Shown: positions 1 through 44,450 of the stretch, in pieces
Layout: each line of letters starts with the position of its first letter
How positions within the stretch are numbered: position 1 is the first letter of the stretch
From: an uncultured bacterium
GTDB taxonomy: Bacteria; Patescibacteriota; Minisyncoccia; Phycocordibacterales; GWA1-40-21
Assembly (NCBI GenBank): GCA_903850545.1
Contig: CAINLW010000057.1
Location: forward strand, 1 to 44,450
DNA length: 44,450 bases
Direction: 5' to 3'
The notes under the pieces: generated by a model
Databases searched by the model: none
The model's input: only the letters and a program-made list of their open reading frames with translations
Told to the model about the DNA's origin: nothing
Program-made: the position numbers and the translations under genes

Positions 1-1107
1 ATTTGGGAATTAGCCGGCGGAGAATTCAATATTAATTCACCAAAACAGCTAGGTGAAATATTGTTTGTAAAACTTGGACTAAAACCAAAAAATCAGAAAA
101 AAACAGGGTCTGGAGCTCTTTCTACAAAAGAATCTGAGCTTGAAAAAATGCGAGATATGCACCCAATAATTCCTTTTGTTTTTGAGTACAGAGAGTTACA
201 AAAACTTCTTTCAACTTATATAGACGTTATTCCAACATTAATAGATGAAAACAACAGACTTCATGCAAAGTTTCTTCAAGCTGGTACGACCACGGGGCGT
301 CTTGCATCTTCTGATCCAAATTTACAAAACATTCCAAATTCAAGTGAACTCGGGAGAAATATTAGGAAATCATTTATTACAGAAAAAGGATGTAAGCTTT
401 TAGCGATAGATTATTCACAAATTGAAATTCGCATCGCCGCTTTTTTGTCAGGTGATTTGAAACTTATAGAAATTTTTAAAAATGGGGAAGACGTACACAC
501 AGCAGTTGCCTCAGAGGTTTTTAATGTTCCGAAAGAGCAAGTTGATAAAGAGATGAGGCGAAAAGCTAAGGTGATTAATTTTGGAATAATGTATGGAATG
601 GGAGTAAGTTCCTTAAAAATGCAACTAGGTTCTACGAGAGAAGAGGCACAAAAATATTTAGATGAATATTTTACTAAATTTAATGGCCTAGCGAGATATT
701 TGGAAAACGTAAAAATCGAAACTGAACAGCGAGGTTATACAGAAACATTTTTTGGAAGAAGAAGATATTTTGAAGGTTTAAGAAGTAAAATTCCGTTTAT
801 TAGAGCGATGGCAGAAAGAATGGCTGTAAATGCACCAATACAAGGAACGGAGGCAGATTTTATAAAACTTTCAATGGTAAAAATAGACGAATTTTTAGTA
901 AAGGAAAAACTAACAGAAAAAGTAAAATTAATTCTTCAAGTTCATGATGAGCTTGTTTATGAAGTTGATGAAAAAATCGTAGATGAAGTTGCACCAAAAA
1001 TTAGAAAAATAATGGAAACACTCATACCAACCGAAGAGACAAAAGGAATAATTATGAAGGCCGATGTTTCAGAAGGGGAGGATTGGAAGGAAATGATAAA
1101 AATATAA
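1..1107 (+). CDS. polA: DNA polymerase I, C-terminal polymerase domain (5' end outside window)
   Basis: Frame 1 is open from nt 1 (IWELAGGEFNINSPKQLGEILF...), so the track start at 61 is internal. Family A motifs present: motif A LLAIDYSQIEIRIAA, motif B RRKAKVINFGIMYGMG, motif C LQVHDELVYEV. TAA stop at 1105-1107. Confidence 0.95.
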   Translation: MWELAGGEFNINSPKQLGEILFVKLGLKPKNQKKTGSGALSTKESELEKMRDMHPIIPFVFEYRELQKLLSTYIDVIPTLIDENNRLHAKFLQAGTTTGRLASSDPNLQNIPNSSELGRNIRKSFITEKGCKLLAIDYSQIEIRIAAFLSGDLKLIEIFKNGEDVHTAVASEVFNVPKEQVDKEMRRKAKVINFGIMYGMGVSSLKMQLGSTREEAQKYLDEYFTKFNGLARYLENVKIETEQRGYTETFFGRRRYFEGLRSKIPFIRAMAERMAVNAPIQGTEADFIKLSMVKIDEFLVKEKLTEKVKLILQVHDELVYEVDEKIVDEVAPKIRKIMETLIPTEETKGIIMKADVSEGEDWKEMIKI

Positions 1108-1138
1108 GATATAAGTATAAATACATATTATAAAAAAT

Positions 1139-1176
1139 AAAACACCGACGTTTGCCATAACGAACGTCGGTGTTTT
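1139..1176. terminator. Bidirectional intrinsic terminator shared by convergent polA and tig
   Basis: 14-bp perfect stem AAAACACCGACGTT / AACGTCGGTGTTTT with a 10-nt loop. A-run on the left and T-run on the right, between two convergent stop codons. Confidence 0.8.
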
Positions 1177-1189
1177 ACCTGACAGTGAA

Positions 1190-2245
1190 TTATTTTTGAG
1201 ATTCTAAGAATTTTAGTACCGCATCATTTACCAAAACCATTTCTACATAAGCTTTTACTCTTTCTGGATCTGCTCCTTTGTATTGTTCGGTAAGTTGTTT
1301 GATATCTTTTTCAACTTGTTCCTTGTTGGGTTCAATTTTTTCCTCAAGAGAGATTTTTTGTAAAATTAATTGTGTTTTTGCTCTTTTTTCTGCGTCGGGA
1401 TACCATTCTTTTCTCAAGTCTTCCCAGGTTTTTTTGATATGTTTTAAATATTCTTCCGGTTGAAGACCCATCTGCGCGATGTCGCCTTTGAATTGACCTT
1501 CCATTTTTTCTAACTCGCTTTGAACGACAAGTTTTGGCATTTCTATTTTTGTTTCAGCTACAAGTTTGTCTAGCAACGCCCCTCTTTTTTTGTCTTTGGC
1601 ATGCATTTCTTTTTCTTTTCCAATGTTTATTTTCAACTTTGCTTTGAATTCTGTCACATCTTTAAAATCACCAAGTTTTTTTACAAATTCATCATTAATT
1701 TCTGGTAGTGCCAACTCCTCGCCTTCTTTATGGACTTCTCCAGGTGCATGGGTGTGATTTTGTTGAGCATACATTTTTCTTATTTGTTCAACAGTTTCCT
1801 CAACTTGTTTTTCTGTAACCTCCTCAAGTTTTTCTTCCACAGAGTTTTCCTTTTTTGCAATCTTTTTATAGTCAGGAAGTTTAACATCTGGCATAACCGT
1901 TACCGTTATTTTAAACTCAACAGGGGAGCCAATGGCGATTTTGCTTAGAGCAATGTTTGGTCTACCGAGAAAATTTACCTTTGATTCAACTAAAATTTCA
2001 ATAGCACAATCATTAATGGCCATTTCACCCGCATCTTCAAGTATTCCCATTTCCCCAAATTTTTCTTTAAGTTTGGCATCTGGAACGTGTCCTTTTCTAA
2101 AACCTGGAAGTTCGGCGACTTCTTTAATTTTTTTAAAAGCTTTCGCTTTGTAATCTTCCAAAGCTTCTTTTGTGATTTCAGCAGTTATCTCAACTTCACA
2201 ATCTGGAAGTTTTTTTGTGTCCTTTATTTTATATATTTTTGTCAT
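1190..2245 (-). CDS. tig: Trigger factor, short form apparently lacking the FKBP PPIase domain
   Basis: N-terminal ribosome-binding signature PGFRKGHVP. C-terminal arm domain starts at LPEINDEFVKKLG. Only about 20 aa lie between the two domains; total length is 351 aa. Confidence 0.85.
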   Translation of the reverse strand: MTKIYKIKDTKKLPDCEVEITAEITKEALEDYKAKAFKKIKEVAELPGFRKGHVPDAKLKEKFGEMGILEDAGEMAINDCAIEILVESKVNFLGRPNIALSKIAIGSPVEFKITVTVMPDVKLPDYKKIAKKENSVEEKLEEVTEKQVEETVEQIRKMYAQQNHTHAPGEVHKEGEELALPEINDEFVKKLGDFKDVTEFKAKLKINIGKEKEMHAKDKKRGALLDKLVAETKIEMPKLVVQSELEKMEGQFKGDIAQMGLQPEEYLKHIKKTWEDLRKEWYPDAEKRAKTQLILQKISLEEKIEPNKEQVEKDIKQLTEQYKGADPERVKAYVEMVLVNDAVLKFLESQK

Positions 2246-2340
2246 TTCTTTAAATGATAAGACGAGCTTATCTGTGATTAATTAATAAATATTATAGATG
2301 GAGTCTAGCTGAAAAATAGGAAAAATGCAAAAAAGAATTG

Positions 2341-2406
2341 TCATTCCCGCGAAGGCGGGAATCTAGGTTAAATTTATCCTGGATTCCCGTCTGCACGGGA
2401 ACGACA
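2341..2406. repeat. Head-to-head pair of GTCATTCCCG-type palindromic elements (REP/MITE-like)
   Basis: GTCATTCCCGCGAAGGCGGGAATCTAGG at 2341-2368. Its inverted relative is at 2380-2406 (reverse complement GTCGTTCCCGTGCAGACGGGAATCC). Each unit has its own CCCGnnnnnnCGGG hairpin. A third copy lies at 33502-33529. Confidence 0.75.
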
Positions 2407-2417
2407 CAAGAAAACAA

Positions 2418-2443
2418 AAGGTTTCCGCTTTGCGGAAACCCTT
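2418..2443 (-). terminator. Intrinsic terminator downstream of the 2492-2749 gene
   Basis: On the minus strand: AAGGGTTTCCGC-AAA-GCGGAAACCTT followed by TTTGTTTTCTT. A near-identical hairpin occurs at 3528-3561. Confidence 0.65.
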
Positions 2444-2491
2444 GTTGTGTGAATTTTCTAAGAAGCTAAAAAGCTACAATCTACGACCTGT

Positions 2492-2749
2492 TTATAGACT
2501 ATCTATTCCTGTTCCTAAATCATCAAAATTCATCGAGTTTGCCTCCTTTTCCAAATCGGTAATTTCATCTGAAGAAGTGGATATAGATGAGGAAGCTGCT
2601 GCTGCGACTTCTTTTTGTATTGCAGCTTGAAATTCTCTACTTTTCTCCATTCTTTGACCAACAAAATAAAAAGCACCAACAATAAGAATAATTATTACTA
2701 TAATTATTCCGGCAAATGTTCCAAAATCTGATGTTTTGTTGTTTTCCAT
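2492..2749 (-). CDS. Small membrane-anchored protein (hypothetical)
   Basis: One N-terminal TM helix (FAGIIIVIIILIVGAFYF) and an acidic Ser-rich tail. Its ATG lies 2 nt from the stop of the upstream 2751-3440 gene, so the two are a coupled pair. Confidence 0.5.
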   Translation of the reverse strand: MENNKTSDFGTFAGIIIVIIILIVGAFYFVGQRMEKSREFQAAIQKEVAAAASSSISTSSDEITDLEKEANSMNFDDLGTGIDSL

Positions 2750-2750
2750 G

Positions 2751-3440
2751 TTATTGATTATTAGTTGATGTTGCTTCTAGTGTAGAAGTTGAGTTTTTTA
2801 TTTTTACTTGTCCTGGTTTCAGTGAATTGATTGTGTTGATTATTGATTGGTGGGCGACTTTTATTGCCGTTTTTGTTTTTTCACTTTGTATTTTTATGTT
2901 TTGTAGTAAAGCTTTTCTTTCAATTTTTTTAGTACTTGTTGATGTTGGAATATCTTTGGCCAAAACGTTTTCTAAATTTGTTAATTCGGTTTCTGCTAGA
3001 GCAACTTTTGAAACGGCTGTTTCTAAAAGAGATTTTGACAATGTTGTATTGGCACCGGAGGTTTCCATTTTTGAAATACGAGAGTCAATTTTTAAAATTA
3101 AATCTTTTAAGTTTTGAATTGATTTTTCAAAATTGTCAGCAATTTTGTTTTTTTTGTCGTCCAATTTTTTCCCTATTCTAATTTCAACCGCTGTTTTTAA
3201 TTCCTGTTTCTTTTCTTTTAACTTTTCTGTTGTTGAGGCGATTTTTGATTTTAAATTATTTTTTTCCTGTTCATTTTTTTGTTTTATCTTGTCTTTTTCA
3301 TCAGCCGTTTTTTCTTTAATATTAGTAATTTTTTGTTTTAATACATCAATTTTATTTTTACTAGTTGAAGATACTTGTGCGGAAACAACACCAGTTAGGA
3401 GTATAGTTAAAACTAGGGGAGTAATTATATATTTTTTCAT
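2751..3440 (-). CDS. Secreted Lys/Glu-rich coiled-coil protein (hypothetical)
   Basis: Signal peptide MKKYIITPLVLTILLTGVVSAQV, then about 200 aa of heptad-like K/E/L-rich sequence. No catalytic motif recognised. Confidence 0.55.
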   Translation of the reverse strand: MKKYIITPLVLTILLTGVVSAQVSSTSKNKIDVLKQKITNIKEKTADEKDKIKQKNEQEKNNLKSKIASTTEKLKEKKQELKTAVEIRIGKKLDDKKNKIADNFEKSIQNLKDLILKIDSRISKMETSGANTTLSKSLLETAVSKVALAETELTNLENVLAKDIPTSTSTKKIERKALLQNIKIQSEKTKTAIKVAHQSIINTINSLKPGQVKIKNSTSTLEATSTNNQ

Positions 3441-3527
3441 ATTTTTTAGTGTTTTTGTTAACTGATAATAACTATATTATACAGTTTTTAAAAACTTTTA
3501 GCTATTATTTGATAATAATGTAAATAA

Positions 3528-3561
3528 AACAAGAGGTTCCGCTTTTGCGGAACCCCTTGTT
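3528..3561 (-). terminator. Intrinsic terminator downstream of nusA
   Basis: Minus strand: AACAAGGGGTTCCGC-AAAA-GCGGAACCTCTTGTT followed by TTATTTACATT. Lies between the nusA stop and the next gene start. Confidence 0.7.
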
Positions 3562-3582
3562 TTATGTTTATTTTATAAGTTT

Positions 3583-3622
3583 GTATAATACTATATACCT
3601 TATACTAAATACTATATACTAT
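3583..3622 (-). repeat. GTAT-rich post-stop element, copy a (after nusA)
   Basis: Minus strand reads ATAGTATATAGTATTTAGTATAAGGTATATAGTATTATAC, beginning on the nusA TAG stop codon. Confidence 0.7.
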
Positions 3623-4803
3623 TTTTCTTCTTCTACCTCCACATATTCTCCTTCAACTGAAATTATGTCAATTTTCCAACCAGTTAGTTTTGCTGCTAAG
3701 CGAACGTTTTGACCACCTTTTCCGATAGCCAATGATTGTTGGTCTGATGCTACTTCTACTTGAGCTTTCTTTTCTACATCATCTGTGGTTACAGAAAGAA
3801 TTCTAGCAGGGGATAAGGCTTCCTCAATAAACTTTTTTGGGTCAGGAGACCATTCTATGATATCTATTTTTTCTCCACCAAGTTCAGACATTACTGTAGA
3901 AACTCTTACTCCTCTTTGTCCAACAAGCGAACCGACAGGATCAATATGTTCATCTTTTGAAGCAACGGCGATTTTTGATCTTGAACCAGCTTCTCTTGCG
4001 ATTGATTTTAATTCTATTACACCTGTCCCCAATTCAGGAGACTCTGTTTTAAATAATTCTTCTAAGAATTTTGGATGAGATCTTGAGAGTCTCAAGAAAA
4101 TTCCTTTTGGTGTTTCTTCTACTCTGTAAAGGTATCCTCGAATTCTTTCTCCAGGTTTATATTTTTCGCCAGGGATTTGTTCTTCAAAAGGCAATATAGC
4201 AGTAGCTCTTCCCATATCTACAAAAAGATTTCCTCTTTCAAGTCTCTGTACTATACCTGTAACGATAGAACCTTCTTTTTCTCCATATTCATTAAATACG
4301 GAAACTTTTTCTGCCTCTCTAATTTTTTGGACTATCACTTGCTTTGCTGTTTGTGCAGCAATTCTTCCATAGTCACTTTTTTCTTCAAGAGGGAAGATTA
4401 ATTCGTCTCCAACCTTTGCATCCTTTTTAATTTTTTTGGCATCTTCAATAAAAATATGATGTTCAGGATTGTAGTAGACAATTTTTTCTCCTTTTTCATT
4501 TAATTCTACCTTTTCTTCTTCAATTTTTCTTGATCTTTTAAATTTTTCTTCTGCTTCAGTATCCTCTTTTTCTTCACGGATAACTACACTGTCTTTATCC
4601 ACGACTGTTTTTACTTGGATGAATTCCATTTTTCCAGAAGTGAGATCTACTTTTGATCTGATAATTTGTCCCCTTTTTCCGAACTCTTTTTTGTAAGCAG
4701 TTGCCAGTGCCATTTCAATAGCTTCAAGCATTTTTGCTTTAGGAATTCCTCTTTCTTGTTCCATCTGTTCTATAACAGAGTTTATTACTTTTAAATCGAT
4801 CAT
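3619..4803 (-). CDS. nusA: Transcription termination/antitermination factor NusA
   Basis: NusA N-terminal domain (IEQMEQERGIPKAKMLEAIEMALATAYKK), S1 domain (GSIVTGIVQRLERGNLFVDMG) and two KH domains (VGQRGVRV and AIGKGGQNVRLAAKLTGWKIDI). Confidence 0.93.
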   Translation of the reverse strand: MIDLKVINSVIEQMEQERGIPKAKMLEAIEMALATAYKKEFGKRGQIIRSKVDLTSGKMEFIQVKTVVDKDSVVIREEKEDTEAEEKFKRSRKIEEEKVELNEKGEKIVYYNPEHHIFIEDAKKIKKDAKVGDELIFPLEEKSDYGRIAAQTAKQVIVQKIREAEKVSVFNEYGEKEGSIVTGIVQRLERGNLFVDMGRATAILPFEEQIPGEKYKPGERIRGYLYRVEETPKGIFLRLSRSHPKFLEELFKTESPELGTGVIELKSIAREAGSRSKIAVASKDEHIDPVGSLVGQRGVRVSTVMSELGGEKIDIIEWSPDPKKFIEEALSPARILSVTTDDVEKKAQVEVASDQQSLAIGKGGQNVRLAAKLTGWKIDIISVEGEYVEVEEEK

Positions 4804-4902
4804 GATAATTTTTTAGCGAATGGCAGTGAGCTTAGAAAATTATCACCCCGTCAAATTGGCTTTACATTTGACCGGGGTGGCTCTAATACTTACCACCCAT
4901 TC
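4804..4902 (-). promoter_or_regulatory. Conserved structured 5' leader, nusA copy (same family as 22172-22296 and 38768-38905)
   Basis: Minus strand: GAATGGGTGG-taagtattagag-CCACCCCGGTCAAAT-gtaaagcca-ATTTGACGGGGTGATAATTTTCTAAGCTCACTGCCATTCGCTAAAAAATTATC-ATG. It has four helices equivalent to those of the pilB leader, with compensatory substitutions. Confidence 0.5.
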
Positions 4903-4920
4903 AATTAATTAATAATATTT

Positions 4921-4957
4921 TCACCCTAGTCAAATATAAATTCAATTTGACGGGGTT
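4921..4957 (-). repeat. Extra upstream copy of the leader P3 hairpin
   Basis: Minus strand: AACCCCGTCAAAT-tgaatttat-ATTTGACTAGGGTGA. Same arms as the proximal hairpin at 4846-4880. Confidence 0.55.
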
Positions 4958-5126
4958 AAATAAAATATAGTCGCATAAGCTCCTTATTTTATTTAAAAAA
5001 ATGAGCTCGCCACCGGCGAACTTCAATACAGACATATTAACAAAATTTTATTATTTGTCAACGATTAAATTATTCTTTTAGTAACTTAATTACATGTGTA
5101 ATATTAAAGAAATAACTATCCTCTCT

Positions 5127-5148
5127 CAATTACGCTATAGCTGAATTG
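5127..5148. repeat. 22-bp near-palindromic site, copy A (inverted relative to copy C)
   Basis: CAATTACGCTATAGCTGAATTG is the exact reverse complement of copy C at 5696-5717. It is preceded by CCTCTCTC, mirrored by GAGAGAG after copy C. Confidence 0.8.
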
Positions 5149-5237
5149 GGAAAGTAAAGTTGTTAAAAAAGAAAGTGATATACCCAAATATTCAAATAGT
5201 AATTTGTAAGAAAATAGGAACGTTTAGTTTAAATTTG

Positions 5238-5259
5238 CAATTCAGCGATAGCTTAATTG
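5238..5259. promoter_or_regulatory. 22-bp near-palindromic site, copy B (candidate operator upstream of the 5286 gene)
   Basis: CAATTCAGCGATAGCTTAATTG differs from copy C at 2 positions. It ends 12 nt upstream of a TATAAT at 5272-5277, which sits 8 nt before the ATG at 5286. Confidence 0.5.
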
Positions 5260-5285
5260 GGTGACGGAGTATATAATAGCTTTAT

Positions 5286-5666
5286 ATGACAAGAAAACTA
5301 ATTTATAAAGGAATTGAAGTTAATTCGTTTGGTATTCCGAAATTTGTATTACCAAAGAAACAACCTGAATCTAAAAGAACAAAGAGAATTTTTAATGAAA
5401 CCTTCTCTTCCGATTTAAATGAACATTCACCAAAAAATTTAATAGTCATTTATGATATTCCAGAACCAAAGAAAAAAGAAAGAGATTGGTTTCGCAGACA
5501 TTTAAAAAAGTTTAATTATGTAATGATACAAAGAAGTGTATGGGTAGGTCCGTCTCCACTACCTAAAGATTTTCTTAAATACGTAAAATCGATTGGTTTA
5601 GAAAACCAGTTAAAAACATTTAAATTAGCCAGAGAGTATTCTGACAATGACAATTTTATTAAATAA
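5286..5666 (+). CDS. Small Cas2-fold / PaaX-C-terminal-like protein (orphan, no CRISPR array nearby)
   Basis: Core NLIVIYDIPEPKKKERDWFRRHLKKFNYVMIQRSVWVGPSPLPKDF follows the pattern (I/V)xYDIP...R..(L/F)RR.L...G(F/Y)..(L/I)Q.SVW. I associate that pattern with Cas2-like ferredoxin-fold and PaaX C-terminal domains. Recognised from memory, not searched. Confidence 0.45.
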   Translation: MTRKLIYKGIEVNSFGIPKFVLPKKQPESKRTKRIFNETFSSDLNEHSPKNLIVIYDIPEPKKKERDWFRRHLKKFNYVMIQRSVWVGPSPLPKDFLKYVKSIGLENQLKTFKLAREYSDNDNFIK

Positions 5667-5695
5667 TTATTTGTGGTTAGTTAATAATGTTTTTG

Positions 5696-5717
5696 CAATT
5701 CAGCTATAGCGTAATTG
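5696..5717. repeat. 22-bp near-palindromic site, copy C
   Basis: CAATTCAGCTATAGCGTAATTG lies 30 nt after the stop of the 5286-5666 gene. It is a direct repeat of copy B and inverted relative to copy A. Confidence 0.8.
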
Positions 5718-5801
5718 CAAGCGAGAGAGTTTTTTAGAGAGTAGGGAAGAGTGTCAAATTTTTTCTTGTATATAAACTAGATTATAAATATAGTAAAAAC
5801 G

Positions 5802-5831
5802 TTGTTTTTAAAATCTTAGCTATGTTATAAT
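5802..5831 (+). promoter_or_regulatory. Putative promoter with extended -10
   Basis: TTGTTT (5802-5807), 18-nt spacer, TGtTATAAT (5823-5831), 27 nt upstream of the ATG at 5858. AT-rich background, so the false-positive risk is high. Confidence 0.35.
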
Positions 5832-5857
5832 ATTGTATGTTAAATTAATAATAATTT

Positions 5858-6145
5858 ATGATAAATTATAAAAATAAAAACACAATAATAATCATACTCG
5901 TATCGATTTTAATTTTGGGTTTTTTTAGTTGGTATTTTTTAATTAAACAAAAAAATAGTGATAAAATATCACAAGAGACACATTTAACAAACCAACAAAA
6001 ACTTAATATGTTGGCCACTACTCCAAAAACGCCTATTAAATTTATATCAAATAATGAAAAGAAGAAAATTTTAAATGAAATAAATATAAACAAAAAACCC
6101 GTTGGTAGCATCTCTAACGAAGAAAAACTACAACTTTTAAAATAA
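5858..6145 (+). CDS. Small membrane-anchored protein (hypothetical)
   Basis: One TM helix (IIIILVSILILGFFSWYFLI) followed by a Lys/Asn-rich tail. The antisense ORF 5866-6111 is judged a shadow. Confidence 0.4.
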   Translation: MINYKNKNTIIIILVSILILGFFSWYFLIKQKNSDKISQETHLTNQQKLNMLATTPKTPIKFISNNEKKKILNEININKKPVGSISNEEKLQLLK

Positions 6146-6308
6146 ATATATAAACCTAAGAATCATAATAATGATATTTGCCCGACCGAATGATTAAAAC
6201 CAATAATTTTGGAAGGCGAATATCGACGAATAGATACAAAATCAAAAAAATTAAACAATAAAATAAGTCGAAATTATAAATTATTAATTAATCAAAACAT
6301 CTAACAAA

Positions 6309-7391
6309 ATGAAAAAAACAATTATAGAGAGTGTGAGAATAATATTAATAGCAACAATTTTCTCACTTGGCTTGGGTGTGGCCTTTGCGTGGTCAGGACC
6401 ATCAAGTAACCCTACTGATATTAATGTAGAGGCGCCGCTAAACGTCGGTTCCGATGCCCAAACAAAAGCAGGGTACCTTGCATTACAAGATGGAATTGGA
6501 GTAACAAGTATTATTTTTCCTGATGGAACTTTACAAACCACAGCCGGAGGTGCTGGTGGCAGTGGTATCCCAGTAAATACAATAACTTCTTTTAACCAGG
6601 CTACTTGTCCAACAGGATGGGTTCTTGCCAATGGTGAGAACGGAACCCCAGATTTAAGGGGTATTTTTGTCAGAGGTGCTGGTATAAGTACAAATTATAC
6701 TAATGCTGCAGGAGCATATAATACAGCGACGTTTGGACAATATCAAGTTGATTCTGTTATTTCTCATACGCACACTAGAATACTTGCCCCACAACCTGCT
6801 GGGTCAGGAAATGGAGTCCCACAATCATCTGAGGGTGGGCAAACACAAAGATCCACTTCTGACGCTGCTTTTGGGGGCCAGGAGACTCGCCCAGCATCTT
6901 ACGCTTTAATCTATTGTATGAAAACATCGGAGGATTCAGTGGTAAGTAATTCGATTTTTGGAAGTTCAACAAGTAATGTCTTTGTTCAAAATATTACAAA
7001 AAATTTTGGTATTGGAACAACAAATCCATCAGTTAAATTGGACGTTGCTGGTACCATTAAAGCTAGCAGTTACGTAGGAGTTTTTCCAGATTATACGAAT
7101 GGTGTTAGTGTCTCATTAAATACTGCACAACAAGCATCTTCAGATGGATATCTTAGTGTAGTGGCAGGGGGATCATATATGAACAATCTTCAGATTCAAG
7201 TTGGTTCCACCTCAGCAGTTGGAACTCTTATTTGGATGATGGGAGATGATATTAATAATAATACCAAAGGAGGATCGGCTCTTTTACCAATAAAAAAGGG
7301 TACTTGGTATAAGATACTTTCTCCAGGCTCTAATTGGATTGCACAATATGGTTATGAGAGTATATTAGCAAATTTTTATCCCGCCAATTAA
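6309..7391 (+). CDS. Secreted phage-tail-collar-domain / tail-fibre-like protein
   Basis: N-terminal anchor or signal (IILIATIFSLGLGVAFAWS). Tail-collar pattern CPTGWVLANG...PDLRGIFVRGAG...HTHT...ETRPASYALIYCMK. Fibre-like FGIGTTNPSVKLDVAGTIKA follows. The 5' third is much more GC-rich than the neighbouring DNA. Confidence 0.7.
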   Translation: MKKTIIESVRIILIATIFSLGLGVAFAWSGPSSNPTDINVEAPLNVGSDAQTKAGYLALQDGIGVTSIIFPDGTLQTTAGGAGGSGIPVNTITSFNQATCPTGWVLANGENGTPDLRGIFVRGAGISTNYTNAAGAYNTATFGQYQVDSVISHTHTRILAPQPAGSGNGVPQSSEGGQTQRSTSDAAFGGQETRPASYALIYCMKTSEDSVVSNSIFGSSTSNVFVQNITKNFGIGTTNPSVKLDVAGTIKASSYVGVFPDYTNGVSVSLNTAQQASSDGYLSVVAGGSYMNNLQIQVGSTSAVGTLIWMMGDDINNNTKGGSALLPIKKGTWYKILSPGSNWIAQYGYESILANFYPAN

Positions 7392-7560
7392 AAAACAATA
7401 TTTGTACTATAGAATTTGCGCACCCATATAACTTTCTCCGAAAAGTTTAAAATAGGACATAAATTGGTGATATATCATTAACAAAAGTAGGTAAACTTGC
7501 CAAGCACATAAGTTAAATAGTAAATATTAAATAATTAAGTCATATAATTCATTTATAATT

Positions 7561-8736
7561 ATGAATAAAAAAAGATTACATGTAATAGTATATTTGGCAC
7601 CCATCTTTTTTTCTTCTTTTTTTGTTGGATCAGTATTGGCAAATGTAACAGCACCTATTCCCAATTCTGACGGATTAAATTCTGTATTTGATAATTATAC
7701 CAAACAAGGTTATGGGGTTCTTTTACCGGATGCTAATAAAAGTATAACTAATACTACAAACACCGATTTTATTCCAATAAGTGGAGTTCTTCCTTATAAT
7801 AATTCAACTTATACTATTATCCCAATAACTAATCAAGTTGATTATAATACAGTTAACAATTCAGGATTTTATGTTTTAGCATCTTCTCGTAATCCCGAAA
7901 ACAGTTACCTGGCTTTTGATTATTTAACACAGGATTTTTATATAAAAACTCCGACTTCTGTCAATACAAACCTCGTTACTCCTGTTAAAGTTCCCGACCA
8001 AATTCTTCAAGATATTATCAACAATACAAGTTTATGTGATGAGGGATGTAGTACAGTTGGTGATGGCGAAGTCCTTTTTAATGAGGGAACGAATACTGGT
8101 GATAATAAATCAGGTTCTACTTTAAAAATGAATGGTGGAATTGAATCTACTCAAATTTCTGGAACCGTTAATAAAGCTGCGTCTGTAATATCTAATATTG
8201 ATTTTAATTATATTAATGTTTTACCTACCCTTGTTCGAGTTGTAACTAACTACATATATCGTATCAATGAACCTAACACTCCAGTTGATTGGCACACTAT
8301 TGTTTATGAGCCTCCTGCATATATTCCACCCGTTATGATTACGGCTGAGGAAACTGATACTGATTGGGATATTTATGAGGGAGGTGATGAACCTACAGTT
8401 GTAGATAATACACCAAATATTATGTTTATTGATTATAATATAGCTCATAATTCTGATTATGTTTGGGTTCCAAACACCCCAGTTCCTCCACCAGTTCCTA
8501 ACTGTGTACCTTCCGAATCAGTATTGGCTAGTAATATAAAACTTAATTTAAGTAATCCTCAGTCTGGAAAGGGAAATGTAACGATTTCTGCGGATGCATC
8601 AAACTATAAATTTTCTGGTTGGGGTGGACTGTGTGAGGGTACTAGTTCTTGTACCGTTACTAATTTAACAGCTAACAGCGCGAAGGAAGTGACTGCTGGT
8701 TTTAATATACCAACCATAAAGTCATGTGGTCAGTGA
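7561..8736 (+). CDS. Secreted protein with C-terminal InlB-B-repeat-like module (hypothetical)
   Basis: Signal peptide (VYLAPIFFSSFFVGSVLANV). Pro-rich linker PNTPVPPPVPNC. C-terminal YKFSGWGGLCEGTSSCTVTNLTANSAKEVTAGF resembles the Y.F.GW.G.C.G...C.V motif that recurs in the giant protein. Confidence 0.5.
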   Translation: MNKKRLHVIVYLAPIFFSSFFVGSVLANVTAPIPNSDGLNSVFDNYTKQGYGVLLPDANKSITNTTNTDFIPISGVLPYNNSTYTIIPITNQVDYNTVNNSGFYVLASSRNPENSYLAFDYLTQDFYIKTPTSVNTNLVTPVKVPDQILQDIINNTSLCDEGCSTVGDGEVLFNEGTNTGDNKSGSTLKMNGGIESTQISGTVNKAASVISNIDFNYINVLPTLVRVVTNYIYRINEPNTPVDWHTIVYEPPAYIPPVMITAEETDTDWDIYEGGDEPTVVDNTPNIMFIDYNIAHNSDYVWVPNTPVPPPVPNCVPSESVLASNIKLNLSNPQSGKGNVTISADASNYKFSGWGGLCEGTSSCTVTNLTANSAKEVTAGFNIPTIKSCGQ

Positions 8737-8769
8737 TCATTCAATCGTCAAATAAAATAATAATCTAAT

Positions 8770-11700
8770 ATGAAAATTAATCCTTTTTTTAGTTCAAAGA
8801 AGAATATCATAATAACTACAACAAGCATTTTTCTTATATTTTTTGGATTTTTTTATTTAGTTATTAATCAAAATAAAACTAGAATTATTCCAGACCCACC
8901 AAAACTAACATCACCAATAGAATCAAAGTCAGTATTACAAGCACCACTGGTTACAGAGACATCTTCAATTAAAGCAATTACATCAAATTTACCTGAGTTG
9001 TCGAGCATAATTATTTCGCCAAAAACATCCGTAGAAAATGTGTCAACTTCATCACTGCCATCTCCGACTTATTCAAAACAAACATATACACCAATTAAAT
9101 CTGAATATCCTAAACAGGTTATTGTCACACTTAAACCTTTGGCTGATGTAGAATCTGTGAAGGAAATTATTATAAAAAATGGTGGAAAAATAATTGATGT
9201 AAAAAACTGGCCAACAGGCAAAGTTATTATTGCAAATTATCCCGATAAAAAAACAGAGGAAGCTATTTATAGCAATTCATTATTCTCAAATTTAATGCGA
9301 GGAGTTGGATTTTCTTCTTTTGGAAATAAATTAAATGAAAGTGTAAATCTTATAGAGGAAGATGTGGAGACTGCACCATTGGCACAGATAACTGATTGGG
9401 GGGCAATCTATGTAAGGGCAGACAAAGCTTGGAGTGCCGGCGTGTTAGGAGAAGGAGTCAAAGTTGCAATTTTGGACACTGGTTCTCAGAAGGATCTTCT
9501 TGATACTTCGGCAAATATAGTAAAAGGTGCAAATTTTACAACTAATAAAACAACAGGAACAGTTGACAGCACTCAATGGGATGATGACGATGGTCACGGT
9601 ACTTCTATGGCAGGAATAATTGCAGCAGTAAACAATAATATTGGTGTCAACGGCATCGCACCTAAAGCAGATTTGTATATAGGTAAGGTTTTAGGCGGGG
9701 CATCTAGTACATGTATGAGTAGTTGTATCGTTGATGGTATTTATTGGGCAGTAAGTGAGGGTGTGGATGTAATAAATATGAGTCTAACTGCAGGAATTGG
9801 TAATTCAGCACTCGCAACCGCAGTAAAGTATGCTTATGATAACGGTGTTGTTGTCGTAGCTTCTAGTGGAAACGGAGGGCTTGATGGAGAGGGAATTAAT
9901 GCTCCCGCGATATATCCAGAGGTCATTGCTGTTGGTGCAATTGGAACTGATAACCTACGGGCCGCTTTTAGTTCTTATGGTTCACAACTTGAGCTCGTTG
10001 CTCCAGGAGACGGAATCATTGTGCCTCAGAGAGGAAATGTTTTCGGTGTAAGCAGAGGAACATCAGATTCAGCACCATTTGTAACTGGAGTGGTAGCACT
10101 TGTTTTATCTAAATATCCTACTATGACTCCAGTTGAGGTTCGTGCAAAACTGAACTCTTCGGCTATTGACCTTGGTGAACCCGGATGGGATAAATATTAT
10201 GGTTACGGATTGGTAAATGCACAAGACGCGCTAACCACAAGACCTCCTGCAAAAATAACACTCATTACTCCAAGTGGAGGTGAGCGCTGGATGAAAGGCG
10301 TTCAACATGAGATTCGATGGAGTTCGGACACTTTAACAAGTGAGGATTGGGTAAGTATCAAATTAATAAATAAGGATAACGGAGTCATGTATCCTGTTGG
10401 TATAAATATTAATAATAGTGGCAGTTTTATGCTTGCTATTCCTACGGATAAACCAGATTCTAGCAGTTATTATGTTGAGGTAAGTTGTGGAACCGATTTT
10501 ATAGGAACTTGTCAGTCATCAAAAAGTGAGACCTTCTCTGTTTTTTCACCACCTAGTACTCAAGCATTTAAAGTTTTTTCTCCAAATGGAGGTGAGAAGT
10601 GGCCACAAGGGGCGACTACATCTATAGAGTGGACAGCAAATTATCTCGGGGGATCTAATGTTGACGTTACTCTTATGCAAACACAACAAATACCAAAATA
10701 TTCTCTCAAGTCTCAGTCTGGAGATTGGGATAATGCGGTCTATCAATTTTTTGCCGAGCCTACACCCGGTTACTTTAATTGGTATTGGGTTTATAAATAT
10801 CTTGGAATTCGTGCGGACAACTGGTCCCGTGAGTCCGGTAGTTATTGGTTAGAGAAGTTACCAACTGATACTTGTGATGGTAATATTGGTACAGATATTA
10901 ATAATGGCATTTATGTATGTCCAAAAATTTCTTTATCAACGAGTACTTTTAGTTGTGTGGATTTTGCAAAATCAACAAAAAAGCCCAATGACTATTGGAG
11001 ACGTACTGTTAGTTGCGAATACAACAATAGTGATGTTGGAACAGAAGTCCCAGTATATTCTCTTGTTTTTGGCTCAGAGATTCGCACCCCATATTACTCC
11101 GGTTCGGGATGGTTTATCGGCAATCCACCAAAAGCAGATATGGTCGGTTATTTATACACGAGTAACACATCACCACCAGTAGCTCAGTATGATACTATAA
11201 GTTCAATGCCACCAGACACTTGTGATGGTGATTCCTCGCCCGCAGCAACTACAGGAATGTATTCTTGTCCAAAAACTAGCACGAGTGAACATATAAGATG
11301 TGTAGATACATGGCAGGCAACTCAGGGGATATACTATCAGGGTTATGTTGATTGTTCTTATATAAATGCAGGTGGAACAATACCACGTTATTCAATCAAG
11401 TCTCAATCGGGTGATTGGGATTATAATTCTTACTATGCATATATTGCCACCCCTTTTGTCGATAAGCCCACTCCTGCTTATTGGGTTTATAAGAATGTTA
11501 GAGATTTTAATTATTGGGATTCAGGTAAGTGGTCTGCGATCCATGATACTTGCGACGGTAATATTGGTACAGATATTAATAATGGCATTTATGTATGTCC
11601 TACCGTTTCTCCAGCGTCAAGTACTTTTAGTTGTACGGATATTGCAAGATCAAAAACTATGCCAGATAAGTATTGGGAGCGTAATGTTACTTGCCAATAT

Positions 11701-14700
11701 AATAACAGTGATATAGGAACTAAAGCACCCGTATATTCTTTTGTTAATGCGACGACCACTTGTTTTGATCCAACGTCAGGTTATTGTACGAATAGTTACT
11801 ACGGCACTAAGATGGACCTAGTTGGTTGGTATCTTGAAAATGGTGTTCCTTATATAAAATTAATACCACCCCCACCAGACACTTGCGATGGTAATGGTGG
11901 TAAGTATGTGGAAGGAGGATTGTTTCAATGTCCAACTACTTATACACAAGAACATTTGAAATGTGTAGATATATGGAAAGCATCAAATTATGATACCAGT
12001 AGTATGATTTATCAATCTAAAGTTGATTGTTCTTATGCAAAAAGTGGAACAGTTGATGTACCATATTCTCCAATACTAACAAACCCTGAGCCGGTGCTAA
12101 TAAAAGAAGTTCCTGTTAAAACACTAGCGGAAAATGCTGTAAATAAAGGATCTGCACAAGTTGTTTTACCTAGTGATATATCCGGTGACAAATATCGCGT
12201 GAAGATTAGTTGTAATAACTTTGCGGGCGAATGCACAGATGGATTTAGTACTAGTCAATTTAATATTGTTAAACTACAATCCCCAAAAACTCTAACTATT
12301 AGCAAAACTGGTATTGGTAATATTGTTGGTGGAAACACACCTTGTAACGTCAACTTGTCTTCGTGTGAACAAAAATATGAGACTTTAAATGAAGTAAATT
12401 TAACCAATGAAGTAAATTTAACTGCTGATGTACCTAGTAATTCTGGTTTGATGTTTGTTAGTTGGGAGGGGGCATGTACTGGTACTGACAAAGATAAGTG
12501 CAAAATCACGATGGATAGTGATAAAACTGTAAAAGCAAAATTTTCTAATAAATATCTTACTCTTACTGCGGTTACGGCTGATCCACTATCAAAATTTTAT
12601 GGCTGGGTCGGTGATTGTATTACTGATGGAACCTGCGAACCATTTTGGTCTGAAAAATGTGGTGTTGGGAGTGCTGATAAATGTCAAATCGTGGTAAGTA
12701 GTGATCAATCGCTTTCACCGATATTTAAATCTCTAAGTCCTTGCACAGCAGATTCATATGAATATTCAACATATGGAATTTGTGAACCAAACGGTAAACA
12801 GTATAAAACCGTTACAAATATACCAGATTGTTCAGGTGGAGTTAGTCCAACAAATTTGAGCAATAGTTGTACATATGTACCGCCAACTAATAGTATTAAT
12901 TTAACTGGTGACGCATGGTCAGACACTATTGGCTGGATAAGTTTTAGAGGAAAGACTTCTTCTCAGCCAGCTACTTCAATTTTAGGAACAACCGGTGACA
13001 ATCCTACAGCCATAACAGTAGATAAGGCTGGTAATGTTTATACAGCAAACACAGGATCAGGTAATATCACCAAAATTACTCCAACTGGTGTAGTAACCAA
13101 TATTGGAAGCTCAATTAATTCGACAACTATATTGGGGATAGCAGTCGACTCAGTTGGTAATATTTATACAACAGATGAGGAAACAAATAATGTTACCAAA
13201 ACTACCCCAGCGGGTGTATCAACTCATATTTTAAGCCCCGGTGAAGGGACTCGTGGAGTTGTAACCGATTCAGCCAACAATGTTTATGTCACGAATTCTC
13301 AATCAAATAATATTACAAAAATTACTCCAGCAGGCGTGTCATCTATTTTTGCCACAATAGCAAAATTTGGGTCTTATCCTTCTGGTATAGTTATGGATTC
13401 GGCTGGTAACTTTTATACAGGAAATGGTAATTCAAAGAGTGTTGGTAAAATTACCACAAACGGCGTATCTACCATTTTTGGAAATACAGGAATTGGTCCA
13501 TATAACATAGCAATAGATAAATTCGGTAATATTTATACAGCAAATGCAGATTCATTTGATATTACTAAAATTACTCCTGCTGGTGCAACAACCACCTTTG
13601 CAACTTTTAGTTCTAGCCCAGGTAGTATAATAACCGATTCTATTGGTAATGTTTACGTTACGATTCAAGGCGTTATTATAAAAATTTCTCAAGATGGCAA
13701 ACAAAAAATTTATGCAAGTATCGGAGCTTCCGCTATTACAATAGATTCGTCTGACAATATTTATGCAATCACGAGTTCTGATGATTCGAGCACAGTTACC
13801 AAAATATCACTTGTTGAAGGGCCAGAGTACGGTGTTTCTATGGACAAATCGACAGGGGTTCTCAATGGTTATGCGTGGTCTGATAATATTGGATGGATAA
13901 AATTTGGTACTGATTTGTCTGGCTTTCCAATTAATGATAATGGCGGATCAGTCTCAGTAAGTGCCAGAATAGTTTCAGGTAAACTTGTTGGTTGGGCAAG
14001 AGCTTGTGCAGGAATGTATGATACTGAACAAGACCAAACATCACCAAACAATAGTTGTAGTGGAAGATCTAGAACAGACGGTTGGGATGGCTGGATTAGT
14101 TTTAAAGGATTTGGTACACATGGATCTTCCTACGAAGTTTCGTTTAATAATCCAAATTTTTCAGAGTATGCTTGGGGATCTGATGTAGTAGGCTGGATTA
14201 GTTTTAATGGAACTACTGCTGATGGTAATACTTATGGAGTAAAACTAGAATCAACAGATACCTCTTTAACAGACATTTCTTTAATAGCACCACCTAGTAT
14301 AAGTGCAAGTCCTTCTTATATTTTTAAAAACAGTACATCAACCATTACTTGGAGTTCACCCGATGCAAGTTCTTGTACTTTTAAAAAAGGAGATGTATCA
14401 ATTGATATTGGCACGACTGCGACTTCTGGTTCTTATATAACAGAGAGACTTAATACCGCTACAGTTTATACTGCTATTTGTTCAAACAGCAATCATACTG
14501 CAACTGGAATAAATTCGGCGACGGTAAATATAAAGCCAAATCCTGATTGCAACATTAATAATGAATGCTCAGATGGGTATTGGGGACTTTGTATTAATGG
14601 AACACAAACTTGTGTTGATGGAGGATATAAATATACATGTGACGCTCCAACAAAAAAATGTGTTGTTGGTGGCGTTGATGGTGGCGGAGGCAGAGGCAAC

Positions 14701-15330
14701 TGTCAGGGATTAATATATTCAGAGTGGATGCCAGAAACATGTCCTGATTCAGGAGTTAATATGGGGCAACGCACAAGAACAGTAATTGATGGATATCCAT
14801 CAGGGTGTAACACCGATGAAGATTTTAAAATGTTAATTCAAAAATGTACTCAAGGTAGTTCAAAATGTGAATCATATTCTTATGATTGGGGTTCGTGTCT
14901 AGGTTCTGATGAAAAAGAAACAAGTACTTTCGGCACGATGACAGTGACGGGAATACCTCTCGGATATCCAGAAGGTTGTTCTGGAGGTGAAGTTGAACCA
15001 ATAACATCCCAATCTTGCGGTTCACTTGTCCCAAAATCAACTTGTTTAGTTCCAGAAAATAATATTGTAAATAAAAATACACTTTGGAAGATAACACAAT
15101 CTTTTGATCCACTAAGTATTATAACCAGAAAATGGAGTGGTAAAAATGTATCCCAAACTTCTGGAGATATACCATATTTAAATAAAATTTATACAAAAGT
15201 TGGATTAAAAGATATGAACGTTGAAACAACCGGAACTATCTCAGTAGATTCAGTGGTACAAACATTTACATCATATTGTTCAACTTCAACAATGATGAAA
15301 CTAGATGACGGGGCGAATCAGGAGAGGTAA
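8770..15330 (+). CDS. Giant (2186 aa) membrane-anchored subtilisin-like (S8) serine protease fused to repeat, NHL-propeller, Cys-rich and PKD-like modules
   Basis: Order of parts: N-terminal TM helix; I9-like propeptide (VIVTLKPLADVESVKEIIIKNGGKI); S8 triad Asp in VAILDTGS (codon 9475), His in HGTSMAGIIAA (9595), Ser in GTSDSAPFVTG (10063); two P.GGE.W...I.W Ig-like modules; a 226-aa super-repeat x2 with DTCDG motifs; two InlB-B-repeat-like modules; seven GN(I/V)Y(T/V).....(I/V)TKITP.G blades (12960-13810); GYAWSDNIGWIKFG / GWISF repeats; four-Cys modules; PKD-like C-terminus. Confidence 0.85.
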   Translation: MKINPFFSSKKNIIITTTSIFLIFFGFFYLVINQNKTRIIPDPPKLTSPIESKSVLQAPLVTETSSIKAITSNLPELSSIIISPKTSVENVSTSSLPSPTYSKQTYTPIKSEYPKQVIVTLKPLADVESVKEIIIKNGGKIIDVKNWPTGKVIIANYPDKKTEEAIYSNSLFSNLMRGVGFSSFGNKLNESVNLIEEDVETAPLAQITDWGAIYVRADKAWSAGVLGEGVKVAILDTGSQKDLLDTSANIVKGANFTTNKTTGTVDSTQWDDDDGHGTSMAGIIAAVNNNIGVNGIAPKADLYIGKVLGGASSTCMSSCIVDGIYWAVSEGVDVINMSLTAGIGNSALATAVKYAYDNGVVVVASSGNGGLDGEGINAPAIYPEVIAVGAIGTDNLRAAFSSYGSQLELVAPGDGIIVPQRGNVFGVSRGTSDSAPFVTGVVALVLSKYPTMTPVEVRAKLNSSAIDLGEPGWDKYYGYGLVNAQDALTTRPPAKITLITPSGGERWMKGVQHEIRWSSDTLTSEDWVSIKLINKDNGVMYPVGININNSGSFMLAIPTDKPDSSSYYVEVSCGTDFIGTCQSSKSETFSVFSPPSTQAFKVFSPNGGEKWPQGATTSIEWTANYLGGSNVDVTLMQTQQIPKYSLKSQSGDWDNAVYQFFAEPTPGYFNWYWVYKYLGIRADNWSRESGSYWLEKLPTDTCDGNIGTDINNGIYVCPKISLSTSTFSCVDFAKSTKKPNDYWRRTVSCEYNNSDVGTEVPVYSLVFGSEIRTPYYSGSGWFIGNPPKADMVGYLYTSNTSPPVAQYDTISSMPPDTCDGDSSPAATTGMYSCPKTSTSEHIRCVDTWQATQGIYYQGYVDCSYINAGGTIPRYSIKSQSGDWDYNSYYAYIATPFVDKPTPAYWVYKNVRDFNYWDSGKWSAIHDTCDGNIGTDINNGIYVCPTVSPASSTFSCTDIARSKTMPDKYWERNVTCQYNNSDIGTKAPVYSFVNATTTCFDPTSGYCTNSYYGTKMDLVGWYLENGVPYIKLIPPPPDTCDGNGGKYVEGGLFQCPTTYTQEHLKCVDIWKASNYDTSSMIYQSKVDCSYAKSGTVDVPYSPILTNPEPVLIKEVPVKTLAENAVNKGSAQVVLPSDISGDKYRVKISCNNFAGECTDGFSTSQFNIVKLQSPKTLTISKTGIGNIVGGNTPCNVNLSSCEQKYETLNEVNLTNEVNLTADVPSNSGLMFVSWEGACTGTDKDKCKITMDSDKTVKAKFSNKYLTLTAVTADPLSKFYGWVGDCITDGTCEPFWSEKCGVGSADKCQIVVSSDQSLSPIFKSLSPCTADSYEYSTYGICEPNGKQYKTVTNIPDCSGGVSPTNLSNSCTYVPPTNSINLTGDAWSDTIGWISFRGKTSSQPATSILGTTGDNPTAITVDKAGNVYTANTGSGNITKITPTGVVTNIGSSINSTTILGIAVDSVGNIYTTDEETNNVTKTTPAGVSTHILSPGEGTRGVVTDSANNVYVTNSQSNNITKITPAGVSSIFATIAKFGSYPSGIVMDSAGNFYTGNGNSKSVGKITTNGVSTIFGNTGIGPYNIAIDKFGNIYTANADSFDITKITPAGATTTFATFSSSPGSIITDSIGNVYVTIQGVIIKISQDGKQKIYASIGASAITIDSSDNIYAITSSDDSSTVTKISLVEGPEYGVSMDKSTGVLNGYAWSDNIGWIKFGTDLSGFPINDNGGSVSVSARIVSGKLVGWARACAGMYDTEQDQTSPNNSCSGRSRTDGWDGWISFKGFGTHGSSYEVSFNNPNFSEYAWGSDVVGWISFNGTTADGNTYGVKLESTDTSLTDISLIAPPSISASPSYIFKNSTSTITWSSPDASSCTFKKGDVSIDIGTTATSGSYITERLNTATVYTAICSNSNHTATGINSATVNIKPNPDCNINNECSDGYWGLCINGTQTCVDGGYKYTCDAPTKKCVVGGVDGGGGRGNCQGLIYSEWMPETCPDSGVNMGQRTRTVIDGYPSGCNTDEDFKMLIQKCTQGSSKCESYSYDWGSCLGSDEKETSTFGTMTVTGIPLGYPEGCSGGEVEPITSQSCGSLVPKSTCLVPENNIVNKNTLWKITQSFDPLSIITRKWSGKNVSQTSGDIPYLNKIYTKVGLKDMNVETTGTISVDSVVQTFTSYCSTSTMMKLDDGANQER
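10690..12060 (+). repeat. Intragenic tandem super-repeat (2 x about 678 nt), each unit containing two DTCDG modules
   Basis: Unit 1 starts near KYSLKSQSGDWD and unit 2 near RYSIKSQSGDWD. A 44-nt stretch GGTAATATTGGTACAGATATTAATAATGGCATTTATGTATGTCC is identical at 10879-10922 and 11557-11600 (offset 678 nt), while the flanks are diverged. Confidence 0.85.
12388..12423 (+). repeat. In-frame 18-nt tandem duplication
   Basis: AATGAAGTAAATTTAACC followed by AATGAAGTAAATTTAACT, encoding NEVNLT NEVNLT. Confidence 0.9.
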
Positions 15331-15332
15331 AA

Positions 15333-15369
15333 TTAGTATATAGTATATGTATTTAGTATAAGGTATAAG
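15333..15369 (+). repeat. GTAT-rich post-stop element, copy b
   Basis: TTAGTATATAGTATATGTATTTAGTATAAGGTATAAG starts 3 nt after the TAA of the giant gene. Confidence 0.7.
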
Positions 15370-15417
15370 AAGATACAATAAAAAAGAGTTTGTTATTAAC
15401 GAACCCCTATTAATTGA

Positions 15418-15446
15418 TTGTTGTATAGCAATGGCATGGCTATAAA
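15418..15446 (+). promoter_or_regulatory. Putative promoter of the Lnt-like gene
   Basis: TTGTTG, 17-nt spacer, TATAAA, 29 nt upstream of the ATG at 15475. Confidence 0.3.
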
Positions 15447-15474
15447 ATATTATTCTTGATAAGATAATACTTGT

Positions 15475-16980
15475 ATGAAAAAAATCTATTTTTACTCTTT
15501 TTGTTCAGCTTTTATTCTCTTTTTATCATCTTTTGTGTTTGGTTTTTGGCTACTCGGTTTTATAGCGATTGTTCCATATTTTTATATTTTGAATGAAAAT
15601 AAACAAGTTTCATTAAAAAGTATCTTTTGGTCAAGTTTTCTTTTTGGTTTTATTTTTTCTTTTCTCATATTTGGATCTGTGCTTTATAGTTGTGCGTTAT
15701 TATTATTCATAATTGCGCTTGTTTGCGCGATTTTTTTTGGAATTTTTGGGGTCGTTTATACACAAATTAAGCAAAATAATATTTATGATGTTCTAATATT
15801 TGCATCATTATGGGTTATTTTTGAGTTTGTTCGTCAATTGGTTTTTCAAGACTATGACTATACAATGGTTGCTTTCATCGCACATTCATTCAATCCCATT
15901 TTAAGTTTTGCTAGTATCGGCGGAAGGTTTCTTGTTTCATTTATTATAGTGCTAACTAATGCTTTTATAGGTTATTTTATTATTAATAGTATTAACAAAA
16001 AATCAATAAAAGTTTTAATTGTTTGTTTTTTCGTTCTTTTGTTTATAGGTTTTTCAAATAACGTTTATTTAAAATCAGGAAATGGTAGCGGAACAGAAAT
16101 TTCATTTTCTAGTATCCAATCAAAAAATTTTAATGAGTATTCGGAAATGAAAGATGGAGTTTTTGTTTTAAATTCAGCAACAGAATCTTTGATAGGTGAA
16201 GCAGTTAAAAACCATCCGGACTATATTATTTATCCATTTAATATTGTTAAATTAATTACAATATATAAAAATAACCCTTTTAGGAATGATTATGTTAGCG
16301 GAACTTTTGAAGATATAAATAATATGTTTAAGAAAATTATTCCGCCAAACACTAAATTTATTCACTGGTCTGACACGGTGAGGGAAGAAGAAGGGTACAA
16401 CATCTTTGATGAAACTGATTTTTTTCTTAATGGTACTACTACTAACTATTATCAAAAAAGAAACATACACCCATTTTATGAACTCACCTCAGATTATTTT
16501 AGGGGAGGTGGAGTGATTAAATATCCGTATGAATATACAGCATCAAAAGAAGATAAATTGGTAATTTTTGATAAGGTGAGATTTGGCAATTTAAATTGTT
16601 CTGAATTAAATTATTCATATTTGGCAAGACATGACAGCTTACTAGGGGCCAATATTATTTTATCTGTTGGAAATTCATCAATATTTGAAGATCATGTTTT
16701 AGGAAATGCTCATTTGGTGTTATCACAACTTCGTGCAACAGAAACCAATCTCCCATTCATACGAAGTGATATGAATAGTTCGTCTGCATTTATAAACAAG
16801 AAAGGTGTTGTTGTTTATGAAGCAAAATCAGATAAAGATCATTTTTTGAGTGGAAAATTGTTTGTGGAAGACAATCCTAAAAAAACTATCTATACATATT
16901 TTGGAGATTATCTTTTCATATCGTTACTTTTTGTCTATTTGTTTTATATTGTTCTTGTAAAAACACAGGAAAGACATTAA
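15475..16980 (+). CDS. Apolipoprotein N-acyltransferase (Lnt)-like polytopic membrane protein with CN-hydrolase-type C-terminal domain
   Basis: About 200 aa of N-terminal TM helices. The C-terminal FGNLNCSELNYSYLAR...ILSVGNSSIFED...LRATETNLPFIRSDMNSSSAFINKKG parallels the Lnt block ICYE...NDAWF...RA.E...P..R..N.G.SA.I...G, including the catalytic Cys position. Final TM helix at the C-terminus, as in Lnt. Confidence 0.55.
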   Translation: MKKIYFYSFCSAFILFLSSFVFGFWLLGFIAIVPYFYILNENKQVSLKSIFWSSFLFGFIFSFLIFGSVLYSCALLLFIIALVCAIFFGIFGVVYTQIKQNNIYDVLIFASLWVIFEFVRQLVFQDYDYTMVAFIAHSFNPILSFASIGGRFLVSFIIVLTNAFIGYFIINSINKKSIKVLIVCFFVLLFIGFSNNVYLKSGNGSGTEISFSSIQSKNFNEYSEMKDGVFVLNSATESLIGEAVKNHPDYIIYPFNIVKLITIYKNNPFRNDYVSGTFEDINNMFKKIIPPNTKFIHWSDTVREEEGYNIFDETDFFLNGTTTNYYQKRNIHPFYELTSDYFRGGGVIKYPYEYTASKEDKLVIFDKVRFGNLNCSELNYSYLARHDSLLGANIILSVGNSSIFEDHVLGNAHLVLSQLRATETNLPFIRSDMNSSSAFINKKGVVVYEAKSDKDHFLSGKLFVEDNPKKTIYTYFGDYLFISLLFVYLFYIVLVKTQERH

Positions 16981-17010
16981 AAAATAATATTACGACAATA
17001 TTATTTGTTG

Positions 17011-17019
17011 TGATATAAT
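17011..17019 (+). promoter_or_regulatory. Putative extended -10 element
   Basis: TGATATAAT lies 40 nt upstream of the ATG at 17059. No convincing -35. Confidence 0.3.
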
Positions 17020-17058
17020 ATAAAACATAATTTAATAATTACTAATTAATATATAAAA

Positions 17059-19779
17059 ATGAAAAAATTATTTAATTTTATCTTTTTTAACAAAGAGAAA
17101 AGTCACACAACAAAATTAATTGCCGGTGTATTAATTCTTTCTTTTTTATTCCTCTCTACTCCCCAGGTTTCTTATGCGAAAAAGAAGTGGGTAAATAATG
17201 TTGTTAAGAGTGTCACCGATATAGCAACAGCGCCATTAGTTGCCGTTGGCAAAACAGTAGCCTTAGCATATGATGTGGTTAAAGCTGTGGTTGTTGATGC
17301 ACCAACTGGTATATATGAAGGAATAAGAAAGGCGCTTGATGGTAGTGGGGGTGGGAGCACGGGTAGTGGGAGCTCCGTGCCCAATTCTGTTATTAAGATT
17401 TCTCCTGGAACTAATCCACTAATAGATACAAATTATACAAAAATTTATGTTAGTGCGACAAATATTACTAATTGTGAATATGGTATAACTGGTAAAGACT
17501 TGGGATGGGGAGATAAGAACGGACCACTTACTGAGTTTAACACATCGTTTAATTCTGGAACTTTAACATCTGACAAAGAATTTAAGATTACTTGTTATAG
17601 GGGTGAATCAAAAATTGGAGAAGCAACTACAACCGTAATAGTACCACCAATTCCATTTCCAATAATTACTGCTGCAACAACAACTGTAGCTAATGGTGCA
17701 AACACAACAATTACCTGGAATGCTACTAGCAGTACTAATTGTATAATAACAAAAAGTGTTGGAGATAATGTAGTTTTGTCATGGACAAAAAATAATACTC
17801 TGGCAACTACACCTAATAAATATATATATGCACCAGACTCTCAATTACAAGGAACATTTTCATCCCCAACTGGTATAACGGTTAGTGGTGCAGATTTTGT
17901 GTATGTTACAGATACAGGAAATAAAACCTTTCAAAGATTTAATTCTACTGGTGCTCTTGTTACCAACATAGGTCCTGCACAATATACTTTTTCGAATCCA
18001 ACAAACGTAATTCCTGGCTCAGGTGATCCTGACCATATATATGTTTCAGATGCGGGTACTAATAATCGCATTGCAATATTTGATAATAACAAAGGAACTT
18101 ATACATCAAACACTTATTTTGGTGCAGGGCTACTTTTTCAACCGTCAGCAATAACAGCTATTAACAATTTTTTATATGTTGTTGATAAAGCAGAAGTAGC
18201 TGGCCGTATTAAAGAATTTGATACCGACGGAACTTTTCTGACGGCATTTGGAAGTGCACAATTAAGCAGTCCTTCAGGTATAGCAATTAATAAAACTTCC
18301 TCAGGAAATCCAGGTGCAATATATATATCAGATACAGGTCACAATCGTATTCAGATATTTAATTCTGACCACACTCCACTTTCTACCATTGGAGGTCCTG
18401 GTTCTGAAGACGGTAAGTTTACAAACCCACAAGGAATAGCAATAGATTCTGCGGGCAACTTATATGTTGCAGAGGCGGGTACTAATGATCGTATCCAAAA
18501 ATTTAGTCCAGATGGTGATTTTCTCTTGAAATTTGGTTCGACTGGTTCTGATAACAGTCAATTTAATAATCCAGAGGGGGTAACTGTTGATTCATCAGGA
18601 AATATATACGTCGCGGATACAGGTAATGGAAAAGTAAAAAAATTTCTACCACAAATTAGTTCAGAGGCAGATTCAGGTTCTATAACAACCGATACCACAT
18701 TCAAAGCAACCTGTGATTTTACAGCAACCTCTAAAAACGCCGCTGTAACAACTAGTGGTATTGTAATAGTATCAATTATTCCTCCTCCAGTTTGTACTAC
18801 AGATATGAACTCTTGTACATCTTGGGGAACTTGTGTAGATAATAGCCAAACTTGTACCGGATCATATACAATAATTCCGTCTGGATGTGAAGGTTCTGTT
18901 CCAACACCTACTAGATCTTGCATTTCTCTTACTTTAAAGGCAGCTTCTTCTACTATTTCAAAATATGCTTCCACAAATATCATTTGGAATTCAGCCAATA
19001 CCACTTTTTGTACGACCACCAAAAAAATGGGGAACGGTGACATTATTGTTTTTTCAACCTCAACCTCAAATCTAGGTAAAACATCGGAAGCCCTTGCATC
19101 AACTACAGTTTTTACGACAACATGCACAAATAGAAACCCAGTAAATGATACGAGAAAATTTTCTGGCTATGCTCAATCGGTTAAGATGGGTAAGATAAGT
19201 TTTGGAGGAAATACTCCTACTCAAATTGCAAATGTGATTCCGCAACTCGCTATAGGTGATAATTACCAGGGTGGTAAGTTGGCTTATATTTTACAATCAG
19301 GTGATCCTGGTTATGACGCTAGCGTAAAGCATGGCCTAATAGCGGCAACAGTCGACCAGAGTGCGGGTATAAGATGGTATAATGGAAGTGGTATAGCAAT
19401 AACGAGTGCAAGAGCAAAAACATTAGGTACTGGACTAGCAAACACAAATAATATTGTTGCTAGTCAGGGAGCTATTGCTAATAGTTATGCCGCAGGTTTA
19501 GCTCGAGCTTATAACGGCGGTGGGTACAGTGATTGGTATTTGCCATCTAGTGATGAATTATATAAATTAATTGTAAATAAAGTAGCTATTGGTGGTTTTT
19601 CTAACGGAGATGCATATGGAAATGGAAGTTATTACTGGAGTTCATCGGAGGCATATATTCCTGCAACGTTTACTCCAGGTAACCATGCATGGGCCATTAG
19701 CACTTATATGAATCCTCTTGAACCAGCTGTGAGTGGCAAGGAACAAATTTTTCGCGTCCGTGCCGTTAGATCTTTTTAA
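17059..19779 (+). CDS. Secreted NHL-repeat beta-propeller protein with Ig-like modules and C-terminal DUF1566 (Lcl-C-like) domain
   Basis: Signal peptide ending VSYA. Canonical NHL repeats (FTNPQGIAIDSAGNLYVAEAGTNDRIQKFSPDG, FNNPEGVTVDSSGNIYVADTGNGKVKKF and others). Modules of the T.TW.S....C type are shared with the two neighbouring large proteins. C-terminal GGYSDWYLPSSDELYKL...YWSSSE is typical of DUF1566. Confidence 0.75.
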   Translation: MKKLFNFIFFNKEKSHTTKLIAGVLILSFLFLSTPQVSYAKKKWVNNVVKSVTDIATAPLVAVGKTVALAYDVVKAVVVDAPTGIYEGIRKALDGSGGGSTGSGSSVPNSVIKISPGTNPLIDTNYTKIYVSATNITNCEYGITGKDLGWGDKNGPLTEFNTSFNSGTLTSDKEFKITCYRGESKIGEATTTVIVPPIPFPIITAATTTVANGANTTITWNATSSTNCIITKSVGDNVVLSWTKNNTLATTPNKYIYAPDSQLQGTFSSPTGITVSGADFVYVTDTGNKTFQRFNSTGALVTNIGPAQYTFSNPTNVIPGSGDPDHIYVSDAGTNNRIAIFDNNKGTYTSNTYFGAGLLFQPSAITAINNFLYVVDKAEVAGRIKEFDTDGTFLTAFGSAQLSSPSGIAINKTSSGNPGAIYISDTGHNRIQIFNSDHTPLSTIGGPGSEDGKFTNPQGIAIDSAGNLYVAEAGTNDRIQKFSPDGDFLLKFGSTGSDNSQFNNPEGVTVDSSGNIYVADTGNGKVKKFLPQISSEADSGSITTDTTFKATCDFTATSKNAAVTTSGIVIVSIIPPPVCTTDMNSCTSWGTCVDNSQTCTGSYTIIPSGCEGSVPTPTRSCISLTLKAASSTISKYASTNIIWNSANTTFCTTTKKMGNGDIIVFSTSTSNLGKTSEALASTTVFTTTCTNRNPVNDTRKFSGYAQSVKMGKISFGGNTPTQIANVIPQLAIGDNYQGGKLAYILQSGDPGYDASVKHGLIAATVDQSAGIRWYNGSGIAITSARAKTLGTGLANTNNIVASQGAIANSYAAGLARAYNGGGYSDWYLPSSDELYKLIVNKVAIGGFSNGDAYGNGSYYWSSSEAYIPATFTPGNHAWAISTYMNPLEPAVSGKEQIFRVRAVRSF

Positions 19780-19807
19780 CTTTGATTATTAAAATGAATT
19801 AAAAAAA

Positions 19808-22066
19808 ATGACTAAATCACTAAAACAAAATTTAATAATTCTAGGTATAGCAGGATTAATATTAATTTGTATATTCTACGTATTGCCAATATTGAAAGTT
19901 GGAGCACAGACAGTTTTATATAAAGGAATTGTTTTTGGAACTCCGAGTTCTTCGAACCCAACATTTAATTGTTCACCATGGGTTAATGATTTAGGAGCTT
20001 TTATACAAAGTTCTTCAAGTCTTACACATATTAATTATCAAGGCAATTATAGTACCCAAGATGCAGCTATTGTTGCTTCTGTAAATTCTTTGTCAAACTG
20101 TTTGACTACAGGTGGTTTTACAGAAATGTTGAATAATACTCAATTTACATCTTATACTGGGCGTGGTTGTGTCGGGACAAATTGTTGTTTAGCTTTGGGC
20201 TATAACACCAATGGAAGATATTGGATAAAGAGTTCTCTTGCTGGCGCATACGCCCCTTATTCTGCGTGTGGCAGTTCTTACTCCTGTTCTTACAGTGGAG
20301 TATTTCAGGAATATAATTTCATGAGTCCAAACTTATCAATGAAGTCAGTCGGGCCACTACACTATTCAAATGCTACTGAGTGTCCAAATGTAACTTCTGG
20401 TTATTTCCAAAATTTTACTACGAACGTACAAATTCCGATGTTTCAGCAGAAAACTATTTCTGTCTGTACTACAGATTCGTATACATATTCTGATTGGGGT
20501 GCTTGTCAACCTGAAGGAAAAAGATATGAAACGGTAATTAATTCGCCAAATTGTATAGACGGTGTGGCTCCAATATTAAATCAAGACTGCACTTATTCAG
20601 TTGTGAATAATGAAGTTTTTTTGACAGCACCTGTTAATAATGCCAGTTTTTTAACTGGTTATGCATGGTCAGATAATATGGGTTGGATAAAATTTGGAGA
20701 CTTGTTAGGTTTCCCATCAACAGTAGGAACTACAGCATCGGATGCAAAAATAGTTGGAAACAATATAGTCGGATGGGCGAGAGCATGTATTGGAACAAAA
20801 TTTGGTGATTGTTCCACTATGGAAAACACTACTACTGGTGATTGGAATGGATGGATAAGCTTTAAGGGAACAGGCTATGGCGTTTCAGTGGATAATGATG
20901 GAAACCTCTCAGGCTATGCCTCTGGTTTTGATATGATTGATTTTACAGGAGTTAAATTATCGCAAGCTATTGTTCCGCAGACAGTAGCCACATCTACAAT
21001 TGTAAATGTAATAGCCTCTCCTTCTGTAACGGTAAATTTTTATATCACACCTTCTCCTATAACTATTTTATCAGGAGCTTCCACAACTCTTTATTGGAGC
21101 TCAACCAACGCTGATTCTTGTAGTTTTAAAAAGGGAGAAGATGCATTTAATACTGGCGTAACTGCAACGTCAGGTTCTGTCACATCAGGAATTCTCAATA
21201 ACACAACATCTTTTTCTGCCACTTGTTCAAATAGCGATCATTCAGCAACAAAGACGACTTCTTTGACTGTGAATGTGGCCCCTCCTTGTAAGGGCGTTAC
21301 TGCTTGCAATCCAACTTCTTGGGGAGAATATGGATCTTGTGGTTTGAATGGAGTAAAAACTAGAACTTGCAAAGAAGGAGGTTACTCTATGACCCCAGCT
21401 GGATGTATAGGTTCTGTATCAGCACCAATAGGGATAACAACACTCGGTTGCAATGGTTGTTCTGGGCCAGATTGTACATGCATAGGGTATGATTATGAAT
21501 GGACACCAGAAACTTGTCCTGCCGAAGGTTATAGGACTCCAGTTACACCAATAAAAACTCATTATATTATTTGTCCTAGTGAAAATCCACCACTTGAAAA
21601 ACAATCATGTATACCAAAGAGCAGTCCTTGTACTGGCTACAATTATGACAATTCTTCAGAAGTTTGCGAAGATGGCATAATAGTCAAAACTATAGATTCT
21701 GGTATTCCAAATGGATGTTCTGGTGGTGTAGAACCTACTCTGGTAGATTTCTGCCCTGTTAATGGAGGATCAGGAACAGTTGGATCATATTGTATTGCTT
21801 CACAAGCACAAGGTCCAGATATTAATGGAAAATTCTTAGTAAACAAAAACACAAAATGGACAATGAGAAACCCTATGGGAGCGGTAACTGTTGATAAATG
21901 GAATGGCACCAATGTTTTGAATTTGATAGGAAATCCGCTAGAGAAAATTTATACAACAGTTGGTACAAAAATTATTACTGGTACTGGTGAAGTTAATGGC
22001 GAAACAACATACTGTCATGCAACCACAACAATGAAAGTGGGTCCAACTTCTGGAGGGGAGATATAA
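19808..22066 (+). CDS. Membrane-anchored/secreted Cys-rich surface protein, paralogue of the C-terminal half of the 2186-aa protein
   Basis: N-terminal TM helix. Module order is shared with 13860-15330: CTTDSYTYSDWGACQPEGKRYETV (compare CTADSYEYSTYGICEPNGKQYKTV), GYAWSDNMGWIKFG, GWARACIG, GWISFKG, an Ig-like ...LYWSSTNADSCSFKKGE... module, four-Cys modules, and a PKD-like C-terminus VNKNTKW...KIYTTVG...TYCHATTTMKV. Confidence 0.65.
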   Translation: MTKSLKQNLIILGIAGLILICIFYVLPILKVGAQTVLYKGIVFGTPSSSNPTFNCSPWVNDLGAFIQSSSSLTHINYQGNYSTQDAAIVASVNSLSNCLTTGGFTEMLNNTQFTSYTGRGCVGTNCCLALGYNTNGRYWIKSSLAGAYAPYSACGSSYSCSYSGVFQEYNFMSPNLSMKSVGPLHYSNATECPNVTSGYFQNFTTNVQIPMFQQKTISVCTTDSYTYSDWGACQPEGKRYETVINSPNCIDGVAPILNQDCTYSVVNNEVFLTAPVNNASFLTGYAWSDNMGWIKFGDLLGFPSTVGTTASDAKIVGNNIVGWARACIGTKFGDCSTMENTTTGDWNGWISFKGTGYGVSVDNDGNLSGYASGFDMIDFTGVKLSQAIVPQTVATSTIVNVIASPSVTVNFYITPSPITILSGASTTLYWSSTNADSCSFKKGEDAFNTGVTATSGSVTSGILNNTTSFSATCSNSDHSATKTTSLTVNVAPPCKGVTACNPTSWGEYGSCGLNGVKTRTCKEGGYSMTPAGCIGSVSAPIGITTLGCNGCSGPDCTCIGYDYEWTPETCPAEGYRTPVTPIKTHYIICPSENPPLEKQSCIPKSSPCTGYNYDNSSEVCEDGIIVKTIDSGIPNGCSGGVEPTLVDFCPVNGGSGTVGSYCIASQAQGPDINGKFLVNKNTKWTMRNPMGAVTVDKWNGTNVLNLIGNPLEKIYTTVGTKIITGTGEVNGETTYCHATTTMKVGPTSGGEI

Positions 22067-22089
22067 AATGAAGTTGTAAATTTGAAAGT

Positions 22090-22121
22090 AGAAAGACGGC
22101 ACGTAAACGTGCCGTCTTTCT
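22090..22121 (+). terminator. Intrinsic terminator ending the surface-protein gene block
   Basis: 14-bp perfect stem AGAAAGACGGCACG / CGTGCCGTCTTTCT with loop TAAA, followed by a T-rich tract. Confidence 0.8.
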
Positions 22122-22140
22122 ATTGATTTATATTTTACTG

Positions 22141-22167
22141 TTGAACTTAATTATTTTCTGGTATAAT
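22141..22167 (+). promoter_or_regulatory. Putative pilB operon promoter (extended -10)
   Basis: TTGAAC (22141-22146), 15-nt spacer, TGgTATAAT (22159-22167). Sits directly upstream of the structured leader. Confidence 0.5.
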
Positions 22168-22171
22168 TACT

Positions 22172-22296
22172 GAGAATGATTTGGTAACGAGAGTTACCCC
22201 AGTGAAATATCCGCTTAAGGCGGATTCCAGCAGTAGCTGGATTTCACAGGGTGATGATTTTCTAAAGCTCATTATCATTCGCTAAGAAAATCAATC
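22172..22296 (+). promoter_or_regulatory. Conserved structured 5' leader, pilB copy
   Basis: P1 GAATGAT (22174-80) pairs with ATCATTC (22274-80). P2 GGTAAC-gaga-GTTACC. P3 CCCaGTGAAAT (22198-208) pairs with ATTTCACaGGG (22241-51) and encloses two small hairpins. P4 GATGATTTTCT (22253-63) pairs with AGAAAATCAATC (22285-96), ending on the ATG. Confidence 0.5.
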
Positions 22297-24063
22297 ATGA
22301 TCCTAGAAAACAAACAACTAAAAGATTTTTTAATTGATACAGGTCTTGTTACAAAGACAGAGTATGATGAAATTGAAAATCTTTACAATAAGGGAAAAAT
22401 AGTAGATCCTCCAGAAAAGGTCTTGGTCAGTCAGGGAAAAATTTCTGAAGATGATTTGCGTAGAGCTCAGGCTTACGTGTCGGGTATTCCTTTTGTTGAT
22501 TTAAAAGATCAAAAAATCGATTTGTCTGTGCTTTCTCTTATCCCAGAACCCCTAGCAAGAAAGAATAATATAATAGCTTATAGAAAAAACATTGATTCGC
22601 TTGAAGTGGCGATGCTTGATATTCAAAATTTATCTACGATTGAATTTGTAAAAAAGAAAGTTGGACTAAAAATTTTACCGAGATTGACCGATTCTTCGTC
22701 AATAAAAAATGCAATACTTCAATATCAAAAAAGTTTGAAAGCAGAGTTTGGCGATTTGATACAAAAAGATATCCAATCTTTAAAAGATTCCGGTAGTTTG
22801 GAGATTGGAGTAAAAGGGGAGAGTATGGAAGATTCTTTGAAAAAAATGGCAGAAGATATTCCCATTGTTCGTATTGTTGAAACGCTTTTAAAACACGCAG
22901 CTTTACAAAACGCTTCAGATATTCACATCGAATGTATGGAAAATGACGCGCTTGTCAGATATAGAATTGATGGACTTTTGCATGACGCGATGATTCTTCC
23001 AAAAATTGCCGCCACCGGTATAACCGCTAGAATAAAAGTGCTTTCAAATTTAAAACTTGATGAAAAAAGGTTACCGCAAGACGGAAGATTTAATGCCGAT
23101 ATTAATGGAGAAAAAGTTTCTTTTAGAGTTTCTATCATACCGACATATTTTGGAGAAAAAACGGTTATGCGACTTTTGCGAGAAAATGCTGGTTCGTATT
23201 CTTTAGAGACTATGGGTTTTCACGGCGTAAATCTTGAAAGATTACATGAAGCAATGAAGCAAGCAAATGGAATGATTCTTACAACAGGTCCAACAGGAAG
23301 TGGAAAAACAACAACTCTTTATACAATATTAGAGTTACTTAATTCAGTAGGTGTAAACATTGCAACGATTGAAGACCCGATTGAATATCAGGTGGCTAGA
23401 ATAAACCAAACTCAGGTAAAACCCGAAATTGGTTTTTCTTTTGCAAATGGACTTAGATCTTTAGTAAGACAAGATCCAGATATAATAATGGTGGGGGAAA
23501 TTAGAGATAATGAAACAGCTTCTCTTGCTGTGAACGCTGCTCTTACTGGTCATGTGGTGCTTTCAACTCTTCACACAAACTCGGCTGCCGGAGCTATACC
23601 GAGGCTTATGGATATGAAAATCGAACCTTTTCTTCTTGTTTCAACCATAAATATTGTTATTGCTCAGAGACTAATAAGAAAGCTTACAGGAGCAAAAGAA
23701 AGATATATTTTAACAAAAGACGAATTGGCATCTCTCGCGAGAATTGTAGATTTGGATAAAGTTTTGGCAATATTAAAAGAGGAAAATATTGTTGGAAAAA
23801 ATGACGACTGGAAAAATATCTATTTTTATAAAGCGAAAGAATCAATAGATTCAAAAGACGGTTATTCTGGAAGAATTGGAATTCACGAGGTATTGAAAAT
23901 GACACCAGCAATAAGGGATCTTGTTATAAAGGGATCAACTTCTCAAGACATTGAAAATCAGGCAAAAAAAGAAGGAATGTTAACGATGATTGAAGACGGG
24001 ATTTTTAAATGTGTAACAGGAATGACGACAATTGAGGAAGTTTTGAGGGTCGTTACGGAGTAA
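22297..24063 (+). CDS. pilB: Type IV pilus assembly ATPase (GspE/PilB family)
   Basis: GSPII_E N-terminal-like region. Walker A GPTGSGKTTT, Walker B/Asp box RQDPDIIMVGEIRD, His box LTGHVVLSTLHTN. Confidence 0.93.
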   Translation: MILENKQLKDFLIDTGLVTKTEYDEIENLYNKGKIVDPPEKVLVSQGKISEDDLRRAQAYVSGIPFVDLKDQKIDLSVLSLIPEPLARKNNIIAYRKNIDSLEVAMLDIQNLSTIEFVKKKVGLKILPRLTDSSSIKNAILQYQKSLKAEFGDLIQKDIQSLKDSGSLEIGVKGESMEDSLKKMAEDIPIVRIVETLLKHAALQNASDIHIECMENDALVRYRIDGLLHDAMILPKIAATGITARIKVLSNLKLDEKRLPQDGRFNADINGEKVSFRVSIIPTYFGEKTVMRLLRENAGSYSLETMGFHGVNLERLHEAMKQANGMILTTGPTGSGKTTTLYTILELLNSVGVNIATIEDPIEYQVARINQTQVKPEIGFSFANGLRSLVRQDPDIIMVGEIRDNETASLAVNAALTGHVVLSTLHTNSAAGAIPRLMDMKIEPFLLVSTINIVIAQRLIRKLTGAKERYILTKDELASLARIVDLDKVLAILKEENIVGKNDDWKNIYFYKAKESIDSKDGYSGRIGIHEVLKMTPAIRDLVIKGSTSQDIENQAKKEGMLTMIEDGIFKCVTGMTTIEEVLRVVTE

Positions 24064-24143
24064 CGATATACGAATAAACATACGAATATTACCCGAATGA
24101 TACGAATGAAGTACGAATTTTATGCGAATGTTACGAATAATAC
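24064..24143 (+). repeat. Degenerate tandem array of seven (T)ACGAAT units, left flank of the GxxExxY cassette
   Basis: ATACGAAT, ATACGAAT, CCCGAAT, ATACGAAT, GTACGAAT, ATGCGAAT and TTACGAAT spaced every 9-12 nt, beginning directly after the pilB TAA. Confidence 0.8.
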
Positions 24144-24161
24144 ATCAATCTAAATTTAAAA

Positions 24162-24539
24162 ATGGAATATAAAAAAGTAGGAGAAAAAGTTATATTTCCT
24201 GAGTTATCTTATACAATTAATGGAGTTTTGTTTTCTGTACACAACGATTTGGGCAGGTTTGCTAGAGAAAAACAGTACGGTGATCTTTTAGAAAAGAGAT
24301 TGAAAGAAATAAATTTATTATATAAACGTGAATTGCCGATATCAGGTTCTGGCAACATAGCTGATTTCGTTATTGAGGATAAGGTTTTATTGGAAATTAA
24401 ATCTACCAGGTTTTTGACAAAAGATTCTTATAGACAAATACAAAACTACTTACAACAAACAGGTTTGAAACTTGGTTTTCTTGTGAATTTTAGAAGCGGA
24501 TATTTAAAAATAGTTAGGATTATTAATATAAGTAAATGA
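24162..24539 (+). CDS. GxxExxY-family protein (PD-(D/E)XK-like fold), small selfish-cassette-type gene
   Basis: The family pattern as I recall it is VH..LG....E..Y...L...L......RE........DF(V/L)(V/I)EDKV(L/I)(L/V)E(I/L)K........Q...YL...GLKLG.L(V/I)NF. It matches VHNDLGRFAREKQYGDLLEKRL...ADFVIEDKVLLEIKS...QIQNYLQQTGLKLGFLVNF. Confidence 0.8.
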   Translation: MEYKKVGEKVIFPELSYTINGVLFSVHNDLGRFAREKQYGDLLEKRLKEINLLYKRELPISGSGNIADFVIEDKVLLEIKSTRFLTKDSYRQIQNYLQQTGLKLGFLVNFRSGYLKIVRIINISK

Positions 24540-24577
24540 TTCTTTCAAGTTCTAGTAATTTTAGTGTATAATATTGA

Positions 24578-24620
24578 TTATTCGTAATCGATTCGTAAAA
24601 TTCGCATAACATTCGTATCA
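24578..24620 (-). repeat. Inverted TACGAAT-unit array, right flank of the GxxExxY cassette
   Basis: Four ATTCG(T/C)A units. The reverse complement ATGATACGAATGTTATGCGAATTTTACGAATCGATTACGAATAAT mirrors the inner 44 nt of the left array (TGATACGAATG...TTACGAATAAT). It ends 1 nt before the pilC ATG. Confidence 0.8.
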
Positions 24621-24621
24621 T

Positions 24622-25830
24622 ATGAAATTTAAATTCAAAGCGGTAAAAAAAGATGGAGGAAAATATGAAGGGGAAAAAGAATCCGCTGATAGATTTTCTC
24701 TATACGAGGAATTAAAAGCGGAGGGAGATACACTTCTTTCTACAGTTGAAGTAAAAAAATCAAAAATAGAAATTAACCTACCCTTTTTTAATTATGTACC
24801 TGAGCATCAAAAAATAATTTTTGCGCAAAATTTGGGATCAATGATAAATGCAGGATTGTCTCTTGCAAAGGCTTTAAATATTTTGCAAAAACAAATAAAA
24901 AATAAAAGATTTAAACAAATTATTGAATCACTTGAACAAAATGTAAGAAACGGAAAAACCTTGAGTCAATCTTGTTCGGAATTTCCAGATGTGTTTCCAA
25001 AATTATTTACATCAATGGTTAAGGCAGGTGAGGAGTCTGGACGACTTTCTCAATCATTGAAAATAGTTGCAACCCAATTAGATAATAGTTATAAACTAAA
25101 AAAGAAAATAAAGGGAGCAATGATATATCCTGGAATTATTATGTCCGTAATGATTGTTATCGGAGTACTTCTGATGATTGTGGTAGTGCCAAGTATTACA
25201 GCTACTTTTAAAGATTTAAATATAGAACTACCTTTTCTTACCAAGGCTATTATAGCAATAAGTGATTTTCTTAAAAATGATATTCTCCTTGTTCTTTTCG
25301 GTGTAATAATTATTATTACTGGTTTTTACTTATTTCTTAAATCAAAATTTGGTAAAAGAGTATTTGATTTTACAGTTTTAAAACTACCTGTTATTGGCGA
25401 GCTTGTAAAAGAAACAAATTCTGCGAGATTAACCAGAACCATTTCTTCTTTGTTGTCTTCCGGTGTTTCTTATACTGAAGCAATTTCGATTACAAGAGAT
25501 GTTGTTCAAAATAGATATTATAAAGATATTTTGACTACTGCTATGAGTACGGTAGAAAAAGGGGGTGCGATTTCAAGTGTTTTTATTGAAAACGAAAAAT
25601 TGTGTCCAATCTTTCTTGCCGAGATGACCGTTGTTGGAGAAGAAACAGGAAAGCTTCCCGAAATGCTTCTAGAGGTAGCACTTTTTTATGAAGAAGTTGT
25701 GGATCAAAAAACAAAAAATATGTCGACGATTATTGAACCTGTTTTGATGGTGATTATAGGAATTGCTGTAGGATTTTTTGCATTAGCAATTATAAAACCG
25801 ATTTATTCTTTGACGGATTCAATACAATAA
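24622..25830 (+). CDS. pilC: Type IV pilus platform protein (GspF/PilC family)
   Basis: Two T2SS-F repeats (FAQNLGSMINAGLSLAKAL... and LTRTISSLLSSGVSYTEAI...), three TM segments and a length of 402 aa, typical of PilC. Confidence 0.92.
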   Translation: MKFKFKAVKKDGGKYEGEKESADRFSLYEELKAEGDTLLSTVEVKKSKIEINLPFFNYVPEHQKIIFAQNLGSMINAGLSLAKALNILQKQIKNKRFKQIIESLEQNVRNGKTLSQSCSEFPDVFPKLFTSMVKAGEESGRLSQSLKIVATQLDNSYKLKKKIKGAMIYPGIIMSVMIVIGVLLMIVVVPSITATFKDLNIELPFLTKAIIAISDFLKNDILLVLFGVIIIITGFYLFLKSKFGKRVFDFTVLKLPVIGELVKETNSARLTRTISSLLSSGVSYTEAISITRDVVQNRYYKDILTTAMSTVEKGGAISSVFIENEKLCPIFLAEMTVVGEETGKLPEMLLEVALFYEEVVDQKTKNMSTIIEPVLMVIIGIAVGFFALAIIKPIYSLTDSIQ

Positions 25831-25860
25831 ATAGTATAAGGAATTAGTATAAGTATATAG
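25831..25860 (+). repeat. GTAT-rich post-stop element, copy c
   Basis: ATAGTATAAGGAATTAGTATAAGTATATAG begins at the first nt after the pilC TAA. Confidence 0.7.
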
Positions 25861-25911
25861 AAATACAAAATACGGATGCAAATGAAAATTAAAAAATAAA
25901 TTAAAGACAAA

Positions 25912-26370
25912 ATGTTTAAAGGTTTAAAAAGACAGAAAAGAGCGTTTACCCTCATTGAAATAATTATTGTTATAGCGATATTAGTGATTCTGGTTTCAAT
26001 TACAGTTTCTTCTTTTGGTAATGTTGGAGGAAGCCAAGCGTTAGACACAACGACAACTTCTGTAATTTCTGTTTTAAATGAGGCCAAATCAATGGCAGTT
26101 TCTTCAAAAGATGCATCAGATTATGGTGTAAGAATTTTAAATAATAAATTAATTTCATTCAAAAATAGTTATGGCACAGAAAATAAAGAATTAACGATTT
26201 CTAGTTTGGTTTCAATTAGCACCTCCACAGGAATTGGGACTGACGTAATTTTTAATAATGTTTCTGGAAACGCAAATGCCAGTGGAACAATCACCGTTAC
26301 TGTTTTGAAGGATCAAACAAAAAGCAATACAATAAGAGTGTATTCTACTGGGGTAATTGAGAAACTATAA
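25912..26370 (+). CDS. Type IV pilin / pseudopilin (prepilin-type N-terminal methylation motif)
   Basis: KRAFTLIEIIIVIAILVILV: class III signal with Glu at +5 and a hydrophobic helix. Ala replaces the usual Gly at -1. Confidence 0.85.
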   Translation: MFKGLKRQKRAFTLIEIIIVIAILVILVSITVSSFGNVGGSQALDTTTTSVISVLNEAKSMAVSSKDASDYGVRILNNKLISFKNSYGTENKELTISSLVSISTSTGIGTDVIFNNVSGNANASGTITVTVLKDQTKSNTIRVYSTGVIEKL

Positions 26371-26372
26371 TA

Positions 26373-26402
26373 ATAGTATTAGTGTCTAGTATAAGTATAA
26401 GG
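26373..26402 (+). repeat. GTAT-rich post-stop element, copy d
   Basis: ATAGTATTAGTGTCTAGTATAAGTATAAGG starts 3 nt after the pilin TAA and ends 10 nt before the next ATG. Confidence 0.7.
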
Positions 26403-26412
26403 AAAATTTTAA

Positions 26413-26904
26413 ATGAGTAAAAATAATTACAAAAAAGGATCAGGGTTGGCAGAAATTTTAGTTGCTGTTTTTATTTTTTCAATTATTTTAGGTTCGCTTG
26501 TCGAAGTCGCCAGCATTTATTTAGCGGGTTCTGGAGAAAGTTTGAAATCTACTAAAGGCGCATATCTTGCCGGGGAGGGAATAGAAGCAGTAAAAATAAT
26601 TCGTGATACTGGTTGGGGCAACATCACTAGTTTTACTGATAATACAAATTATTATTTATATTTCGATACGTCTTCCTCAACTAATAATATTTGGAAAGCA
26701 ACCTCGACCATATCATTAGTGGACTCGATTTTTACAAGGACTTTCAAATCAAATTCTGTTTACAGAGACATAAATGGTAGAATCGTTCAAAGTGGTGGAA
26801 CTTTAGATTTGCATACCAAAAAAATAACAGTTTCTATTTCTTGGAAATTAAAAAATGCAACCACCACCAAATTACTTTCAACTTATATTGCTGATATTTT
26901 GTAA
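26413..26904 (+). CDS. Minor pilin-like protein (degenerate prepilin signal)
   Basis: KKG/SGLAEILVAVFIFSIILGSL has Gly at -1 and Glu at +5 if cleaved after KKG, followed by a hydrophobic helix. Sits inside the pilus operon. Confidence 0.6.
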   Translation: MSKNNYKKGSGLAEILVAVFIFSIILGSLVEVASIYLAGSGESLKSTKGAYLAGEGIEAVKIIRDTGWGNITSFTDNTNYYLYFDTSSSTNNIWKATSTISLVDSIFTRTFKSNSVYRDINGRIVQSGGTLDLHTKKITVSISWKLKNATTTKLLSTYIADIL

Positions 26905-27004
26905 AATACGGTCGCACTTATAGGACGGTTGTGCGACATGATTTCGCAAAATCAAAAATTATACGAACAAAGCGAATTTCAACGAAAATTTAAAATACAA
27001 AAAA

Positions 27005-27637
27005 ATGCTTAATTTATTTAAAAAAATATGTGGAGGAAAAAACCGAGGACTCGCCTTTTCCCGAAGCGAAGCTTCTCCCCAAGGCAAGACCTCTGTTTTT
27101 ATAGTTACGCGACTAGTCCGCGTCCAGTTTGCGTCTGGTCTGCGTAAGGAAGGATTCACATTAGTGGAAATGATAATCTATGCTGCTCTTATGGCAATTA
27201 TTACAATTGCCGTTACACAATCTTTAGTTGTAGTTTTAAAATCCAACAGAACTTCTTTCGCTGAAACAAATTTAAGAAACTCAGGATATTCTGCTATGGA
27301 GGGAATGTTGAGGGAAATATATGCGTCAGAAAATATCGATTTACCTTCTGCCACTGGAAGCATTCTTCAGATGAAACAAAATAGTGCCTCAACCACAGTA
27401 AGATTTGCTGTTTCTTCGAGCACACTCAATTTTTATGAAGGATCAAGTTCAAGTACAGCTGTTTTAATAGGTCCACAGACTTCAAAAAATATTTTAGTAA
27501 CAAGTCTAACTTTTACAAAAATAAATACTGGAAAATCGTTAGCGGTCAGAATACAAATGCAATTAAACACTACTGTAAACGGAATAACAAAAAACGAATG
27601 GTTTTATGGAACGGCTATCCTAAGGGGGTCGTACTAA
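27005..27637 (+). CDS. Pilin-like protein with an unusually long (about 48 aa) N-terminal leader
   Basis: Canonical LRKEG/FTLVEMIIYAALMAIITIAV motif at residues 45-66. I found no in-frame ATG/GTG/TTG between the ATG at 27005 and the motif. The leader is encoded by a locally GC-rich segment. Confidence 0.65.
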   Translation: MLNLFKKICGGKNRGLAFSRSEASPQGKTSVFIVTRLVRVQFASGLRKEGFTLVEMIIYAALMAIITIAVTQSLVVVLKSNRTSFAETNLRNSGYSAMEGMLREIYASENIDLPSATGSILQMKQNSASTTVRFAVSSSTLNFYEGSSSSTAVLIGPQTSKNILVTSLTFTKINTGKSLAVRIQMQLNTTVNGITKNEWFYGTAILRGSY

Positions 27638-27640
27638 GAA

Positions 27641-27670
27641 ATAGTATACAGTATAAGTATTTAGTATATG
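27641..27670 (+). repeat. GTAT-rich post-stop element, copy e
   Basis: ATAGTATACAGTATAAGTATTTAGTATATG starts 4 nt after the TAA and runs into the ATG at 27668. Confidence 0.7.
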
Positions 27671-29476
27671 GAAGAAATACAAAACAAAACAAAACGATTA
27701 AATATTAAAGATGGTTATGTGATGTTACTCACCGCTGTTATTTTTATGATGGTTTCTCTTATAATTATATTTGGTCTTGCTACGCCGATAACCAAACAAA
27801 TTTTTGCTACTAGAGATATTTGGAGCGCAAAGCAGAGTTATTATCTTTCAGAAGCTGGAGCGGAGGATGTAATGTATAGATTGAAAGATAGTACATTTGC
27901 CTCAAAACTTGGAACAACAGAAACATTAACTCTAGATGGTTATAATGCCATTACCCAAATCACAGCTGATACAAATGGGAAAACAATAAGCACCTTATCC
28001 GATCAAAATGGTTATAAAAAAAGTTTAGAAACAAAAGTTGTAATGGGATCTGGAACGTCTTTTAATTATGGAATTCAAACAGGAGATGGAGGATTTACTA
28101 TAACTGGTGGTTCTCGTGTTGTTGGAAATGTTTACTCAAATGGAGATATTTTAGGTGGTGCAGGTATTCATATTACAGGTTCAGCTATTGCTGCTTCTGG
28201 CGGGAGTGTTTTTAAAGATGAAAATAATGAAACTCCATTGCCACCTTCAAGTAGTATTACCTTTAATAATACTGGTGCTTCAAGAGATTTCGCGCAAAGT
28301 TTTCAACCGGGGACAACCTCAGTAATCCAAAAAATTAGAATATATATTAAAAAAACAAATTCACCTGCTAGTTTTGAGGTTGATTTAATGTCAGATAATT
28401 CGGGAAATCCAGGTTCTGTTTTGGCGGAGTCCACACTTTCTTCAAGTCTTGTAACCACAAATTATGGTTGGATAGATTTAGTTTTTAGTTCAAGTGTTAC
28501 TTTAACAAAGGACACAACTTACTGGTTTGTTATAAAAGGAGATGTTAAAAGCGGAAAAACATCAACAGATACATATACTGTTGGAGCAAATAATTTATAT
28601 ACAAGAGGCGTAGCAAAAACAGGTGTAATAGGAGGAACTTGGAACATAACAGGTCTTGATGGATATTTTTCTCTATATTTAAGTTCAGTTCACGGAAAAA
28701 TTTTAGGTAATGAAGGAAATTATTTTTATATCGGATCTACTTCCACAGACATGGCTTGGTCAGGAGATGTAAGTCATGTAAGTGTTACAGGTGACCTTTA
28801 TTGTCAGACCGGTGTAAATAATGCCAATGGAAAAACTTGTAACACTAGTAGAGAACTTCCCGGGACTGTTTCAATGCCAGTTTCAGAGGCGAATATTGAA
28901 CAATGGAAATCAGAAGCTGTTCTCGGGGGAACATATAATGGTAATTATTTAGTTGATTGGGATGGAGATGTTTTAGGTCCAAGAAAAATAACTGGTAATT
29001 TAACCGTAAATGGTGGAGGAACTCTTATAGTTACTGGTACAGTGTGGGTACAAGGGAATCTTATTGTTACAGGTGGAGGGAAAGTAAAAATTTCTCCAGC
29101 ACTCGGTGCCAACAGTGTTATTCTTGTGACAGATAAATACGCACAAATTGATGGTGGTGGACAATTTGAGGGTTCAGGAACAGTTGGTAGTTATCCAGTT
29201 GTTGTATCAACTTCTGTTTGTCCAAATACAACACCTTGTTCAACAAATAATTCCGCAATTTCTCTTTCTGGAGGAGCTGGAGCTGTAGTATTAGTTGCCC
29301 CATATGGAAAAGTAAATGTAAATGGAGGATCTGGGGCGCGTTCAGTTAGTGGAGATTCAATATATATAAGTGGGGGTGGTACGGTTACCTATGAGACAGG
29401 CTTGGCAAATCTTTCGTTTAGCAGTGGCCCTTCTGGCGGATGGTCAATTTCAGGATGGAAGGAACTTGAGAATTAG
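27668..29476 (+). CDS. Large pilus-associated protein (PilX-like N-terminal helix, Gly-rich beta-helix-like body)
   Basis: N-terminal KDGYVMLLTAVIFMMVSLIIIFGLA helix without Glu+5. Gly-rich repeats (GGSRVVGNVYSNGDILGGAGIHITGSAIA; GNLTVNGGGTLIVTGTVWVQGNLIVTGGGKVKI). Last gene of the pilus operon before a strong terminator. Confidence 0.45.
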   Translation: MEEIQNKTKRLNIKDGYVMLLTAVIFMMVSLIIIFGLATPITKQIFATRDIWSAKQSYYLSEAGAEDVMYRLKDSTFASKLGTTETLTLDGYNAITQITADTNGKTISTLSDQNGYKKSLETKVVMGSGTSFNYGIQTGDGGFTITGGSRVVGNVYSNGDILGGAGIHITGSAIAASGGSVFKDENNETPLPPSSSITFNNTGASRDFAQSFQPGTTSVIQKIRIYIKKTNSPASFEVDLMSDNSGNPGSVLAESTLSSSLVTTNYGWIDLVFSSSVTLTKDTTYWFVIKGDVKSGKTSTDTYTVGANNLYTRGVAKTGVIGGTWNITGLDGYFSLYLSSVHGKILGNEGNYFYIGSTSTDMAWSGDVSHVSVTGDLYCQTGVNNANGKTCNTSRELPGTVSMPVSEANIEQWKSEAVLGGTYNGNYLVDWDGDVLGPRKITGNLTVNGGGTLIVTGTVWVQGNLIVTGGGKVKISPALGANSVILVTDKYAQIDGGGQFEGSGTVGSYPVVVSTSVCPNTTPCSTNNSAISLSGGAGAVVLVAPYGKVNVNGGSGARSVSGDSIYISGGGTVTYETGLANLSFSSGPSGGWSISGWKELEN

Positions 29477-29513
29477 CTATTAAATACAACTTATAAGTTT
29501 TTAGAAAATATAT

Positions 29514-29563
29514 AAACTCGAATGAGGGATTTTGCGGAGCAAAATCCCTCATTTGAGTTTTTT
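29514..29563 (+). terminator. Intrinsic terminator of the pilus operon
   Basis: 22-nt arms AAACTCGAATGAGGGATTTTGC / GCAAAATCCCTCATTTGAGTTT (one G-T pair), loop GGA, followed by TTT. Confidence 0.85.
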
Positions 29564-29594
29564 GACACCTAATAGCTAACAGCAAAAAGCTATT

Positions 29595-29622
29595 TTGAAA
29601 TTTGCATATTAAGTGTTATTAT
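29595..29622 (+). promoter_or_regulatory. Putative promoter giving a leaderless transcript for the AI-2E gene
   Basis: TTGAAA (29595-29600), 16-nt spacer, TGtTATTAT (29614-29622). The ATG at 29629 lies 7 nt after the -10 hexamer. Confidence 0.4.
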
Positions 29623-29628
29623 TTATTT

Positions 29629-30813
29629 ATGAGTGAAAATGAAAATAAAGCAATAAATATAAACATTACTCCAGGATCTCTTTTTAAGGGTATTTGCCTT
29701 ATTTTATTAATTTGGTTTTTATATTTTATAAAAGACATTGTTTTGGTAGTTTTGGTTGCAGTTGTTATAGCTTCTGGAATGGAGCCTTTGATAATTTGGT
29801 TTGGTAAATATAAAGTAAAAAGAATTCCAGCTGCGATAGTTTCATACTTGGGAATGCTTTGTATCTTTATATGTCTTATGTTTTTCTTTGTTCCATCAGT
29901 GCTTGATGAAGCCTCTTCTTTTCTTACAGAAATGCCAAAATATTTAGAATCAACAACACTCTGGAATCCCCTAAATGTTAAAAGTGAAGATGTTTCAATA
30001 TCTCAAAAAGTAGTACAAACTTTATCTGATGGGATAAATAATCCGAATCAATTAATTTCGAATGCTCAAAACCAAATAAAATCAAATGTTTCCGGTACAA
30101 GTTTTGGTTTGGGTGATCTTGTAAAAAGTATTCAAGATCTTTCCTCAAGTGTTTCCGATGGGTTCGTAAAAATAGTAAGTGCTATCTTCGGAGGACTTTT
30201 ATCTTTTATTTTGATAATTGTTTTATCTTTTTATCTTCTTGTTCAGGAAGACGGTGTTGCTAATTTTCTACGATTAATTACTCCAATAAAACACGAAAAA
30301 TATATTGTTGATTTGTGGAAAAGATCTCAGAGAAAAATTGGACAATGGATGCAGGGACAAATTTTGCTTGGGGTTATTATTGCTGTTTTACTGTATTTAG
30401 GACTTATGATTCTTGATATAAAGAATGCCTTACTTTTGTCTGTTTTTGCCGGTTTTATGGAAATTATTCCAGTGTTCGGTCCTATAATATCGGCCATTCC
30501 AGCCATACTTATGGCTTTTGTTGGCGGGGGTTTTACTTCAGCAATCCTTGTTATGGGTCTTTGTACTATAGTTCAACAATTTGAAAATCATCTTATATAT
30601 CCTTTGGTTGTAAAAAAGGTTATTGGCGTTTCTCCGATTATTGTTATACTCGCACTTATTATTGGTGCTAAACTTGCAGGATTTCTCGGTATAATATTAT
30701 CGGTTCCGATGATCTCGGCTTTTATGGAATTTGTTGAGGACATTGAAAAAAGAAAATTACTTTTTTGGAAAGAGGCCGAAGAGCTAGAGAAAGTTTTGGA
30801 AATTAAGAAATAA
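29629..30813 (+). CDS. AI-2E family transporter (PerM/UPF0118)
   Basis: Polytopic membrane protein of AI-2E type with a large hydrophilic loop and the C-terminal FMEIIPVFGPIISAIPAILMAF...ENHLIYPLVVKKVIGVSPIIVILAL block. The track ORF starts at a TTG (29602); the ATG at 29629 (MSENENK) is preferred. Confidence 0.85.
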   Translation: MSENENKAININITPGSLFKGICLILLIWFLYFIKDIVLVVLVAVVIASGMEPLIIWFGKYKVKRIPAAIVSYLGMLCIFICLMFFFVPSVLDEASSFLTEMPKYLESTTLWNPLNVKSEDVSISQKVVQTLSDGINNPNQLISNAQNQIKSNVSGTSFGLGDLVKSIQDLSSSVSDGFVKIVSAIFGGLLSFILIIVLSFYLLVQEDGVANFLRLITPIKHEKYIVDLWKRSQRKIGQWMQGQILLGVIIAVLLYLGLMILDIKNALLLSVFAGFMEIIPVFGPIISAIPAILMAFVGGGFTSAILVMGLCTIVQQFENHLIYPLVVKKVIGVSPIIVILALIIGAKLAGFLGIILSVPMISAFMEFVEDIEKRKLLFWKEAEELEKVLEIKK

Positions 30814-30822
30814 ATTTAAAGA

Positions 30823-32277
30823 ATGTCCGTTCTAAATTCAAAAAAGTTCTATATAACGACTACATTGCCATATGTGAATTCTGATCCACACATAGGTTTT
30901 GCTATGGAGTTTATCAGAGCTGATATGATTGCAAGATATAAAAAAATACAAGGTTTTGATGTTTTTTTTAATACTGGTACAGATGAACACGGCTTGAAAA
31001 TTTTTAAGAAAGCCGAGGAGAGGGGAATTAGCCCACAGGAGTATGTAGATGAATACGCTGACAAATTTAAAGCACTTATTCCATTGTTGGGAATATCACC
31101 TGACGTTGTTTTTACAAGAACAACTGATGAACACCATATAAAATCAGCACAAGAATTTTGGAAATTGTGTGATAAAAATGGTTTTATCTATAAGAAAAAT
31201 TATATTATTAATTATTGTGTTGGTTGTGAACTTGAAAAAGCAAATTCAGAACTTGTAGATGGGAAATGTCCTGATCATACAAATTTAGAAATAGAATATA
31301 TTGATGAGGAAAATTATTTCTTTAAATTTTCTGTTTTTCAAAATAGGCTAATGGATATTTACAAACGTAATCCAGAATTTGTTATTCCAAATCATAGATT
31401 AAACGAAATTAAATCTTTTGTTGAAAGGGGTTTGAATGATTTTAGCATTTCAAGACTTAAGACAAAGATGCCGTGGGGGATAGAGGTGCCTACAGATTCA
31501 AATCATGTAATGTATGTTTGGTTTGATGCACTCGTAAATTATATTTCTGCAATTGGCTGGCCGAGTGATATGGAAAAATTTAATACTTGGCAAAAAGACA
31601 CCAGTGGAATGGTGCAATATTGTGGAAAGGACAATCTTCGTCAGCAGGCTTCAATGTGGCAAGCTATGCTTTTGGCCGCAGATTTACCTCACTCAAAGAA
31701 TATTATTATAGATGGTTTTGTTACAGGATCGGGTGGAATAAAAATGAGCAAAAGTTTGGGAAATACTATAGACCCAAATGAAATTGTTGCAGAATATGGC
31801 ACAGATGCTTTGAGATATTATGTTGCAAGAGAAATAGCACCATTTGAGGATACCCCTTTTACGAAAGAAATGTTTAAAGATGCTTATAATGCAAATTTAG
31901 CAAATGGACTTGGAAATCTTGTAAGCAGGGTGATGACTATGGCACAAAATAATATTGATTTACCAGTAAACGTTGGGGAAGTTAAAATATCTGAAAATAT
32001 TGTAAACGCTATAGAAAAATACAATTTACAAGAAGCTACAAATATAATTTGGGAGAAAATAGGTGAAATGGATGCTAAAATTCAATTAACTCAACCTTTT
32101 AAGCTCATAAAAACTGATAAGGAAAAAGCGGTAGAAATAATAAAAGAACTAGTTGTAGGTATATACGAAATTGCGATATATTTAGAAGCAATACTTCCGG
32201 AGACATCAGATAAAATTAAAAAATTAGTAAAACAAAATAAAAAACCCGACATACCGTTATTCCTGAGGATGGAATAA
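30823..32277 (+). CDS. metG: Methionine--tRNA ligase (short form)
   Basis: HIGH-region PYVNSDPHIGFAMEF, zinc knuckle CVGCE...CPDH and KMSKS loop IKMSKSLGN. Confidence 0.95.
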   Translation: MSVLNSKKFYITTTLPYVNSDPHIGFAMEFIRADMIARYKKIQGFDVFFNTGTDEHGLKIFKKAEERGISPQEYVDEYADKFKALIPLLGISPDVVFTRTTDEHHIKSAQEFWKLCDKNGFIYKKNYIINYCVGCELEKANSELVDGKCPDHTNLEIEYIDEENYFFKFSVFQNRLMDIYKRNPEFVIPNHRLNEIKSFVERGLNDFSISRLKTKMPWGIEVPTDSNHVMYVWFDALVNYISAIGWPSDMEKFNTWQKDTSGMVQYCGKDNLRQQASMWQAMLLAADLPHSKNIIIDGFVTGSGGIKMSKSLGNTIDPNEIVAEYGTDALRYYVAREIAPFEDTPFTKEMFKDAYNANLANGLGNLVSRVMTMAQNNIDLPVNVGEVKISENIVNAIEKYNLQEATNIIWEKIGEMDAKIQLTQPFKLIKTDKEKAVEIIKELVVGIYEIAIYLEAILPETSDKIKKLVKQNKKPDIPLFLRME

Positions 32278-32280
32278 CTG

Positions 32281-32313
32281 TAGTATAAGTATTTAGTATT
32301 AGTATAAAAATAC
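32281..32313 (+). repeat. GTAT-rich post-stop element, copy f (left inverted repeat of the four-helix-bundle cassette)
   Basis: TAGTATAAGTATTTAGTATTAGTATAAAAATAC starts 4 nt after the metG TAA and ends at the ATG at 32314. It contains the 18-nt GTATTTAGTATTAGTATA (32289-32306). Confidence 0.75.
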
Positions 32314-32679
32314 ATGAGTGATATTTTAAATTTTACAAACCTGGTTACTTATAGAAAAGCGCATGAATTGGTAATTGAAATATATAAAATTACAAAAAAA
32401 TTTCCTGAAGACGAAAGATTTTGTTTGGTTAATCAAATTAGACGGGCTGGAATATCTGTTACTTCTAATATTGCTGAGGGTTTTGCACGTATGACAGCAA
32501 AAGACAAGGCTCATTTTTATAGTATGTCTCGGGGCTCTCTCTTGGAATTACAGAGTCAAATATTTATATCGAAAGATTTGGGTTATTTGCTAGAAAAGGA
32601 TCATAAAGAATTAGAAATTAAAATTATAGAAATAAGTAAATTGATTTCAGGTATAATAAAATCTGCCAGAGATTATTAA
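32314..32679 (+). CDS. Four-helix-bundle protein (23S rRNA intervening-sequence protein family)
   Basis: Family pattern L.VY+KAHEL...IY.IT..FP..E+F.L..QIRRA..SV.SNIAEGF.R.....K..F...S.GSL.EL..Q is matched closely. Confidence 0.9.
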   Translation: MSDILNFTNLVTYRKAHELVIEIYKITKKFPEDERFCLVNQIRRAGISVTSNIAEGFARMTAKDKAHFYSMSRGSLLELQSQIFISKDLGYLLEKDHKELEIKIIEISKLISGIIKSARDY

Positions 32680-32683
32680 TAAT

Positions 32684-32717
32684 TTATACTAATACTATAT
32701 ACTAATACTAAATACTA
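32684..32717 (-). repeat. GTAT-rich element, copy g, inverted (right inverted repeat of the four-helix-bundle cassette)
   Basis: The reverse complement reads TAGTATTTAGTATTAGTATATAGTATTAGTATAA. Positions 32698-32715 are the perfect reverse complement of 32289-32306. Confidence 0.75.
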
Positions 32718-33490
32718 TGAATTATATAGATATACATTCACACCTTGGCTTTGAAGATTACGGAAAAGATTTAAAGGAGGTTTTACAAAGAATGGAGGAT
32801 TCTGGTGTTGCAACCATTACTGTTGGCGCCAGTCTTGCAAGTTCAAAAGACGCAGTTAAAGTTGCTGATAACAATGAAAATATTTGGGCATGTATTGGTA
32901 TACACCCATCAGAAAAGGAGGTTTTTAATGAATCTGATTTTGAAAGTTTAGTAAAAAATCCTAAAGTGGTGGCGATGGGGGAATGTGGACTGGACTATTT
33001 TGTTGGGAAAGGTGCGGAGGCTATTTCAGATGAAAATAAACAAAAACAGCAAAAAGAATTTGTTAAACAAATTGAATTTTCCATTAAATATAATAAACCA
33101 TTAATGCTCCATATTCGCGATGCTTTTCAAGATGCGTATAACATACTTAAAAAATATGAGGGTAAAGCTAGGGGTAATATGCACTTTTTTACAGGGGATC
33201 TAGAATGGGCAAAAAAGTTTGTTGAGCTTGGTTATACAATTTCATTCACTGGGGTTATAACTTTTGCTCATCAGTACGATGAAGTAATTAAAAATATTTC
33301 ACTTGATAAAATTCATGCCGAAACTGATGCTCCTTGGGTAGCACCGATTCCTTACAGAGGAAAAAGAAATGAGCCGACTTATGTTATAGAAGTTGTTAAA
33401 AAAATAGCAGAACTTCGTGGGGAAGATATGGAAAAGGTAAGATTGCAGCTTTTAGAGAACGCTAAAAGGATATTTAGTATAAGTATATAG
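32717..33490 (+). CDS. tatD: TatD-family metal-dependent hydrolase/DNase
   Basis: IDIHSHL start motif, GECGLDY, MLHIRDA and ETDAPW metal-ligand blocks. 257 aa. Confidence 0.9.
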   Translation: MNYIDIHSHLGFEDYGKDLKEVLQRMEDSGVATITVGASLASSKDAVKVADNNENIWACIGIHPSEKEVFNESDFESLVKNPKVVAMGECGLDYFVGKGAEAISDENKQKQQKEFVKQIEFSIKYNKPLMLHIRDAFQDAYNILKKYEGKARGNMHFFTGDLEWAKKFVELGYTISFTGVITFAHQYDEVIKNISLDKIHAETDAPWVAPIPYRGKRNEPTYVIEVVKKIAELRGEDMEKVRLQLLENAKRIFSISI

Positions 33491-33500
33491 TATTTAGTAT
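33471..33500 (+). repeat. GTAT-rich post-stop element, copy h
   Basis: TATTTAGTATAAGTATATAGTATTTAGTAT overlaps the last codons and the TAG of tatD. Confidence 0.7.
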
Positions 33501-33501
33501 T

Positions 33502-33529
33502 GTCATTCCCGTGAAGACGGGAATCCAGG
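33502..33529 (+). repeat. GTCATTCCCG-type palindromic element, third copy
   Basis: GTCATTCCCGTGAAGACGGGAATCCAGG, compared with GTCATTCCCGCGAAGGCGGGAATCTAGG at 2341. The stem changes are compensatory (CGCG..GGCG becomes CGTG..GACG). Confidence 0.75.
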
Positions 33530-33573
33530 TTCATGTTTTGTATTCTTTCATTTTCTGCTATAGTTTAACTATA

Positions 33574-34467
33574 ATGGAACCTAAAATTTTAATTACGAAA
33601 CCAAGTGCAAATTATGAGCTTATAGACAGTGGAAACGAAGAAAAGCTTGAGCGTTACGGTAAATATGTTTTGAGAAGACCAGATCCGCAAGCTCTGTGGA
33701 ATAAAACCCTATCTGAAATTGAATGGAAAAATGTTGATGCTGTTTTTGATGCTGATAGAAAGGTTTGGAAAAAGAAAAATGAAAGCATGCAAAATGAATG
33801 GCAGATTTCATTTGATGATTTAAAATTTAATATTAAACCAACAGCCTTTAAACACACAGGAGTTTTTCCAGAACAATCCTCCAACTGGAGTTGGATTATA
33901 TCAAAAATCAAAAATCAAAAATCAAATATAAAAATAAAAGAAGATGCAAAACCGATAAAGGTGCTTAACCTGTTTGGATACACTGGTGGAGCAACTCTGG
34001 CCGCACTTTCGGCTGGAGCAGAAGTTACACATGTGGATGGATCAAAATCTGCGATAACCTGGGCTAAAGAAAATGCAGAACTTTCGGGGTTGGACAAAAA
34101 ACCAGTTAGATGGATTATTGATGACGCAAGGAAATTTGTAATGAGAGAAATAAAACGAGGTGGAAAGTATGATGGTATCGTGATGGATCCACCATCTTTT
34201 GGTAGAGGAGGAAAGGGGGAAATATGGAAAATTGAAACTGATTTTATTAAACTTTTGGAAGATTGTTCAAAAATACTTTCAGACAATCCTTTGTTTTTTA
34301 TAGTAAATGGTTATGCTGCTGGCTATTCTTCAACGGCTTATTACAATGCTCTAAAGCCTTTAGTCCAAAAATATGGTGGTGAATTTGAGATGGGGGAGCT
34401 AACCATTGAAGAATCGAAAGGAAGGAGACTTTTGCCATGTGGAATTTTTGTGAGATGGTCAAAATAA
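33574..34467 (+). CDS. Class I SAM-dependent methyltransferase (RlmI/RlmK-like rRNA methyltransferase family)
   Basis: YELIDSGNEEKLERYGKYVLRRPDPQALW N-terminal block. SAM motif I VLNLFGYTGGATLAA. Motif IV DGIVMDPPSFG. The track start 33511 is a GTG inside the repeat element; the ATG at 33574 (MEPKILI) is preferred. Confidence 0.8.
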   Translation: MEPKILITKPSANYELIDSGNEEKLERYGKYVLRRPDPQALWNKTLSEIEWKNVDAVFDADRKVWKKKNESMQNEWQISFDDLKFNIKPTAFKHTGVFPEQSSNWSWIISKIKNQKSNIKIKEDAKPIKVLNLFGYTGGATLAALSAGAEVTHVDGSKSAITWAKENAELSGLDKKPVRWIIDDARKFVMREIKRGGKYDGIVMDPPSFGRGGKGEIWKIETDFIKLLEDCSKILSDNPLFFIVNGYAAGYSSTAYYNALKPLVQKYGGEFEMGELTIEESKGRRLLPCGIFVRWSK

Positions 34468-34474
34468 AATATAA

Positions 34475-35482
34475 CTATTTTTCCATGCTTTTTAGAACTT
34501 CCATATATAAATCTTCCACGATTTTTTCTTGTATTTTGCCGGATTTTGCATAATGATCAAGACCTGGTGCAGAATTTATTTCGAGAACCCAATATTTGTC
34601 GGGTTTGTTTGTAATATCATCATTAATCATTAAATCAACTCCGCATAATCTAAGTCCCATATCTTTTGTAAGTTTTATAGCAATGTTTTTAAATTCTGGA
34701 TGAACTGTACTTGTTATATCAATTGAATCTCCGCCAGTTGAAAGATTTGCATTATCAAGTAGATAAACTTTCTGTTCTTTCTCTAAGATAGAATTAAAAT
34801 TTAACTTTTGATGATGTAGTTTATCGCTAATACGTGAATCGTTTATTTTTATACGAGTATCGCGACTAGAGGCAATAAATTTGCTTTGTTTTTTCTTTAA
34901 GAGTGCAAAAATAGTTGATTTTCCATCACCTGTTACACTTAGTGGTACTCTCTCATATGCAGAAATAAGTTTTTTATCGAGAATGACCAGACGATAATCT
35001 TTTCCTTTTAAAGCTTTTTGTATCAAACCAATACGGTCACGTTTAAATATGAATCGCATAGCTCTATAAAATTCAACTTTATTATGTACAAGAAATACAC
35101 CTATTCCCTGACTACCACTGTTTGGTTTTACTATTACAGGAAGACCAATTTTTTTAGCATATTGCCAACCTGCGTCAATATTTCTTTTAGAACCTATGGC
35201 TTTGCACCATGAATTTGAAAAGAAAGTTTTACTTCCTGGAACTATGGGATATCCCATTTGCCTCATAAAATAATTTGCATAATCTTTATCTTTTGCAATT
35301 TCTGAAGAACCTAAGGGGTTTAGGTCTAAACTGGAGTATCTAAAATATCTTTTTTTATCATTTTCAAAAATAATTTGGCCAACGATATTCCAATTTGGTT
35401 CCAATATGACTCGCGCACCAATTCTTGGTGCGATTTTCTTTAATATTTTTCCCAAAAGGGGTGTAATTTCTTTCTTTTTCAT
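34475..35482 (-). CDS. Stand-alone ATP-grasp protein resembling the ATP-grasp (G) domain of cyanophycin synthetase
   Basis: IAKDKDYANYFMRQMGYPIVPG, GLPVIVKPNSGSQGIGV, GKDYRLVILDKKLISAYERVPLSVTGDGKSTI, NLSTGGDSIDITSTVHPEF, GLRLCGVDLMI and LEINSAPGLDHY follow the CphA ATP-grasp blocks as I recall them. No Mur-ligase-like domain is attached. Confidence 0.7.
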   Translation of the reverse strand: MKKKEITPLLGKILKKIAPRIGARVILEPNWNIVGQIIFENDKKRYFRYSSLDLNPLGSSEIAKDKDYANYFMRQMGYPIVPGSKTFFSNSWCKAIGSKRNIDAGWQYAKKIGLPVIVKPNSGSQGIGVFLVHNKVEFYRAMRFIFKRDRIGLIQKALKGKDYRLVILDKKLISAYERVPLSVTGDGKSTIFALLKKKQSKFIASSRDTRIKINDSRISDKLHHQKLNFNSILEKEQKVYLLDNANLSTGGDSIDITSTVHPEFKNIAIKLTKDMGLRLCGVDLMINDDITNKPDKYWVLEINSAPGLDHYAKSGKIQEKIVEDLYMEVLKSMEK

Positions 35483-35525
35483 TTTTTTTACTATATTATA
35501 ATAATGTTACAATTAACGATAAGTT

Positions 35526-35981
35526 ATGATTCTATCAAAAAAACTAAAATCACTTTTATCAAAATGTAATACATTAATAACATATCAACCACTATCTGAT
35601 GAAGTGGATGTTGCAACTATACCACTTTTAAAAGATTTGTTTACAGATGTTATGTGTTTACCAAATGATAAAAATTCAGACTATTTATATTGGGCTAATT
35701 TCTGTAGGAAAAAATATGTAAATAAATTTGTATGTGTCTTGGTTCCTGGCCAGACGTTTGATATTTTTGGAACGCGCCATGGACGAGGAAGGGGATGGTA
35801 TGATCGTTTTTTATCTAGTATTCCTAAAAATTGGATTAGGATTGGTGTTGCACAGAAATCACAATTTTCAGTTTCAAAAATAACAAAGGAACCATGGGAT
35901 GAATCTGTCGATTGGGTTATTGTAAAAAATGGTTCAACGTTTGATATTTATGAGACAAAAAACTCAAAAAACCATCAATAA
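35526..35981 (+). CDS. 5-formyltetrahydrofolate cyclo-ligase family protein (short)
   Basis: ITYQPLSDEVDV and VLVPGQTFDIFGTRHGRGRGWYDRFL match the 5-FCL signature (PG.AFD..G.R.G.G.G.YDR.L). Confidence 0.7.
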   Translation: MILSKKLKSLLSKCNTLITYQPLSDEVDVATIPLLKDLFTDVMCLPNDKNSDYLYWANFCRKKYVNKFVCVLVPGQTFDIFGTRHGRGRGWYDRFLSSIPKNWIRIGVAQKSQFSVSKITKEPWDESVDWVIVKNGSTFDIYETKNSKNHQ

Positions 35982-36089
35982 ATGTGGTTAATAAATACAA
36001 CTATACTAAAACGGTTTAGTTTGGTAGACTAAAAATAACAACAAAATACAGGAACCTTAGTTTCATTATAAATGTTGTTTAATACAATA

Positions 36090-36962
36090 ATGATGAAAAT
36101 ATTAGATGGAGAAAAAGTTCGTGATTTTATTGCGAGCAAGATAAAAAAAGAATTAATAAAACAAGGAATAAAGCCGAAACTTGTTATTCTTCGTGTTGGA
36201 ACTGACGAAAGATCTTCTGTTTACGTAAAACAAAAAAAGATTTTTGGTGAAAGATTGGGTTTTGAAGTCGAATATATTCAGCTCGATAATCCAAAAGGCG
36301 ATATAGAAGTTTTTGAAAATGATATAATTTCAAGAATCGAATCTTTTAATTCAGACCGGTCAGTAAACGGAATTATTGTTCAAATGCCTTTACCAGGAAA
36401 CGTTAATTCAGTAAAAATTATTGAAGCAATAAGTCCAGAAAAAGATGTTGATGGACTAAATTCAAAAAATCTAAAGTTTCTTATTGAAGGTTTGGTTAGT
36501 CAAAACAAAGGATTTGTTCCAGCAACTACAAAAGGTATAATTTCATTACTGGATTATTACAAAATATCGATAGAAGGAAAAAAAGTCGTAATGATTGGCA
36601 GATCTCTTCTTGTAGGTAGGCCGACAGCTCTTGCTTTATTGAATAGACACGCGACAGTAACAATTTGTCACACTAAAACCAAAAATTTAAAAAAAGAGGC
36701 GAAAAGTGCTGACATTATTGTTGTTGCGATTGGAGAACCCAATTTTATTAACAAGGGTTTTGTAAAAAAAGGACAAGTAATAATAGATGTAGGGATAACG
36801 AAGATTGGTGACAATTTATTTGGTGACGTTGATTTTAAAAAGGTTTCTGGTGTTGTAAAAGCGATTTCACCTGTACCTGGAGGCGTTGGCCCGATGACAG
36901 TGGTGTCACTTTTTGACAATTTATTAATTGCATATAAGAGACAGAACAAGAATATGTTATAA
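36090..36962 (+). CDS. folD: Bifunctional methylenetetrahydrofolate dehydrogenase/cyclohydrolase
   Basis: KILDGEKVRDF..., SSVYVKQKKIFGERLG, VNGIIVQMPLP, VDGLN, VVMIGRSLLVGRPTALAL, TICHTKT and PVPGGVGPMTV. The track ORF starts at 36072; the Met pair at 36090/36093 is the more typical start. Confidence 0.93.
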   Translation: MMKILDGEKVRDFIASKIKKELIKQGIKPKLVILRVGTDERSSVYVKQKKIFGERLGFEVEYIQLDNPKGDIEVFENDIISRIESFNSDRSVNGIIVQMPLPGNVNSVKIIEAISPEKDVDGLNSKNLKFLIEGLVSQNKGFVPATTKGIISLLDYYKISIEGKKVVMIGRSLLVGRPTALALLNRHATVTICHTKTKNLKKEAKSADIIVVAIGEPNFINKGFVKKGQVIIDVGITKIGDNLFGDVDFKKVSGVVKAISPVPGGVGPMTVVSLFDNLLIAYKRQNKNML

Positions 36963-36968
36963 TGAAAA

Positions 36969-36996
36969 AGTATAAGTATTTAGTATAAGTATAAGG
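36969..36996 (+). repeat. GTAT-rich post-stop element, copy i
   Basis: AGTATAAGTATTTAGTATAAGTATAAGG starts 7 nt after the folD TAA. Confidence 0.7.
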
Positions 36997-37041
36997 AAAG
37001 CAAGTCGAATTAAATTATTAGAAATTAATTTTTGAAAAAAA

Positions 37042-37833
37042 ATGGAAGAAAACAAAGGGTGTTGTGAAGGTGGTTGTGCAGGAATGAAGTGTTGTCATGG
37101 ACACAAAAAAGTTTTTGCAATTATTTTGATAATTGCTTTAATTTTTGTTTTTGTAAAAGTTTGTGATAACAATGAAAGTAAAGACGTTTCAAAAGATACA
37201 ATCGTTGTGAGTGGAAAAGGGGAATTGACAGTGAAGCCAGACATAGCAACGCTTTCTTTTTCAGTTATGGAAGAAAATATGGATGTAGCAAAAGCATCTG
37301 ATGCAGTAAATACAAAAATTACTAAAATAATTGAAGGTTTGAAGACTAATGGAGTTGATGAAAAAGATATAAAAACTACTGGATATAATATTTATCCAAG
37401 ATATGATTACTTAACTACACAGACGTATCCTTATAGTGGAAAACAGGTACTTGCTGGATATGATGTAACACAAAGTATAAGTTTAAAGATCAGAGATCTT
37501 ACAAAAGCAGGAAAAGTGGTTACAGATTTGGGGACATTGAATGTTACTGATATGAGCGGTTTAACTTTTACAAATGACAAATATGACGATTTGTTAAAAG
37601 AAGCAAGAGATCAAGCCATAGTTCAAGCAAGAAGTGAAGCAAAAAAACTTGCGAAAGCTTTAGGAGTAAAACTTGTTAAAATTGTCGGATATTCAGAAGG
37701 TAGCACCCCAATATATTATGACAGAATGATGAGTGCAGCTCCAACTGCAATGGGTAAGAGTGTAGAAGCAATATTACCAACAGGAGAAAATAAAATTACT
37801 TCGAATATTAGTATTACGTACGAAATTAGATAA
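37042..37833 (+). CDS. SIMPL (DUF541) domain protein with Cys/His-rich N-terminus and TM anchor
   Basis: GELTVKPDIATLSFSV...GYDVTQSISLKIRDL...ARDQAIVQARSEAKKLAKALGVKL is typical of SIMPL. The N-terminus is MEENKGCCEGGCAGMKCCHGHKK, followed by a TM helix. Confidence 0.8.
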   Translation: MEENKGCCEGGCAGMKCCHGHKKVFAIILIIALIFVFVKVCDNNESKDVSKDTIVVSGKGELTVKPDIATLSFSVMEENMDVAKASDAVNTKITKIIEGLKTNGVDEKDIKTTGYNIYPRYDYLTTQTYPYSGKQVLAGYDVTQSISLKIRDLTKAGKVVTDLGTLNVTDMSGLTFTNDKYDDLLKEARDQAIVQARSEAKKLAKALGVKLVKIVGYSEGSTPIYYDRMMSAAPTAMGKSVEAILPTGENKITSNISITYEIR

Positions 37834-37851
37834 TTTTTAACAAAAAATTAT

Positions 37852-37895
37852 AAAAGCAATAGGGCTAGCACGCAGTGCCAGCCCTATTGCTTTTT
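37852..37895 (+). terminator. Intrinsic terminator after the SIMPL gene
   Basis: AAAAGCAATAGGGCT...AGCCCTATTGCTTTT with an inner GCAC/GTGC extension, then a T-run. A second short hairpin CCCCCGTCGGGGG+TTTT lies at 37927-37943. Confidence 0.85.
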
Positions 37896-37980
37896 GGGGT
37901 TATTGTATGGTACAGTATTGAAGTAGCCCCCGTCGGGGGTTTTAAAATACAAATTTTAATAATTAATAAAGAAATTAATC

Positions 37981-38169
37981 ATGTCAAGATTATCAAACTA
38001 TATTTTAGAGACAAAAGAAGAGATGAAGCATGTTAGTTGGCCTACAACCAGACAAACATATTTATTTACTGCGCTTGTTATTGTTATCTCAATAGGCGTT
38101 GCTGTATATTTAGGATTCTTTGATTATTTATTTTCACTTGGATTAAAAAGTATTGTTGGCATTTATTAA
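37981..38169 (+). CDS. secE: Preprotein translocase subunit SecE
   Basis: 62 aa with ETKEEMKHVSWPTTRQTYLFTALVIVISIGVAVYLG (the KV.WP....... TM pattern). Conserved position upstream of nusG. Confidence 0.85.
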   Translation: MSRLSNYILETKEEMKHVSWPTTRQTYLFTALVIVISIGVAVYLGFFDYLFSLGLKSIVGIY

Positions 38170-38216
38170 TATAAATAAATTTCAATCTTATCACTTTTAA
38201 ATTTTAAACTAATCTT

Positions 38217-38762
38217 ATGGCAAAACAAACAATAGAAGGGGGAAGACATTGGTACGCGATACACACATATGCTGGATATGAAAATGCTGTCGCAAGAAAT
38301 CTCAAACAAAGAATAGAGTCTTTAAATATGGCAAATTTTATTTTTAATGTTGTCGTTCCAGTTGAGAAGAAAATTAAAATAAAGGGAAACAAGAGAGTAG
38401 AACAGGACGAAAAAATATATCCAGGGTACATTTTGGTTGATATGATAGTAAACGATGAATCGTGGTTTGTTGTCAGAAATACTCCAAGAGTTACAGGATT
38501 CGTTGGAACAGGTGTTCATCCTGTACCACTTACAGAAAAGGAAGTCGAATTTTTCCTAGGTAAAATGGATATAAACAAAGTCACTCATGCCGTAGATTTT
38601 GTCATCGGTGATACGGTAAAAATAGTTGACGGTCCCTTCAAAGATCTCGAGGGTAAAATAAACGAAATTGACGGTGAAAAGGGAAAAGCAAGAGTAATGG
38701 TTCTTATGTTTGGAAGAGAAACATCGGTAGAACTTGATTTATTACAAATCAGAAAAGCATAG
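38217..38762 (+). CDS. nusG: Transcription termination/antitermination factor NusG
   Basis: NGN domain HWYAIHTYAGYENAVARNL and KOW motif GDTVKIVDGPFKDLEGKINEID. Confidence 0.93.
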   Translation: MAKQTIEGGRHWYAIHTYAGYENAVARNLKQRIESLNMANFIFNVVVPVEKKIKIKGNKRVEQDEKIYPGYILVDMIVNDESWFVVRNTPRVTGFVGTGVHPVPLTEKEVEFFLGKMDINKVTHAVDFVIGDTVKIVDGPFKDLEGKINEIDGEKGKARVMVLMFGRETSVELDLLQIRKA

Positions 38763-38767
38763 TTTTA

Positions 38768-38905
38768 ACCCCAGTGAAATAAGTATTGGGAATTAAATTG
38801 CATTATGTGTTTGCGTGTGATATAAATGTTTACAGCCTCTATTTTATCAAGTATTTCACAGGGTGATGATTTTTATAGTCATTTCACTCCTTAAAAATCA
38901 ATCAA
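38768..38905 (+). promoter_or_regulatory. Conserved leader, rplK copy, with a putative promoter inside the long P3 loop
   Basis: ACCCCAGTGAAAT (38768-80) ... ATTTCACAGGG (38853-63). P4 GATGATTTTTA (38864-74) pairs with TAAAAATCAATC (38892-903), 2 nt before the ATG. Inside the loop: TTGCAT (38798-803), 17-nt spacer, TGaTATAAA (38818-26). Confidence 0.45.
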
Positions 38906-39328
38906 ATGGCAAAAAAAATAATAAAAAAATTAAAACTTCAGATTCCAGCAGGTAAAGCTACACCAGCTCCACCTATAGGTCCAGCTTTGGGTCAGGCGGG
39001 TATAAACATCGGAGACTTCGTCAACAAGTTTAATACCGCTACGAAGGCTCAAATAGGCGACACTCTTCCAGTAATCATTACAGTTTATGAAGATAGGTCA
39101 TATGATTTTGTTTTAAAAACCCCACCAACAGCCGGAATGATATTGAAAGCTATAGGTGTGGAAAAAGGTTCTGGTAAACCAAATACAGTAAAAGTTGGAA
39201 CTATCACAAAAGCCCAAGTAAAAGAAATTGCACAGAAAAAAATGATTGATATGAATGCAAATGATATCAATGCCGCCATGAAAATGGTAGAAGGAGCTGC
39301 AAGATCAATGGGGGTAGAAGTTAAATAA
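38906..39328 (+). CDS. rplK: 50S ribosomal protein L11
   Basis: [26 protein letters not shown] signature; 140 aa. Confidence 0.96.
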
Positions 39329-39332
39329 TAAA

Positions 39333-39358
39333 AAAGATGTGCTTAAAGGCACATCTTT
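39333..39358. terminator. Intrinsic terminator directly after rplK
   Basis: AAAGATGTGC-ttaaag-GCACATCTTT followed by TGTTTTT. An A-run upstream makes it potentially bidirectional. Confidence 0.8.
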
Positions 39359-39363
39359 TGTTT

Positions 39364-39447
39364 TTAACTTCTACCGGTCGGAGGTTGACGAACCGAGACG
39401 TGCCCAGGCAACTTTTTAGCAAAAAAGTATGCGTGGGTAGATGTTAA
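39364..39447. other. 84-nt locally GC-rich segment closed by a 12-nt inverted repeat (candidate small RNA, MITE-like insert or relic)
   Basis: TTAACTTCTACC (39364-75) and GGTAGATGTTAA (39436-47) are complementary at 11 of 12 positions. The left arm is also the perfect complement of GGTAGAAGTTAA in the last rplK codons (39313-24). The segment lies between two terminators. Confidence 0.35.
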
Positions 39448-39470
39448 ATAGTTATAAAGTAAATACTAAA

Positions 39471-39510
39471 AAATCAAAAAACGACTCGTCCTTGAGTCGT
39501 TTTTTGATTT
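39471..39510. terminator. Bidirectional intrinsic terminator downstream of folA
   Basis: 17-bp perfect stem AAATCAAAAAACGACTC / GAGTCGTTTTTTGATTT with loop GTCCTT. It abuts the folA stop codon at 39511-13. Confidence 0.8.
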
Positions 39511-40002
39511 TTATTTTTCCAAAATAAGAAATTTATAAGTATGAGGAAATTTTTCTGTTGAAGGCATATTTTCACACGAAATAATTTTTGTGAACATACT
39601 GTAATCGGGGAAGAGAACATTTCCATCAGCTTCGGCATCGATAAGGGTTATGTATAATCTATCAGTTAAATTTATTGCTTGTTTATAGATTTGTCCTCCA
39701 CCAATTATAAAAATCTGCTCGTCAATATCAGAGGCTTTTTTAATAGCTTCTTCAAGTGAAGAACAGACAACACATCCCTCTATTTTAAGCTCGGGATTTC
39801 TTGTTATGACAATATTTATCCTATTGGAAAGGGGTTTATTGCCTATAGACTCAAAAGTTTTTCTTCCCATAATTATAGGGTGTCCAGTTGTTATCTCTTT
39901 AAATCTTTTTAAATCGCCTGGAACTCCTTTCCAAACAAGGTCATTATTTTTGCCGATAATTCTGTCTTTTCCAAAAGCTACGATTATGTTAATTTTTTTC
40001 AT
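39511..40002 (-). CDS. folA: Dihydrofolate reductase
   Basis: IIVAFGKDRIIGKNNDLVW, DLKRFKEITTGHPIIMGRKTFESIG, NIVITR and IFIIGGGQIYKQ blocks. Confidence 0.92.
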   Translation of the reverse strand: MKKINIIVAFGKDRIIGKNNDLVWKGVPGDLKRFKEITTGHPIIMGRKTFESIGNKPLSNRINIVITRNPELKIEGCVVCSSLEEAIKKASDIDEQIFIIGGGQIYKQAINLTDRLYITLIDAEADGNVLFPDYSMFTKIISCENMPSTEKFPHTYKFLILEK

Positions 40003-40173
40003 TTCAATATATATTTTACGTTAATCCCTATTAAAAACAAGTTAAAATCTCACCTGTATAATCTCGGGGTTGCATAAATGTAAATAATGTTGGTAATTTA
40101 TTGTTTTGTTTGCATTATGAATCATATAGATATATTATTTATATGCATTTAATAATTATATTTAACTTAATTT

Positions 40174-40704
40174 ATGAAAAACATAAACAAAATAGTTCCA
40201 AAACATAAGGATCTTATTCAAAAAATTAACGCGCACAGAACGCTTGGTCACAAAATAGTTTGTACTATAGGTTCGTGGGACATGCTTCATATTGGACACT
40301 TGAGATATCTTAACTCAGCAAAAGAAAAAGGCGATATTTTAGTTGTTGGAGTTGATAGCGATAGAGGAATAAAATCATATAAAGGACCATTGAGACCGGT
40401 AATTCCTGAAGGAGAGAGGATGGAAATGTTGTCTTATCAACATTGTATAGATTACATTACTTTAGTTGATGATGTTGATAAAAAAGGAAACTGGCAATAC
40501 GGGTTGATAAAAGATTTGCCAATAGATGTTTTTGTGGCTGTAGATGGTAATAGTTATTCTAAAGAACAAAAAGTTAATATAAAAAAACTATGTGGTAAAC
40601 TCGAAGTCATACCCAGACAGGCACTTTCTACTTCATCAACAGACATTGTTCAAAATGTTATCAAGATTCATTTGTTGGACCAACTCGGTAAACTTAAAAA
40701 ATAA
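40174..40704 (+). CDS. Cytidylyl/adenylyltransferase-family protein (RfaE domain II-like, HxGH nucleotidyltransferase)
   Basis: GSWDMLHIGHLRYLNSAKEKGDILVVGVDSDRGIKSYKGPLRPVIPEGERMEMLSYQHCIDYITLV matches G.FD..H.GH..YL..A...GD.L.VG..SD.S....KG..RP......R. Confidence 0.75.
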   Translation: MKNINKIVPKHKDLIQKINAHRTLGHKIVCTIGSWDMLHIGHLRYLNSAKEKGDILVVGVDSDRGIKSYKGPLRPVIPEGERMEMLSYQHCIDYITLVDDVDKKGNWQYGLIKDLPIDVFVAVDGNSYSKEQKVNIKKLCGKLEVIPRQALSTSSTDIVQNVIKIHLLDQLGKLKK

Positions 40705-40710
40705 ATATCT

Positions 40711-41550
40711 ATGGCAAAGAAAATTACACTTATCATTAATGTACCAGTTGTTCACAAAGGATTTTTGGATTTTCTAAATAAAAATAAAAAGAGTATATCG
40801 GATATTTTTATTATGGACCAGAAATTGGTTGAAAAGATGTCTGATTTACAAGCGGAGATATCCTCGATTGGATTTAAAGATTGTAAAAACTTTTTGAATT
40901 CTCTAGGAATTAAAAAAGTAAGTTTAATTAAAGAAAAAGATATAAAAAAATTTAAAGGAAAATCCGTTATGATGATCAATGATCAAGTTTCAAGAACTAT
41001 AAAAGAAAAATTTTTAGAAAACACTAATATTATATGGAAAGATGTTTTTTTGAGATGGGATAAAGATGCAGTTATAGCAGAACACTCTCTAGACGAAAAA
41101 ATTAGTTCCGAGACTACTGATGAAACTATGATTGGAGAGGCTTATAAAGAAGCTGGTAAAAGTACAGATTGGTGGAGGAGAGTTGGGGCTGTGTTGGTAA
41201 AAGATAAAAGAATTATTCTAAAAGCCTACAATAGGGCGATTCCGGATGATTATACTCCTTATCAAGTAGGAAACATAAGAGACTATGTTAAAGCAGGAGA
41301 AAAACAAGAACTAAGTCCAACCATTCATGCGGAACAAATAATAATTACCGAAGCAGCAAAAAAGGGGATATCTTTAGAAAATACCGAGCTCTATATTACT
41401 CATTTCCCGTGCCCAGTATGTGCAAAACTCATCCTTTTTTCAGGCATAAAAAAATGTTGTTTTGTTGAAGGCGCTTCGAATCTCAACGGAGAGAAAATGT
41501 TAAAATCTGCCGGGGTTGATTTATTAGCTGTAAAATACAAAAATAAATAA
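40711..41550 (+). CDS. dCMP deaminase (ComEB-like) with about 150-aa N-terminal extension of unknown function
   Basis: The C-terminal half has the zinc-deaminase motifs HAEQIIITEAA and THFPCPVCAKLI. The N-terminal half (KITLIINVPVVHKGFLDFL...) has no motif I can assign. Confidence 0.8.
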   Translation: MAKKITLIINVPVVHKGFLDFLNKNKKSISDIFIMDQKLVEKMSDLQAEISSIGFKDCKNFLNSLGIKKVSLIKEKDIKKFKGKSVMMINDQVSRTIKEKFLENTNIIWKDVFLRWDKDAVIAEHSLDEKISSETTDETMIGEAYKEAGKSTDWWRRVGAVLVKDKRIILKAYNRAIPDDYTPYQVGNIRDYVKAGEKQELSPTIHAEQIIITEAAKKGISLENTELYITHFPCPVCAKLILFSGIKKCCFVEGASNLNGEKMLKSAGVDLLAVKYKNK

Positions 41551-41551
41551 A

Positions 41552-42376
41552 ATGAGACAATACCTTGATTTATTGAAGGATGTTTTAGAAAATGGAAAAG
41601 GTAAAAGCGATCCTCAAGGTGTGGGAAGTATTGCTGTTTGTGGAAGAACCATGAGATTTGATTTATCAAATGGAGAAATTCCTTTAATGACTACAAAAAA
41701 AGTTTCTTTTAAATTTATCGCATACGAGCTTCTTTGGTTTTTGAGAGGAGAGACCAATATCCAATTTTTGAAAGATCACGGAGTAACCATATGGGATGAG
41801 TGGGCAACACCAGAGGTATGTAAGCAGATGAATTTACCTGTTGGTGATGTCGGGCGAATATATGGAGCACAGTGGAGACATTGGAAGACAACTGATGGAA
41901 AAGAAATTGATCAAATAACAAATCTAATTGAAGGATTAAAACAACATCCGGACTGGAGGAGACACATGGTAACAGCTTGGAATCCAGAAGACGTGGATAA
42001 AGTTTTTGTGGCCCCTTGTCACGGTATATTTAAATGTTTTGTTGCAGATGGAGAAATCTCCTTACATCTTTTTCAGAGAAGCGCGGATATTTTTCTTGGC
42101 GTTCCATATAATATTGCCTCATACTCTTTGTTGTTGTTGATGATAGCTCAAGTTACAGGTTTAAAACCAAAAGAATTTGTTCATACGATGTCAGACCTTC
42201 ATTTATATAACAATCATTTTGAACAGGCCAGGGAACAACTTAAAAGGGTCCCCAAAAAACTACCTAAGATTAAACTTAACCCAAATATAAAAAACATTTT
42301 CGATTTTAAATATGAGGATTTTACAATTACCGATTATGATGCTGATCCAAACATTAAAGCCGAAGTTGCGATTTAG
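41552..42376 (+). CDS. thyA: Thymidylate synthase (ThyA type)
   Basis: MRQYLDLLKDVLENG..., ELLWFLRGETN, AWNPEDVDKVFVAPCHGIFKCFV (catalytic Cys), FQRSADIFLGVPYNIASYSLL. Its start is 1 nt after the dCMP deaminase stop. Confidence 0.96.
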   Translation: MRQYLDLLKDVLENGKGKSDPQGVGSIAVCGRTMRFDLSNGEIPLMTTKKVSFKFIAYELLWFLRGETNIQFLKDHGVTIWDEWATPEVCKQMNLPVGDVGRIYGAQWRHWKTTDGKEIDQITNLIEGLKQHPDWRRHMVTAWNPEDVDKVFVAPCHGIFKCFVADGEISLHLFQRSADIFLGVPYNIASYSLLLLMIAQVTGLKPKEFVHTMSDLHLYNNHFEQAREQLKRVPKKLPKIKLNPNIKNIFDFKYEDFTITDYDADPNIKAEVAI

Positions 42377-42384
42377 TTTCTAAA

Positions 42385-42825
42385 TTAACCGATTGGAAAT
42401 ATAACTGTTTTTGGTTTTGATGGAATACCTAATTCCGGCATAATTAAATGAAAATGTAGGTGACAAACTGTGGCCCCAGTGTAATTAGTATCTCCAAATC
42501 TAAGAGCTAGAGCTCCACCCTTAATATTAAACTTCTTTATTGCGAAATTAACGATTTTTTTAATTTCAGAAAAATCCTTTAACGACAAATCGGAGAAGTT
42601 TTCTTTATGATTCTTAGAAATTATTAAGAAGTGTTTTTTGGCGTTCTTATATGGCCAACTATTTTCAGTTATAAACCAATTTCCAATATTTTTGACGATT
42701 TCTTTTTTATGATAATTAAAATTTTCTGGACAAAATGGACAATGCCCAATTTTTTCTATTGAGTTGATTACTTTTTCATATTCTCCTTTTCCTTTTGCAA
42801 AAGTTGCATTTACGACTCGTTTCAT
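42385..42825 (-). CDS. HIT-family nucleotide hydrolase/transferase
   Basis: CPFCPENF Cys pair and histidine-triad motif VCHLHFHLIMP. Confidence 0.8.
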   Translation of the reverse strand: MKRVVNATFAKGKGEYEKVINSIEKIGHCPFCPENFNYHKKEIVKNIGNWFITENSWPYKNAKKHFLIISKNHKENFSDLSLKDFSEIKKIVNFAIKKFNIKGGALALRFGDTNYTGATVCHLHFHLIMPELGIPSKPKTVIFPIG

Positions 42826-42967
42826 TTTGTTTATAAATTGAAAATCTATTATAAAATTATATCATTTATTAAGCAAGAGTGTGGCAATTATATATTAGTG
42901 TTATCCTATAAGGATAAAAGTCAATTATTAATATTGTATTTAATGTAAATTGCCCAATCATAATAAT

Positions 42968-43522
42968 ATGAAAAATATTGTTTTAGCAATTGCTGGTTTA
43001 CCTGGAGCAGGAAAGAGTGTAGTAACTGAATATGTAATTAAAAAAACTGGCTGGCCCAAGGTGTATTTTCCCGAACCTATTTTTGATGAAATTAAAAAAA
43101 GAGGATTAGAAATTAATCAAGACAATGAAAAAGAAATTCGAGAAGAATTTAGGAGGAAACTTGGAATGGGTGCTTTTGCTACCATTAATTTACCGAAAGT
43201 TAAAGAATTATTAAACACTTCCAGTGTTGTCCTCGAAAGTTTTTATAGTTGGGAGGAATATTTAATTTTTAAAAAAGAGTTTGGAGACAAATTTTTTGTA
43301 TTAGCTACATATTCTTCACCGAAGACTCGTACAGAAAGATTGGCAAATAGAGATTTTAGGCCATTAAAAAAAGAAGAGGTTATTTTGCGTGATTATTCTC
43401 AAATAGAAAATCTTAATCAGGCAGGACCAATAGCCATAGCTGATTTTACAGTAATAAATGAAGGAAGCACTGATTATCTATATAATCAATTGGATATGAT
43501 AGTTGGTGAATTATTAAAATAA
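42968..43522 (+). CDS. P-loop nucleoside/nucleotide kinase-like protein (dephospho-CoA kinase / UPF0200-like)
   Basis: Walker A GLPGAGKS near the N-terminus. Small size and an ...R..R...R...E......AD..I.N.GS tail typical of small NMP-kinase-fold proteins. The track start 42950 is a TTG; the ATG at 42968 (MKNIVLAIAG) is preferred. Confidence 0.55.
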   Translation: MKNIVLAIAGLPGAGKSVVTEYVIKKTGWPKVYFPEPIFDEIKKRGLEINQDNEKEIREEFRRKLGMGAFATINLPKVKELLNTSSVVLESFYSWEEYLIFKKEFGDKFFVLATYSSPKTRTERLANRDFRPLKKEEVILRDYSQIENLNQAGPIAIADFTVINEGSTDYLYNQLDMIVGELLK

Positions 43523-43552
43523 TAATTAACACAAAAAATTATTAAAAGTAAG

Positions 43553-43579
43553 AGAGGCGGGGTCGTAGACCCCGCCTCT
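43553..43579. terminator. Bidirectional intrinsic terminator between the convergent kinase and HIT genes
   Basis: GC-rich 12-bp perfect stem AGAGGCGGGGTC / GACCCCGCCTCT with loop GTA, followed by TTGTTTG. Confidence 0.85.
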
Positions 43580-43596
43580 TTGTTTGATAGGTATTT

Positions 43597-44169
43597 TTAT
43601 ACCCTATCCTTCACCAGATTATATTCTTCCTTGGTGAGATTTGCTATCGGAGAACCATTGCGAAGTTTTTCAAAAACAACTGCTCTTGCATAACATTCCA
43701 TCGCCACATCTTCTCCGTCACAAAGGGGAAGAGCAACTCTCCCTGTACCGTCTGGAACGACAAGATGGCAGTGAAGGTGTTGAATCGTTCCTGAAGAAAA
43801 GCGGGCGTCTCCATCTCGTATCAGAATTCCGCGCGCCTTTAGTTTATACTTTTTAACCAATTTAGAGACGATATCAAACAACCCCAACTTCTCTTTGTTA
43901 GTTAAATCACCGGTTTCTTTAACATGACGCTTGGGCACCATGATGAAGTGATGTCTTGTGAACCTTTCTGGGCATGGACTTTGCCATGCGTGCCAGAATT
44001 CGTTTCCCACCAAAACCTTATTGATTTCTGAGTCGATATTGCAAAATATACATTTTTCAGTAAGTGCCGCTTCTACAGCTTTGCAATACAACTTGAGATT
44101 ACTAACGCGAGTTAGACAATCCAAAGTCGTTAGATCGGTAATTCCCGGAACAACCAGATTAGTGTTCAT
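43597..44169 (-). CDS. HIT-family protein, GC-rich paralogue of 42385-42825, probably horizontally acquired
   Basis: CIFCNIDS Cys pair and histidine triad IQHLHCHLVVP. The preferred start ATG at 44169 (MNTNLVVPG) is preceded by GGAGAACAAA, the only clear Shine-Dalgarno in the window. The track start 44322 is a TTG overlapping the transposase stop. Confidence 0.75.
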   Translation of the reverse strand: MNTNLVVPGITDLTTLDCLTRVSNLKLYCKAVEAALTEKCIFCNIDSEINKVLVGNEFWHAWQSPCPERFTRHHFIMVPKRHVKETGDLTNKEKLGLFDIVSKLVKKYKLKARGILIRDGDARFSSGTIQHLHCHLVVPDGTGRVALPLCDGEDVAMECYARAVVFEKLRNGSPIANLTKEEYNLVKDRV

Positions 44170-44318
44170 TTTGTTCTCCGTATGTTTTTTAGATTTGTGT
44201 TTATTTGTGCTACTACCAAAAACATACCATAATAAATATATATGTCTAGCATCAACCCCCTTGTTAACTTTGTTAAGAATAATATCGATATCAAAAGAAT
44301 TTTTTTGATAACCTGAAT

Positions 44319-44450
44319 TCAATATTCTATCGCAACTCCAGTTTTGTTATATAATACCTCAAGAGGTGTCAGACCTGCAAATCTTTTTCTCGGTCTAGTG
44401 TTTATTAAATACTCAACCCATTTAATATCTTCATCCGAAACTTTTGCAAA
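44319..44450 (-). mobile_element. IS30-family transposase, C-terminal 43 codons (gene continues beyond the right edge)
   Basis: The minus-strand frame reads FAKVSDEDIKWVEYLINTRPRKRFAGLTPLEVLYNKTGVAIEY*. The LN.RPRK..G..TP.EV block is the characteristic IS30 transposase C-terminus. TGA stop at 44319-44321. Confidence 0.75.

Follow-up and report, generated by a model that had tools for sequence, protein, structure and literature searches.

Several families of short palindromic repeats lie between bacterial genes. The Correia elements of Neisseria, the ERIC sequences of enterobacteria and the BOX elements of pneumococcus are transcribed palindromic repeats that insert in either orientation and at variable distance. 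The element described here resembles them in being a multi-copy, modular, intergenic inverted repeat of about 100-200 bp that can contain promoter-like hexamers, would fold within a transcript, and occupies some orthologous sites but not others. Unlike them, it ends exactly at a start codon (72 of 73 copies), has one orientation, and stands before the same housekeeping genes in several genera.

The element also resembles structures that act near start codons. It shares with start-region gating hairpins (fourU and ROSE thermometers and autogenous ribosomal-protein leaders) pairing next to the start, an AU-rich stem (UUUUU/AAAAA) and a position in the 5' leader of translation genes. In contrast to these, no Shine-Dalgarno (SD) sequence is involved and the AUG is never paired. 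Autogenous leaders differ further, in that here the one element is shared by dozens of unrelated genes and by each str operon cistron; it precedes the genes for S12, S7, EF-G, L11, L3, L16 and many non-ribosomal proteins, and is not specific to one operon. We found no mimicry of rRNA, the mark of an autogenous leader, and no match to any Rfam ribosomal-leader family. In phage T4 genes 38 and 25, a hairpin between an SD-like sequence and the AUG shortens the effective distance. Here, too, a hairpin lies between SD-like bases and the AUG, but those bases are paired and covary, the host does not use SD sites, and the element occurs throughout the genome instead of at single genes.

Two other kinds of leader are relevant. 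Hairpins at the 5' end of the E. coli ompA and the B. subtilis aprE and ermC leaders stabilize the mRNA. The stable GC-clamped hairpin of our element (P3, below) may likewise stand at an mRNA 5' end; in many copies a TATAAT-like box lies 6-7 nt before its ACCCC. However, P3 is also found inside operons and in tandem, it is coupled to a second helix (P4), and its placement at the 5' end is predicted. B. subtilis nusA is autoregulated by NusA-dependent leader terminators. The nusA leader analyzed here also begins with a conserved terminator-like hairpin (positions 4994-5022), common to most relatives, but this hairpin is separate from the repeat family, and P3 and its upstream twin P3' have no adjacent U tract.

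Bacteria of the candidate phyla radiation (CPR) have reduced ribosomes, and the element provides a concrete test object for start-codon selection and ribosomal-protein balance in them. It is found in Paceibacteria, CPR bacteria without SD sites, and is undescribed. Rfam 15 gave no matches at gathering thresholds anywhere in the window (the whole 44,450-nucleotide stretch of DNA analyzed), and E-value scans of the nusA and pilB copies and of the fusA copy of locus L016 returned only sub-threshold microRNA and sRNA noise. Within the literature library covered, we found no paper describing the element, and no CPR term occurs in a survey of ribosomal leaders (PMC7247131).

We found that the nusA version of the element is compound. 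It consists of a conserved promoter, a conserved terminator-like attenuator, a hairpin (L), an extra P3-type hairpin and a core of a subtype that has two further helices, P1 and P2. In the order of transcription, the parts are as follows.

5034..5061, minus strand: promoter-like site, TTGACA (5061-5056), 16 nt, TAATAT (5039-5034); TG precedes the -10; 10 of 12 matches
4994..5022, minus strand: terminator-like leader hairpin, AGTTCGCC-GGT-GGCGAGCT, then a T7 tract
4958..4994, minus strand: hairpin L, AU stem AAAUAAAAUA / UAUAUUUUAUUU with loop AGGAGCUUAUGCGAC (the "box"), taken from the minimum free energy (MFE) fold of the full leader
4924..4955, minus strand: upstream P3-type hairpin P3', CCCCGUCAAAU, 9-nt loop, AUUUGACUAGGG
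4903..4923, minus strand: AU-rich linker UGAAAAUAUUAUUAAUUAAUU, kept among nusA leaders (..ACAUUAUUAAUUAAUU..)
4898..4902, minus strand: 5' strand of P1, GAAUG; its partner CAUUC (4822-4818) is within the P4 loop, giving a pseudoknot with P4
4876..4897, minus strand: P2, GGUGG / CCACC, 12-nt loop
4846..4875, minus strand: P3, CCGGUCAAAU, 9-nt loop, AUUUGACGGGG; the GC-clamped core hairpin of the family
4804..4844, minus strand: P4, GAUAAUUUU / AAAAUUAUC, 23-nt loop CUAAGCUCACUGCCAUUCGCUAA; the 3' strand reaches nusA position -1
3619..4803, minus strand: nusA open reading frame (ORF), 394 aa, start codon 4803-4801, with NusA_N, S1 and KH_5 domains

A first-pass annotation of this DNA had drawn four helices upstream of nusA, and each has the pairing that it described: P1, GAATG (4902-4898) with CATTC (4822-4818); P2, GGTGG (4897-4893) with CCACC (4880-4876); P3, CCGGTCAAAT (4875-4866) with ATTTGACGGGG (4856-4846); and P4, GATAATTTT (4844-4836) with AAAATTATC (4812-4804), followed by the ATG (4803-4801). 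The extra hairpin that it placed upstream is also present (CCCCGTCAAAT, 4955-4945, with ATTTGACTAGGG, 4935-4924; 21 nt before P1) and is kept in the nusA leaders of four other genomes (L097, L002, L021 and L115). This hairpin, P3', has a folding energy of -11.2 kcal/mol (z = -2.9). Its arms are able to cross-pair with those of P3, and the tandem hairpins could form a long nested duplex. The nusA copy scored 57.5 bits with covariance model (CM) R1.

The region upstream of these helices is common to many nusA genes. The promoter-plus-hairpin arrangement was found in most of 80 related loci, and among 73 nusA upstream regions, 37 had an RTTCGCY hairpin, with a median distance of 60 nt to the ATG. 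The hairpin at 4994..5022 is a conserved nusA leader attenuator outside the repeat family. In a terminator scan only this separate hairpin (5004-5022) qualified; P3 and P3' were not called. P3 is followed by UGAUGAUUUUU with no adjacent U tract, and we rejected it as an intrinsic terminator. The P4 loop and 3' strand (GCUCCUUAAAAAUC) resemble the Nus-factor signal boxA (GCUCUUUAACAA), a role that would fit poorly with one copy per cistron. Short upstream ORFs (an ATG within GGTGATGATTTT; MRLYFI, 4968-4988) differ between copies, are not conserved, and were set aside.

Two more copies are in the window, before pilB and rplK.

22141..22167, plus strand: promoter-like site of the pilB copy, TTGAAC, 15 nt, TGG-TATAAT (extended -10)
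22174..22296, plus strand: pilB copy; P1, GAAUGAU (22174-22180) with AUCAUUC (22274-22280); P2, 22183-22198; P3, 22199-22251, with two inner hairpins; P4, 22253-22296; ATG at 22297
38769..38905, plus strand: rplK copy; P3 arms, 38769-38780 and 38853-38863; P4, 38865-38903; ATG at 38906
38798..38826, plus strand: promoter-like site in the P3 interior of the rplK copy, TTGCAT, 17 nt, TGa-TATAAA

The pilB copy (62.9 bits) precedes a gene for a T2SSE ATPase. Its P1 begins 7 nt past the -10 of a promoter-like site that we read from the sequence, the consensus promoter scan having omitted it owing to the 15-nt spacer. The helices proposed for pilB as counterparts of those at nusA are present, and the joining strands GGTGAT, CTAA(A)GCTCA and CATTCGCTAA are common to the two copies. 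The MFE fold at pilB consists of the previously drawn P2, P3 and P4 (z = -5.8). The rplK copy (74.1 bits) begins 6 nt past the nusG stop codon. Its P3 interior is 72 nt long, its P4 loop differs, and P1, P2 and hairpin L are lacking. Of the three copies in the window, the one at rplK contains only P3 and P4. Transcripts from the promoter-like site in the rplK interior would be without the P3 5' arm. Other copies with interiors of 72-76 nt (L034, L055, L059 and L077) also have -10-like boxes just before the 3' arm.

We found that the element recurs in many genomes in strict register with start codons. We defined a strong copy as a CM match of at least 45 bits and searched Paceibacterota loci and the window. 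About 25 Paceibacterota genomes yielded 73 strong copies. All but one (72) were directly before an ORF, in constant orientation. The first-pass annotation had suggested a recurrent leader tied to gene starts, and this holds. The element proved larger than that annotation supposed, and much more widespread. In most copies the end of P4 coincides with ORF position -1. Several intercistronic gaps are filled exactly by the element, and copies inside operons start at the upstream stop codon; in nine copies this stop codon adjoins hairpin L, 32-37 nt before P3. We also searched Paceibacterota metagenome-assembled genomes (MAGs) and other phyla for an exact 17-base core pattern. Dozens of copies were found in Paceibacterota MAGs (about 5-10 or more per genome), each with the same downstream hairpin and an ATG, whereas matches outside Paceibacterota lacked these. 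The association of the pattern with hairpin and ATG, together with folding of the nusA leader far below shuffled sequences, indicates that the element is not a product of chance.

The genes downstream are mostly translation and housekeeping genes. The products were NusA (8 copies), L11 (4), Fpg (4), EF-G (3), FtsA (3), SecE (3), RecA (2), S7 (2), S12 (2) and RuvA (2). Others were named from N-terminal sequences only: L3, L16, S19, S4, L36, L33, L34, S18, SSB, ClpP, PNPase, PilB and PilC. The set of genes thus includes nusA, rpsL, rpsG, fusA, rplK, rplC, rplP, recA, ruvA, fpg, ftsA, secE, ssb, clpP, pilB, pilC and others. Where rpsL, rpsG and fusA follow one another, each cistron has its own copy. 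Nine genes (nusA, rplK, fpg, rpsL, fusA, ftsA, ruvA, secE and recA) bear the element in different genera.

Copies in one genome do not resemble each other more than copies in different genomes. Mean identity, measured over the 3' half of the element (about 0.79 overall), was 0.792 within genomes, 0.798 between genomes for one and the same gene, and 0.785 for the remaining pairs. These values give no indication of recent bursts or of concerted evolution within genomes. The element is missing from the closest nusA relatives (90-93% amino-acid identity), which indicates that duplicative spread is part of its history. The nusA leader is filled in the window and empty in L112 and L116, with diverged flanks.

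We found compensatory changes in P3, P4 and hairpin L. The core of the family is the GC-clamped P3, closed by CCC(C)/GGG(G), followed one to two nt later by the AU-rich P4, the 3' strand of which takes up the 9-11 nt before the AUG. P3 was paired at 93.9% with 24 distinct arm pairs, and 9 of 11 pairs changed on both sides; none of 500 shuffles matched this. In distant nusA leaders (L135, L138, L144, L157 and L183) the sequence of the P3 helix is fully replaced and pairing is kept. P4 was 95% paired (again 0 of 500 shuffles), and in copies found independently of the pattern GAU/AUC becomes GGU/ACC, GAA/UUC or AAC/GUU. The P3 5' arm and the P4 3' arm, which the search did not constrain, were paired in 95-98% of cells, compared to 74% for the similarly unconstrained boxes in the loops of L and P4, indicating that P3 and P4 are the parts under selection. 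The interior of P3, 9 to 132 nt long, can be a loop of 9 nt, a small hairpin or two, or an insert of roughly 72 nt. It is modular, with the same small hairpins recombined in different orders. A purine-purine mismatch before the clamp, noted earlier, is indeed there in the three window copies, but the position varies in the family (A.G, A.A, U-A, C-G, U.G and C.A).

The four-helix layout proposed from nusA and pilB describes a subtype of about 10 copies and is not general. In this subtype P1 was 74% and P2 82% paired; P1 is GAACG/CGUUC in the nusA leader of L097 and GAGUGU/ACAUUC in that of L021. RNAalifold, applied to four nusA leaders, predicted P4, the upstream hairpin and a P3 with the extension CACCCC:GGGGUG, but neither P1 nor P2. 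The extension uses the 3' strand of P2, is better conserved than P2 in nusA leaders, and is also favored by the MFE. The nusA leader folded more stably than shuffled sequences (z = -3.7 for 105 nt and z = -8.4 for the full 227 nt). However, its predicted MFE structure (-32.6 kcal/mol) is an alternative fold and not the four-helix layout, the nested part of which has -21.0 kcal/mol. The earlier argument that compensatory change indicates a functional fold therefore stands for P3 and P4, which are clearly compensated, and is weaker for P1 and P2; that the fold acts at the RNA level is our interpretation. There was no RNA-strand signature: inner hairpins had 3% G.U, sense folding was no better than antisense folding for interiors or whole elements, and P4 had no wobble bias (3 G.U vs 5 A.C).

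The general element has a different left half, consisting of hairpin L, and an inverted-repeat, modular architecture. Full copies have hairpin L and many copies lack it. Its stems covary elsewhere in the family (AGAAAAAUA/UAUUUUUCU, GGAAACU/AGUUUCC, GAAAAACA/UGUUUUUC and AAUAGAUUA/UAAUCUAUU). The L loop is the reverse complement of the P4 loop at the level of the consensus only. The two boxes were 74% complementary, compared to 31-47% in slid registers. They had no copy-specific covariation (30 of 500 shuffles were as good) and no wobble bias (42 G.U vs 40 A.C), and a duplex-energy test gave p = 0.12. We therefore rejected a kissing or P1-like duplex of the L and P4 loops in cis as a selected RNA helix for the common type, and retain such pairing as a possibility for the nusA/pilB subtype only. 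Promoter-like hexamers are found within hairpin L and within long P3 interiors, and some transcripts may therefore be without parts of the fold. In many copies TATAAT-like hexamers lie at a constant 6-7 nt before the A of ACCCC, often with a terminator just upstream.

The sequences around the ORFs of the window are those of a host that does not rely on SD pairing. Only 3 of 38 ORFs had an SD-like tetramer upstream, and the 20 nt before the ORFs were 50% A and 7% G. Most genes had a -10-like box within 60 nt of the ATG. There was no 16S sequence in the window or the loci. Only DNA runs held the window; one weak RNA run, from a different organism, covered the rplK coding sequence only, and groundwater metatranscriptomes from the study that yielded a Zambryskibacteria MAG had no reads on L016. 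The nusA copy lies past a promoter and attenuator, the pilB copy lies 7 nt past an extended -10, and other copies lie inside operons, positions that put the element within predicted transcripts.

We tentatively favor, at somewhat less than even confidence, the notion that Paceibacteria have a multi-copy leader cassette, specific to their clade and acting on the mRNA beside the start codon, and that the nusA leader is one such copy. Since the element is flush with the start codons of ribosomal and housekeeping genes, it probably controls the use of those mRNAs. With the P4 3' strand occupying the 9-11 nt before the AUG, the AUG would be the first unpaired triplet. In a host that appears to have no SD sites and to have short, A-rich, unstructured leaders, P4 would have to open, or be recognized, before the ribosome starts. 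P4 could thus set or gate initiation, the stable P3 might protect and insulate the 5' side, and the AAAAAUCAAUC segment would be base-paired in the leader fold. Copies are equally close to one consensus whatever the gene or genome, which suggests that one trans-acting partner, the ribosome or some protein, is common to all of them. Such a partner could coordinate the control of ribosomal-protein and other housekeeping genes. All three ideas are inferences: the fold would act in RNA, P4 would gate initiation, and the copies would have a factor in common.

The element joins strict functional placement with repeat-like architecture and a patchy distribution, and it is a clean case for telling a palindromic repeat that spreads from an RNA fold that has a function. 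The element might be a MITE-like or ERIC/Correia/BOX-like DNA repeat, selfish or domesticated, that multiplies in Paceibacteria; the hairpins would then reflect palindromic DNA, and effects on neighboring genes (carried promoters, read-through hairpins) would be secondary. Terminal inverted repeats are present: the opposite strand just upstream of many copies scored 20-40 bits with the 3'-half CM, and the boxes are complementary at consensus without covariation, as two independently decaying arms would be. The modular interior, the 5-10 exact-pattern copies per genome, the variable presence among close nusA relatives and the decayed copy in L115 all fit a repeat. So do A-rich direct repeats beside some copies (e.g., AGAAAAT on both sides), which could equally be ordinary leader sequence. 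However, random insertion would not place 72 of 73 copies at a start codon in one orientation. The same genes bear the element across genera, within-genome copies are no more alike, and the partner arms of P3 and P4 are kept far beyond neutral decay. No transposase or clear target-site duplication was seen, and IMG/VR phage contigs gave three chance matches only. On balance, we consider a DNA repeat somewhat unlikely. Control at the DNA level, with hairpin L and the long P3 interiors serving as promoters and the inverted boxes (GAGCGAAGCGAC and its complement) binding one transcription factor, seems quite doubtful. It would account for the position of the TATAAT-like hexamers and nearby terminators, for the site inside P3 at rplK and the -10-like boxes of most window genes, and for boxes that are complementary only at consensus with no wobble bias, as in double-stranded-DNA sites. 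Yet the stems of hairpin L covary (GGAAACU/AGUUUCC; GAAAAACA/UGUUUUUC) in ways that a -35/-10 pair does not need, and those variants disrupt the -10. The distance between the P3 arms (9-132 nt) and their replaceable sequence point to pairing rather than to a protein site, the strict ATG register points to translation, and B-type copies (nusA and pilB) have no boxes.

Three further explanations place the activity in RNA. The element could be a punctuation signal for RNA processing, in which a ribonuclease such as RNase III cuts the long helices made by the complementary halves, or another nuclease cuts the base of P4, separating the cistrons and leaving a short or absent leader with the AUG at or near the 5' end. 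Filled intercistronic gaps, stop codons that adjoin hairpin L in nine copies, and a P4 end at -1 (a register that a cleavage site would explain) are consistent with this. At consensus level the two halves could pair over about 19-21 bp, and the nusA tandem hairpins could form a long nested duplex. We nevertheless think processing unlikely, because the duplex of the left and right halves is only 74% paired in real copies with no selection for pairing, and many copies lack hairpin L or directly follow a promoter. ARAGORN recognized no tRNA-like fold in the window (no genes), and we rejected tRNA-like punctuation. A very improbable reading is that of a split ribosome-binding site, with GGGGUGAU pairing to the 16S 3' end (AUCACC..) and P4 looping out about 40 nt. 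The canonical 16S 3' segment AUCACCUC is complementary to GGGGUGAU, P4 starts right after it and ends at the AUG, and the host has no ordinary SD sites. In pattern-independent copies, however, the segment changes to GGGACGAU, GGGGUGGU, GGGUGAAG or GGGUAACG alongside its P4 partners, which indicates that it is kept as a helix and not as a fixed sequence. Its GGG is paired in P3 and its GAU in P4, leaving one or two bases free, and the distant variants L157 and L183 lack it. As an SD equivalent, GGGGUGAU is thus weakened by covarying variants (GGGUGAU changes with its P4 partners). A metabolite-sensing riboswitch is scarcely credible. The leader has multiple helices, conserved joining strands and possible switches (P4 could compete with P1 or L, and the extended P3 with P2), but it matches no Rfam family, and the genes have no common metabolic or transport theme. 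Any pocket would sit in the P3 interior, whose length ranges from 9 to 132 nt; what is conserved is the helices and the AU-rich P4, and there are 5-10 or more copies per small genome.

Within the favored notion of a start-codon leader cassette, we raise a bolder version, which we regard as quite speculative: in Parcubacteria that lack SD pairing, the cassette could serve the genes in heaviest use as a structure dedicated to ribosome entry. The leader would be fully paired, with P3 stacked on P4, the 5' end shielded and the AUG the first unpaired triplet. Such mRNAs might start like "capped" leaderless messages, or through recognition by a ribosomal component. If so, one shared structure would coordinate the synthesis of ribosomal proteins, elongation factors and Nus factors genome-wide. 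A large subgroup of Parcubacteria appears to lack uL1, and an anti-SD motif is often not detected there (PMC9297842). In the window, L011, L056 and L062, rplK is not followed by rplA, which fits that subgroup. The genes downstream of the element also include one for a methyltransferase, and by a rough estimate the cassette covers about 2-3% of genes.

We found three copies of a recurrent hairpin-rich leader in the window, upstream of nusA, pilB and rplK. A first-pass annotation had described four helices (P1 to P4) in the 99 nt 5' of the nusA ATG and a tandem second P3-type hairpin (P3') upstream; all were present exactly as listed. It had also proposed that the pilB leader contains the same helices with other sequences, and every counterpart it named was found, as were the joining strands common to both copies (GGTGAT, CTAA(A)GCTCA and CATTCGCTAA). 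The third copy, at rplK, has P3 (arms 72 nt apart) and P4 only, and its P4 loop differs.

Features of the nusA, pilB and rplK leaders
5061-5034, minus strand: nusA promoter-like site (TTGACA-type)
5022-4994, minus strand: terminator-like hairpin with a U7 tract (AGTTCGCCGGTGGCGAGCT + T7)
4994-4958, minus strand: hairpin L of the nusA leader
4955-4945 / 4935-4924, minus strand: P3', arms same as P3, 21 nt further upstream
4902-4898 / 4822-4818, minus strand: nusA P1, GAATG / CATTC
4897-4893 / 4880-4876, minus strand: nusA P2, GGTGG / CCACC
4875-4866 / 4856-4846, minus strand: nusA P3, CCGGTCAAAT / ATTTGACGGGG
4844-4836 / 4812-4804, minus strand: nusA P4, GATAATTTT / AAAATTATC
4803-4801, minus strand: nusA ATG (ORF 3619-4803, NusA)
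22174-22296: pilB copy, preceding ORF 22297-24063
38769-38905: rplK copy, beginning 6 nt past the nusG stop codon
38798-38826: promoter-like site in the P3 insert of the rplK copy (TTGCAT-17-TGaTATAAA)

Related loci from other genomes and metagenomes (numbered L002, L016 and so on) defined the full element. It frequently opens with a terminator or with the preceding gene's stop codon. Hairpin L follows (an AU stem, e.g., AGAAAAAUA/UAUUUUUCU, with loop AAGGAGCGAAGCGAC), then UUAA, P3 (consensus CCC(C)-x-GUSAAAU ... AUUUSAC-y-GGG(G)), a spacer of 1 or 2 nt, P4 (GAUGAUUUUU ... AAAAAUCAAUC, loop UAUAGUCGCUUCGCUCCUUA) and the AUG. Three kinds of P3 interior occur: a loop of 9 nt, a single small hairpin or a pair of them taken from a small set of recurring modules, and an insert of 72-76 nt with promoter-like boxes. 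Inserts of this last kind (window 38798-38826; also L034, L055, L059 and L077) place a good promoter-like site within the "loop"; from the sequence, P3 should be able to form in read-through transcripts and unable to form in those started inside its interior. A subtype of about ten copies, those at nusA and pilB among them, has the P1 5' strand and P2 in place of hairpin L. One copy (L020, 2721-2900, minus strand) looks chimeric: the 5' strand of P2 is pilB-type (GUAAC) and the 3' strand nusA-type (GCCACC), so that P2 is broken, which suggests recombination between subtypes.

P3 and P4 were the best supported helices. In P3, with the register set by hand, 93.9% of cells pair over 24 distinct arm pairs (six of them from divergent nusA leaders found via protein rather than motif), both sides change in 9/11 pairs, and 0/500 shuffles match the observed pairing. 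Five loci (L135, L138, L144, L157 and L183) retain the architecture with the P3 helix sequence entirely replaced. P4 is 95% paired (0/500 shuffles attain the observed values), and in pattern-independent copies its three basal pairs change from GAU/AUC to GGU/ACC, GAA/UUC or AAC/GUU. Hand-set registers underlie three of the pair counts. Hairpin L stems vary in sequence and remain complementary. The first-pass annotation took compensatory changes across the four-helix layout as a sign of a functional fold, and such changes are clear in P3 and P4. P1 and P2 occur only in the subtype, where 74% and 82% of cells pair over ten copies, with a few compensatory changes (e.g., GAAUG/CAUUC, GAACG/CGUUC, GAGUGU/ACAUUC). 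The nested helices first proposed are the minimum free energy fold of the pilB copy; for the nusA copy they give -21.0 kcal/mol, versus a minimum of -32.6. RNAalifold on four nusA leaders returned P3', P4 and P3 extended by CACCCC:GGGGUG, which consumes the 3' strand of P2.

The element is tied to gene starts, as the first-pass annotation had supposed. An exact scan for ATTTSACNGGGTGATNATTT in one genome per species gave at least 111 stretches. About 60 of those listed are from Paceibacterota MAGs, several per genome (Zambryski-, Taylor-, Wolfe- and Nomurabacteria, Minisyncoccia, and MAGs labelled "Saccharibacteria"). Every listed Paceibacterota stretch runs on into the same AU-rich hairpin and ATG; the matches listed from other phyla have no such continuation. 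With a covariance model built from the 3' half, 73 copies score ≥45 bits, six without the search pattern, and an ORF start coincides with the match end in 72 of the 73. These loci are 8-kb tiles around pattern matches, and cover copy number per genome and off-target placement in part.

Many of the genes served encode translation proteins. A Pfam census of the downstream ORFs identified NusA (8 copies), L11 and Fpg (4 each), EF-G, FtsA, SecE and a methyltransferase (3 each), and RecA, S7, S12, RuvA and NYN (2 each). N-terminal sequence only added ribosomal proteins L3, L16, S19, S4, L36, L33, L34 and S18, and SSB, NDK, ClpP, PNPase, SerRS, PheT, PilB and PilC. Within the str operon a separate copy precedes each of rpsL, rpsG and fusA.

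The nusA leader is compound: promoter, terminator-like hairpin, hairpin L, P3', a linker and P1/P2/P3/P4. The tandem arrangement recurs in L097, L002 and L021, and in decayed form in L115. Because P3' and P3 have identical arms, they can form two local hairpins or one long nested duplex (4846-4955, minus strand; outer pairing of the P3' 5' arm with the P3 3' arm), and this cross-pairing accounts for microRNA-precursor-like noise matches in Rfam. Among 80 nusA loci gathered from metagenomes via the NusA protein, most share a conserved layout in which a promoter is followed by a GC-rich hairpin with a U tract and a short A-rich leader. In 37/73 related loci the hairpin takes an RTTCGCY form, its median distance from the ATG being 60 nt. 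This conserved hairpin resembles a leader attenuator and may serve NusA autoregulation. The element or a variant is present in only about ten of the 80. In the closest relatives (L112 and L116, 90-93% amino-acid identity) the attenuator leads directly into ...AAAAATCAAC-ATG without the element, so its gain or loss here must be recent.

Shine-Dalgarno sites are essentially unused in the window genome. GGAG, GAGG or AGGA lies upstream of only 3/38 ORFs, and in the 20 nt before ORF starts A makes up 50% and G 7%. Most genes carry a -10-like box within 60 nt, and most have a TATAAT-like one 10-45 nt before the ATG, so that leaders are very short and some, such as that of ORF 5286, may be absent. 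rplA (uL1) does not follow rplK in the window (39329-40173) or in L011, L056 and L062; rplK is followed instead by DHFR, on the other strand, in the window, and by ndk in L011 and L056. In Parcubacteria the anti-Shine-Dalgarno motif frequently goes undetected, largely within the group that lacks uL1 (Tsurumaki et al., PMC9297842). The gene order fits that group, and we infer that the window genome is a member.

We tentatively suggest, at somewhat below even odds, that the element acts at the mRNA level in initiation. P4 would pair the stretch that a ribosome working without a Shine-Dalgarno site needs free and, ending at position -1, would leave AUG as the first unpaired triplet, thereby gating the start. 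P3 would stack on P4; in any transcripts beginning at ACCCC it would be a protective hairpin at the 5' terminus. That the consensus is so uniform points to a partner in common. Anatomy, register, gene set and covariation are observed directly, while action in RNA, gating and the common partner are inferred. A split Shine-Dalgarno site is very improbable, as GGGUGAU covaries as a helix, and a riboswitch is hardly to be expected at all.

A domesticated palindromic repeat of the Correia/ERIC kind is unlikely, though it would account for the inverted-repeat architecture and patchy distribution; strict placement and the conservation of both P3 and P4 argue against it. Immediately 5' of many copies the opposite strand gives 20-40 bits with the right-half covariance model, and the boxes in the L and P4 loops are reverse complements of each other. 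In fixed register, 74% of cells of these boxes pair in 22 copies, versus 31-47% with the register slid. Pairing is nearly as good when partners are exchanged among copies (30/500 shuffles), and G.U is as common as A.C (42 and 40), indicating that the boxes share a consensus and are not kept as a copy-by-copy RNA helix. Inner hairpins consist almost entirely of Watson-Crick pairs, and their sense strand has no folding advantage over the antisense. Two copies are about 0.79 identical whether they come from one genome, precede the same gene or do neither; this excludes recent bursts within a genome as well as simple orthologous drift, and fits selection toward one consensus. The readings overlap: a repeat fixed for a leader function after spreading would satisfy both the mRNA-level role and the palindromic repeat. 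A role as a processing signal, punctuating operons or trimming leaders, is improbable, and a DNA-level promoter or operator region slightly more so. Start-region hairpins and transcribed palindromic repeats are known kinds that resemble the element; no Rfam family matched it and our literature search found no description. Its combination of features, a modular inverted repeat set flush with start codons of core translation genes in a lineage without Shine-Dalgarno sites, is one that we did not find elsewhere.

The window holds other repeats. Tandem AGTATAAGTAT-like units (e.g., AATAGTATAAGTATTTAGTATAAGTATAAGGAAA) lie just 5' of several pilus-region genes.

Positions of AGTATAAGTAT-like repeats
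15331-15385
25830-25863
26372-26405
27639-27693
32279-32312
36966-36999
about 33470-33510
32680-32716, in reverse

Three copies (one inverted) of a 22-bp near-palindrome, CAATTCAGCTATAGCGTAATTG (5123-5148, 5234-5259 and 5692-5717), flank a small PaaX_M/Cas2-like ORF (5286-5666) divergent from nusA. The ORF is a putative regulator for which they may act as operator sites; alternatively, they may be the termini of a small mobile unit. Two copies of AGAATTGTCATTCCCGCGAAGGCGGGAATCTAGGTT, 89% identical (2334-2369 and 33496-33531), contain the hairpin TCCCGC-GAAG-GCGGGA. The latter overlaps the predicted GTG start of ORF 33511-34467, making that start doubtful. A 2186-aa ORF (8770-15330) has several internal repeat families (98-nt units, 13011-13603; 202-nt units, 10866-11745) and has short repeats in common with a 752-aa ORF upstream of pilB (19808-22066) that has no Pfam match. 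Both probably encode large surface or pilus-associated proteins.

What the first reader, a model, noticed from the sequence alone, without database searches (positions are those of the whole stretch)
6309..29476. 23-kb co-directional surface block: adhesin/protease genes fused to a type IV pilus operon (candidate host-interaction system)
Every gene from 6309 to 29476 is on the + strand, and only one strong terminator (22090-22121) lies inside the block. The order is tail-collar protein, InlB-B-repeat-like protein, 2186-aa S8 protease mosaic, Lnt-like acyltransferase, NHL+DUF1566 protein, 752-aa paralogue, then pilB-(cassette)-pilC, three pilin-like genes and a 602-aa pilus-associated protein. 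All products have signal, anchor or prepilin N-termini. Three of the large proteins share Ig-like (T.TW.S....C...G) and four-Cys modules. Type IV pili have been implicated in host attachment and DNA uptake in CPR bacteria. The physical coupling of pilus machinery to a giant anchored protease, beta-propellers and a lectin-like DUF1566 domain therefore suggests one functional unit for attachment to, and processing of, a partner-cell surface. I do not recognise this gene order as a described system.
Basis: inference. Interest (0 to 1): 0.7.

Follow-up and report, generated by a model that had tools for sequence, protein, structure and literature searches.

The report
Pilus operon beside variable surface-protein island
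This is not one 23-kb machine: an ordinary, separately transcribed type IV pilus operon of a tiny CPR bacterium sits next to a fast-changing island of secreted proteins, and only two uncharacterised gene families in that island recur beside pilus genes in relatives.

Summary
The gene layout and most annotations are right. The "single fused unit" reading is not.

The + strand run is not special to the block. It extends from 5286 to 34467 and includes metG, tatD and other housekeeping genes.

The pilus operon (22297-29476) has strong terminators on both sides and its own extended -10 promoter. Both features are conserved in relatives.

In 80 related genomes the backbone is polA-tig-nusA(-) ... 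pilB-pilC-pilins-p602-AI2E-metG. The nusA-pilB gap ranges from about 0.5 to 17.5 kb and its content differs between genomes. The S8 protease, Lnt-like gene, NHL/Lcl_C protein and 391-aa gene appear beside pilB in no relative.

Two families do recur there:
- Secreted "GYAWS-repeat" proteins (p752, and the C-terminal half of the protease). They have no Pfam, NCBIfam or PDB match.
- Signal-peptide tail-fibre-like proteins with a conserved "AWTGPT..." mature N-terminus (the 360-aa gene).

Of 46 informative metagenome loci that carry the repeat module, 21 lie in the nusA/pilB context, 14 hold a translation-GTPase gene (mostly fusA/tuf) and 11 are elsewhere.

Best reading: a conserved pilus operon, an ancestral fibre/repeat-protein cassette, and a lineage-specific insertion. 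Interest is moderate.

The parts
6309..7391 (+). FIB: 360-aa secreted tail-collar-fibre-like protein. It has a signal peptide, then the conserved mature N-terminus 'AWSGPSSNPTDINVEAPLNVG..Q.K.G', then a variable C-terminal domain.
   Evidence: PHROG tail collar fibre/tail protein, E 1e-13; no Pfam hit. The N-terminal family was found in 55 ORFs of 38 related loci, often in tandem and next to the GYAWS gene.
7561..8736 (+). 391-aa secreted protein of unknown function; lineage-specific.
   Evidence: Only a sub-threshold Flg_new_2 (InlB B-repeat) hit, 22.6 bits against a 23.6 cut-off. No homologue in any of 160 related loci.
8770..15330 (+). 2186-aa membrane-anchored mosaic. Order: N-terminal TM anchor, S8 subtilase (aa 227-480), Ig-like and Cys-rich repeats, NHL propeller (aa ~1400-1650), GYAWS module (aa ~1686-1830), then an Ig/Cys-rich/C-terminal part paralogous to p752.
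   Evidence: Peptidase_S8 183 bits, NHL/Vgb_lyase. The DTGS / HGTSMAG / GTSDSAP triad motifs are read directly from the sequence. 37% identity to p752 over 519 aa. Relatives match only 4-11% of its length, in the module and C-terminal part.
15475..16980 (+). 501-aa polytopic Lnt-like acyltransferase; lineage-specific in this position.
   Evidence: LNT_N 70 bits, CN_hydrolase 24.4 bits. TIGR00546 scores 102.6 bits, below its 132.9 cut-off. The catalytic Cys aligns with P. aeruginosa Lnt. Absent from all related loci.
17059..19779 (+). 906-aa secreted NHL beta-propeller protein with Ig-like domains and a C-terminal Lcl_C/DUF1566-like region; lineage-specific.
   Evidence: NHL 102 bits; Lcl_C 30 bits, below the 34.9 cut-off. 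Relatives match only its Ig-like segment, 6-15% coverage.
19808..22066 (+). MOD: 752-aa secreted protein carrying the GYAWS beta-hairpin-repeat module (aa ~276-390, nt 20633-20977), Ig-like and Cys-rich domains, and a conserved ~90-aa C-terminal domain. It is an enlarged relative, in the same position, of the ~310-450-aa module gene that sits upstream of pilB in relatives.
   Evidence: No Pfam, NCBIfam or PHROG hit. The module gave 2196 cluster representatives at E<=1e-3. Position upstream of pilB in relatives. AF2 model pLDDT 73.5, all-beta hairpins, no PDB or BFVD match.
22087..22124 (+). Intrinsic terminator ending the p752 transcription unit.
   Evidence: 17-bp stem with 8 GC pairs. It dominates the MFE fold. 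Equivalent hairpins follow the upstream gene in L004-L007, L089, L121 and L125.
22159..22167 (+). Extended -10 promoter (TGGTATAAT) of the pilus operon.
   Evidence: Conserved block TT..TGGTATAATTA upstream of pilB in L003-L010 and in L089, L102, L121 and L125. Coordinates.
22297..24063 (+). pilB, the type IV pilus assembly ATPase.
   Evidence: T2SSE 396 bits plus MshEN. 62-88% identical in Paceibacteria relatives.
24097..24621 (+). Inserted cassette: 125-aa PD-(D/E)XK_3 gene (24162-24539) flanked by 45-nt inverted TACGAAT-array repeats.
   Evidence: PDDEXK_3 70 bits. Inverted repeat I1. Present in the window and L002; absent from L001, L003, L007 and L009.
24622..25830 (+). pilC, the platform protein.
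   Evidence: T2SSF x2, 189 bits. Conserved directly after pilB in about 70 loci.
25912..27637 (+). Three prepilin-like genes (152, 163 and 210 aa).
   Evidence: N_methyl motif hits; weak GspH hit for the first. Hydrophobic N-termini. Conserved order in relatives.
27668..29476 (+). 602-aa protein with a pilin-like N-terminal TM helix (no E5) and a choice-of-anchor R / DUF4082-like domain. It is the conserved last gene of the pilus operon and a candidate pilus-associated adhesin.
   Evidence: NF041539 choice_anch_R at 41 bits, above its cut-off of 30. Weak DUF4082. Homologues at 28-74% identity always follow the pilin genes.
29516..29558 (+). Intrinsic terminator ending the pilus operon.
   Evidence: 20-bp stem followed by TTTTTT.

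Best explanation
The block is a composite of three layers, not one system.

1. A conserved, self-contained type IV pilus operon (22297-29476): pilB, pilC, three prepilin-like genes and a 602-aa pilin-like large protein. It has its own extended -10 promoter and terminators on both sides. A small cassette flanked by inverted repeats has recently landed between pilB and pilC.

2. Upstream, in the divergent nusA<->pilB gap, lies a variable island of Sec-exported surface proteins (6309-22066). Its ancestral core is a two-family cassette. One member is a tail-fibre-like protein with a conserved mature N-terminus (the 360-aa gene). The other is a secreted GYAWS beta-hairpin-repeat protein (p752).

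3. Between these two core genes, this lineage alone has acquired about 12 kb (7561-19779). The insert holds the 391-aa gene, a giant anchored S8 protease whose C-terminal 500 aa duplicate p752, an Lnt-like acyltransferase and an NHL/Lcl_C propeller protein.

Inferred mechanism: the island products are exported and displayed on the cell surface, where they bind a partner-cell surface (fibres, Ig-like, propeller and lectin-like domains) and degrade it (S8). They diversify by duplication, domain shuffling and gene replacement. The pilus is made and regulated as a separate unit. Shown here: gene content, transcriptional punctuation and synteny patterns. Inferred: surface display, host-binding role, and any cooperation with the pilus.
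For: - Backbone synteny polA-tig-nusA(-) ... pilB-pilC-pilins-p602-AI2E-metG-tatD-MTase across relatives.
- The nusA-pilB gap measures 17.5 kb here; 4.6-6.6 kb in L002, L008, L009 and L012; 9.7 kb in the P0002 contig; 1.2-1.4 kb in L029 and L125; about 0.5 kb in L013, L015, L023 and similar loci. The gene content differs between them.
- A close relative, L101 (PilB 87% identical), has the compact form FIB(392 aa)-MOD(468 aa)-363 aa-pilB.
- No S8 catalytic domain, lnt, NHL906 or g391 homologue occurs in 160 related loci.
- S8 C-terminus and p752 are paralogues.
- Terminators at 22087-22124 and 29516-29558. Conserved pilB promoter and upstream-gene terminators in relatives.
- Module-centred scan: 12 of 33 loci >=8 kb have pilB downstream on the same strand. 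Of 46 informative loci, 21 are in the nusA/pilB context. The binomial P is below 1e-7 against a 5% chance expectation (my own estimate of the chance rate). This figure ignores shared ancestry between loci.
- FIB genes neighbour MOD in 27 of 80 loci.
- Hydrophobic N-termini on all six island products.
Against: - No expression, localisation or binding data exist; surface display and host binding are inferred from domains only.
- The association with pilB may largely reflect vertical inheritance within one Paceibacteria clade. It is also inflated because the query alignment was built from proteins that lie next to pilB.
- The MOD/FIB cassette also sits in the fusA/tuf neighbourhood (14 loci scored by a translation-GTPase ORF cluster; at least six show fusA-MOD-(FIB)-tuf). 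It lies elsewhere in 11 loci.
- Only +/-10 kb around each hit was visible, so relocated homologues of the lineage-specific genes elsewhere in those genomes cannot be excluded.
- Rapid divergence could hide orthology of some island proteins.
Confidence: 0.62

Rival explanations
1. The whole 23-kb run (adhesins, protease, Lnt, propellers and pilus) is one co-evolved functional unit for attaching to and processing a partner-cell surface.
For: All genes are co-directional with short gaps of 28-230 nt. All six upstream products are exported or anchored. A module-bearing gene lies upstream of pilB in many relatives. T4P and secreted peptidases are both highly expressed in parasitic Paceibacteria (PMC10936435).
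Against: Four of the six surface genes are absent from the pilB neighbourhood in every relative examined. A terminator and a separate conserved promoter precede pilB. Co-directionality continues into metG, tatD and other housekeeping genes. Island content is replaced between genomes whose PilB is 80-88% identical.
Confidence: 0.08
2. Pure insertion hot spot. The divergent nusA-pilB intergenic region simply tolerates insertions, and surface-protein genes accumulate there with no functional relation to the pilus.
For: Gap size ranges from about 0.5 to 17.5 kb with different cargo, including a radical-SAM gene in L008. The same MOD/FIB cassette is found in the fusA/tuf neighbourhood in 14 loci (scored by a translation-GTPase ORF cluster) and elsewhere in 11. 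Each unit has its own terminator and promoter.
Against: Three of five stand-alone module proteins come from other CPR lineages whose pilus operon has a different architecture (pilM-N-O-pilB-pilin-pilT-pilC). All three lie within 3-8 kb of pilus genes (the negatives are). One of them directly follows a Shufflon_N pilin-like gene. In the window's clade the module gene is nearly always the gene nearest pilB, on the same strand.
Confidence: 0.27
3. Degraded prophage or tailocin. The tail-collar fibre gene and its neighbours are remnants of a phage tail module.
For: g360 matches PHROG tail collar fibre families. Relatives carry Peptidase_S74 chaperone-type fibres in the same island. A Cas2/PaaX_M-like gene lies at 5286-5666.
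Against: No sheath, tube, baseplate, portal, terminase or integrase gene is present in the window, and there is no tRNA. The fibre-like proteins carry Sec signal peptides. The GYAWS module has no relative in 2.9 million viral contigs and no BFVD structural match.
Confidence: 0.03

Closest known systems
Type IV pilus loci of Patescibacteria/CPR (e.g. Saccharibacteria T4P: PMC9894109, PMC12206443) and monoderm-type T4P operons
   Same: PilB ATPase, PilC platform, several prepilin-like genes with the N_methyl motif, and a large pilin-like protein at the operon end. There is no secretin, as expected for a monoderm. T4P are known to drive motility and host association in cultivated CPR.
   Different: The window holds no pilD, pilT or pilM/N/O; they may lie elsewhere in the genome. 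The organism belongs to the Paceibacteria/Taylorbacteria group, not Saccharibacteria. No function has been tested.
Variable region next to pilB in Pseudomonas aeruginosa (pilA alleles and tfp accessory genes between pilB and tRNA-Thr). Cited from my own knowledge, not checked in the literature tools here.
   Same: A conserved pilus-assembly gene borders a strain-variable region holding surface or pilus-related genes. The position is conserved and the content is not.
   Different: Here the variable genes are large Sec-secreted multidomain proteins and tail-fibre-like proteins, not pilin alleles or pilin glycosylation genes. They are separately transcribed.
PilY1/PilC-type pilus-associated adhesins and minor-pilin tip complexes
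   Same: The 602-aa last gene follows the pilin-like genes and has a pilin-like N-terminal helix plus a large beta-rich body. This is the arrangement expected for a tip-associated adhesin.
   Different: There is no sequence similarity to PilY1. Its only domain hit is choice-of-anchor R / DUF4082. The upstream island proteins have Sec-type rather than prepilin-type N-termini, so they are not pilins.
Phage tail fibres and tail-collar fibres with a conserved N-terminal attachment region and variable receptor-binding C-termini
   Same: The FIB family has a conserved ~45-aa mature N-terminus. It is followed by variable C-terminal domains: collar, GNVGIGT-type fibre repeats, or Peptidase_S74 chaperone. 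The genes occur as tandem paralogues, e.g. 7-8 in L031.
   Different: They are encoded by cells, carry signal peptides, have no other phage structural genes nearby, and are paired with a non-phage GYAWS-repeat gene.
Highly expressed secreted peptidases and Ig/PKD-domain proteins of archaea-parasitising Paceibacteria (Kuroda et al. 2024, PMC10936435)
   Same: Same class of organism and the same general repertoire: T4P, signal-peptide peptidases and Ig-like/PKD-like surface proteins proposed to mediate host attachment.
   Different: That work reports expression and predicted folds of individual genes. It does not describe a nusA-pilB island, the GYAWS module or the AWTGPT fibre family.

Membership tests
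Type IV pilus system | PilB-type assembly ATPase and PilC/T2SSF platform protein | tested here: met
   T2SSE 396 bits plus MshEN; T2SSF 189 bits with two domains.
Type IV pilus system | Prepilin-like subunits with an N-terminal methylation motif and hydrophobic helix | tested here: met
   N_methyl hits in the three genes at 25912-27637. Hydropathy 2.6-3.6.
Type IV pilus system | Prepilin peptidase (PilD), retraction ATPase (PilT) and PilM/N/O alignment proteins | tested here: inconclusive
   None is encoded in the 44-kb window. They may lie elsewhere in the genome, which is not available.
Single operon / fused transcription unit (6309-29476) | No internal terminator or promoter between the surface genes and the pilus genes | tested here: not met
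   17-bp-stem terminator at 22087-22124 followed by a conserved TGGTATAAT promoter at 22159-22167. The same punctuation occurs in relatives.
Conserved gene cluster (functional unit by synteny) | The same gene families linked to pilB across related genomes | tested here: not met
   S8 domain, lnt, NHL906 and g391 are absent within 10 kb of pilB in 80 genomes. Only the GYAWS module and the FIB N-terminal family recur.
Subtilase (peptidase S8) | Full-length S8 domain with Asp/His/Ser catalytic motifs | tested here: met
   PF00082 covering 1-288 of 288 positions, 183 bits. DTGS, HGTSMAG and GTSDSAP read in the sequence.
Apolipoprotein N-acyltransferase (Lnt) | Equivalog-level score and the Glu-Lys-Cys triad | tested here: inconclusive
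   TIGR00546 scores 102.6 bits, below its 132.9 cut-off. LNT_N and CN_hydrolase are above their Pfam cut-offs. The Cys aligns with P. aeruginosa Lnt. Glu and Lys were not verified.
Lcl_C / DUF1566 lectin-like domain | Pfam gathering score | tested here: not met
   30.0 bits against a 34.9 cut-off, E 7e-7. It is a probable distant relative, not a certified member.
InlB B-repeat (Flg_new_2) | Pfam gathering score | tested here: not met
   22.6 bits against a 23.6 cut-off, for a single 44-aa stretch.
Phage tail / tailocin module | Tail structural genes (sheath, tube, baseplate) next to the fibre gene | tested here: not met
   Only the collar-fibre-like domain of g360 matches PHROGs. The neighbouring genes do not, and the module is absent from viral contigs.
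Diversity-generating retroelement target locus | Reverse transcriptase plus template and variable repeat pair | tested here: not met
   No RT domain in any window ORF searched. No TR/VR-like long repeat pair. The bAvd-like hit at 32314-32679 is below its cut-off and is a 23S_rRNA_IVP family protein.

The most novel reading that the evidence does not exclude
The GYAWS-repeat proteins and the signal-peptide tail-fibre-like proteins with the conserved 'AWTGPTxxPPxxNVxAPxNVGxxxQxKxG' mature N-terminus may form an undescribed, CPR-specific surface-fibre system. In this reading the repeat protein is a docking or base module and the fibres are exchangeable receptor-binding units. The system is recurrently encoded beside the type IV pilus operon and works with it in host recognition. 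The window shows an expanded version in which a subtilase and an NHL propeller have been fused onto the docking module.
Probability: 0.2. Interest if true: 0.75.

Novelty: new variant of a known kind. Interest (0 to 1): 0.42.

Why it matters
How ultrasmall CPR/Patescibacteria recognise and hold on to their hosts is an open question. Type IV pili are the only experimentally supported component, and so far only in Saccharibacteria.

This analysis removes an attractive but unsupported idea, a 23-kb pilus-protease-adhesin machine. It replaces that idea with a testable, narrower lead. Two uncharacterised and abundant protein families form a conserved cassette. One is the GYAWS-repeat module, with about 2200 cluster representatives and no Pfam, PDB or viral match. 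The other is the AWTGPT-N-terminus fibre family. The cassette sits next to pilB in many Paceibacteria and diversifies quickly, which is the behaviour expected of host-range determinants.

The analysis also shows that the nusA-pilB gap is a variable locus that could serve as a marker for strain-level surface variation.

Tried and rejected
- Rfam on the whole window, and permissively on 22000-22400: nothing above threshold. The CsrC hit covers only the terminator hairpin.
- The structured pilB leader is not conserved in relatives, so I did not pursue it as a riboswitch.
- Foldseek of the GYAWS module model against PDB and BFVD gave no match at E<=0.001. A profile search against PDB sequences gave no hit at E<=10.
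- Pfam at E<=10, NCBIfam and PHROGs on p752 and on stand-alone module proteins gave nothing meaningful.
- A viral-contig scan with the module found no relatives. The scan with the FIB N-terminus alignment could not be run because no stretch was conserved enough.
- I tried a linker-fused MOD + FIB-N-terminus alignment for a docking prediction. MAFFT misaligned the FIB fragments onto the MOD region, so the prediction was not run.
- DGR hypothesis rejected: no reverse transcriptase and no TR/VR repeats.
- Prophage/tailocin hypothesis rejected.
- P0196 (2159 aa) was checked as a possible orthologue of the giant protease. It shares only GYAWS repeats.
- Word-indexed searches with p752 (16 hits) and the FIB N-terminus (27 short hits) recovered few relatives and no annotation.
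- Literature searches found no description of these families or of a nusA-pilB island.

Full report
**Observation.** Domain searches support most labels.
- The 360-aa product matches phage tail-collar fibre families (PHROG E 1e-13) but no Pfam model.
- The 391-aa product has only a sub-threshold InlB-B-repeat hit.
- The 2186-aa product has a full Peptidase_S8 domain (183 bits) and an NHL/Vgb_lyase-type propeller. The catalytic motifs are visible in the sequence.
- The 501-aa product has LNT_N and CN_hydrolase domains, but scores below the Lnt equivalog cut-off.
- The 906-aa product has NHL repeats and a sub-threshold Lcl_C/DUF1566 hit.
- The 752-aa product has no family hit, but is 37% identical over 519 aa to the C-terminal quarter of the protease.
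- Downstream lie pilB, a PD-(D/E)XK_3 gene, pilC, three N_methyl prepilin-like genes and a 602-aa protein. The last one has a choice-of-anchor R / DUF4082-like domain.

Three parts of the observation do not hold as stated.
- The + strand run is not specific to the block. It starts at 5286 and continues to 34467 through an AI-2E transporter, metG, tatD and a methyltransferase. The rest of the window is housekeeping.
- The pilus operon has strong hairpins on both sides: 22087-22124 and 29516-29558.
- PilB, the PD-(D/E)XK protein and the N-terminus of PilC have no hydrophobic N-terminal segment.

**Transcriptional structure.** The 230-nt gap before pilB holds the 17-bp-stem terminator. It also holds an extended -10 promoter, TGGTATAAT, at 22159-22167. 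An alignment of the pilB upstream regions of ten close relatives shows that this promoter block is conserved. It also shows that the upstream gene ends in its own GC-rich hairpin in L004-L007. Even where the upstream gene ends only 60-74 nt before pilB (L089, L121, L125), the gap consists of a compact terminator followed directly by TATAAT. The pilus operon is therefore a separate, conserved transcription unit. It is adjacent to the surface genes, not fused to them.

**Synteny from the pilus side.** A scan of one genome per GTDB species with PilB returned 80 loci with up to 10 kb of flank. All the close ones are Paceibacterota/Taylorbacteria-type CPR MAGs. tblastn of every window protein against these loci shows a stable backbone: polA-tig-two small genes-nusA(-), then pilB-pilC-three pilins-p602-AI2E-metG-tatD-methyltransferase. 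The content between nusA and pilB is not stable.
- The gap is 17.5 kb in the window.
- It is 4.6-6.6 kb in L002, L008, L009 and L012, where PilB is 80-86% identical.
- It is about 0.5 kb, with no island, in L013, L015, L017, L023-L026, L032, L034 and L077, where PilB is 63-69% identical.

The ORFs in the gap of close relatives are different large proteins of 450-1574 aa. Seven of the nine I scanned have no Pfam domain. One of the other two is a radical-SAM enzyme. No locus contains a homologue of the S8 catalytic domain, the Lnt-like gene, the 391-aa gene, or more than the Ig-like segment of the NHL protein. The best full-length homologue of p752 (P0002, 33% identity) lies in the same nusA-pilB gap of another genome. 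Its neighbours differ again: a Peptidase_S74 protein, an fn3 protein and others.

**What does recur.** Three short modules of the window's island proteins are found in the relatives' gap proteins.
- A roughly 110-aa repeat module with the motif GYAWSxNIGWIxF ... GWARAC ... WDGWISF, at p752 aa 276-390 and S8 aa 1686-1830.
- The C-terminal ~90 aa shared by p752 and the protease.
- The first ~60 aa of the 360-aa protein.

I aligned the repeat module (A1) and used it to scan metagenome contigs. There were 378 relatives and the best 80 were kept.
- Of the 33 loci of at least 8 kb, 12 have pilB-pilC-pilins-p602 downstream on the same strand, usually with nusA(-) upstream.
- The module gene in these loci is typically 310-450 aa. 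The module follows the signal peptide directly, and the gene ends 6-140 nt before pilB in seven of them.
- ORF clustering of all 80 loci gives 21 in the nusA/pilB context and 14 with a translation-GTPase (EF-G/EF-Tu-type) neighbour. At least six of those 14 have the order fusA-module-(fibre)-tuf, and one hit (L120) looked to me like a different GTPase. A further 11 long loci have neither context, and 34 are too short to judge.
- Five stand-alone module proteins of 170-205 aa came from other CPR lineages. Three of them lie 3-8 kb from a differently organised pilus operon, pilM-N-O-pilB-pilin-pilT-pilC. One of the three directly follows a Shufflon_N pilin-like gene. The other two are unlinked to pilus genes.

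Against a rough 5% chance expectation, which is my own estimate for genomes of about 0.7-1 Mb, these frequencies are far too high to be random. The figure ignores shared ancestry. The query alignment was also built from pilB-adjacent proteins, which favours retrieving orthologues in the same position.

**The fibre family.** The N-terminus of the 360-aa protein defines a family found in 55 ORFs of 38 related loci. Each member has a signal peptide and then a conserved mature N-terminus, AW(T/S)GP(T/S)xxPPxxNVxAPxNVGxxxQxKxG. After that the C-termini vary. They carry tail-collar motifs, GNVGIGT-type fibre repeats or Peptidase_S74-type C-terminal chaperone sequences. These genes neighbour the module gene in 27 of 80 metagenome loci, in both the pilB and fusA/tuf contexts. 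They can be tandemly amplified, with seven to eight copies upstream of pilB in L031. A close relative of the window, L101 (PilB 87% identical), has the compact arrangement fibre(392 aa)-module(468 aa)-363 aa-pilB. The simplest history for the window starts from an ancestral fibre + module cassette upstream of pilB. About 12 kb (7561-19779) was then added between its two genes. The protease gene arose partly by duplication of the module gene.

**Nature of the module.**
- An exhaustive HMMER search finds 2196 cluster representatives at E<=1e-3. Most are 300-450 aa with the module near the N-terminus.
- Named sources call them hypothetical proteins of Patescibacteria.
- There is no Pfam, NCBIfam or PHROG match. 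There is also no PDB sequence match and no relative in viral contigs.
- An AlphaFold2 model from a 76-sequence alignment has moderate confidence (pLDDT 73.5, pTM 0.69). It consists of successive beta-hairpins, each built on a G(Y/W)AWS...GWIxF unit.
- The model has no significant structural neighbour in PDB or BFVD.
- By analogy only, aromatic GW-type hairpin repeats in monoderm surface proteins bind cell-wall polymers. A role in binding a glycopolymer, on the cell's own wall or on a host's, is plausible but untested.

**Interpretation.** The evidence supports a composite: a standard CPR type IV pilus operon, an adjacent variable surface-protein island, and a lineage-specific expansion within that island. 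The general idea that T4P and secreted proteases or adhesins serve host interaction in CPR is already in the literature (PMC9894109, PMC12206443, PMC11665869, PMC10936435). The specific 23-kb "system" is not conserved and is not one transcription unit. What is new and worth following is the fibre + GYAWS-module cassette and its frequent position next to pilB. Whether that reflects function or only inheritance and a permissive site remains open. The fusA/tuf context and the separate terminators argue for caution.

**Scores.** Interest is 0.42. The headline claim is mostly not supported and the pilus operon is ordinary. However, the analysis exposes two large uncharacterised CPR protein families with a non-random genomic association that bears on host recognition.

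Noticed in passing
window 24097-24621: The 125-aa PD-(D/E)XK_3 gene between pilB and pilC is bracketed by 45-nt imperfect inverted repeats built from TACGAAT/ATTCGTA hexamer arrays. The whole ~560-bp unit is present in the window and L002. It is absent from L001, L003, L007 and L009, where pilC follows pilB within 100 nt. It looks like a small mobile cassette.
   Followed up: partly
window 32281-32710: The 121-aa 23S_rRNA_IVP (bAvd-like) gene between metG and tatD is flanked by inverted copies of TAGTATAAGTAT. The gene gave no match in any related locus, and in L002 tatD follows metG directly. It appears to be a second small cassette flanked by inverted repeats.
   Followed up: partly
window 15341, 25845, 26387, 27649, 32281, 32294, 32686, 32699, 33475, 36968, 36981: The dispersed motif TAGTATAAGTAT (at most 1 mismatch) occurs 11 times against 0.56 expected. 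Most copies are intergenic (one, at 33475, lies at the 3' end of tatD), often as tandem half-sites just upstream of start codons, including three sites inside the pilus operon. It may be a regulatory or repeat element.
   Followed up: partly
window 2334-2369 and 33496-33531: A 36-nt repeat (89% identical) containing the hairpin TCCCGCGAAGGCGGGA occurs at two distant intergenic sites (D10).
   Followed up: no
window 22170-22296: The pilB 5' leader downstream of the promoter folds into several stable hairpins (z = -8.4 for 22060-22300, terminator included). It has no Rfam match. Relatives have either very short leaders or a different long leader shared by L001, L002 and L010.
   Followed up: partly
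L097, L103, L109, L117, L143, L159 (metagenome loci): In another set of CPR lineages the GYAWS-module gene, often with a fibre-family gene, is inserted between fusA (EF-G) and tuf (EF-Tu) on the same strand. This suggests strong expression and a second preferred genomic site for the cassette.
   Followed up: partly
window 15475-16980: An Lnt-like apolipoprotein N-acyltransferase homologue sits in a presumably monoderm CPR bacterium. It is below the equivalog cut-off but its catalytic Cys aligns. I saw no lipobox in the N-termini of the neighbouring secreted proteins (read by eye). Its substrate is unclear.
   Followed up: partly
window 12899-12947 / 13859-13907 (S8 protein aa ~1377-1392 and ~1697-1712): In the giant protease, a first GYAWS-type hairpin (LTGDAWSDTIGWISF) is separated from the rest of the module by the ~300-aa NHL propeller. 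The propeller therefore appears to be inserted inside the repeat module (D5, 75).
   Followed up: no
window 5286-5666: A Cas2/PaaX_M-like 126-aa gene lies at the nusA-proximal edge of the island, with no other cas genes or CRISPR array in the window.
   Followed up: no
L008 7731-9023: In one close relative, the nusA-pilB gap also holds a radical-SAM/SPASM enzyme gene among the surface-protein genes.
   Followed up: no

Follow-up and report, generated by a model that had tools for sequence, protein, structure and literature searches.

A structured sequence family abutting the start codons of housekeeping genes in Paceibacteria

The leaders of pilB, nusA and rplK in the window (the whole 44,450-nucleotide stretch of DNA analyzed here) carry copies of a new RNA/DNA motif family that has no earlier description in Rfam or the literature. 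The family is found at the start codons of many housekeeping genes, and from sequence comparison we interpret it, with moderate confidence, as a structured and modular cassette of 5' leaders that is confined to Paceibacteria (Parcubacteria), a group of ultra-small CPR bacteria, is co-transcribed and would act in cis and post-transcriptionally at the start codon. The initial annotation had proposed a control element of these three operons; instead, the element is a generic leader that precedes more than 30 gene families and occurs in at least 25 genomes. Its overall interpretation was right in that the element is a conserved, structured, sense-oriented one, and it did not foresee a repeat-like DNA component.

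Copies in the pilB, nusA and rplK leaders

The pilB copy of the family extends from 22196 to 22296, and the promoter and upstream boxes of the leader lie 5' of it. The pilB leader comprises the following features.

22141..22167, plus strand: pilB promoter, with TTGAAC at 22141-22146, a 15-nt spacer and the extended -10 TGgTATAAT at 22159-22167
22174..22198, plus strand: GA-rich box GAGAATGAT (5' strand of P1, 22172-80) and P2 hairpin GGTAAC-GAGA-GTTACC (22183-98)
22196..22252, plus strand: S1 three-way junction, with 5' arm ACCCC-A-GTGAAAT at 22196-208 and 3' arm ATTTCAC-A-GGGT at 22241-52
22209-22225 and 22226-22241, plus strand: inner hairpins H1 and H2, respectively, inside S1
22253..22299, plus strand: S2 hairpin, in which GATGATTTTCT (22253-63) pairs with AGAAAATC-A-ATC (22285-96); the pilB ATG (22297-99) follows immediately

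In P1, GAATGAT (22174-80) is complementary to ATCATTC (22274-80) within the S2 loop, which reads TC-AT-TATC-AT-TC, and in P2, GGTAAC (22183-88) pairs with GTTACC (22193-98). The promoter, the four pairings P1 to P4 and a P4 that ends at the ATG had all been described in the initial annotation, and every one of these sequence statements was confirmed for the pilB leader. The leader folds with a z-score of -5.35 and precedes a gene for a PilB-type ATPase. With the promoter on its 5' side, the element becomes part of the transcript as a 5' UTR. L006, a relative without the element, has kept this promoter (TTGAAC..TGATATAAT). The GA-rich box and P2 hairpin are a degenerate form of an upstream module, S0, found in other genomes. 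A terminator scan returned a single match, the terminator of the upstream gene (22087-22124), and no U-runs follow S1, H1, H2 or S2, so that the leader does not have the form of an intrinsic terminator or attenuator.

The nusA copy lies on the minus strand at 4955-4804, and the rplK copy lies at 38767-38905. Their features are as follows.

4958..4993, minus strand: S0 hairpin of the nusA leader, AAATAAAATA-AGGAGCTTATGCGAC-TATTTTATTT; a similar module is kept in L006
4924..4955, minus strand: nusA S1 unit 1, with CCCCGTCAAAT (4955-45), a 9-nt loop and ATTTGAC-TA-GGG (4935-24)
4801..4899, minus strand: proximal part of the nusA leader, with a P2-like hairpin GGGTGG..CCACCC at 4899-4874 and the ATG at 4803-01
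4877-66 with 4856-46, minus strand: nusA S1 unit 2, CCCCGGTCAAAT with ATTTGACGGGG
4844-36 with 4812-04, minus strand: nusA S2, GATAATTTT with AAAATTATC, then the ATG
38767..38864, plus strand: rplK S1, with 5' arm AACCCCAGTGAAAT at 38767-80 and 3' arm ATTTCACAGGGT at 38853-64
38865..38908, plus strand: rplK S2, in which GATGATTTTT pairs with AAAAATCAATC (38893-903), followed by AA and the ATG (38906-08)

The nusA leader contains two tandem S1 units and an upstream hairpin (fold z = -6.79), with a degenerate tail, GTGAAAATATT, after S1 unit 1. The 5' arm of the rplK S1 begins 4 nt past the nusG stop codon, and its loop is a 72-nt AT-rich insert with a promoter-like TGaTATAAA (38818-26); L014 and L041 have inserts of this kind in their rplK leaders as well. 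This copy folds at z = -0.15. The nusA unit (4801..4899) scored 54.9 bits and the rplK S1 (38767..38864) scored 79.7 bits. With up to 3 mismatches allowed, the core 22-mer is found three times in the window, where chance would give 0.01 occurrences, and the genes downstream of the three copies encode NusA, the PilB-type ATPase and L11. The compensatory differences claimed between the three copies are real: an S1 G-C pair is replaced by C-G and an S2 G-C pair by A-U, P1 is GAATGAT/ATCATTC or GAATGG/CCATTC, and P2 is GGTAAC/GTTACC or GGGTGG/CCACCC. The claim does not extend to all four helices in every copy, since the rplK copy has neither P1 nor P2.

Architecture, covariation and placement at start codons

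In the family as a whole, the interior of the long-range stem S1 is taken up by two variable hairpins, by a short loop or by an insert with a promoter, and S2 lies directly 3' of S1. S1 is a sequence-conserved helix of 11 to 12 bp with a conserved A·R mismatch and directly adjoins S2, an AU-rich hairpin that ends 0 to 3 nt ahead of a genuine ATG. Many copies have in addition an upstream hairpin or a GA-rich box complementary to the S2 loop (P1/P2). Independent folding of 41 copies gave S1 in 38/41, S2 in 37/41 and exactly two inner hairpins in 35/41. The sequences of H1 and H2 are unrelated between copies, yet the hairpins are kept, and the H1/H2 inserts fold with a mean z of -3.7. The spacing of the S1 arms varies from 1 to about 120 bp, and the interior of S1 can be replaced by a loop of 1 to 11 nt or an insert of 72 to 120 nt. 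The S1/H1/H2 junction contains 0 to 1 unpaired nucleotides; conservation sits in the helices, and the sequences and loops of H1 and H2 vary freely.

Covariation was examined in a model-guided alignment of 99 copies with 500 shuffles. Pairing was seen in 97.6% of the cells, against 87.4% in the shuffles, and the covariation score was 0.283, against 0.094; none of the 500 shuffles reached the observed values, and slid registers of the alignment paired at no more than 61%. Compensatory changes were present in S1, S2 and a 2-bp loop helix, and double-sided changes persisted in the sense-only rows. The closing pair of S2 covaries through all four Watson-Crick types. In diverged copies, other S2 stems, such as GACTATTT/AAATAGTC and GGCAATTTATAA/TTATAAATTAGCC, still pair and abut the ATG. 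Both P3 (our S1) and P4 (our S2) of the initial annotation are therefore supported by covariation. Its P1 also recurs, as complementarity of an upstream box to the S2 loop across the family (p about 1e-9), with weak specificity for the cognate pair (p = 0.015), so that strict kissing covariation between S0 and S2 is suggestive. The P1 pairing could compete with the mini-helix in the S2 loop. Neither an alternative fold to S2 itself nor a terminator was found to be conserved, and mutual exclusion of P1 and P4, one of the two topologies proposed at first, was not clearly borne out.

The 3' end of the element is fixed at the start codon. An ORF of at least 40 amino acids starts at the abutting ATG in 61 of the 62 unique copies, and these ORFs begin with true N termini, e.g., MPELPEV for Fpg, MIDLKVI for NusA and MPTINQL for S12. 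Of the 99 aligned copies, 82 have their 3' end exactly at the ATG and another 5 no more than 3 nt away; all other rows are mirror-strand S0 modules. All ATG-abutting copies are in sense orientation, 5' of genes. The start codon after the element is always ATG, compared with 33/39 ordinary window genes. As had been stated from the first, the window genes lack Shine-Dalgarno sequences, and the leaders of the ordinary ones are 12 to 45 nt long; a role of the element in generating leaderless mRNA is thus unsupported. A core-internal promoter for such an mRNA, with TTGAC of ATTTGAC as the -35 or AAAAAT before the ATG as the -10, was rejected because the spacings do not fit, and it is also disfavored by S2 covariation, which ties the putative -35 and -10 regions together.

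Start regions at the element are modestly more occluded than those of ordinary genes (P(unpaired) of 0.43 versus 0.50, p = 3e-4), and occlusion of positions -11 to +2 by S2 is weak. In many copies, extended -10 promoters lie 25 to 55 nt upstream of S1. The 3' strand of S0 is often TATAAT, about 7 to 9 nt ahead of S1, and TGTAAT, TATGAG and TTCAAG are also seen. The polarity of the S2 stem, whose A-rich 3' strand lies beside the AUG, has no mirror in S0, which fits an S2 adapted to initiation.

Distribution and competing explanations

The family was found in 25 species genomes of Patescibacteria (Paceibacterota) and on at least 20 metagenome contigs. The exact core pattern occurs at 77 loci, about 64 of them within the 25 Patescibacteria genomes; 13 matches that lack the tail (11 from other phyla, together with L025 and L083) were used as negatives. 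More than 30 gene families lie downstream, including rpoB, rpoD, nusA, fusA, ftsZ/A/W, recA, clpP, pilB, fpg and serS, as well as genes for ribosomal proteins such as rplK, rplL, rpsL and rpsD. They serve transcription, translation, division, repair, secretion, proteolysis and pili, and such a broad housekeeping set indicates that the element does not mark a riboswitch regulon. The same genes keep the element across deep divergence (protein identity of 59% for NusA, 57% for Fpg and 50% for SecE). The core is more conserved than the downstream proteins, and H1 and H2 drift with compensation. No RNA genes were found downstream among the copies examined.

Searches of Rfam, phage records, plasmid records and the literature gave no match to the element, in agreement with the earlier view that it belongs to no recognized class. 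At the gathering threshold, Rfam 15 gave no match in the whole window, and four family-bearing loci gave one tRNA only. In E-value mode, the best matches for 22100-22330 were at chance level (folP at 15.3 bits, with a threshold of 99, and C/D-box snoRNAs at up to 22 bits), and ARAGORN found no tRNA-like structure. No copies inside genes and no random orientation, both of which would have pointed to a DNA-level repeat, were observed. A phage or plasmid origin was rejected for lack of any match. Other identities were also discarded: GUGAUGA as a box C or K-turn (no CUGA or sheared G·A partner at the right place), attC sites (the arm order is opposite to R''..R') and an RNase III substrate formed by a long duplex of S0 with S2 (complementarity is limited to the loops and does not include the stems). 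An ancient nusA/pilB leader was rejected because L006-L008 keep the promoters without the element.

Several traits argue that a DNA-level or repeat component is real, and the element does behave in part like a dispersed repeat. Presence is patchy: the element is absent upstream of nusA and pilB in L006-L008, relatives whose NusA proteins are 79 to 91% identical. Tandem arrays occur in the window nusA leader and the L065 recA leader, an S1-like unit is nested within the S2 loop in L036 and L053, and stand-alone S1 hairpins lie away from start codons (L075:5190, L012:22 and L047:4838). Within a genome, the H1/H2 of different genes share an identity of 0.64, whereas the value for unrelated pairs is 0.51 (p = 7.5e-9), and five genes of JAPLZG01 have nearly identical H1/H2. 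The helices are nearly perfectly Watson-Crick, with no excess of G·U over A·C (20 versus 19 in the defined helices; 27 versus 23 in a second count, in which 13 of the G·U pairs are register artefacts); H1/H2 contain 519 Watson-Crick, 6 G·U and 0 A·C pairs. The loops of S0 and S2 are reverse complements of each other, the two arms of S1 form inverted repeats, and an S1-only metagenome anchor retrieved mostly REP-like hairpin arrays from unrelated diderm bacteria. On these grounds, the family could be a selfish or neutral dispersed palindromic repeat of the REP/BIME, MITE or Correia type, which would spread by transposition or gene conversion and be tolerated in, or mildly perturb, 5' UTRs, with any effect, such as RNase III cleavage of transcribed hairpins, being secondary. 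We consider this explanation possible but unlikely. It does not account for the fixed orientation and position, the retention at the same housekeeping genes at 50 to 60% protein identity or a core that outlasts protein conservation while H1 and H2 drift with compensation, and simple inverted repeats would not be expected to conserve an A·R mismatch and a bulged A. The stems of S0 and S2 have opposite polarity, and many copies lack S0; because the two stems are not mirror images, they probably do not represent genuine terminal inverted repeats. The flanks inspected showed no evident target-site duplication. The diderm arrays are not matched by the full model and were therefore treated as a separate phenomenon.

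The equal structure potential of the two strands, with G·T and A·C equally rare, would also suit a DNA-level element, i.e., a platform for protein or RNA polymerase binding or a cruciform at housekeeping promoters, the hairpins being palindromic sites or extruded DNA. The S1 arms flank TGnTATAAT-like boxes in rplK-type copies (window 38818-26, L014, L041, L029 and L040), TATAAT often precedes S1 in S0, and the stems conserve sequence beyond mere pairing. This is nevertheless very unlikely: an arm spacing that ranges over more than 100 bp is unsuited to a dimeric protein site, H1 and H2 stay hairpins with free sequence, the closing pair of S2 takes all four Watson-Crick forms, and the TATAAT is not strictly conserved. 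Furthermore, many copies have genuine promoters ahead of the entire element, and its end is locked to the ATG, not to the transcription start. A riboswitch or ribosomal-protein-type autoregulatory leader, in which a ligand or a single protein binds the three-way junction and switches P1/P4, is extremely improbable. The three-way junction beside a start-codon-occluding hairpin, the possible pseudoknot between upstream box and S2 loop, and the several ribosomal protein genes among the targets are what such a leader would show. The junction, however, has essentially no conserved unpaired nucleotides, the H1/H2 loops are free, the S1 interior is replaceable, and no conserved terminator or mutually exclusive fold was found. 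Nothing points to ligand sensing, and genes such as rpoB, recA, ftsZ, clpP, pilB, fpg and serS have no metabolic coherence; Rfam contributes no match either. Several observations count against the 5'-leader cassette that we favor: the helices show no strand-specific wobble signature, with G·U and A·C about equally frequent and H1/H2 almost entirely Watson-Crick; transcripts from the inner promoter of promoter-in-loop copies, such as the window rplK, cannot form S1; the element is dispensable at individual loci (nusA and pilB of close relatives); and the antisense strand folds more stably in 50/68 copies.

Possible action and known systems

As a leader cassette, the element may act as follows. 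The A-rich 3' strand of the weak, AU-rich S2 would constitute the initiation region from -1 to -11, and S2 could be lengthened by base pairs between the first two nucleotides of the AUG and the invariant GU of GGGU. S1 probably stacks on S2, keeping the S2 fold defined irrespective of the upstream context, be it a promoter, the preceding cistron or a further unit. Because the helix sequences, bulged A and mismatch are conserved far beyond the need for pairing, we infer a conserved trans-acting partner, which might be the ribosome itself, an RNA-binding protein or an RNase. The element would then be a common module for translation initiation or processing of core housekeeping genes without Shine-Dalgarno pairing. 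Its copies also spread or become homogenized within genomes via gene conversion or duplication.

The anti-Shine-Dalgarno motif was reported to be missing in about half of Parcubacteria, overlapping the group that lacks uL1, and helix h26 to be unusually conserved (PMC9297842). A more specific variant, which we judge distinctly unlikely, is that the cassette is a cis-encoded substitute for the SD:anti-SD helix, an IRES-like ribosome loader in a lineage without anti-SD, uL1 and often bS21. In that case, the weak 3-bp base and bulged A of S2 would open to leave a 7-bp upper helix (GAUUUUN/N'AAAAUC) at about -5 to -11, where an SD helix would dock on the 30S platform near h26. S1 and the junction would serve as a sequence-specific handle, and the element would single out core housekeeping genes for a privileged mode of translation. 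GGGUGAU could also pair with AUCACCU of a canonical 16S tail; the loci retrieved from the element-bearing genomes contained no 16S gene.

CPR/Patescibacteria are a large, uncultured share of bacterial diversity with unusual ribosomes. The element offers a concrete, testable handle on start-codon selection in bacteria without SD sequences and an anti-SD tail. Should the element turn out to be a palindromic repeat that has been domesticated, it would show with unusual clarity that a repeat family can become fixed at orthologous 5' UTRs across deep lineages, and it would be useful for annotating start codons and for binning Paceibacteria by taxonomy. Under both readings, the motif family is suited to Rfam-style curation.

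Among known systems, the Correia repeat-enclosed elements (CREE/NEMIS) of Neisseria and ERIC/IRU are transcribed, MITE-like repeats. By analogy, the element resembles them as quasi-palindromic units of about 100 to 170 nt that have numerous copies in each genome, are frequently placed between a promoter and its gene and are co-transcribed, with long hairpins, occasional promoter-like boxes, strain-variable presence and nesting or tandems. The presence/absence polymorphism and within-genome homogeneity of such repeats were found here (nusA and pilB in L006-L008; H1/H2 identity), whereas their occurrence in either orientation at varied positions was not, nor was a target-site duplication in the flanks inspected. 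The element differs in being sense-only, in having its 3' end 0 to 3 nt from the true ATG and in staying with the same genes at 50 to 60% identity; its ends, whose stems differ in polarity, are probably not true inverted repeats, and neither a target-site duplication in the inspected flanks nor a transposase link was seen. The REP/BIME repeats of enterobacteria and pseudomonads, which are associated with a RAYT transposase, likewise have a conserved palindromic unit, comparable to S1, found as single copies, as tandem clusters and inside operons. However, REPs are mostly 3' of genes, in either orientation and unrelated to start codons, whereas the element is 5', at the ATG.

Ribosomal protein leaders (L1-binding rplK, L10 and L20) share with the element the structured 5' UTRs before rplK, rplL, rpsL, rpsD and rpoB. 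They mimic a specific rRNA site and are operon specific, whereas the element is the same ahead of unrelated operons, in more than 30 gene families. Moreover, rplA, which encodes uL1, the usual regulator of rplK leaders, does not follow rplK in the window or in three other element-bearing genomes. Start-codon-proximal devices include the MS2/Qβ replicase operator, the T4 RegA targets, the split RBS of T4 genes 25 and 38, and the fourU and ROSE thermometers. In these, a hairpin includes or abuts the initiation region; by analogy, the conserved bulged A and helix sequence suggest recognition by a factor, and the AU-rich S2 stem could melt or be bound, as in a thermometer or operator, thereby tuning initiation. 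Those devices are single-gene or phage specific and work with a Shine-Dalgarno sequence, whereas the element is one cassette that serves dozens of housekeeping genes, without SD pairing and with an obligatory adjacent S1.

The pilB leader and its copies in the window

Re-reading of positions 22141-22299 bore out the sequence description in the initial annotation, with a promoter and a series of helices, the last of which (S2) ends at the pilB ATG. The features are as follows.

22087-22124: terminator of the gene upstream of pilB, preceding the pilB promoter
22141-46 (TTGAAC) and 22159-67 (TGgTATAAT): pilB extended -10 promoter, 3' of that terminator
22183-98: small hairpin P2 (GGTAAC/GTTACC), 3' of the promoter and a GA-rich box
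22196-208 (ACCCC-A-GTGAAAT) with 22241-52 (ATTTCAC-A-GGGT): long-range stem S1 of the pilB leader
22209-25: hairpin H1, inside S1
22226-41: hairpin H2, inside S1
22253-63 with 22285-96: S2, an AU-rich hairpin adjoining S1 and ending at the pilB ATG (22297)
Minus strand, upstream of the nusA ATG at 4803: nusA copy of the core 22-mer
Upstream of the rplK ATG at 38906: rplK copy of the core 22-mer

The core 22-mer had three matches at ≤3 mismatches in the window, against 0.01 expected, confirming the proposed recurrence upstream of nusA and rplK; the downstream genes encode NusA, a PilB/GspE-type ATPase, and L11. The claimed compensatory differences between copies were likewise found in S1 (GTGAAAT/ATTTCAC versus GTCAAAT/ATTTGAC), S2 (GATGATTTT/AAAATCAATC versus GATAATTTT/AAAATTATC), the upstream box/S2-loop complementarity P1 (GAATGAT/ATCATTC versus GAATGG/CCATTC), and P2 (GGTAAC/GTTACC versus GGGTGG/CCACCC). 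The fold z scores were -5.35 for the pilB leader, -6.79 for the nusA leader, and -0.15 for the rplK copy, in which S1 holds a 72-nt AT-rich insert. Ordinary window genes lack a Shine-Dalgarno (SD) motif, as the annotation had stated, and have A/T-rich leaders. No family describing the element was found in Rfam, in line with the annotation, and no paper describing it was found in literature searches.

On the minus strand, 4995-5061 holds the nusA promoter (TTGACA, 5061-56; TAATAT, 5039-34) and, directly 3' of it, a G+C-rich hairpin with a U-run (GAAGTTCGCC-GGTG-GCGAGCTC-ATTTTTTT), which is kept (around 9830-9900) in L006-L008, loci of close relatives without the leader element. The hairpin and U-run look like a promoter-proximal attenuator that possibly serves NusA autoregulation. 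Divergent from nusA, a lone 126-amino-acid Cas2-like/PaaX_M protein (open reading frame [ORF] 5286-5666) is flanked by three copies of a 26-nt repeat (TTTGCAATTCAGCKATAGCKTAATTG; 5123-5148, 5234-5259, and 5692-5717); its gene also adjoins nusA in same-strain contigs (L001).

A PD-(D/E)XK nuclease ORF lies between pilB and pilC (24162-24539). In L006, an inserted GIY-YIG ORF (3709-3978) separates pilB from its promoter, and pilB is split into two ORFs. These nuclease ORFs are putative homing-endonuclease-like insertions. Three large proteins are encoded upstream of pilB (8770-15330, 17059-19779, and 19808-22066), including a 2,186-amino-acid protein with internal repeats of ~40 amino acids (families D1-D3) and a 752-amino-acid protein without a Pfam match. 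Large proteins at the same position in L006-L008 have a weak Pfam match or none recorded; these neighbors of pilB are probably surface proteins associated with the pilus. A short AT-rich repeat (consensus ~TAGTATAAGTATTTAGTATAAGTATAAGGAAA; 15331-15385, 25829-25863, 26371-26405, 27639-27693, 32278-32312, and 36952-36999) lies between co-oriented genes in the pilus operon and adjacent operons, in the order stop codon, repeat, next start, and could represent another type of intercistronic signal in a genome that lacks SD sequences. In addition, a 36-nt G+C-rich hairpin repeat (AGWATTGTCATTCCCGYGAAGRCGGGAATCYAGGTT) occurs twice in the otherwise AT-rich genome (2334-2369 and 33496-33531), and its second copy makes the GTG start listed for ORF 33511-34467 doubtful because of their overlap.

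Distribution and structure of the family

NusA homologues carried the labels Candidatus Paceibacterota or Patescibacteria. In L006-L008, whose NusA proteins are 91, 84, and 79% identical to that of the window, the nusA and pilB promoters are conserved but the element is missing, leaving a pilB leader of only ~8 to 14 nt; single sites are therefore gained or lost over short time scales. One genome per species was scanned with a 21-nt core (ATTTSACNGGGTGATRATTTT), which yielded 77 loci, ~64 of them in 25 Patescibacteria genomes with up to 8 to 10 copies each. The element-bearing groups were Zambryski-, Taylor-, Wolfe-, and Nomurabacteria, Minisyncoccia, and some metagenome-assembled genomes labeled Saccharibacteria. 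True matches contained, in order, the core, a 14- to 23-nt loop, N'AAAATC-A-ATC, and ATG. The 13 matches limited to the core, namely L025, L083, and 11 in unrelated phyla, served as negative controls. Phage and plasmid records showed no similarity to the element.

An ORF of ≥40 amino acids started at the abutting ATG in 61 of 62 unique copies, and no RNA gene lay downstream of any copy found. The encoded proteins are core housekeeping functions in transcription (RpoB, RpoD, and NusA), translation (S12, S4, L3, L16, L11, L7/L12, L34, EF-G, SerS, and PheT), division (FtsA, FtsZ, FtsW, and MraZ), and DNA repair (RecA, RecO, RuvA, Fpg, and a DnaQ-like exonuclease), together with SecE, ClpP, HtpX, Ndk, ComEC, PilB, PilC, and a few unknowns. 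The abutting start codons are the true ones; for example, the N-termini of Fpg (MPELPEV) and NusA (MIDLKVI) are the same in genomes with or without the element. A co-oriented gene precedes about three-quarters of copies, and in ten its stop codon is 4 to 33 nt away. Upstream of the mraZ leader in L076 (~3020-3075, minus strand), three GTGGGA boxes resemble MraZ operator repeats, placing the element there between the operator/promoter region and the ATG.

When 41 full-length copies were folded independently, the minimum-free-energy structures contained S1 in 38 and S2 in 37. Exactly two inner hairpins formed in 35, although H1/H2 sequences are unrelated; relative to shuffles, the z scores of the H1/H2 inserts averaged -3.7. 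Searching with a covariance model that combined S1, S2, and a 2-bp loop helix recovered further copies outside the search pattern, some with S1 upper stems GTGCAG/CTGCAC. An independent metagenome scan anchored on the S1 arms only added at least 20 CPR-type copies; in several of these, the S2 stem is entirely different yet remains paired and abuts the ATG. Across the 99 rows of the combined, model-guided alignment, pairs formed in 97.6% of cells versus 87.4% in column shuffles, and the covariation score was 0.283 versus 0.094, with 0 of 500 shuffles reaching the observed value; because the alignment is model-fitted and includes related sequences, these figures indicate consistency with the structure and give no formal probability. 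Slid registers were ≤61% paired. Each of the nine S2 pairs and of the two loop-helix pairs showed double-sided changes, and the compensatory types persisted in the 82 rows ending exactly in ATG. Conserved noncanonical features include a mismatch in S1 (A·A or A·G) and, on the 3' side of S2, a bulged A; by forming further U-A and G·U pairs, S2 can also take in the first two nucleotides of AUG.

Many copies carry an upstream hairpin, S0 (e.g., GTAAATTA-AGAAACGAAGTGAC-TAATTTAC), with a stem that covaries between loci and a loop reverse-complementary to the consensus S2 loop; in the window subgroup, S0 is reduced to the GA-rich box and P2. Family-level support for P1 came from the complementarity between the upstream region and the S2 loop (-12.0 versus -8.1 kcal/mol in shuffled controls; p ~1e-9), which was slightly greater for a copy's own loop than for others' (p = 0.015). 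In the S2 stem, the 5' strand is rich in U and the 3' strand, adjoining AUG, is rich in A, and the S0 stem is the opposite; because the stems are not mirror images, the loop complementarity is not simply a trace of inverted duplication. S1 can enclose H1 and H2, a loop of 1 to 11 nt, or an AT-rich insert of 72 to 120 nt that carries a TGnTATAAT-like box; this third type occurs in the rplK leaders of the window, L014, and L041 and before other genes in L029, L040, L043, L054, and L057. In many copies, an extended -10 promoter lies 25 to 55 nt upstream of S1, indicating that the element is transcribed.

Repeat-like behavior and competing explanations

The initial interpretation stood in that the element is real, is conserved and structured, and had not been described; a regulator specific to three operons did not, as the element is lineage-wide. 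The reading with the best support, to which we give roughly even chances, is a structured leader cassette of a generic kind that acts in cis at the start codon. A possible but rather less probable explanation is a repeat of the REP/MITE/Correia type whose effects, if any, are secondary. Repeat-like behavior is evident from tandem units (window nusA leader and L065 recA leader), nested S1-like units within the S2 loop (L036 and L053), and stand-alone S1 hairpins away from start codons. H1/H2 similarity was 0.64 between different genes within a genome versus 0.51 for unrelated pairs (p = 7.5e-9), and in JAPLZG01 nearly the same insert is common to five genes. A purely selfish repeat is nevertheless opposed by the invariant orientation and ATG junction, by the same genes carrying the element across lineages with 50 to 60% protein identity, and by a core that is conserved while H1/H2 drift with compensation.

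A DNA-level element, protein binding or cruciform, is improbable. Strand tests of antisense fold stability and of G·U versus A·C counts, which also count toward repeat-like behavior, found no RNA signature: of 68 copies, 50 had the more stable fold on the antisense strand, defined helices held G·U as rarely as A·C, and the H1/H2 pairs comprised 519 Watson-Crick, 6 G·U, and 0 A·C. The upstream promoters and the start-codon junction bear on the other side. A riboswitch or autoregulatory leader is very improbable, and a ligand sensor was rejected; the element is a lineage-wide generic leader with repeat-like dynamics.

The S1-only anchor also drew many REP-like arrays of similar hairpins from diderm contigs encoding Wzz/Wzy, porin, SurA, and Fer4 proteins (L096 [1-500, 1680-2150, and 3040-3576], L108, L137, L182, and ~90 other metagenome loci; GC, ~0.43). 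The full model did not match these arrays, which were set aside as a separate look-alike. They consist of dense, tandem, and nested CCCCAG-N7...N7-(N)GGGG hairpins with variable 7-mers and linkers (e.g., GGGGCAGGC or GGGGTAAAC), often adjoin AGCTGAT/AGCTCAT tandem repeats and small ORFs, and form a putative REP-like family whose unit resembles S1.

Possible role at the start codon

As a generic leader cassette, the element would act through S2, which may present or partly occlude the A-rich initiation region, with S1 clamping S2 into a defined fold whatever the upstream context. The predicted probability of being unpaired in the initiation region was 0.43 with the element versus 0.50 at ordinary genes. 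That the helices are so strongly conserved in sequence, and contain the mismatch and the bulge, points to a partner acting in trans and itself conserved, which could be the ribosome, an RNA-binding protein, or an RNase.

In the window, rplA is not next to rplK (38906-40002, 40174-42376); folate and nucleotide genes follow instead, encoding DHFR (opposite strand), a cytidylyltransferase, dCMP deaminase, and ThyA. In L014 and L041, rplK is followed by ndk, and in L044 the following gene is not rplA either. Tsurumaki et al. detected the anti-SD motif in only 48% of Parcubacteria, its loss overlapping the uL1-lacking group (PMC9297842). Because its rplK is not followed by rplA, we infer that the window's organism belongs to this uL1-lacking, anti-SD-poor subgroup. 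In Parcubacteria, bS21 is often missing, and conservation is unusually high in h26, the 16S helix in contact with the SD helix (PMC9297842). The upper S2 helix (about -5 to -11) might conceivably be a ribosome-loading device, a cis substitute for the lost SD:anti-SD helix, although we consider this unlikely.
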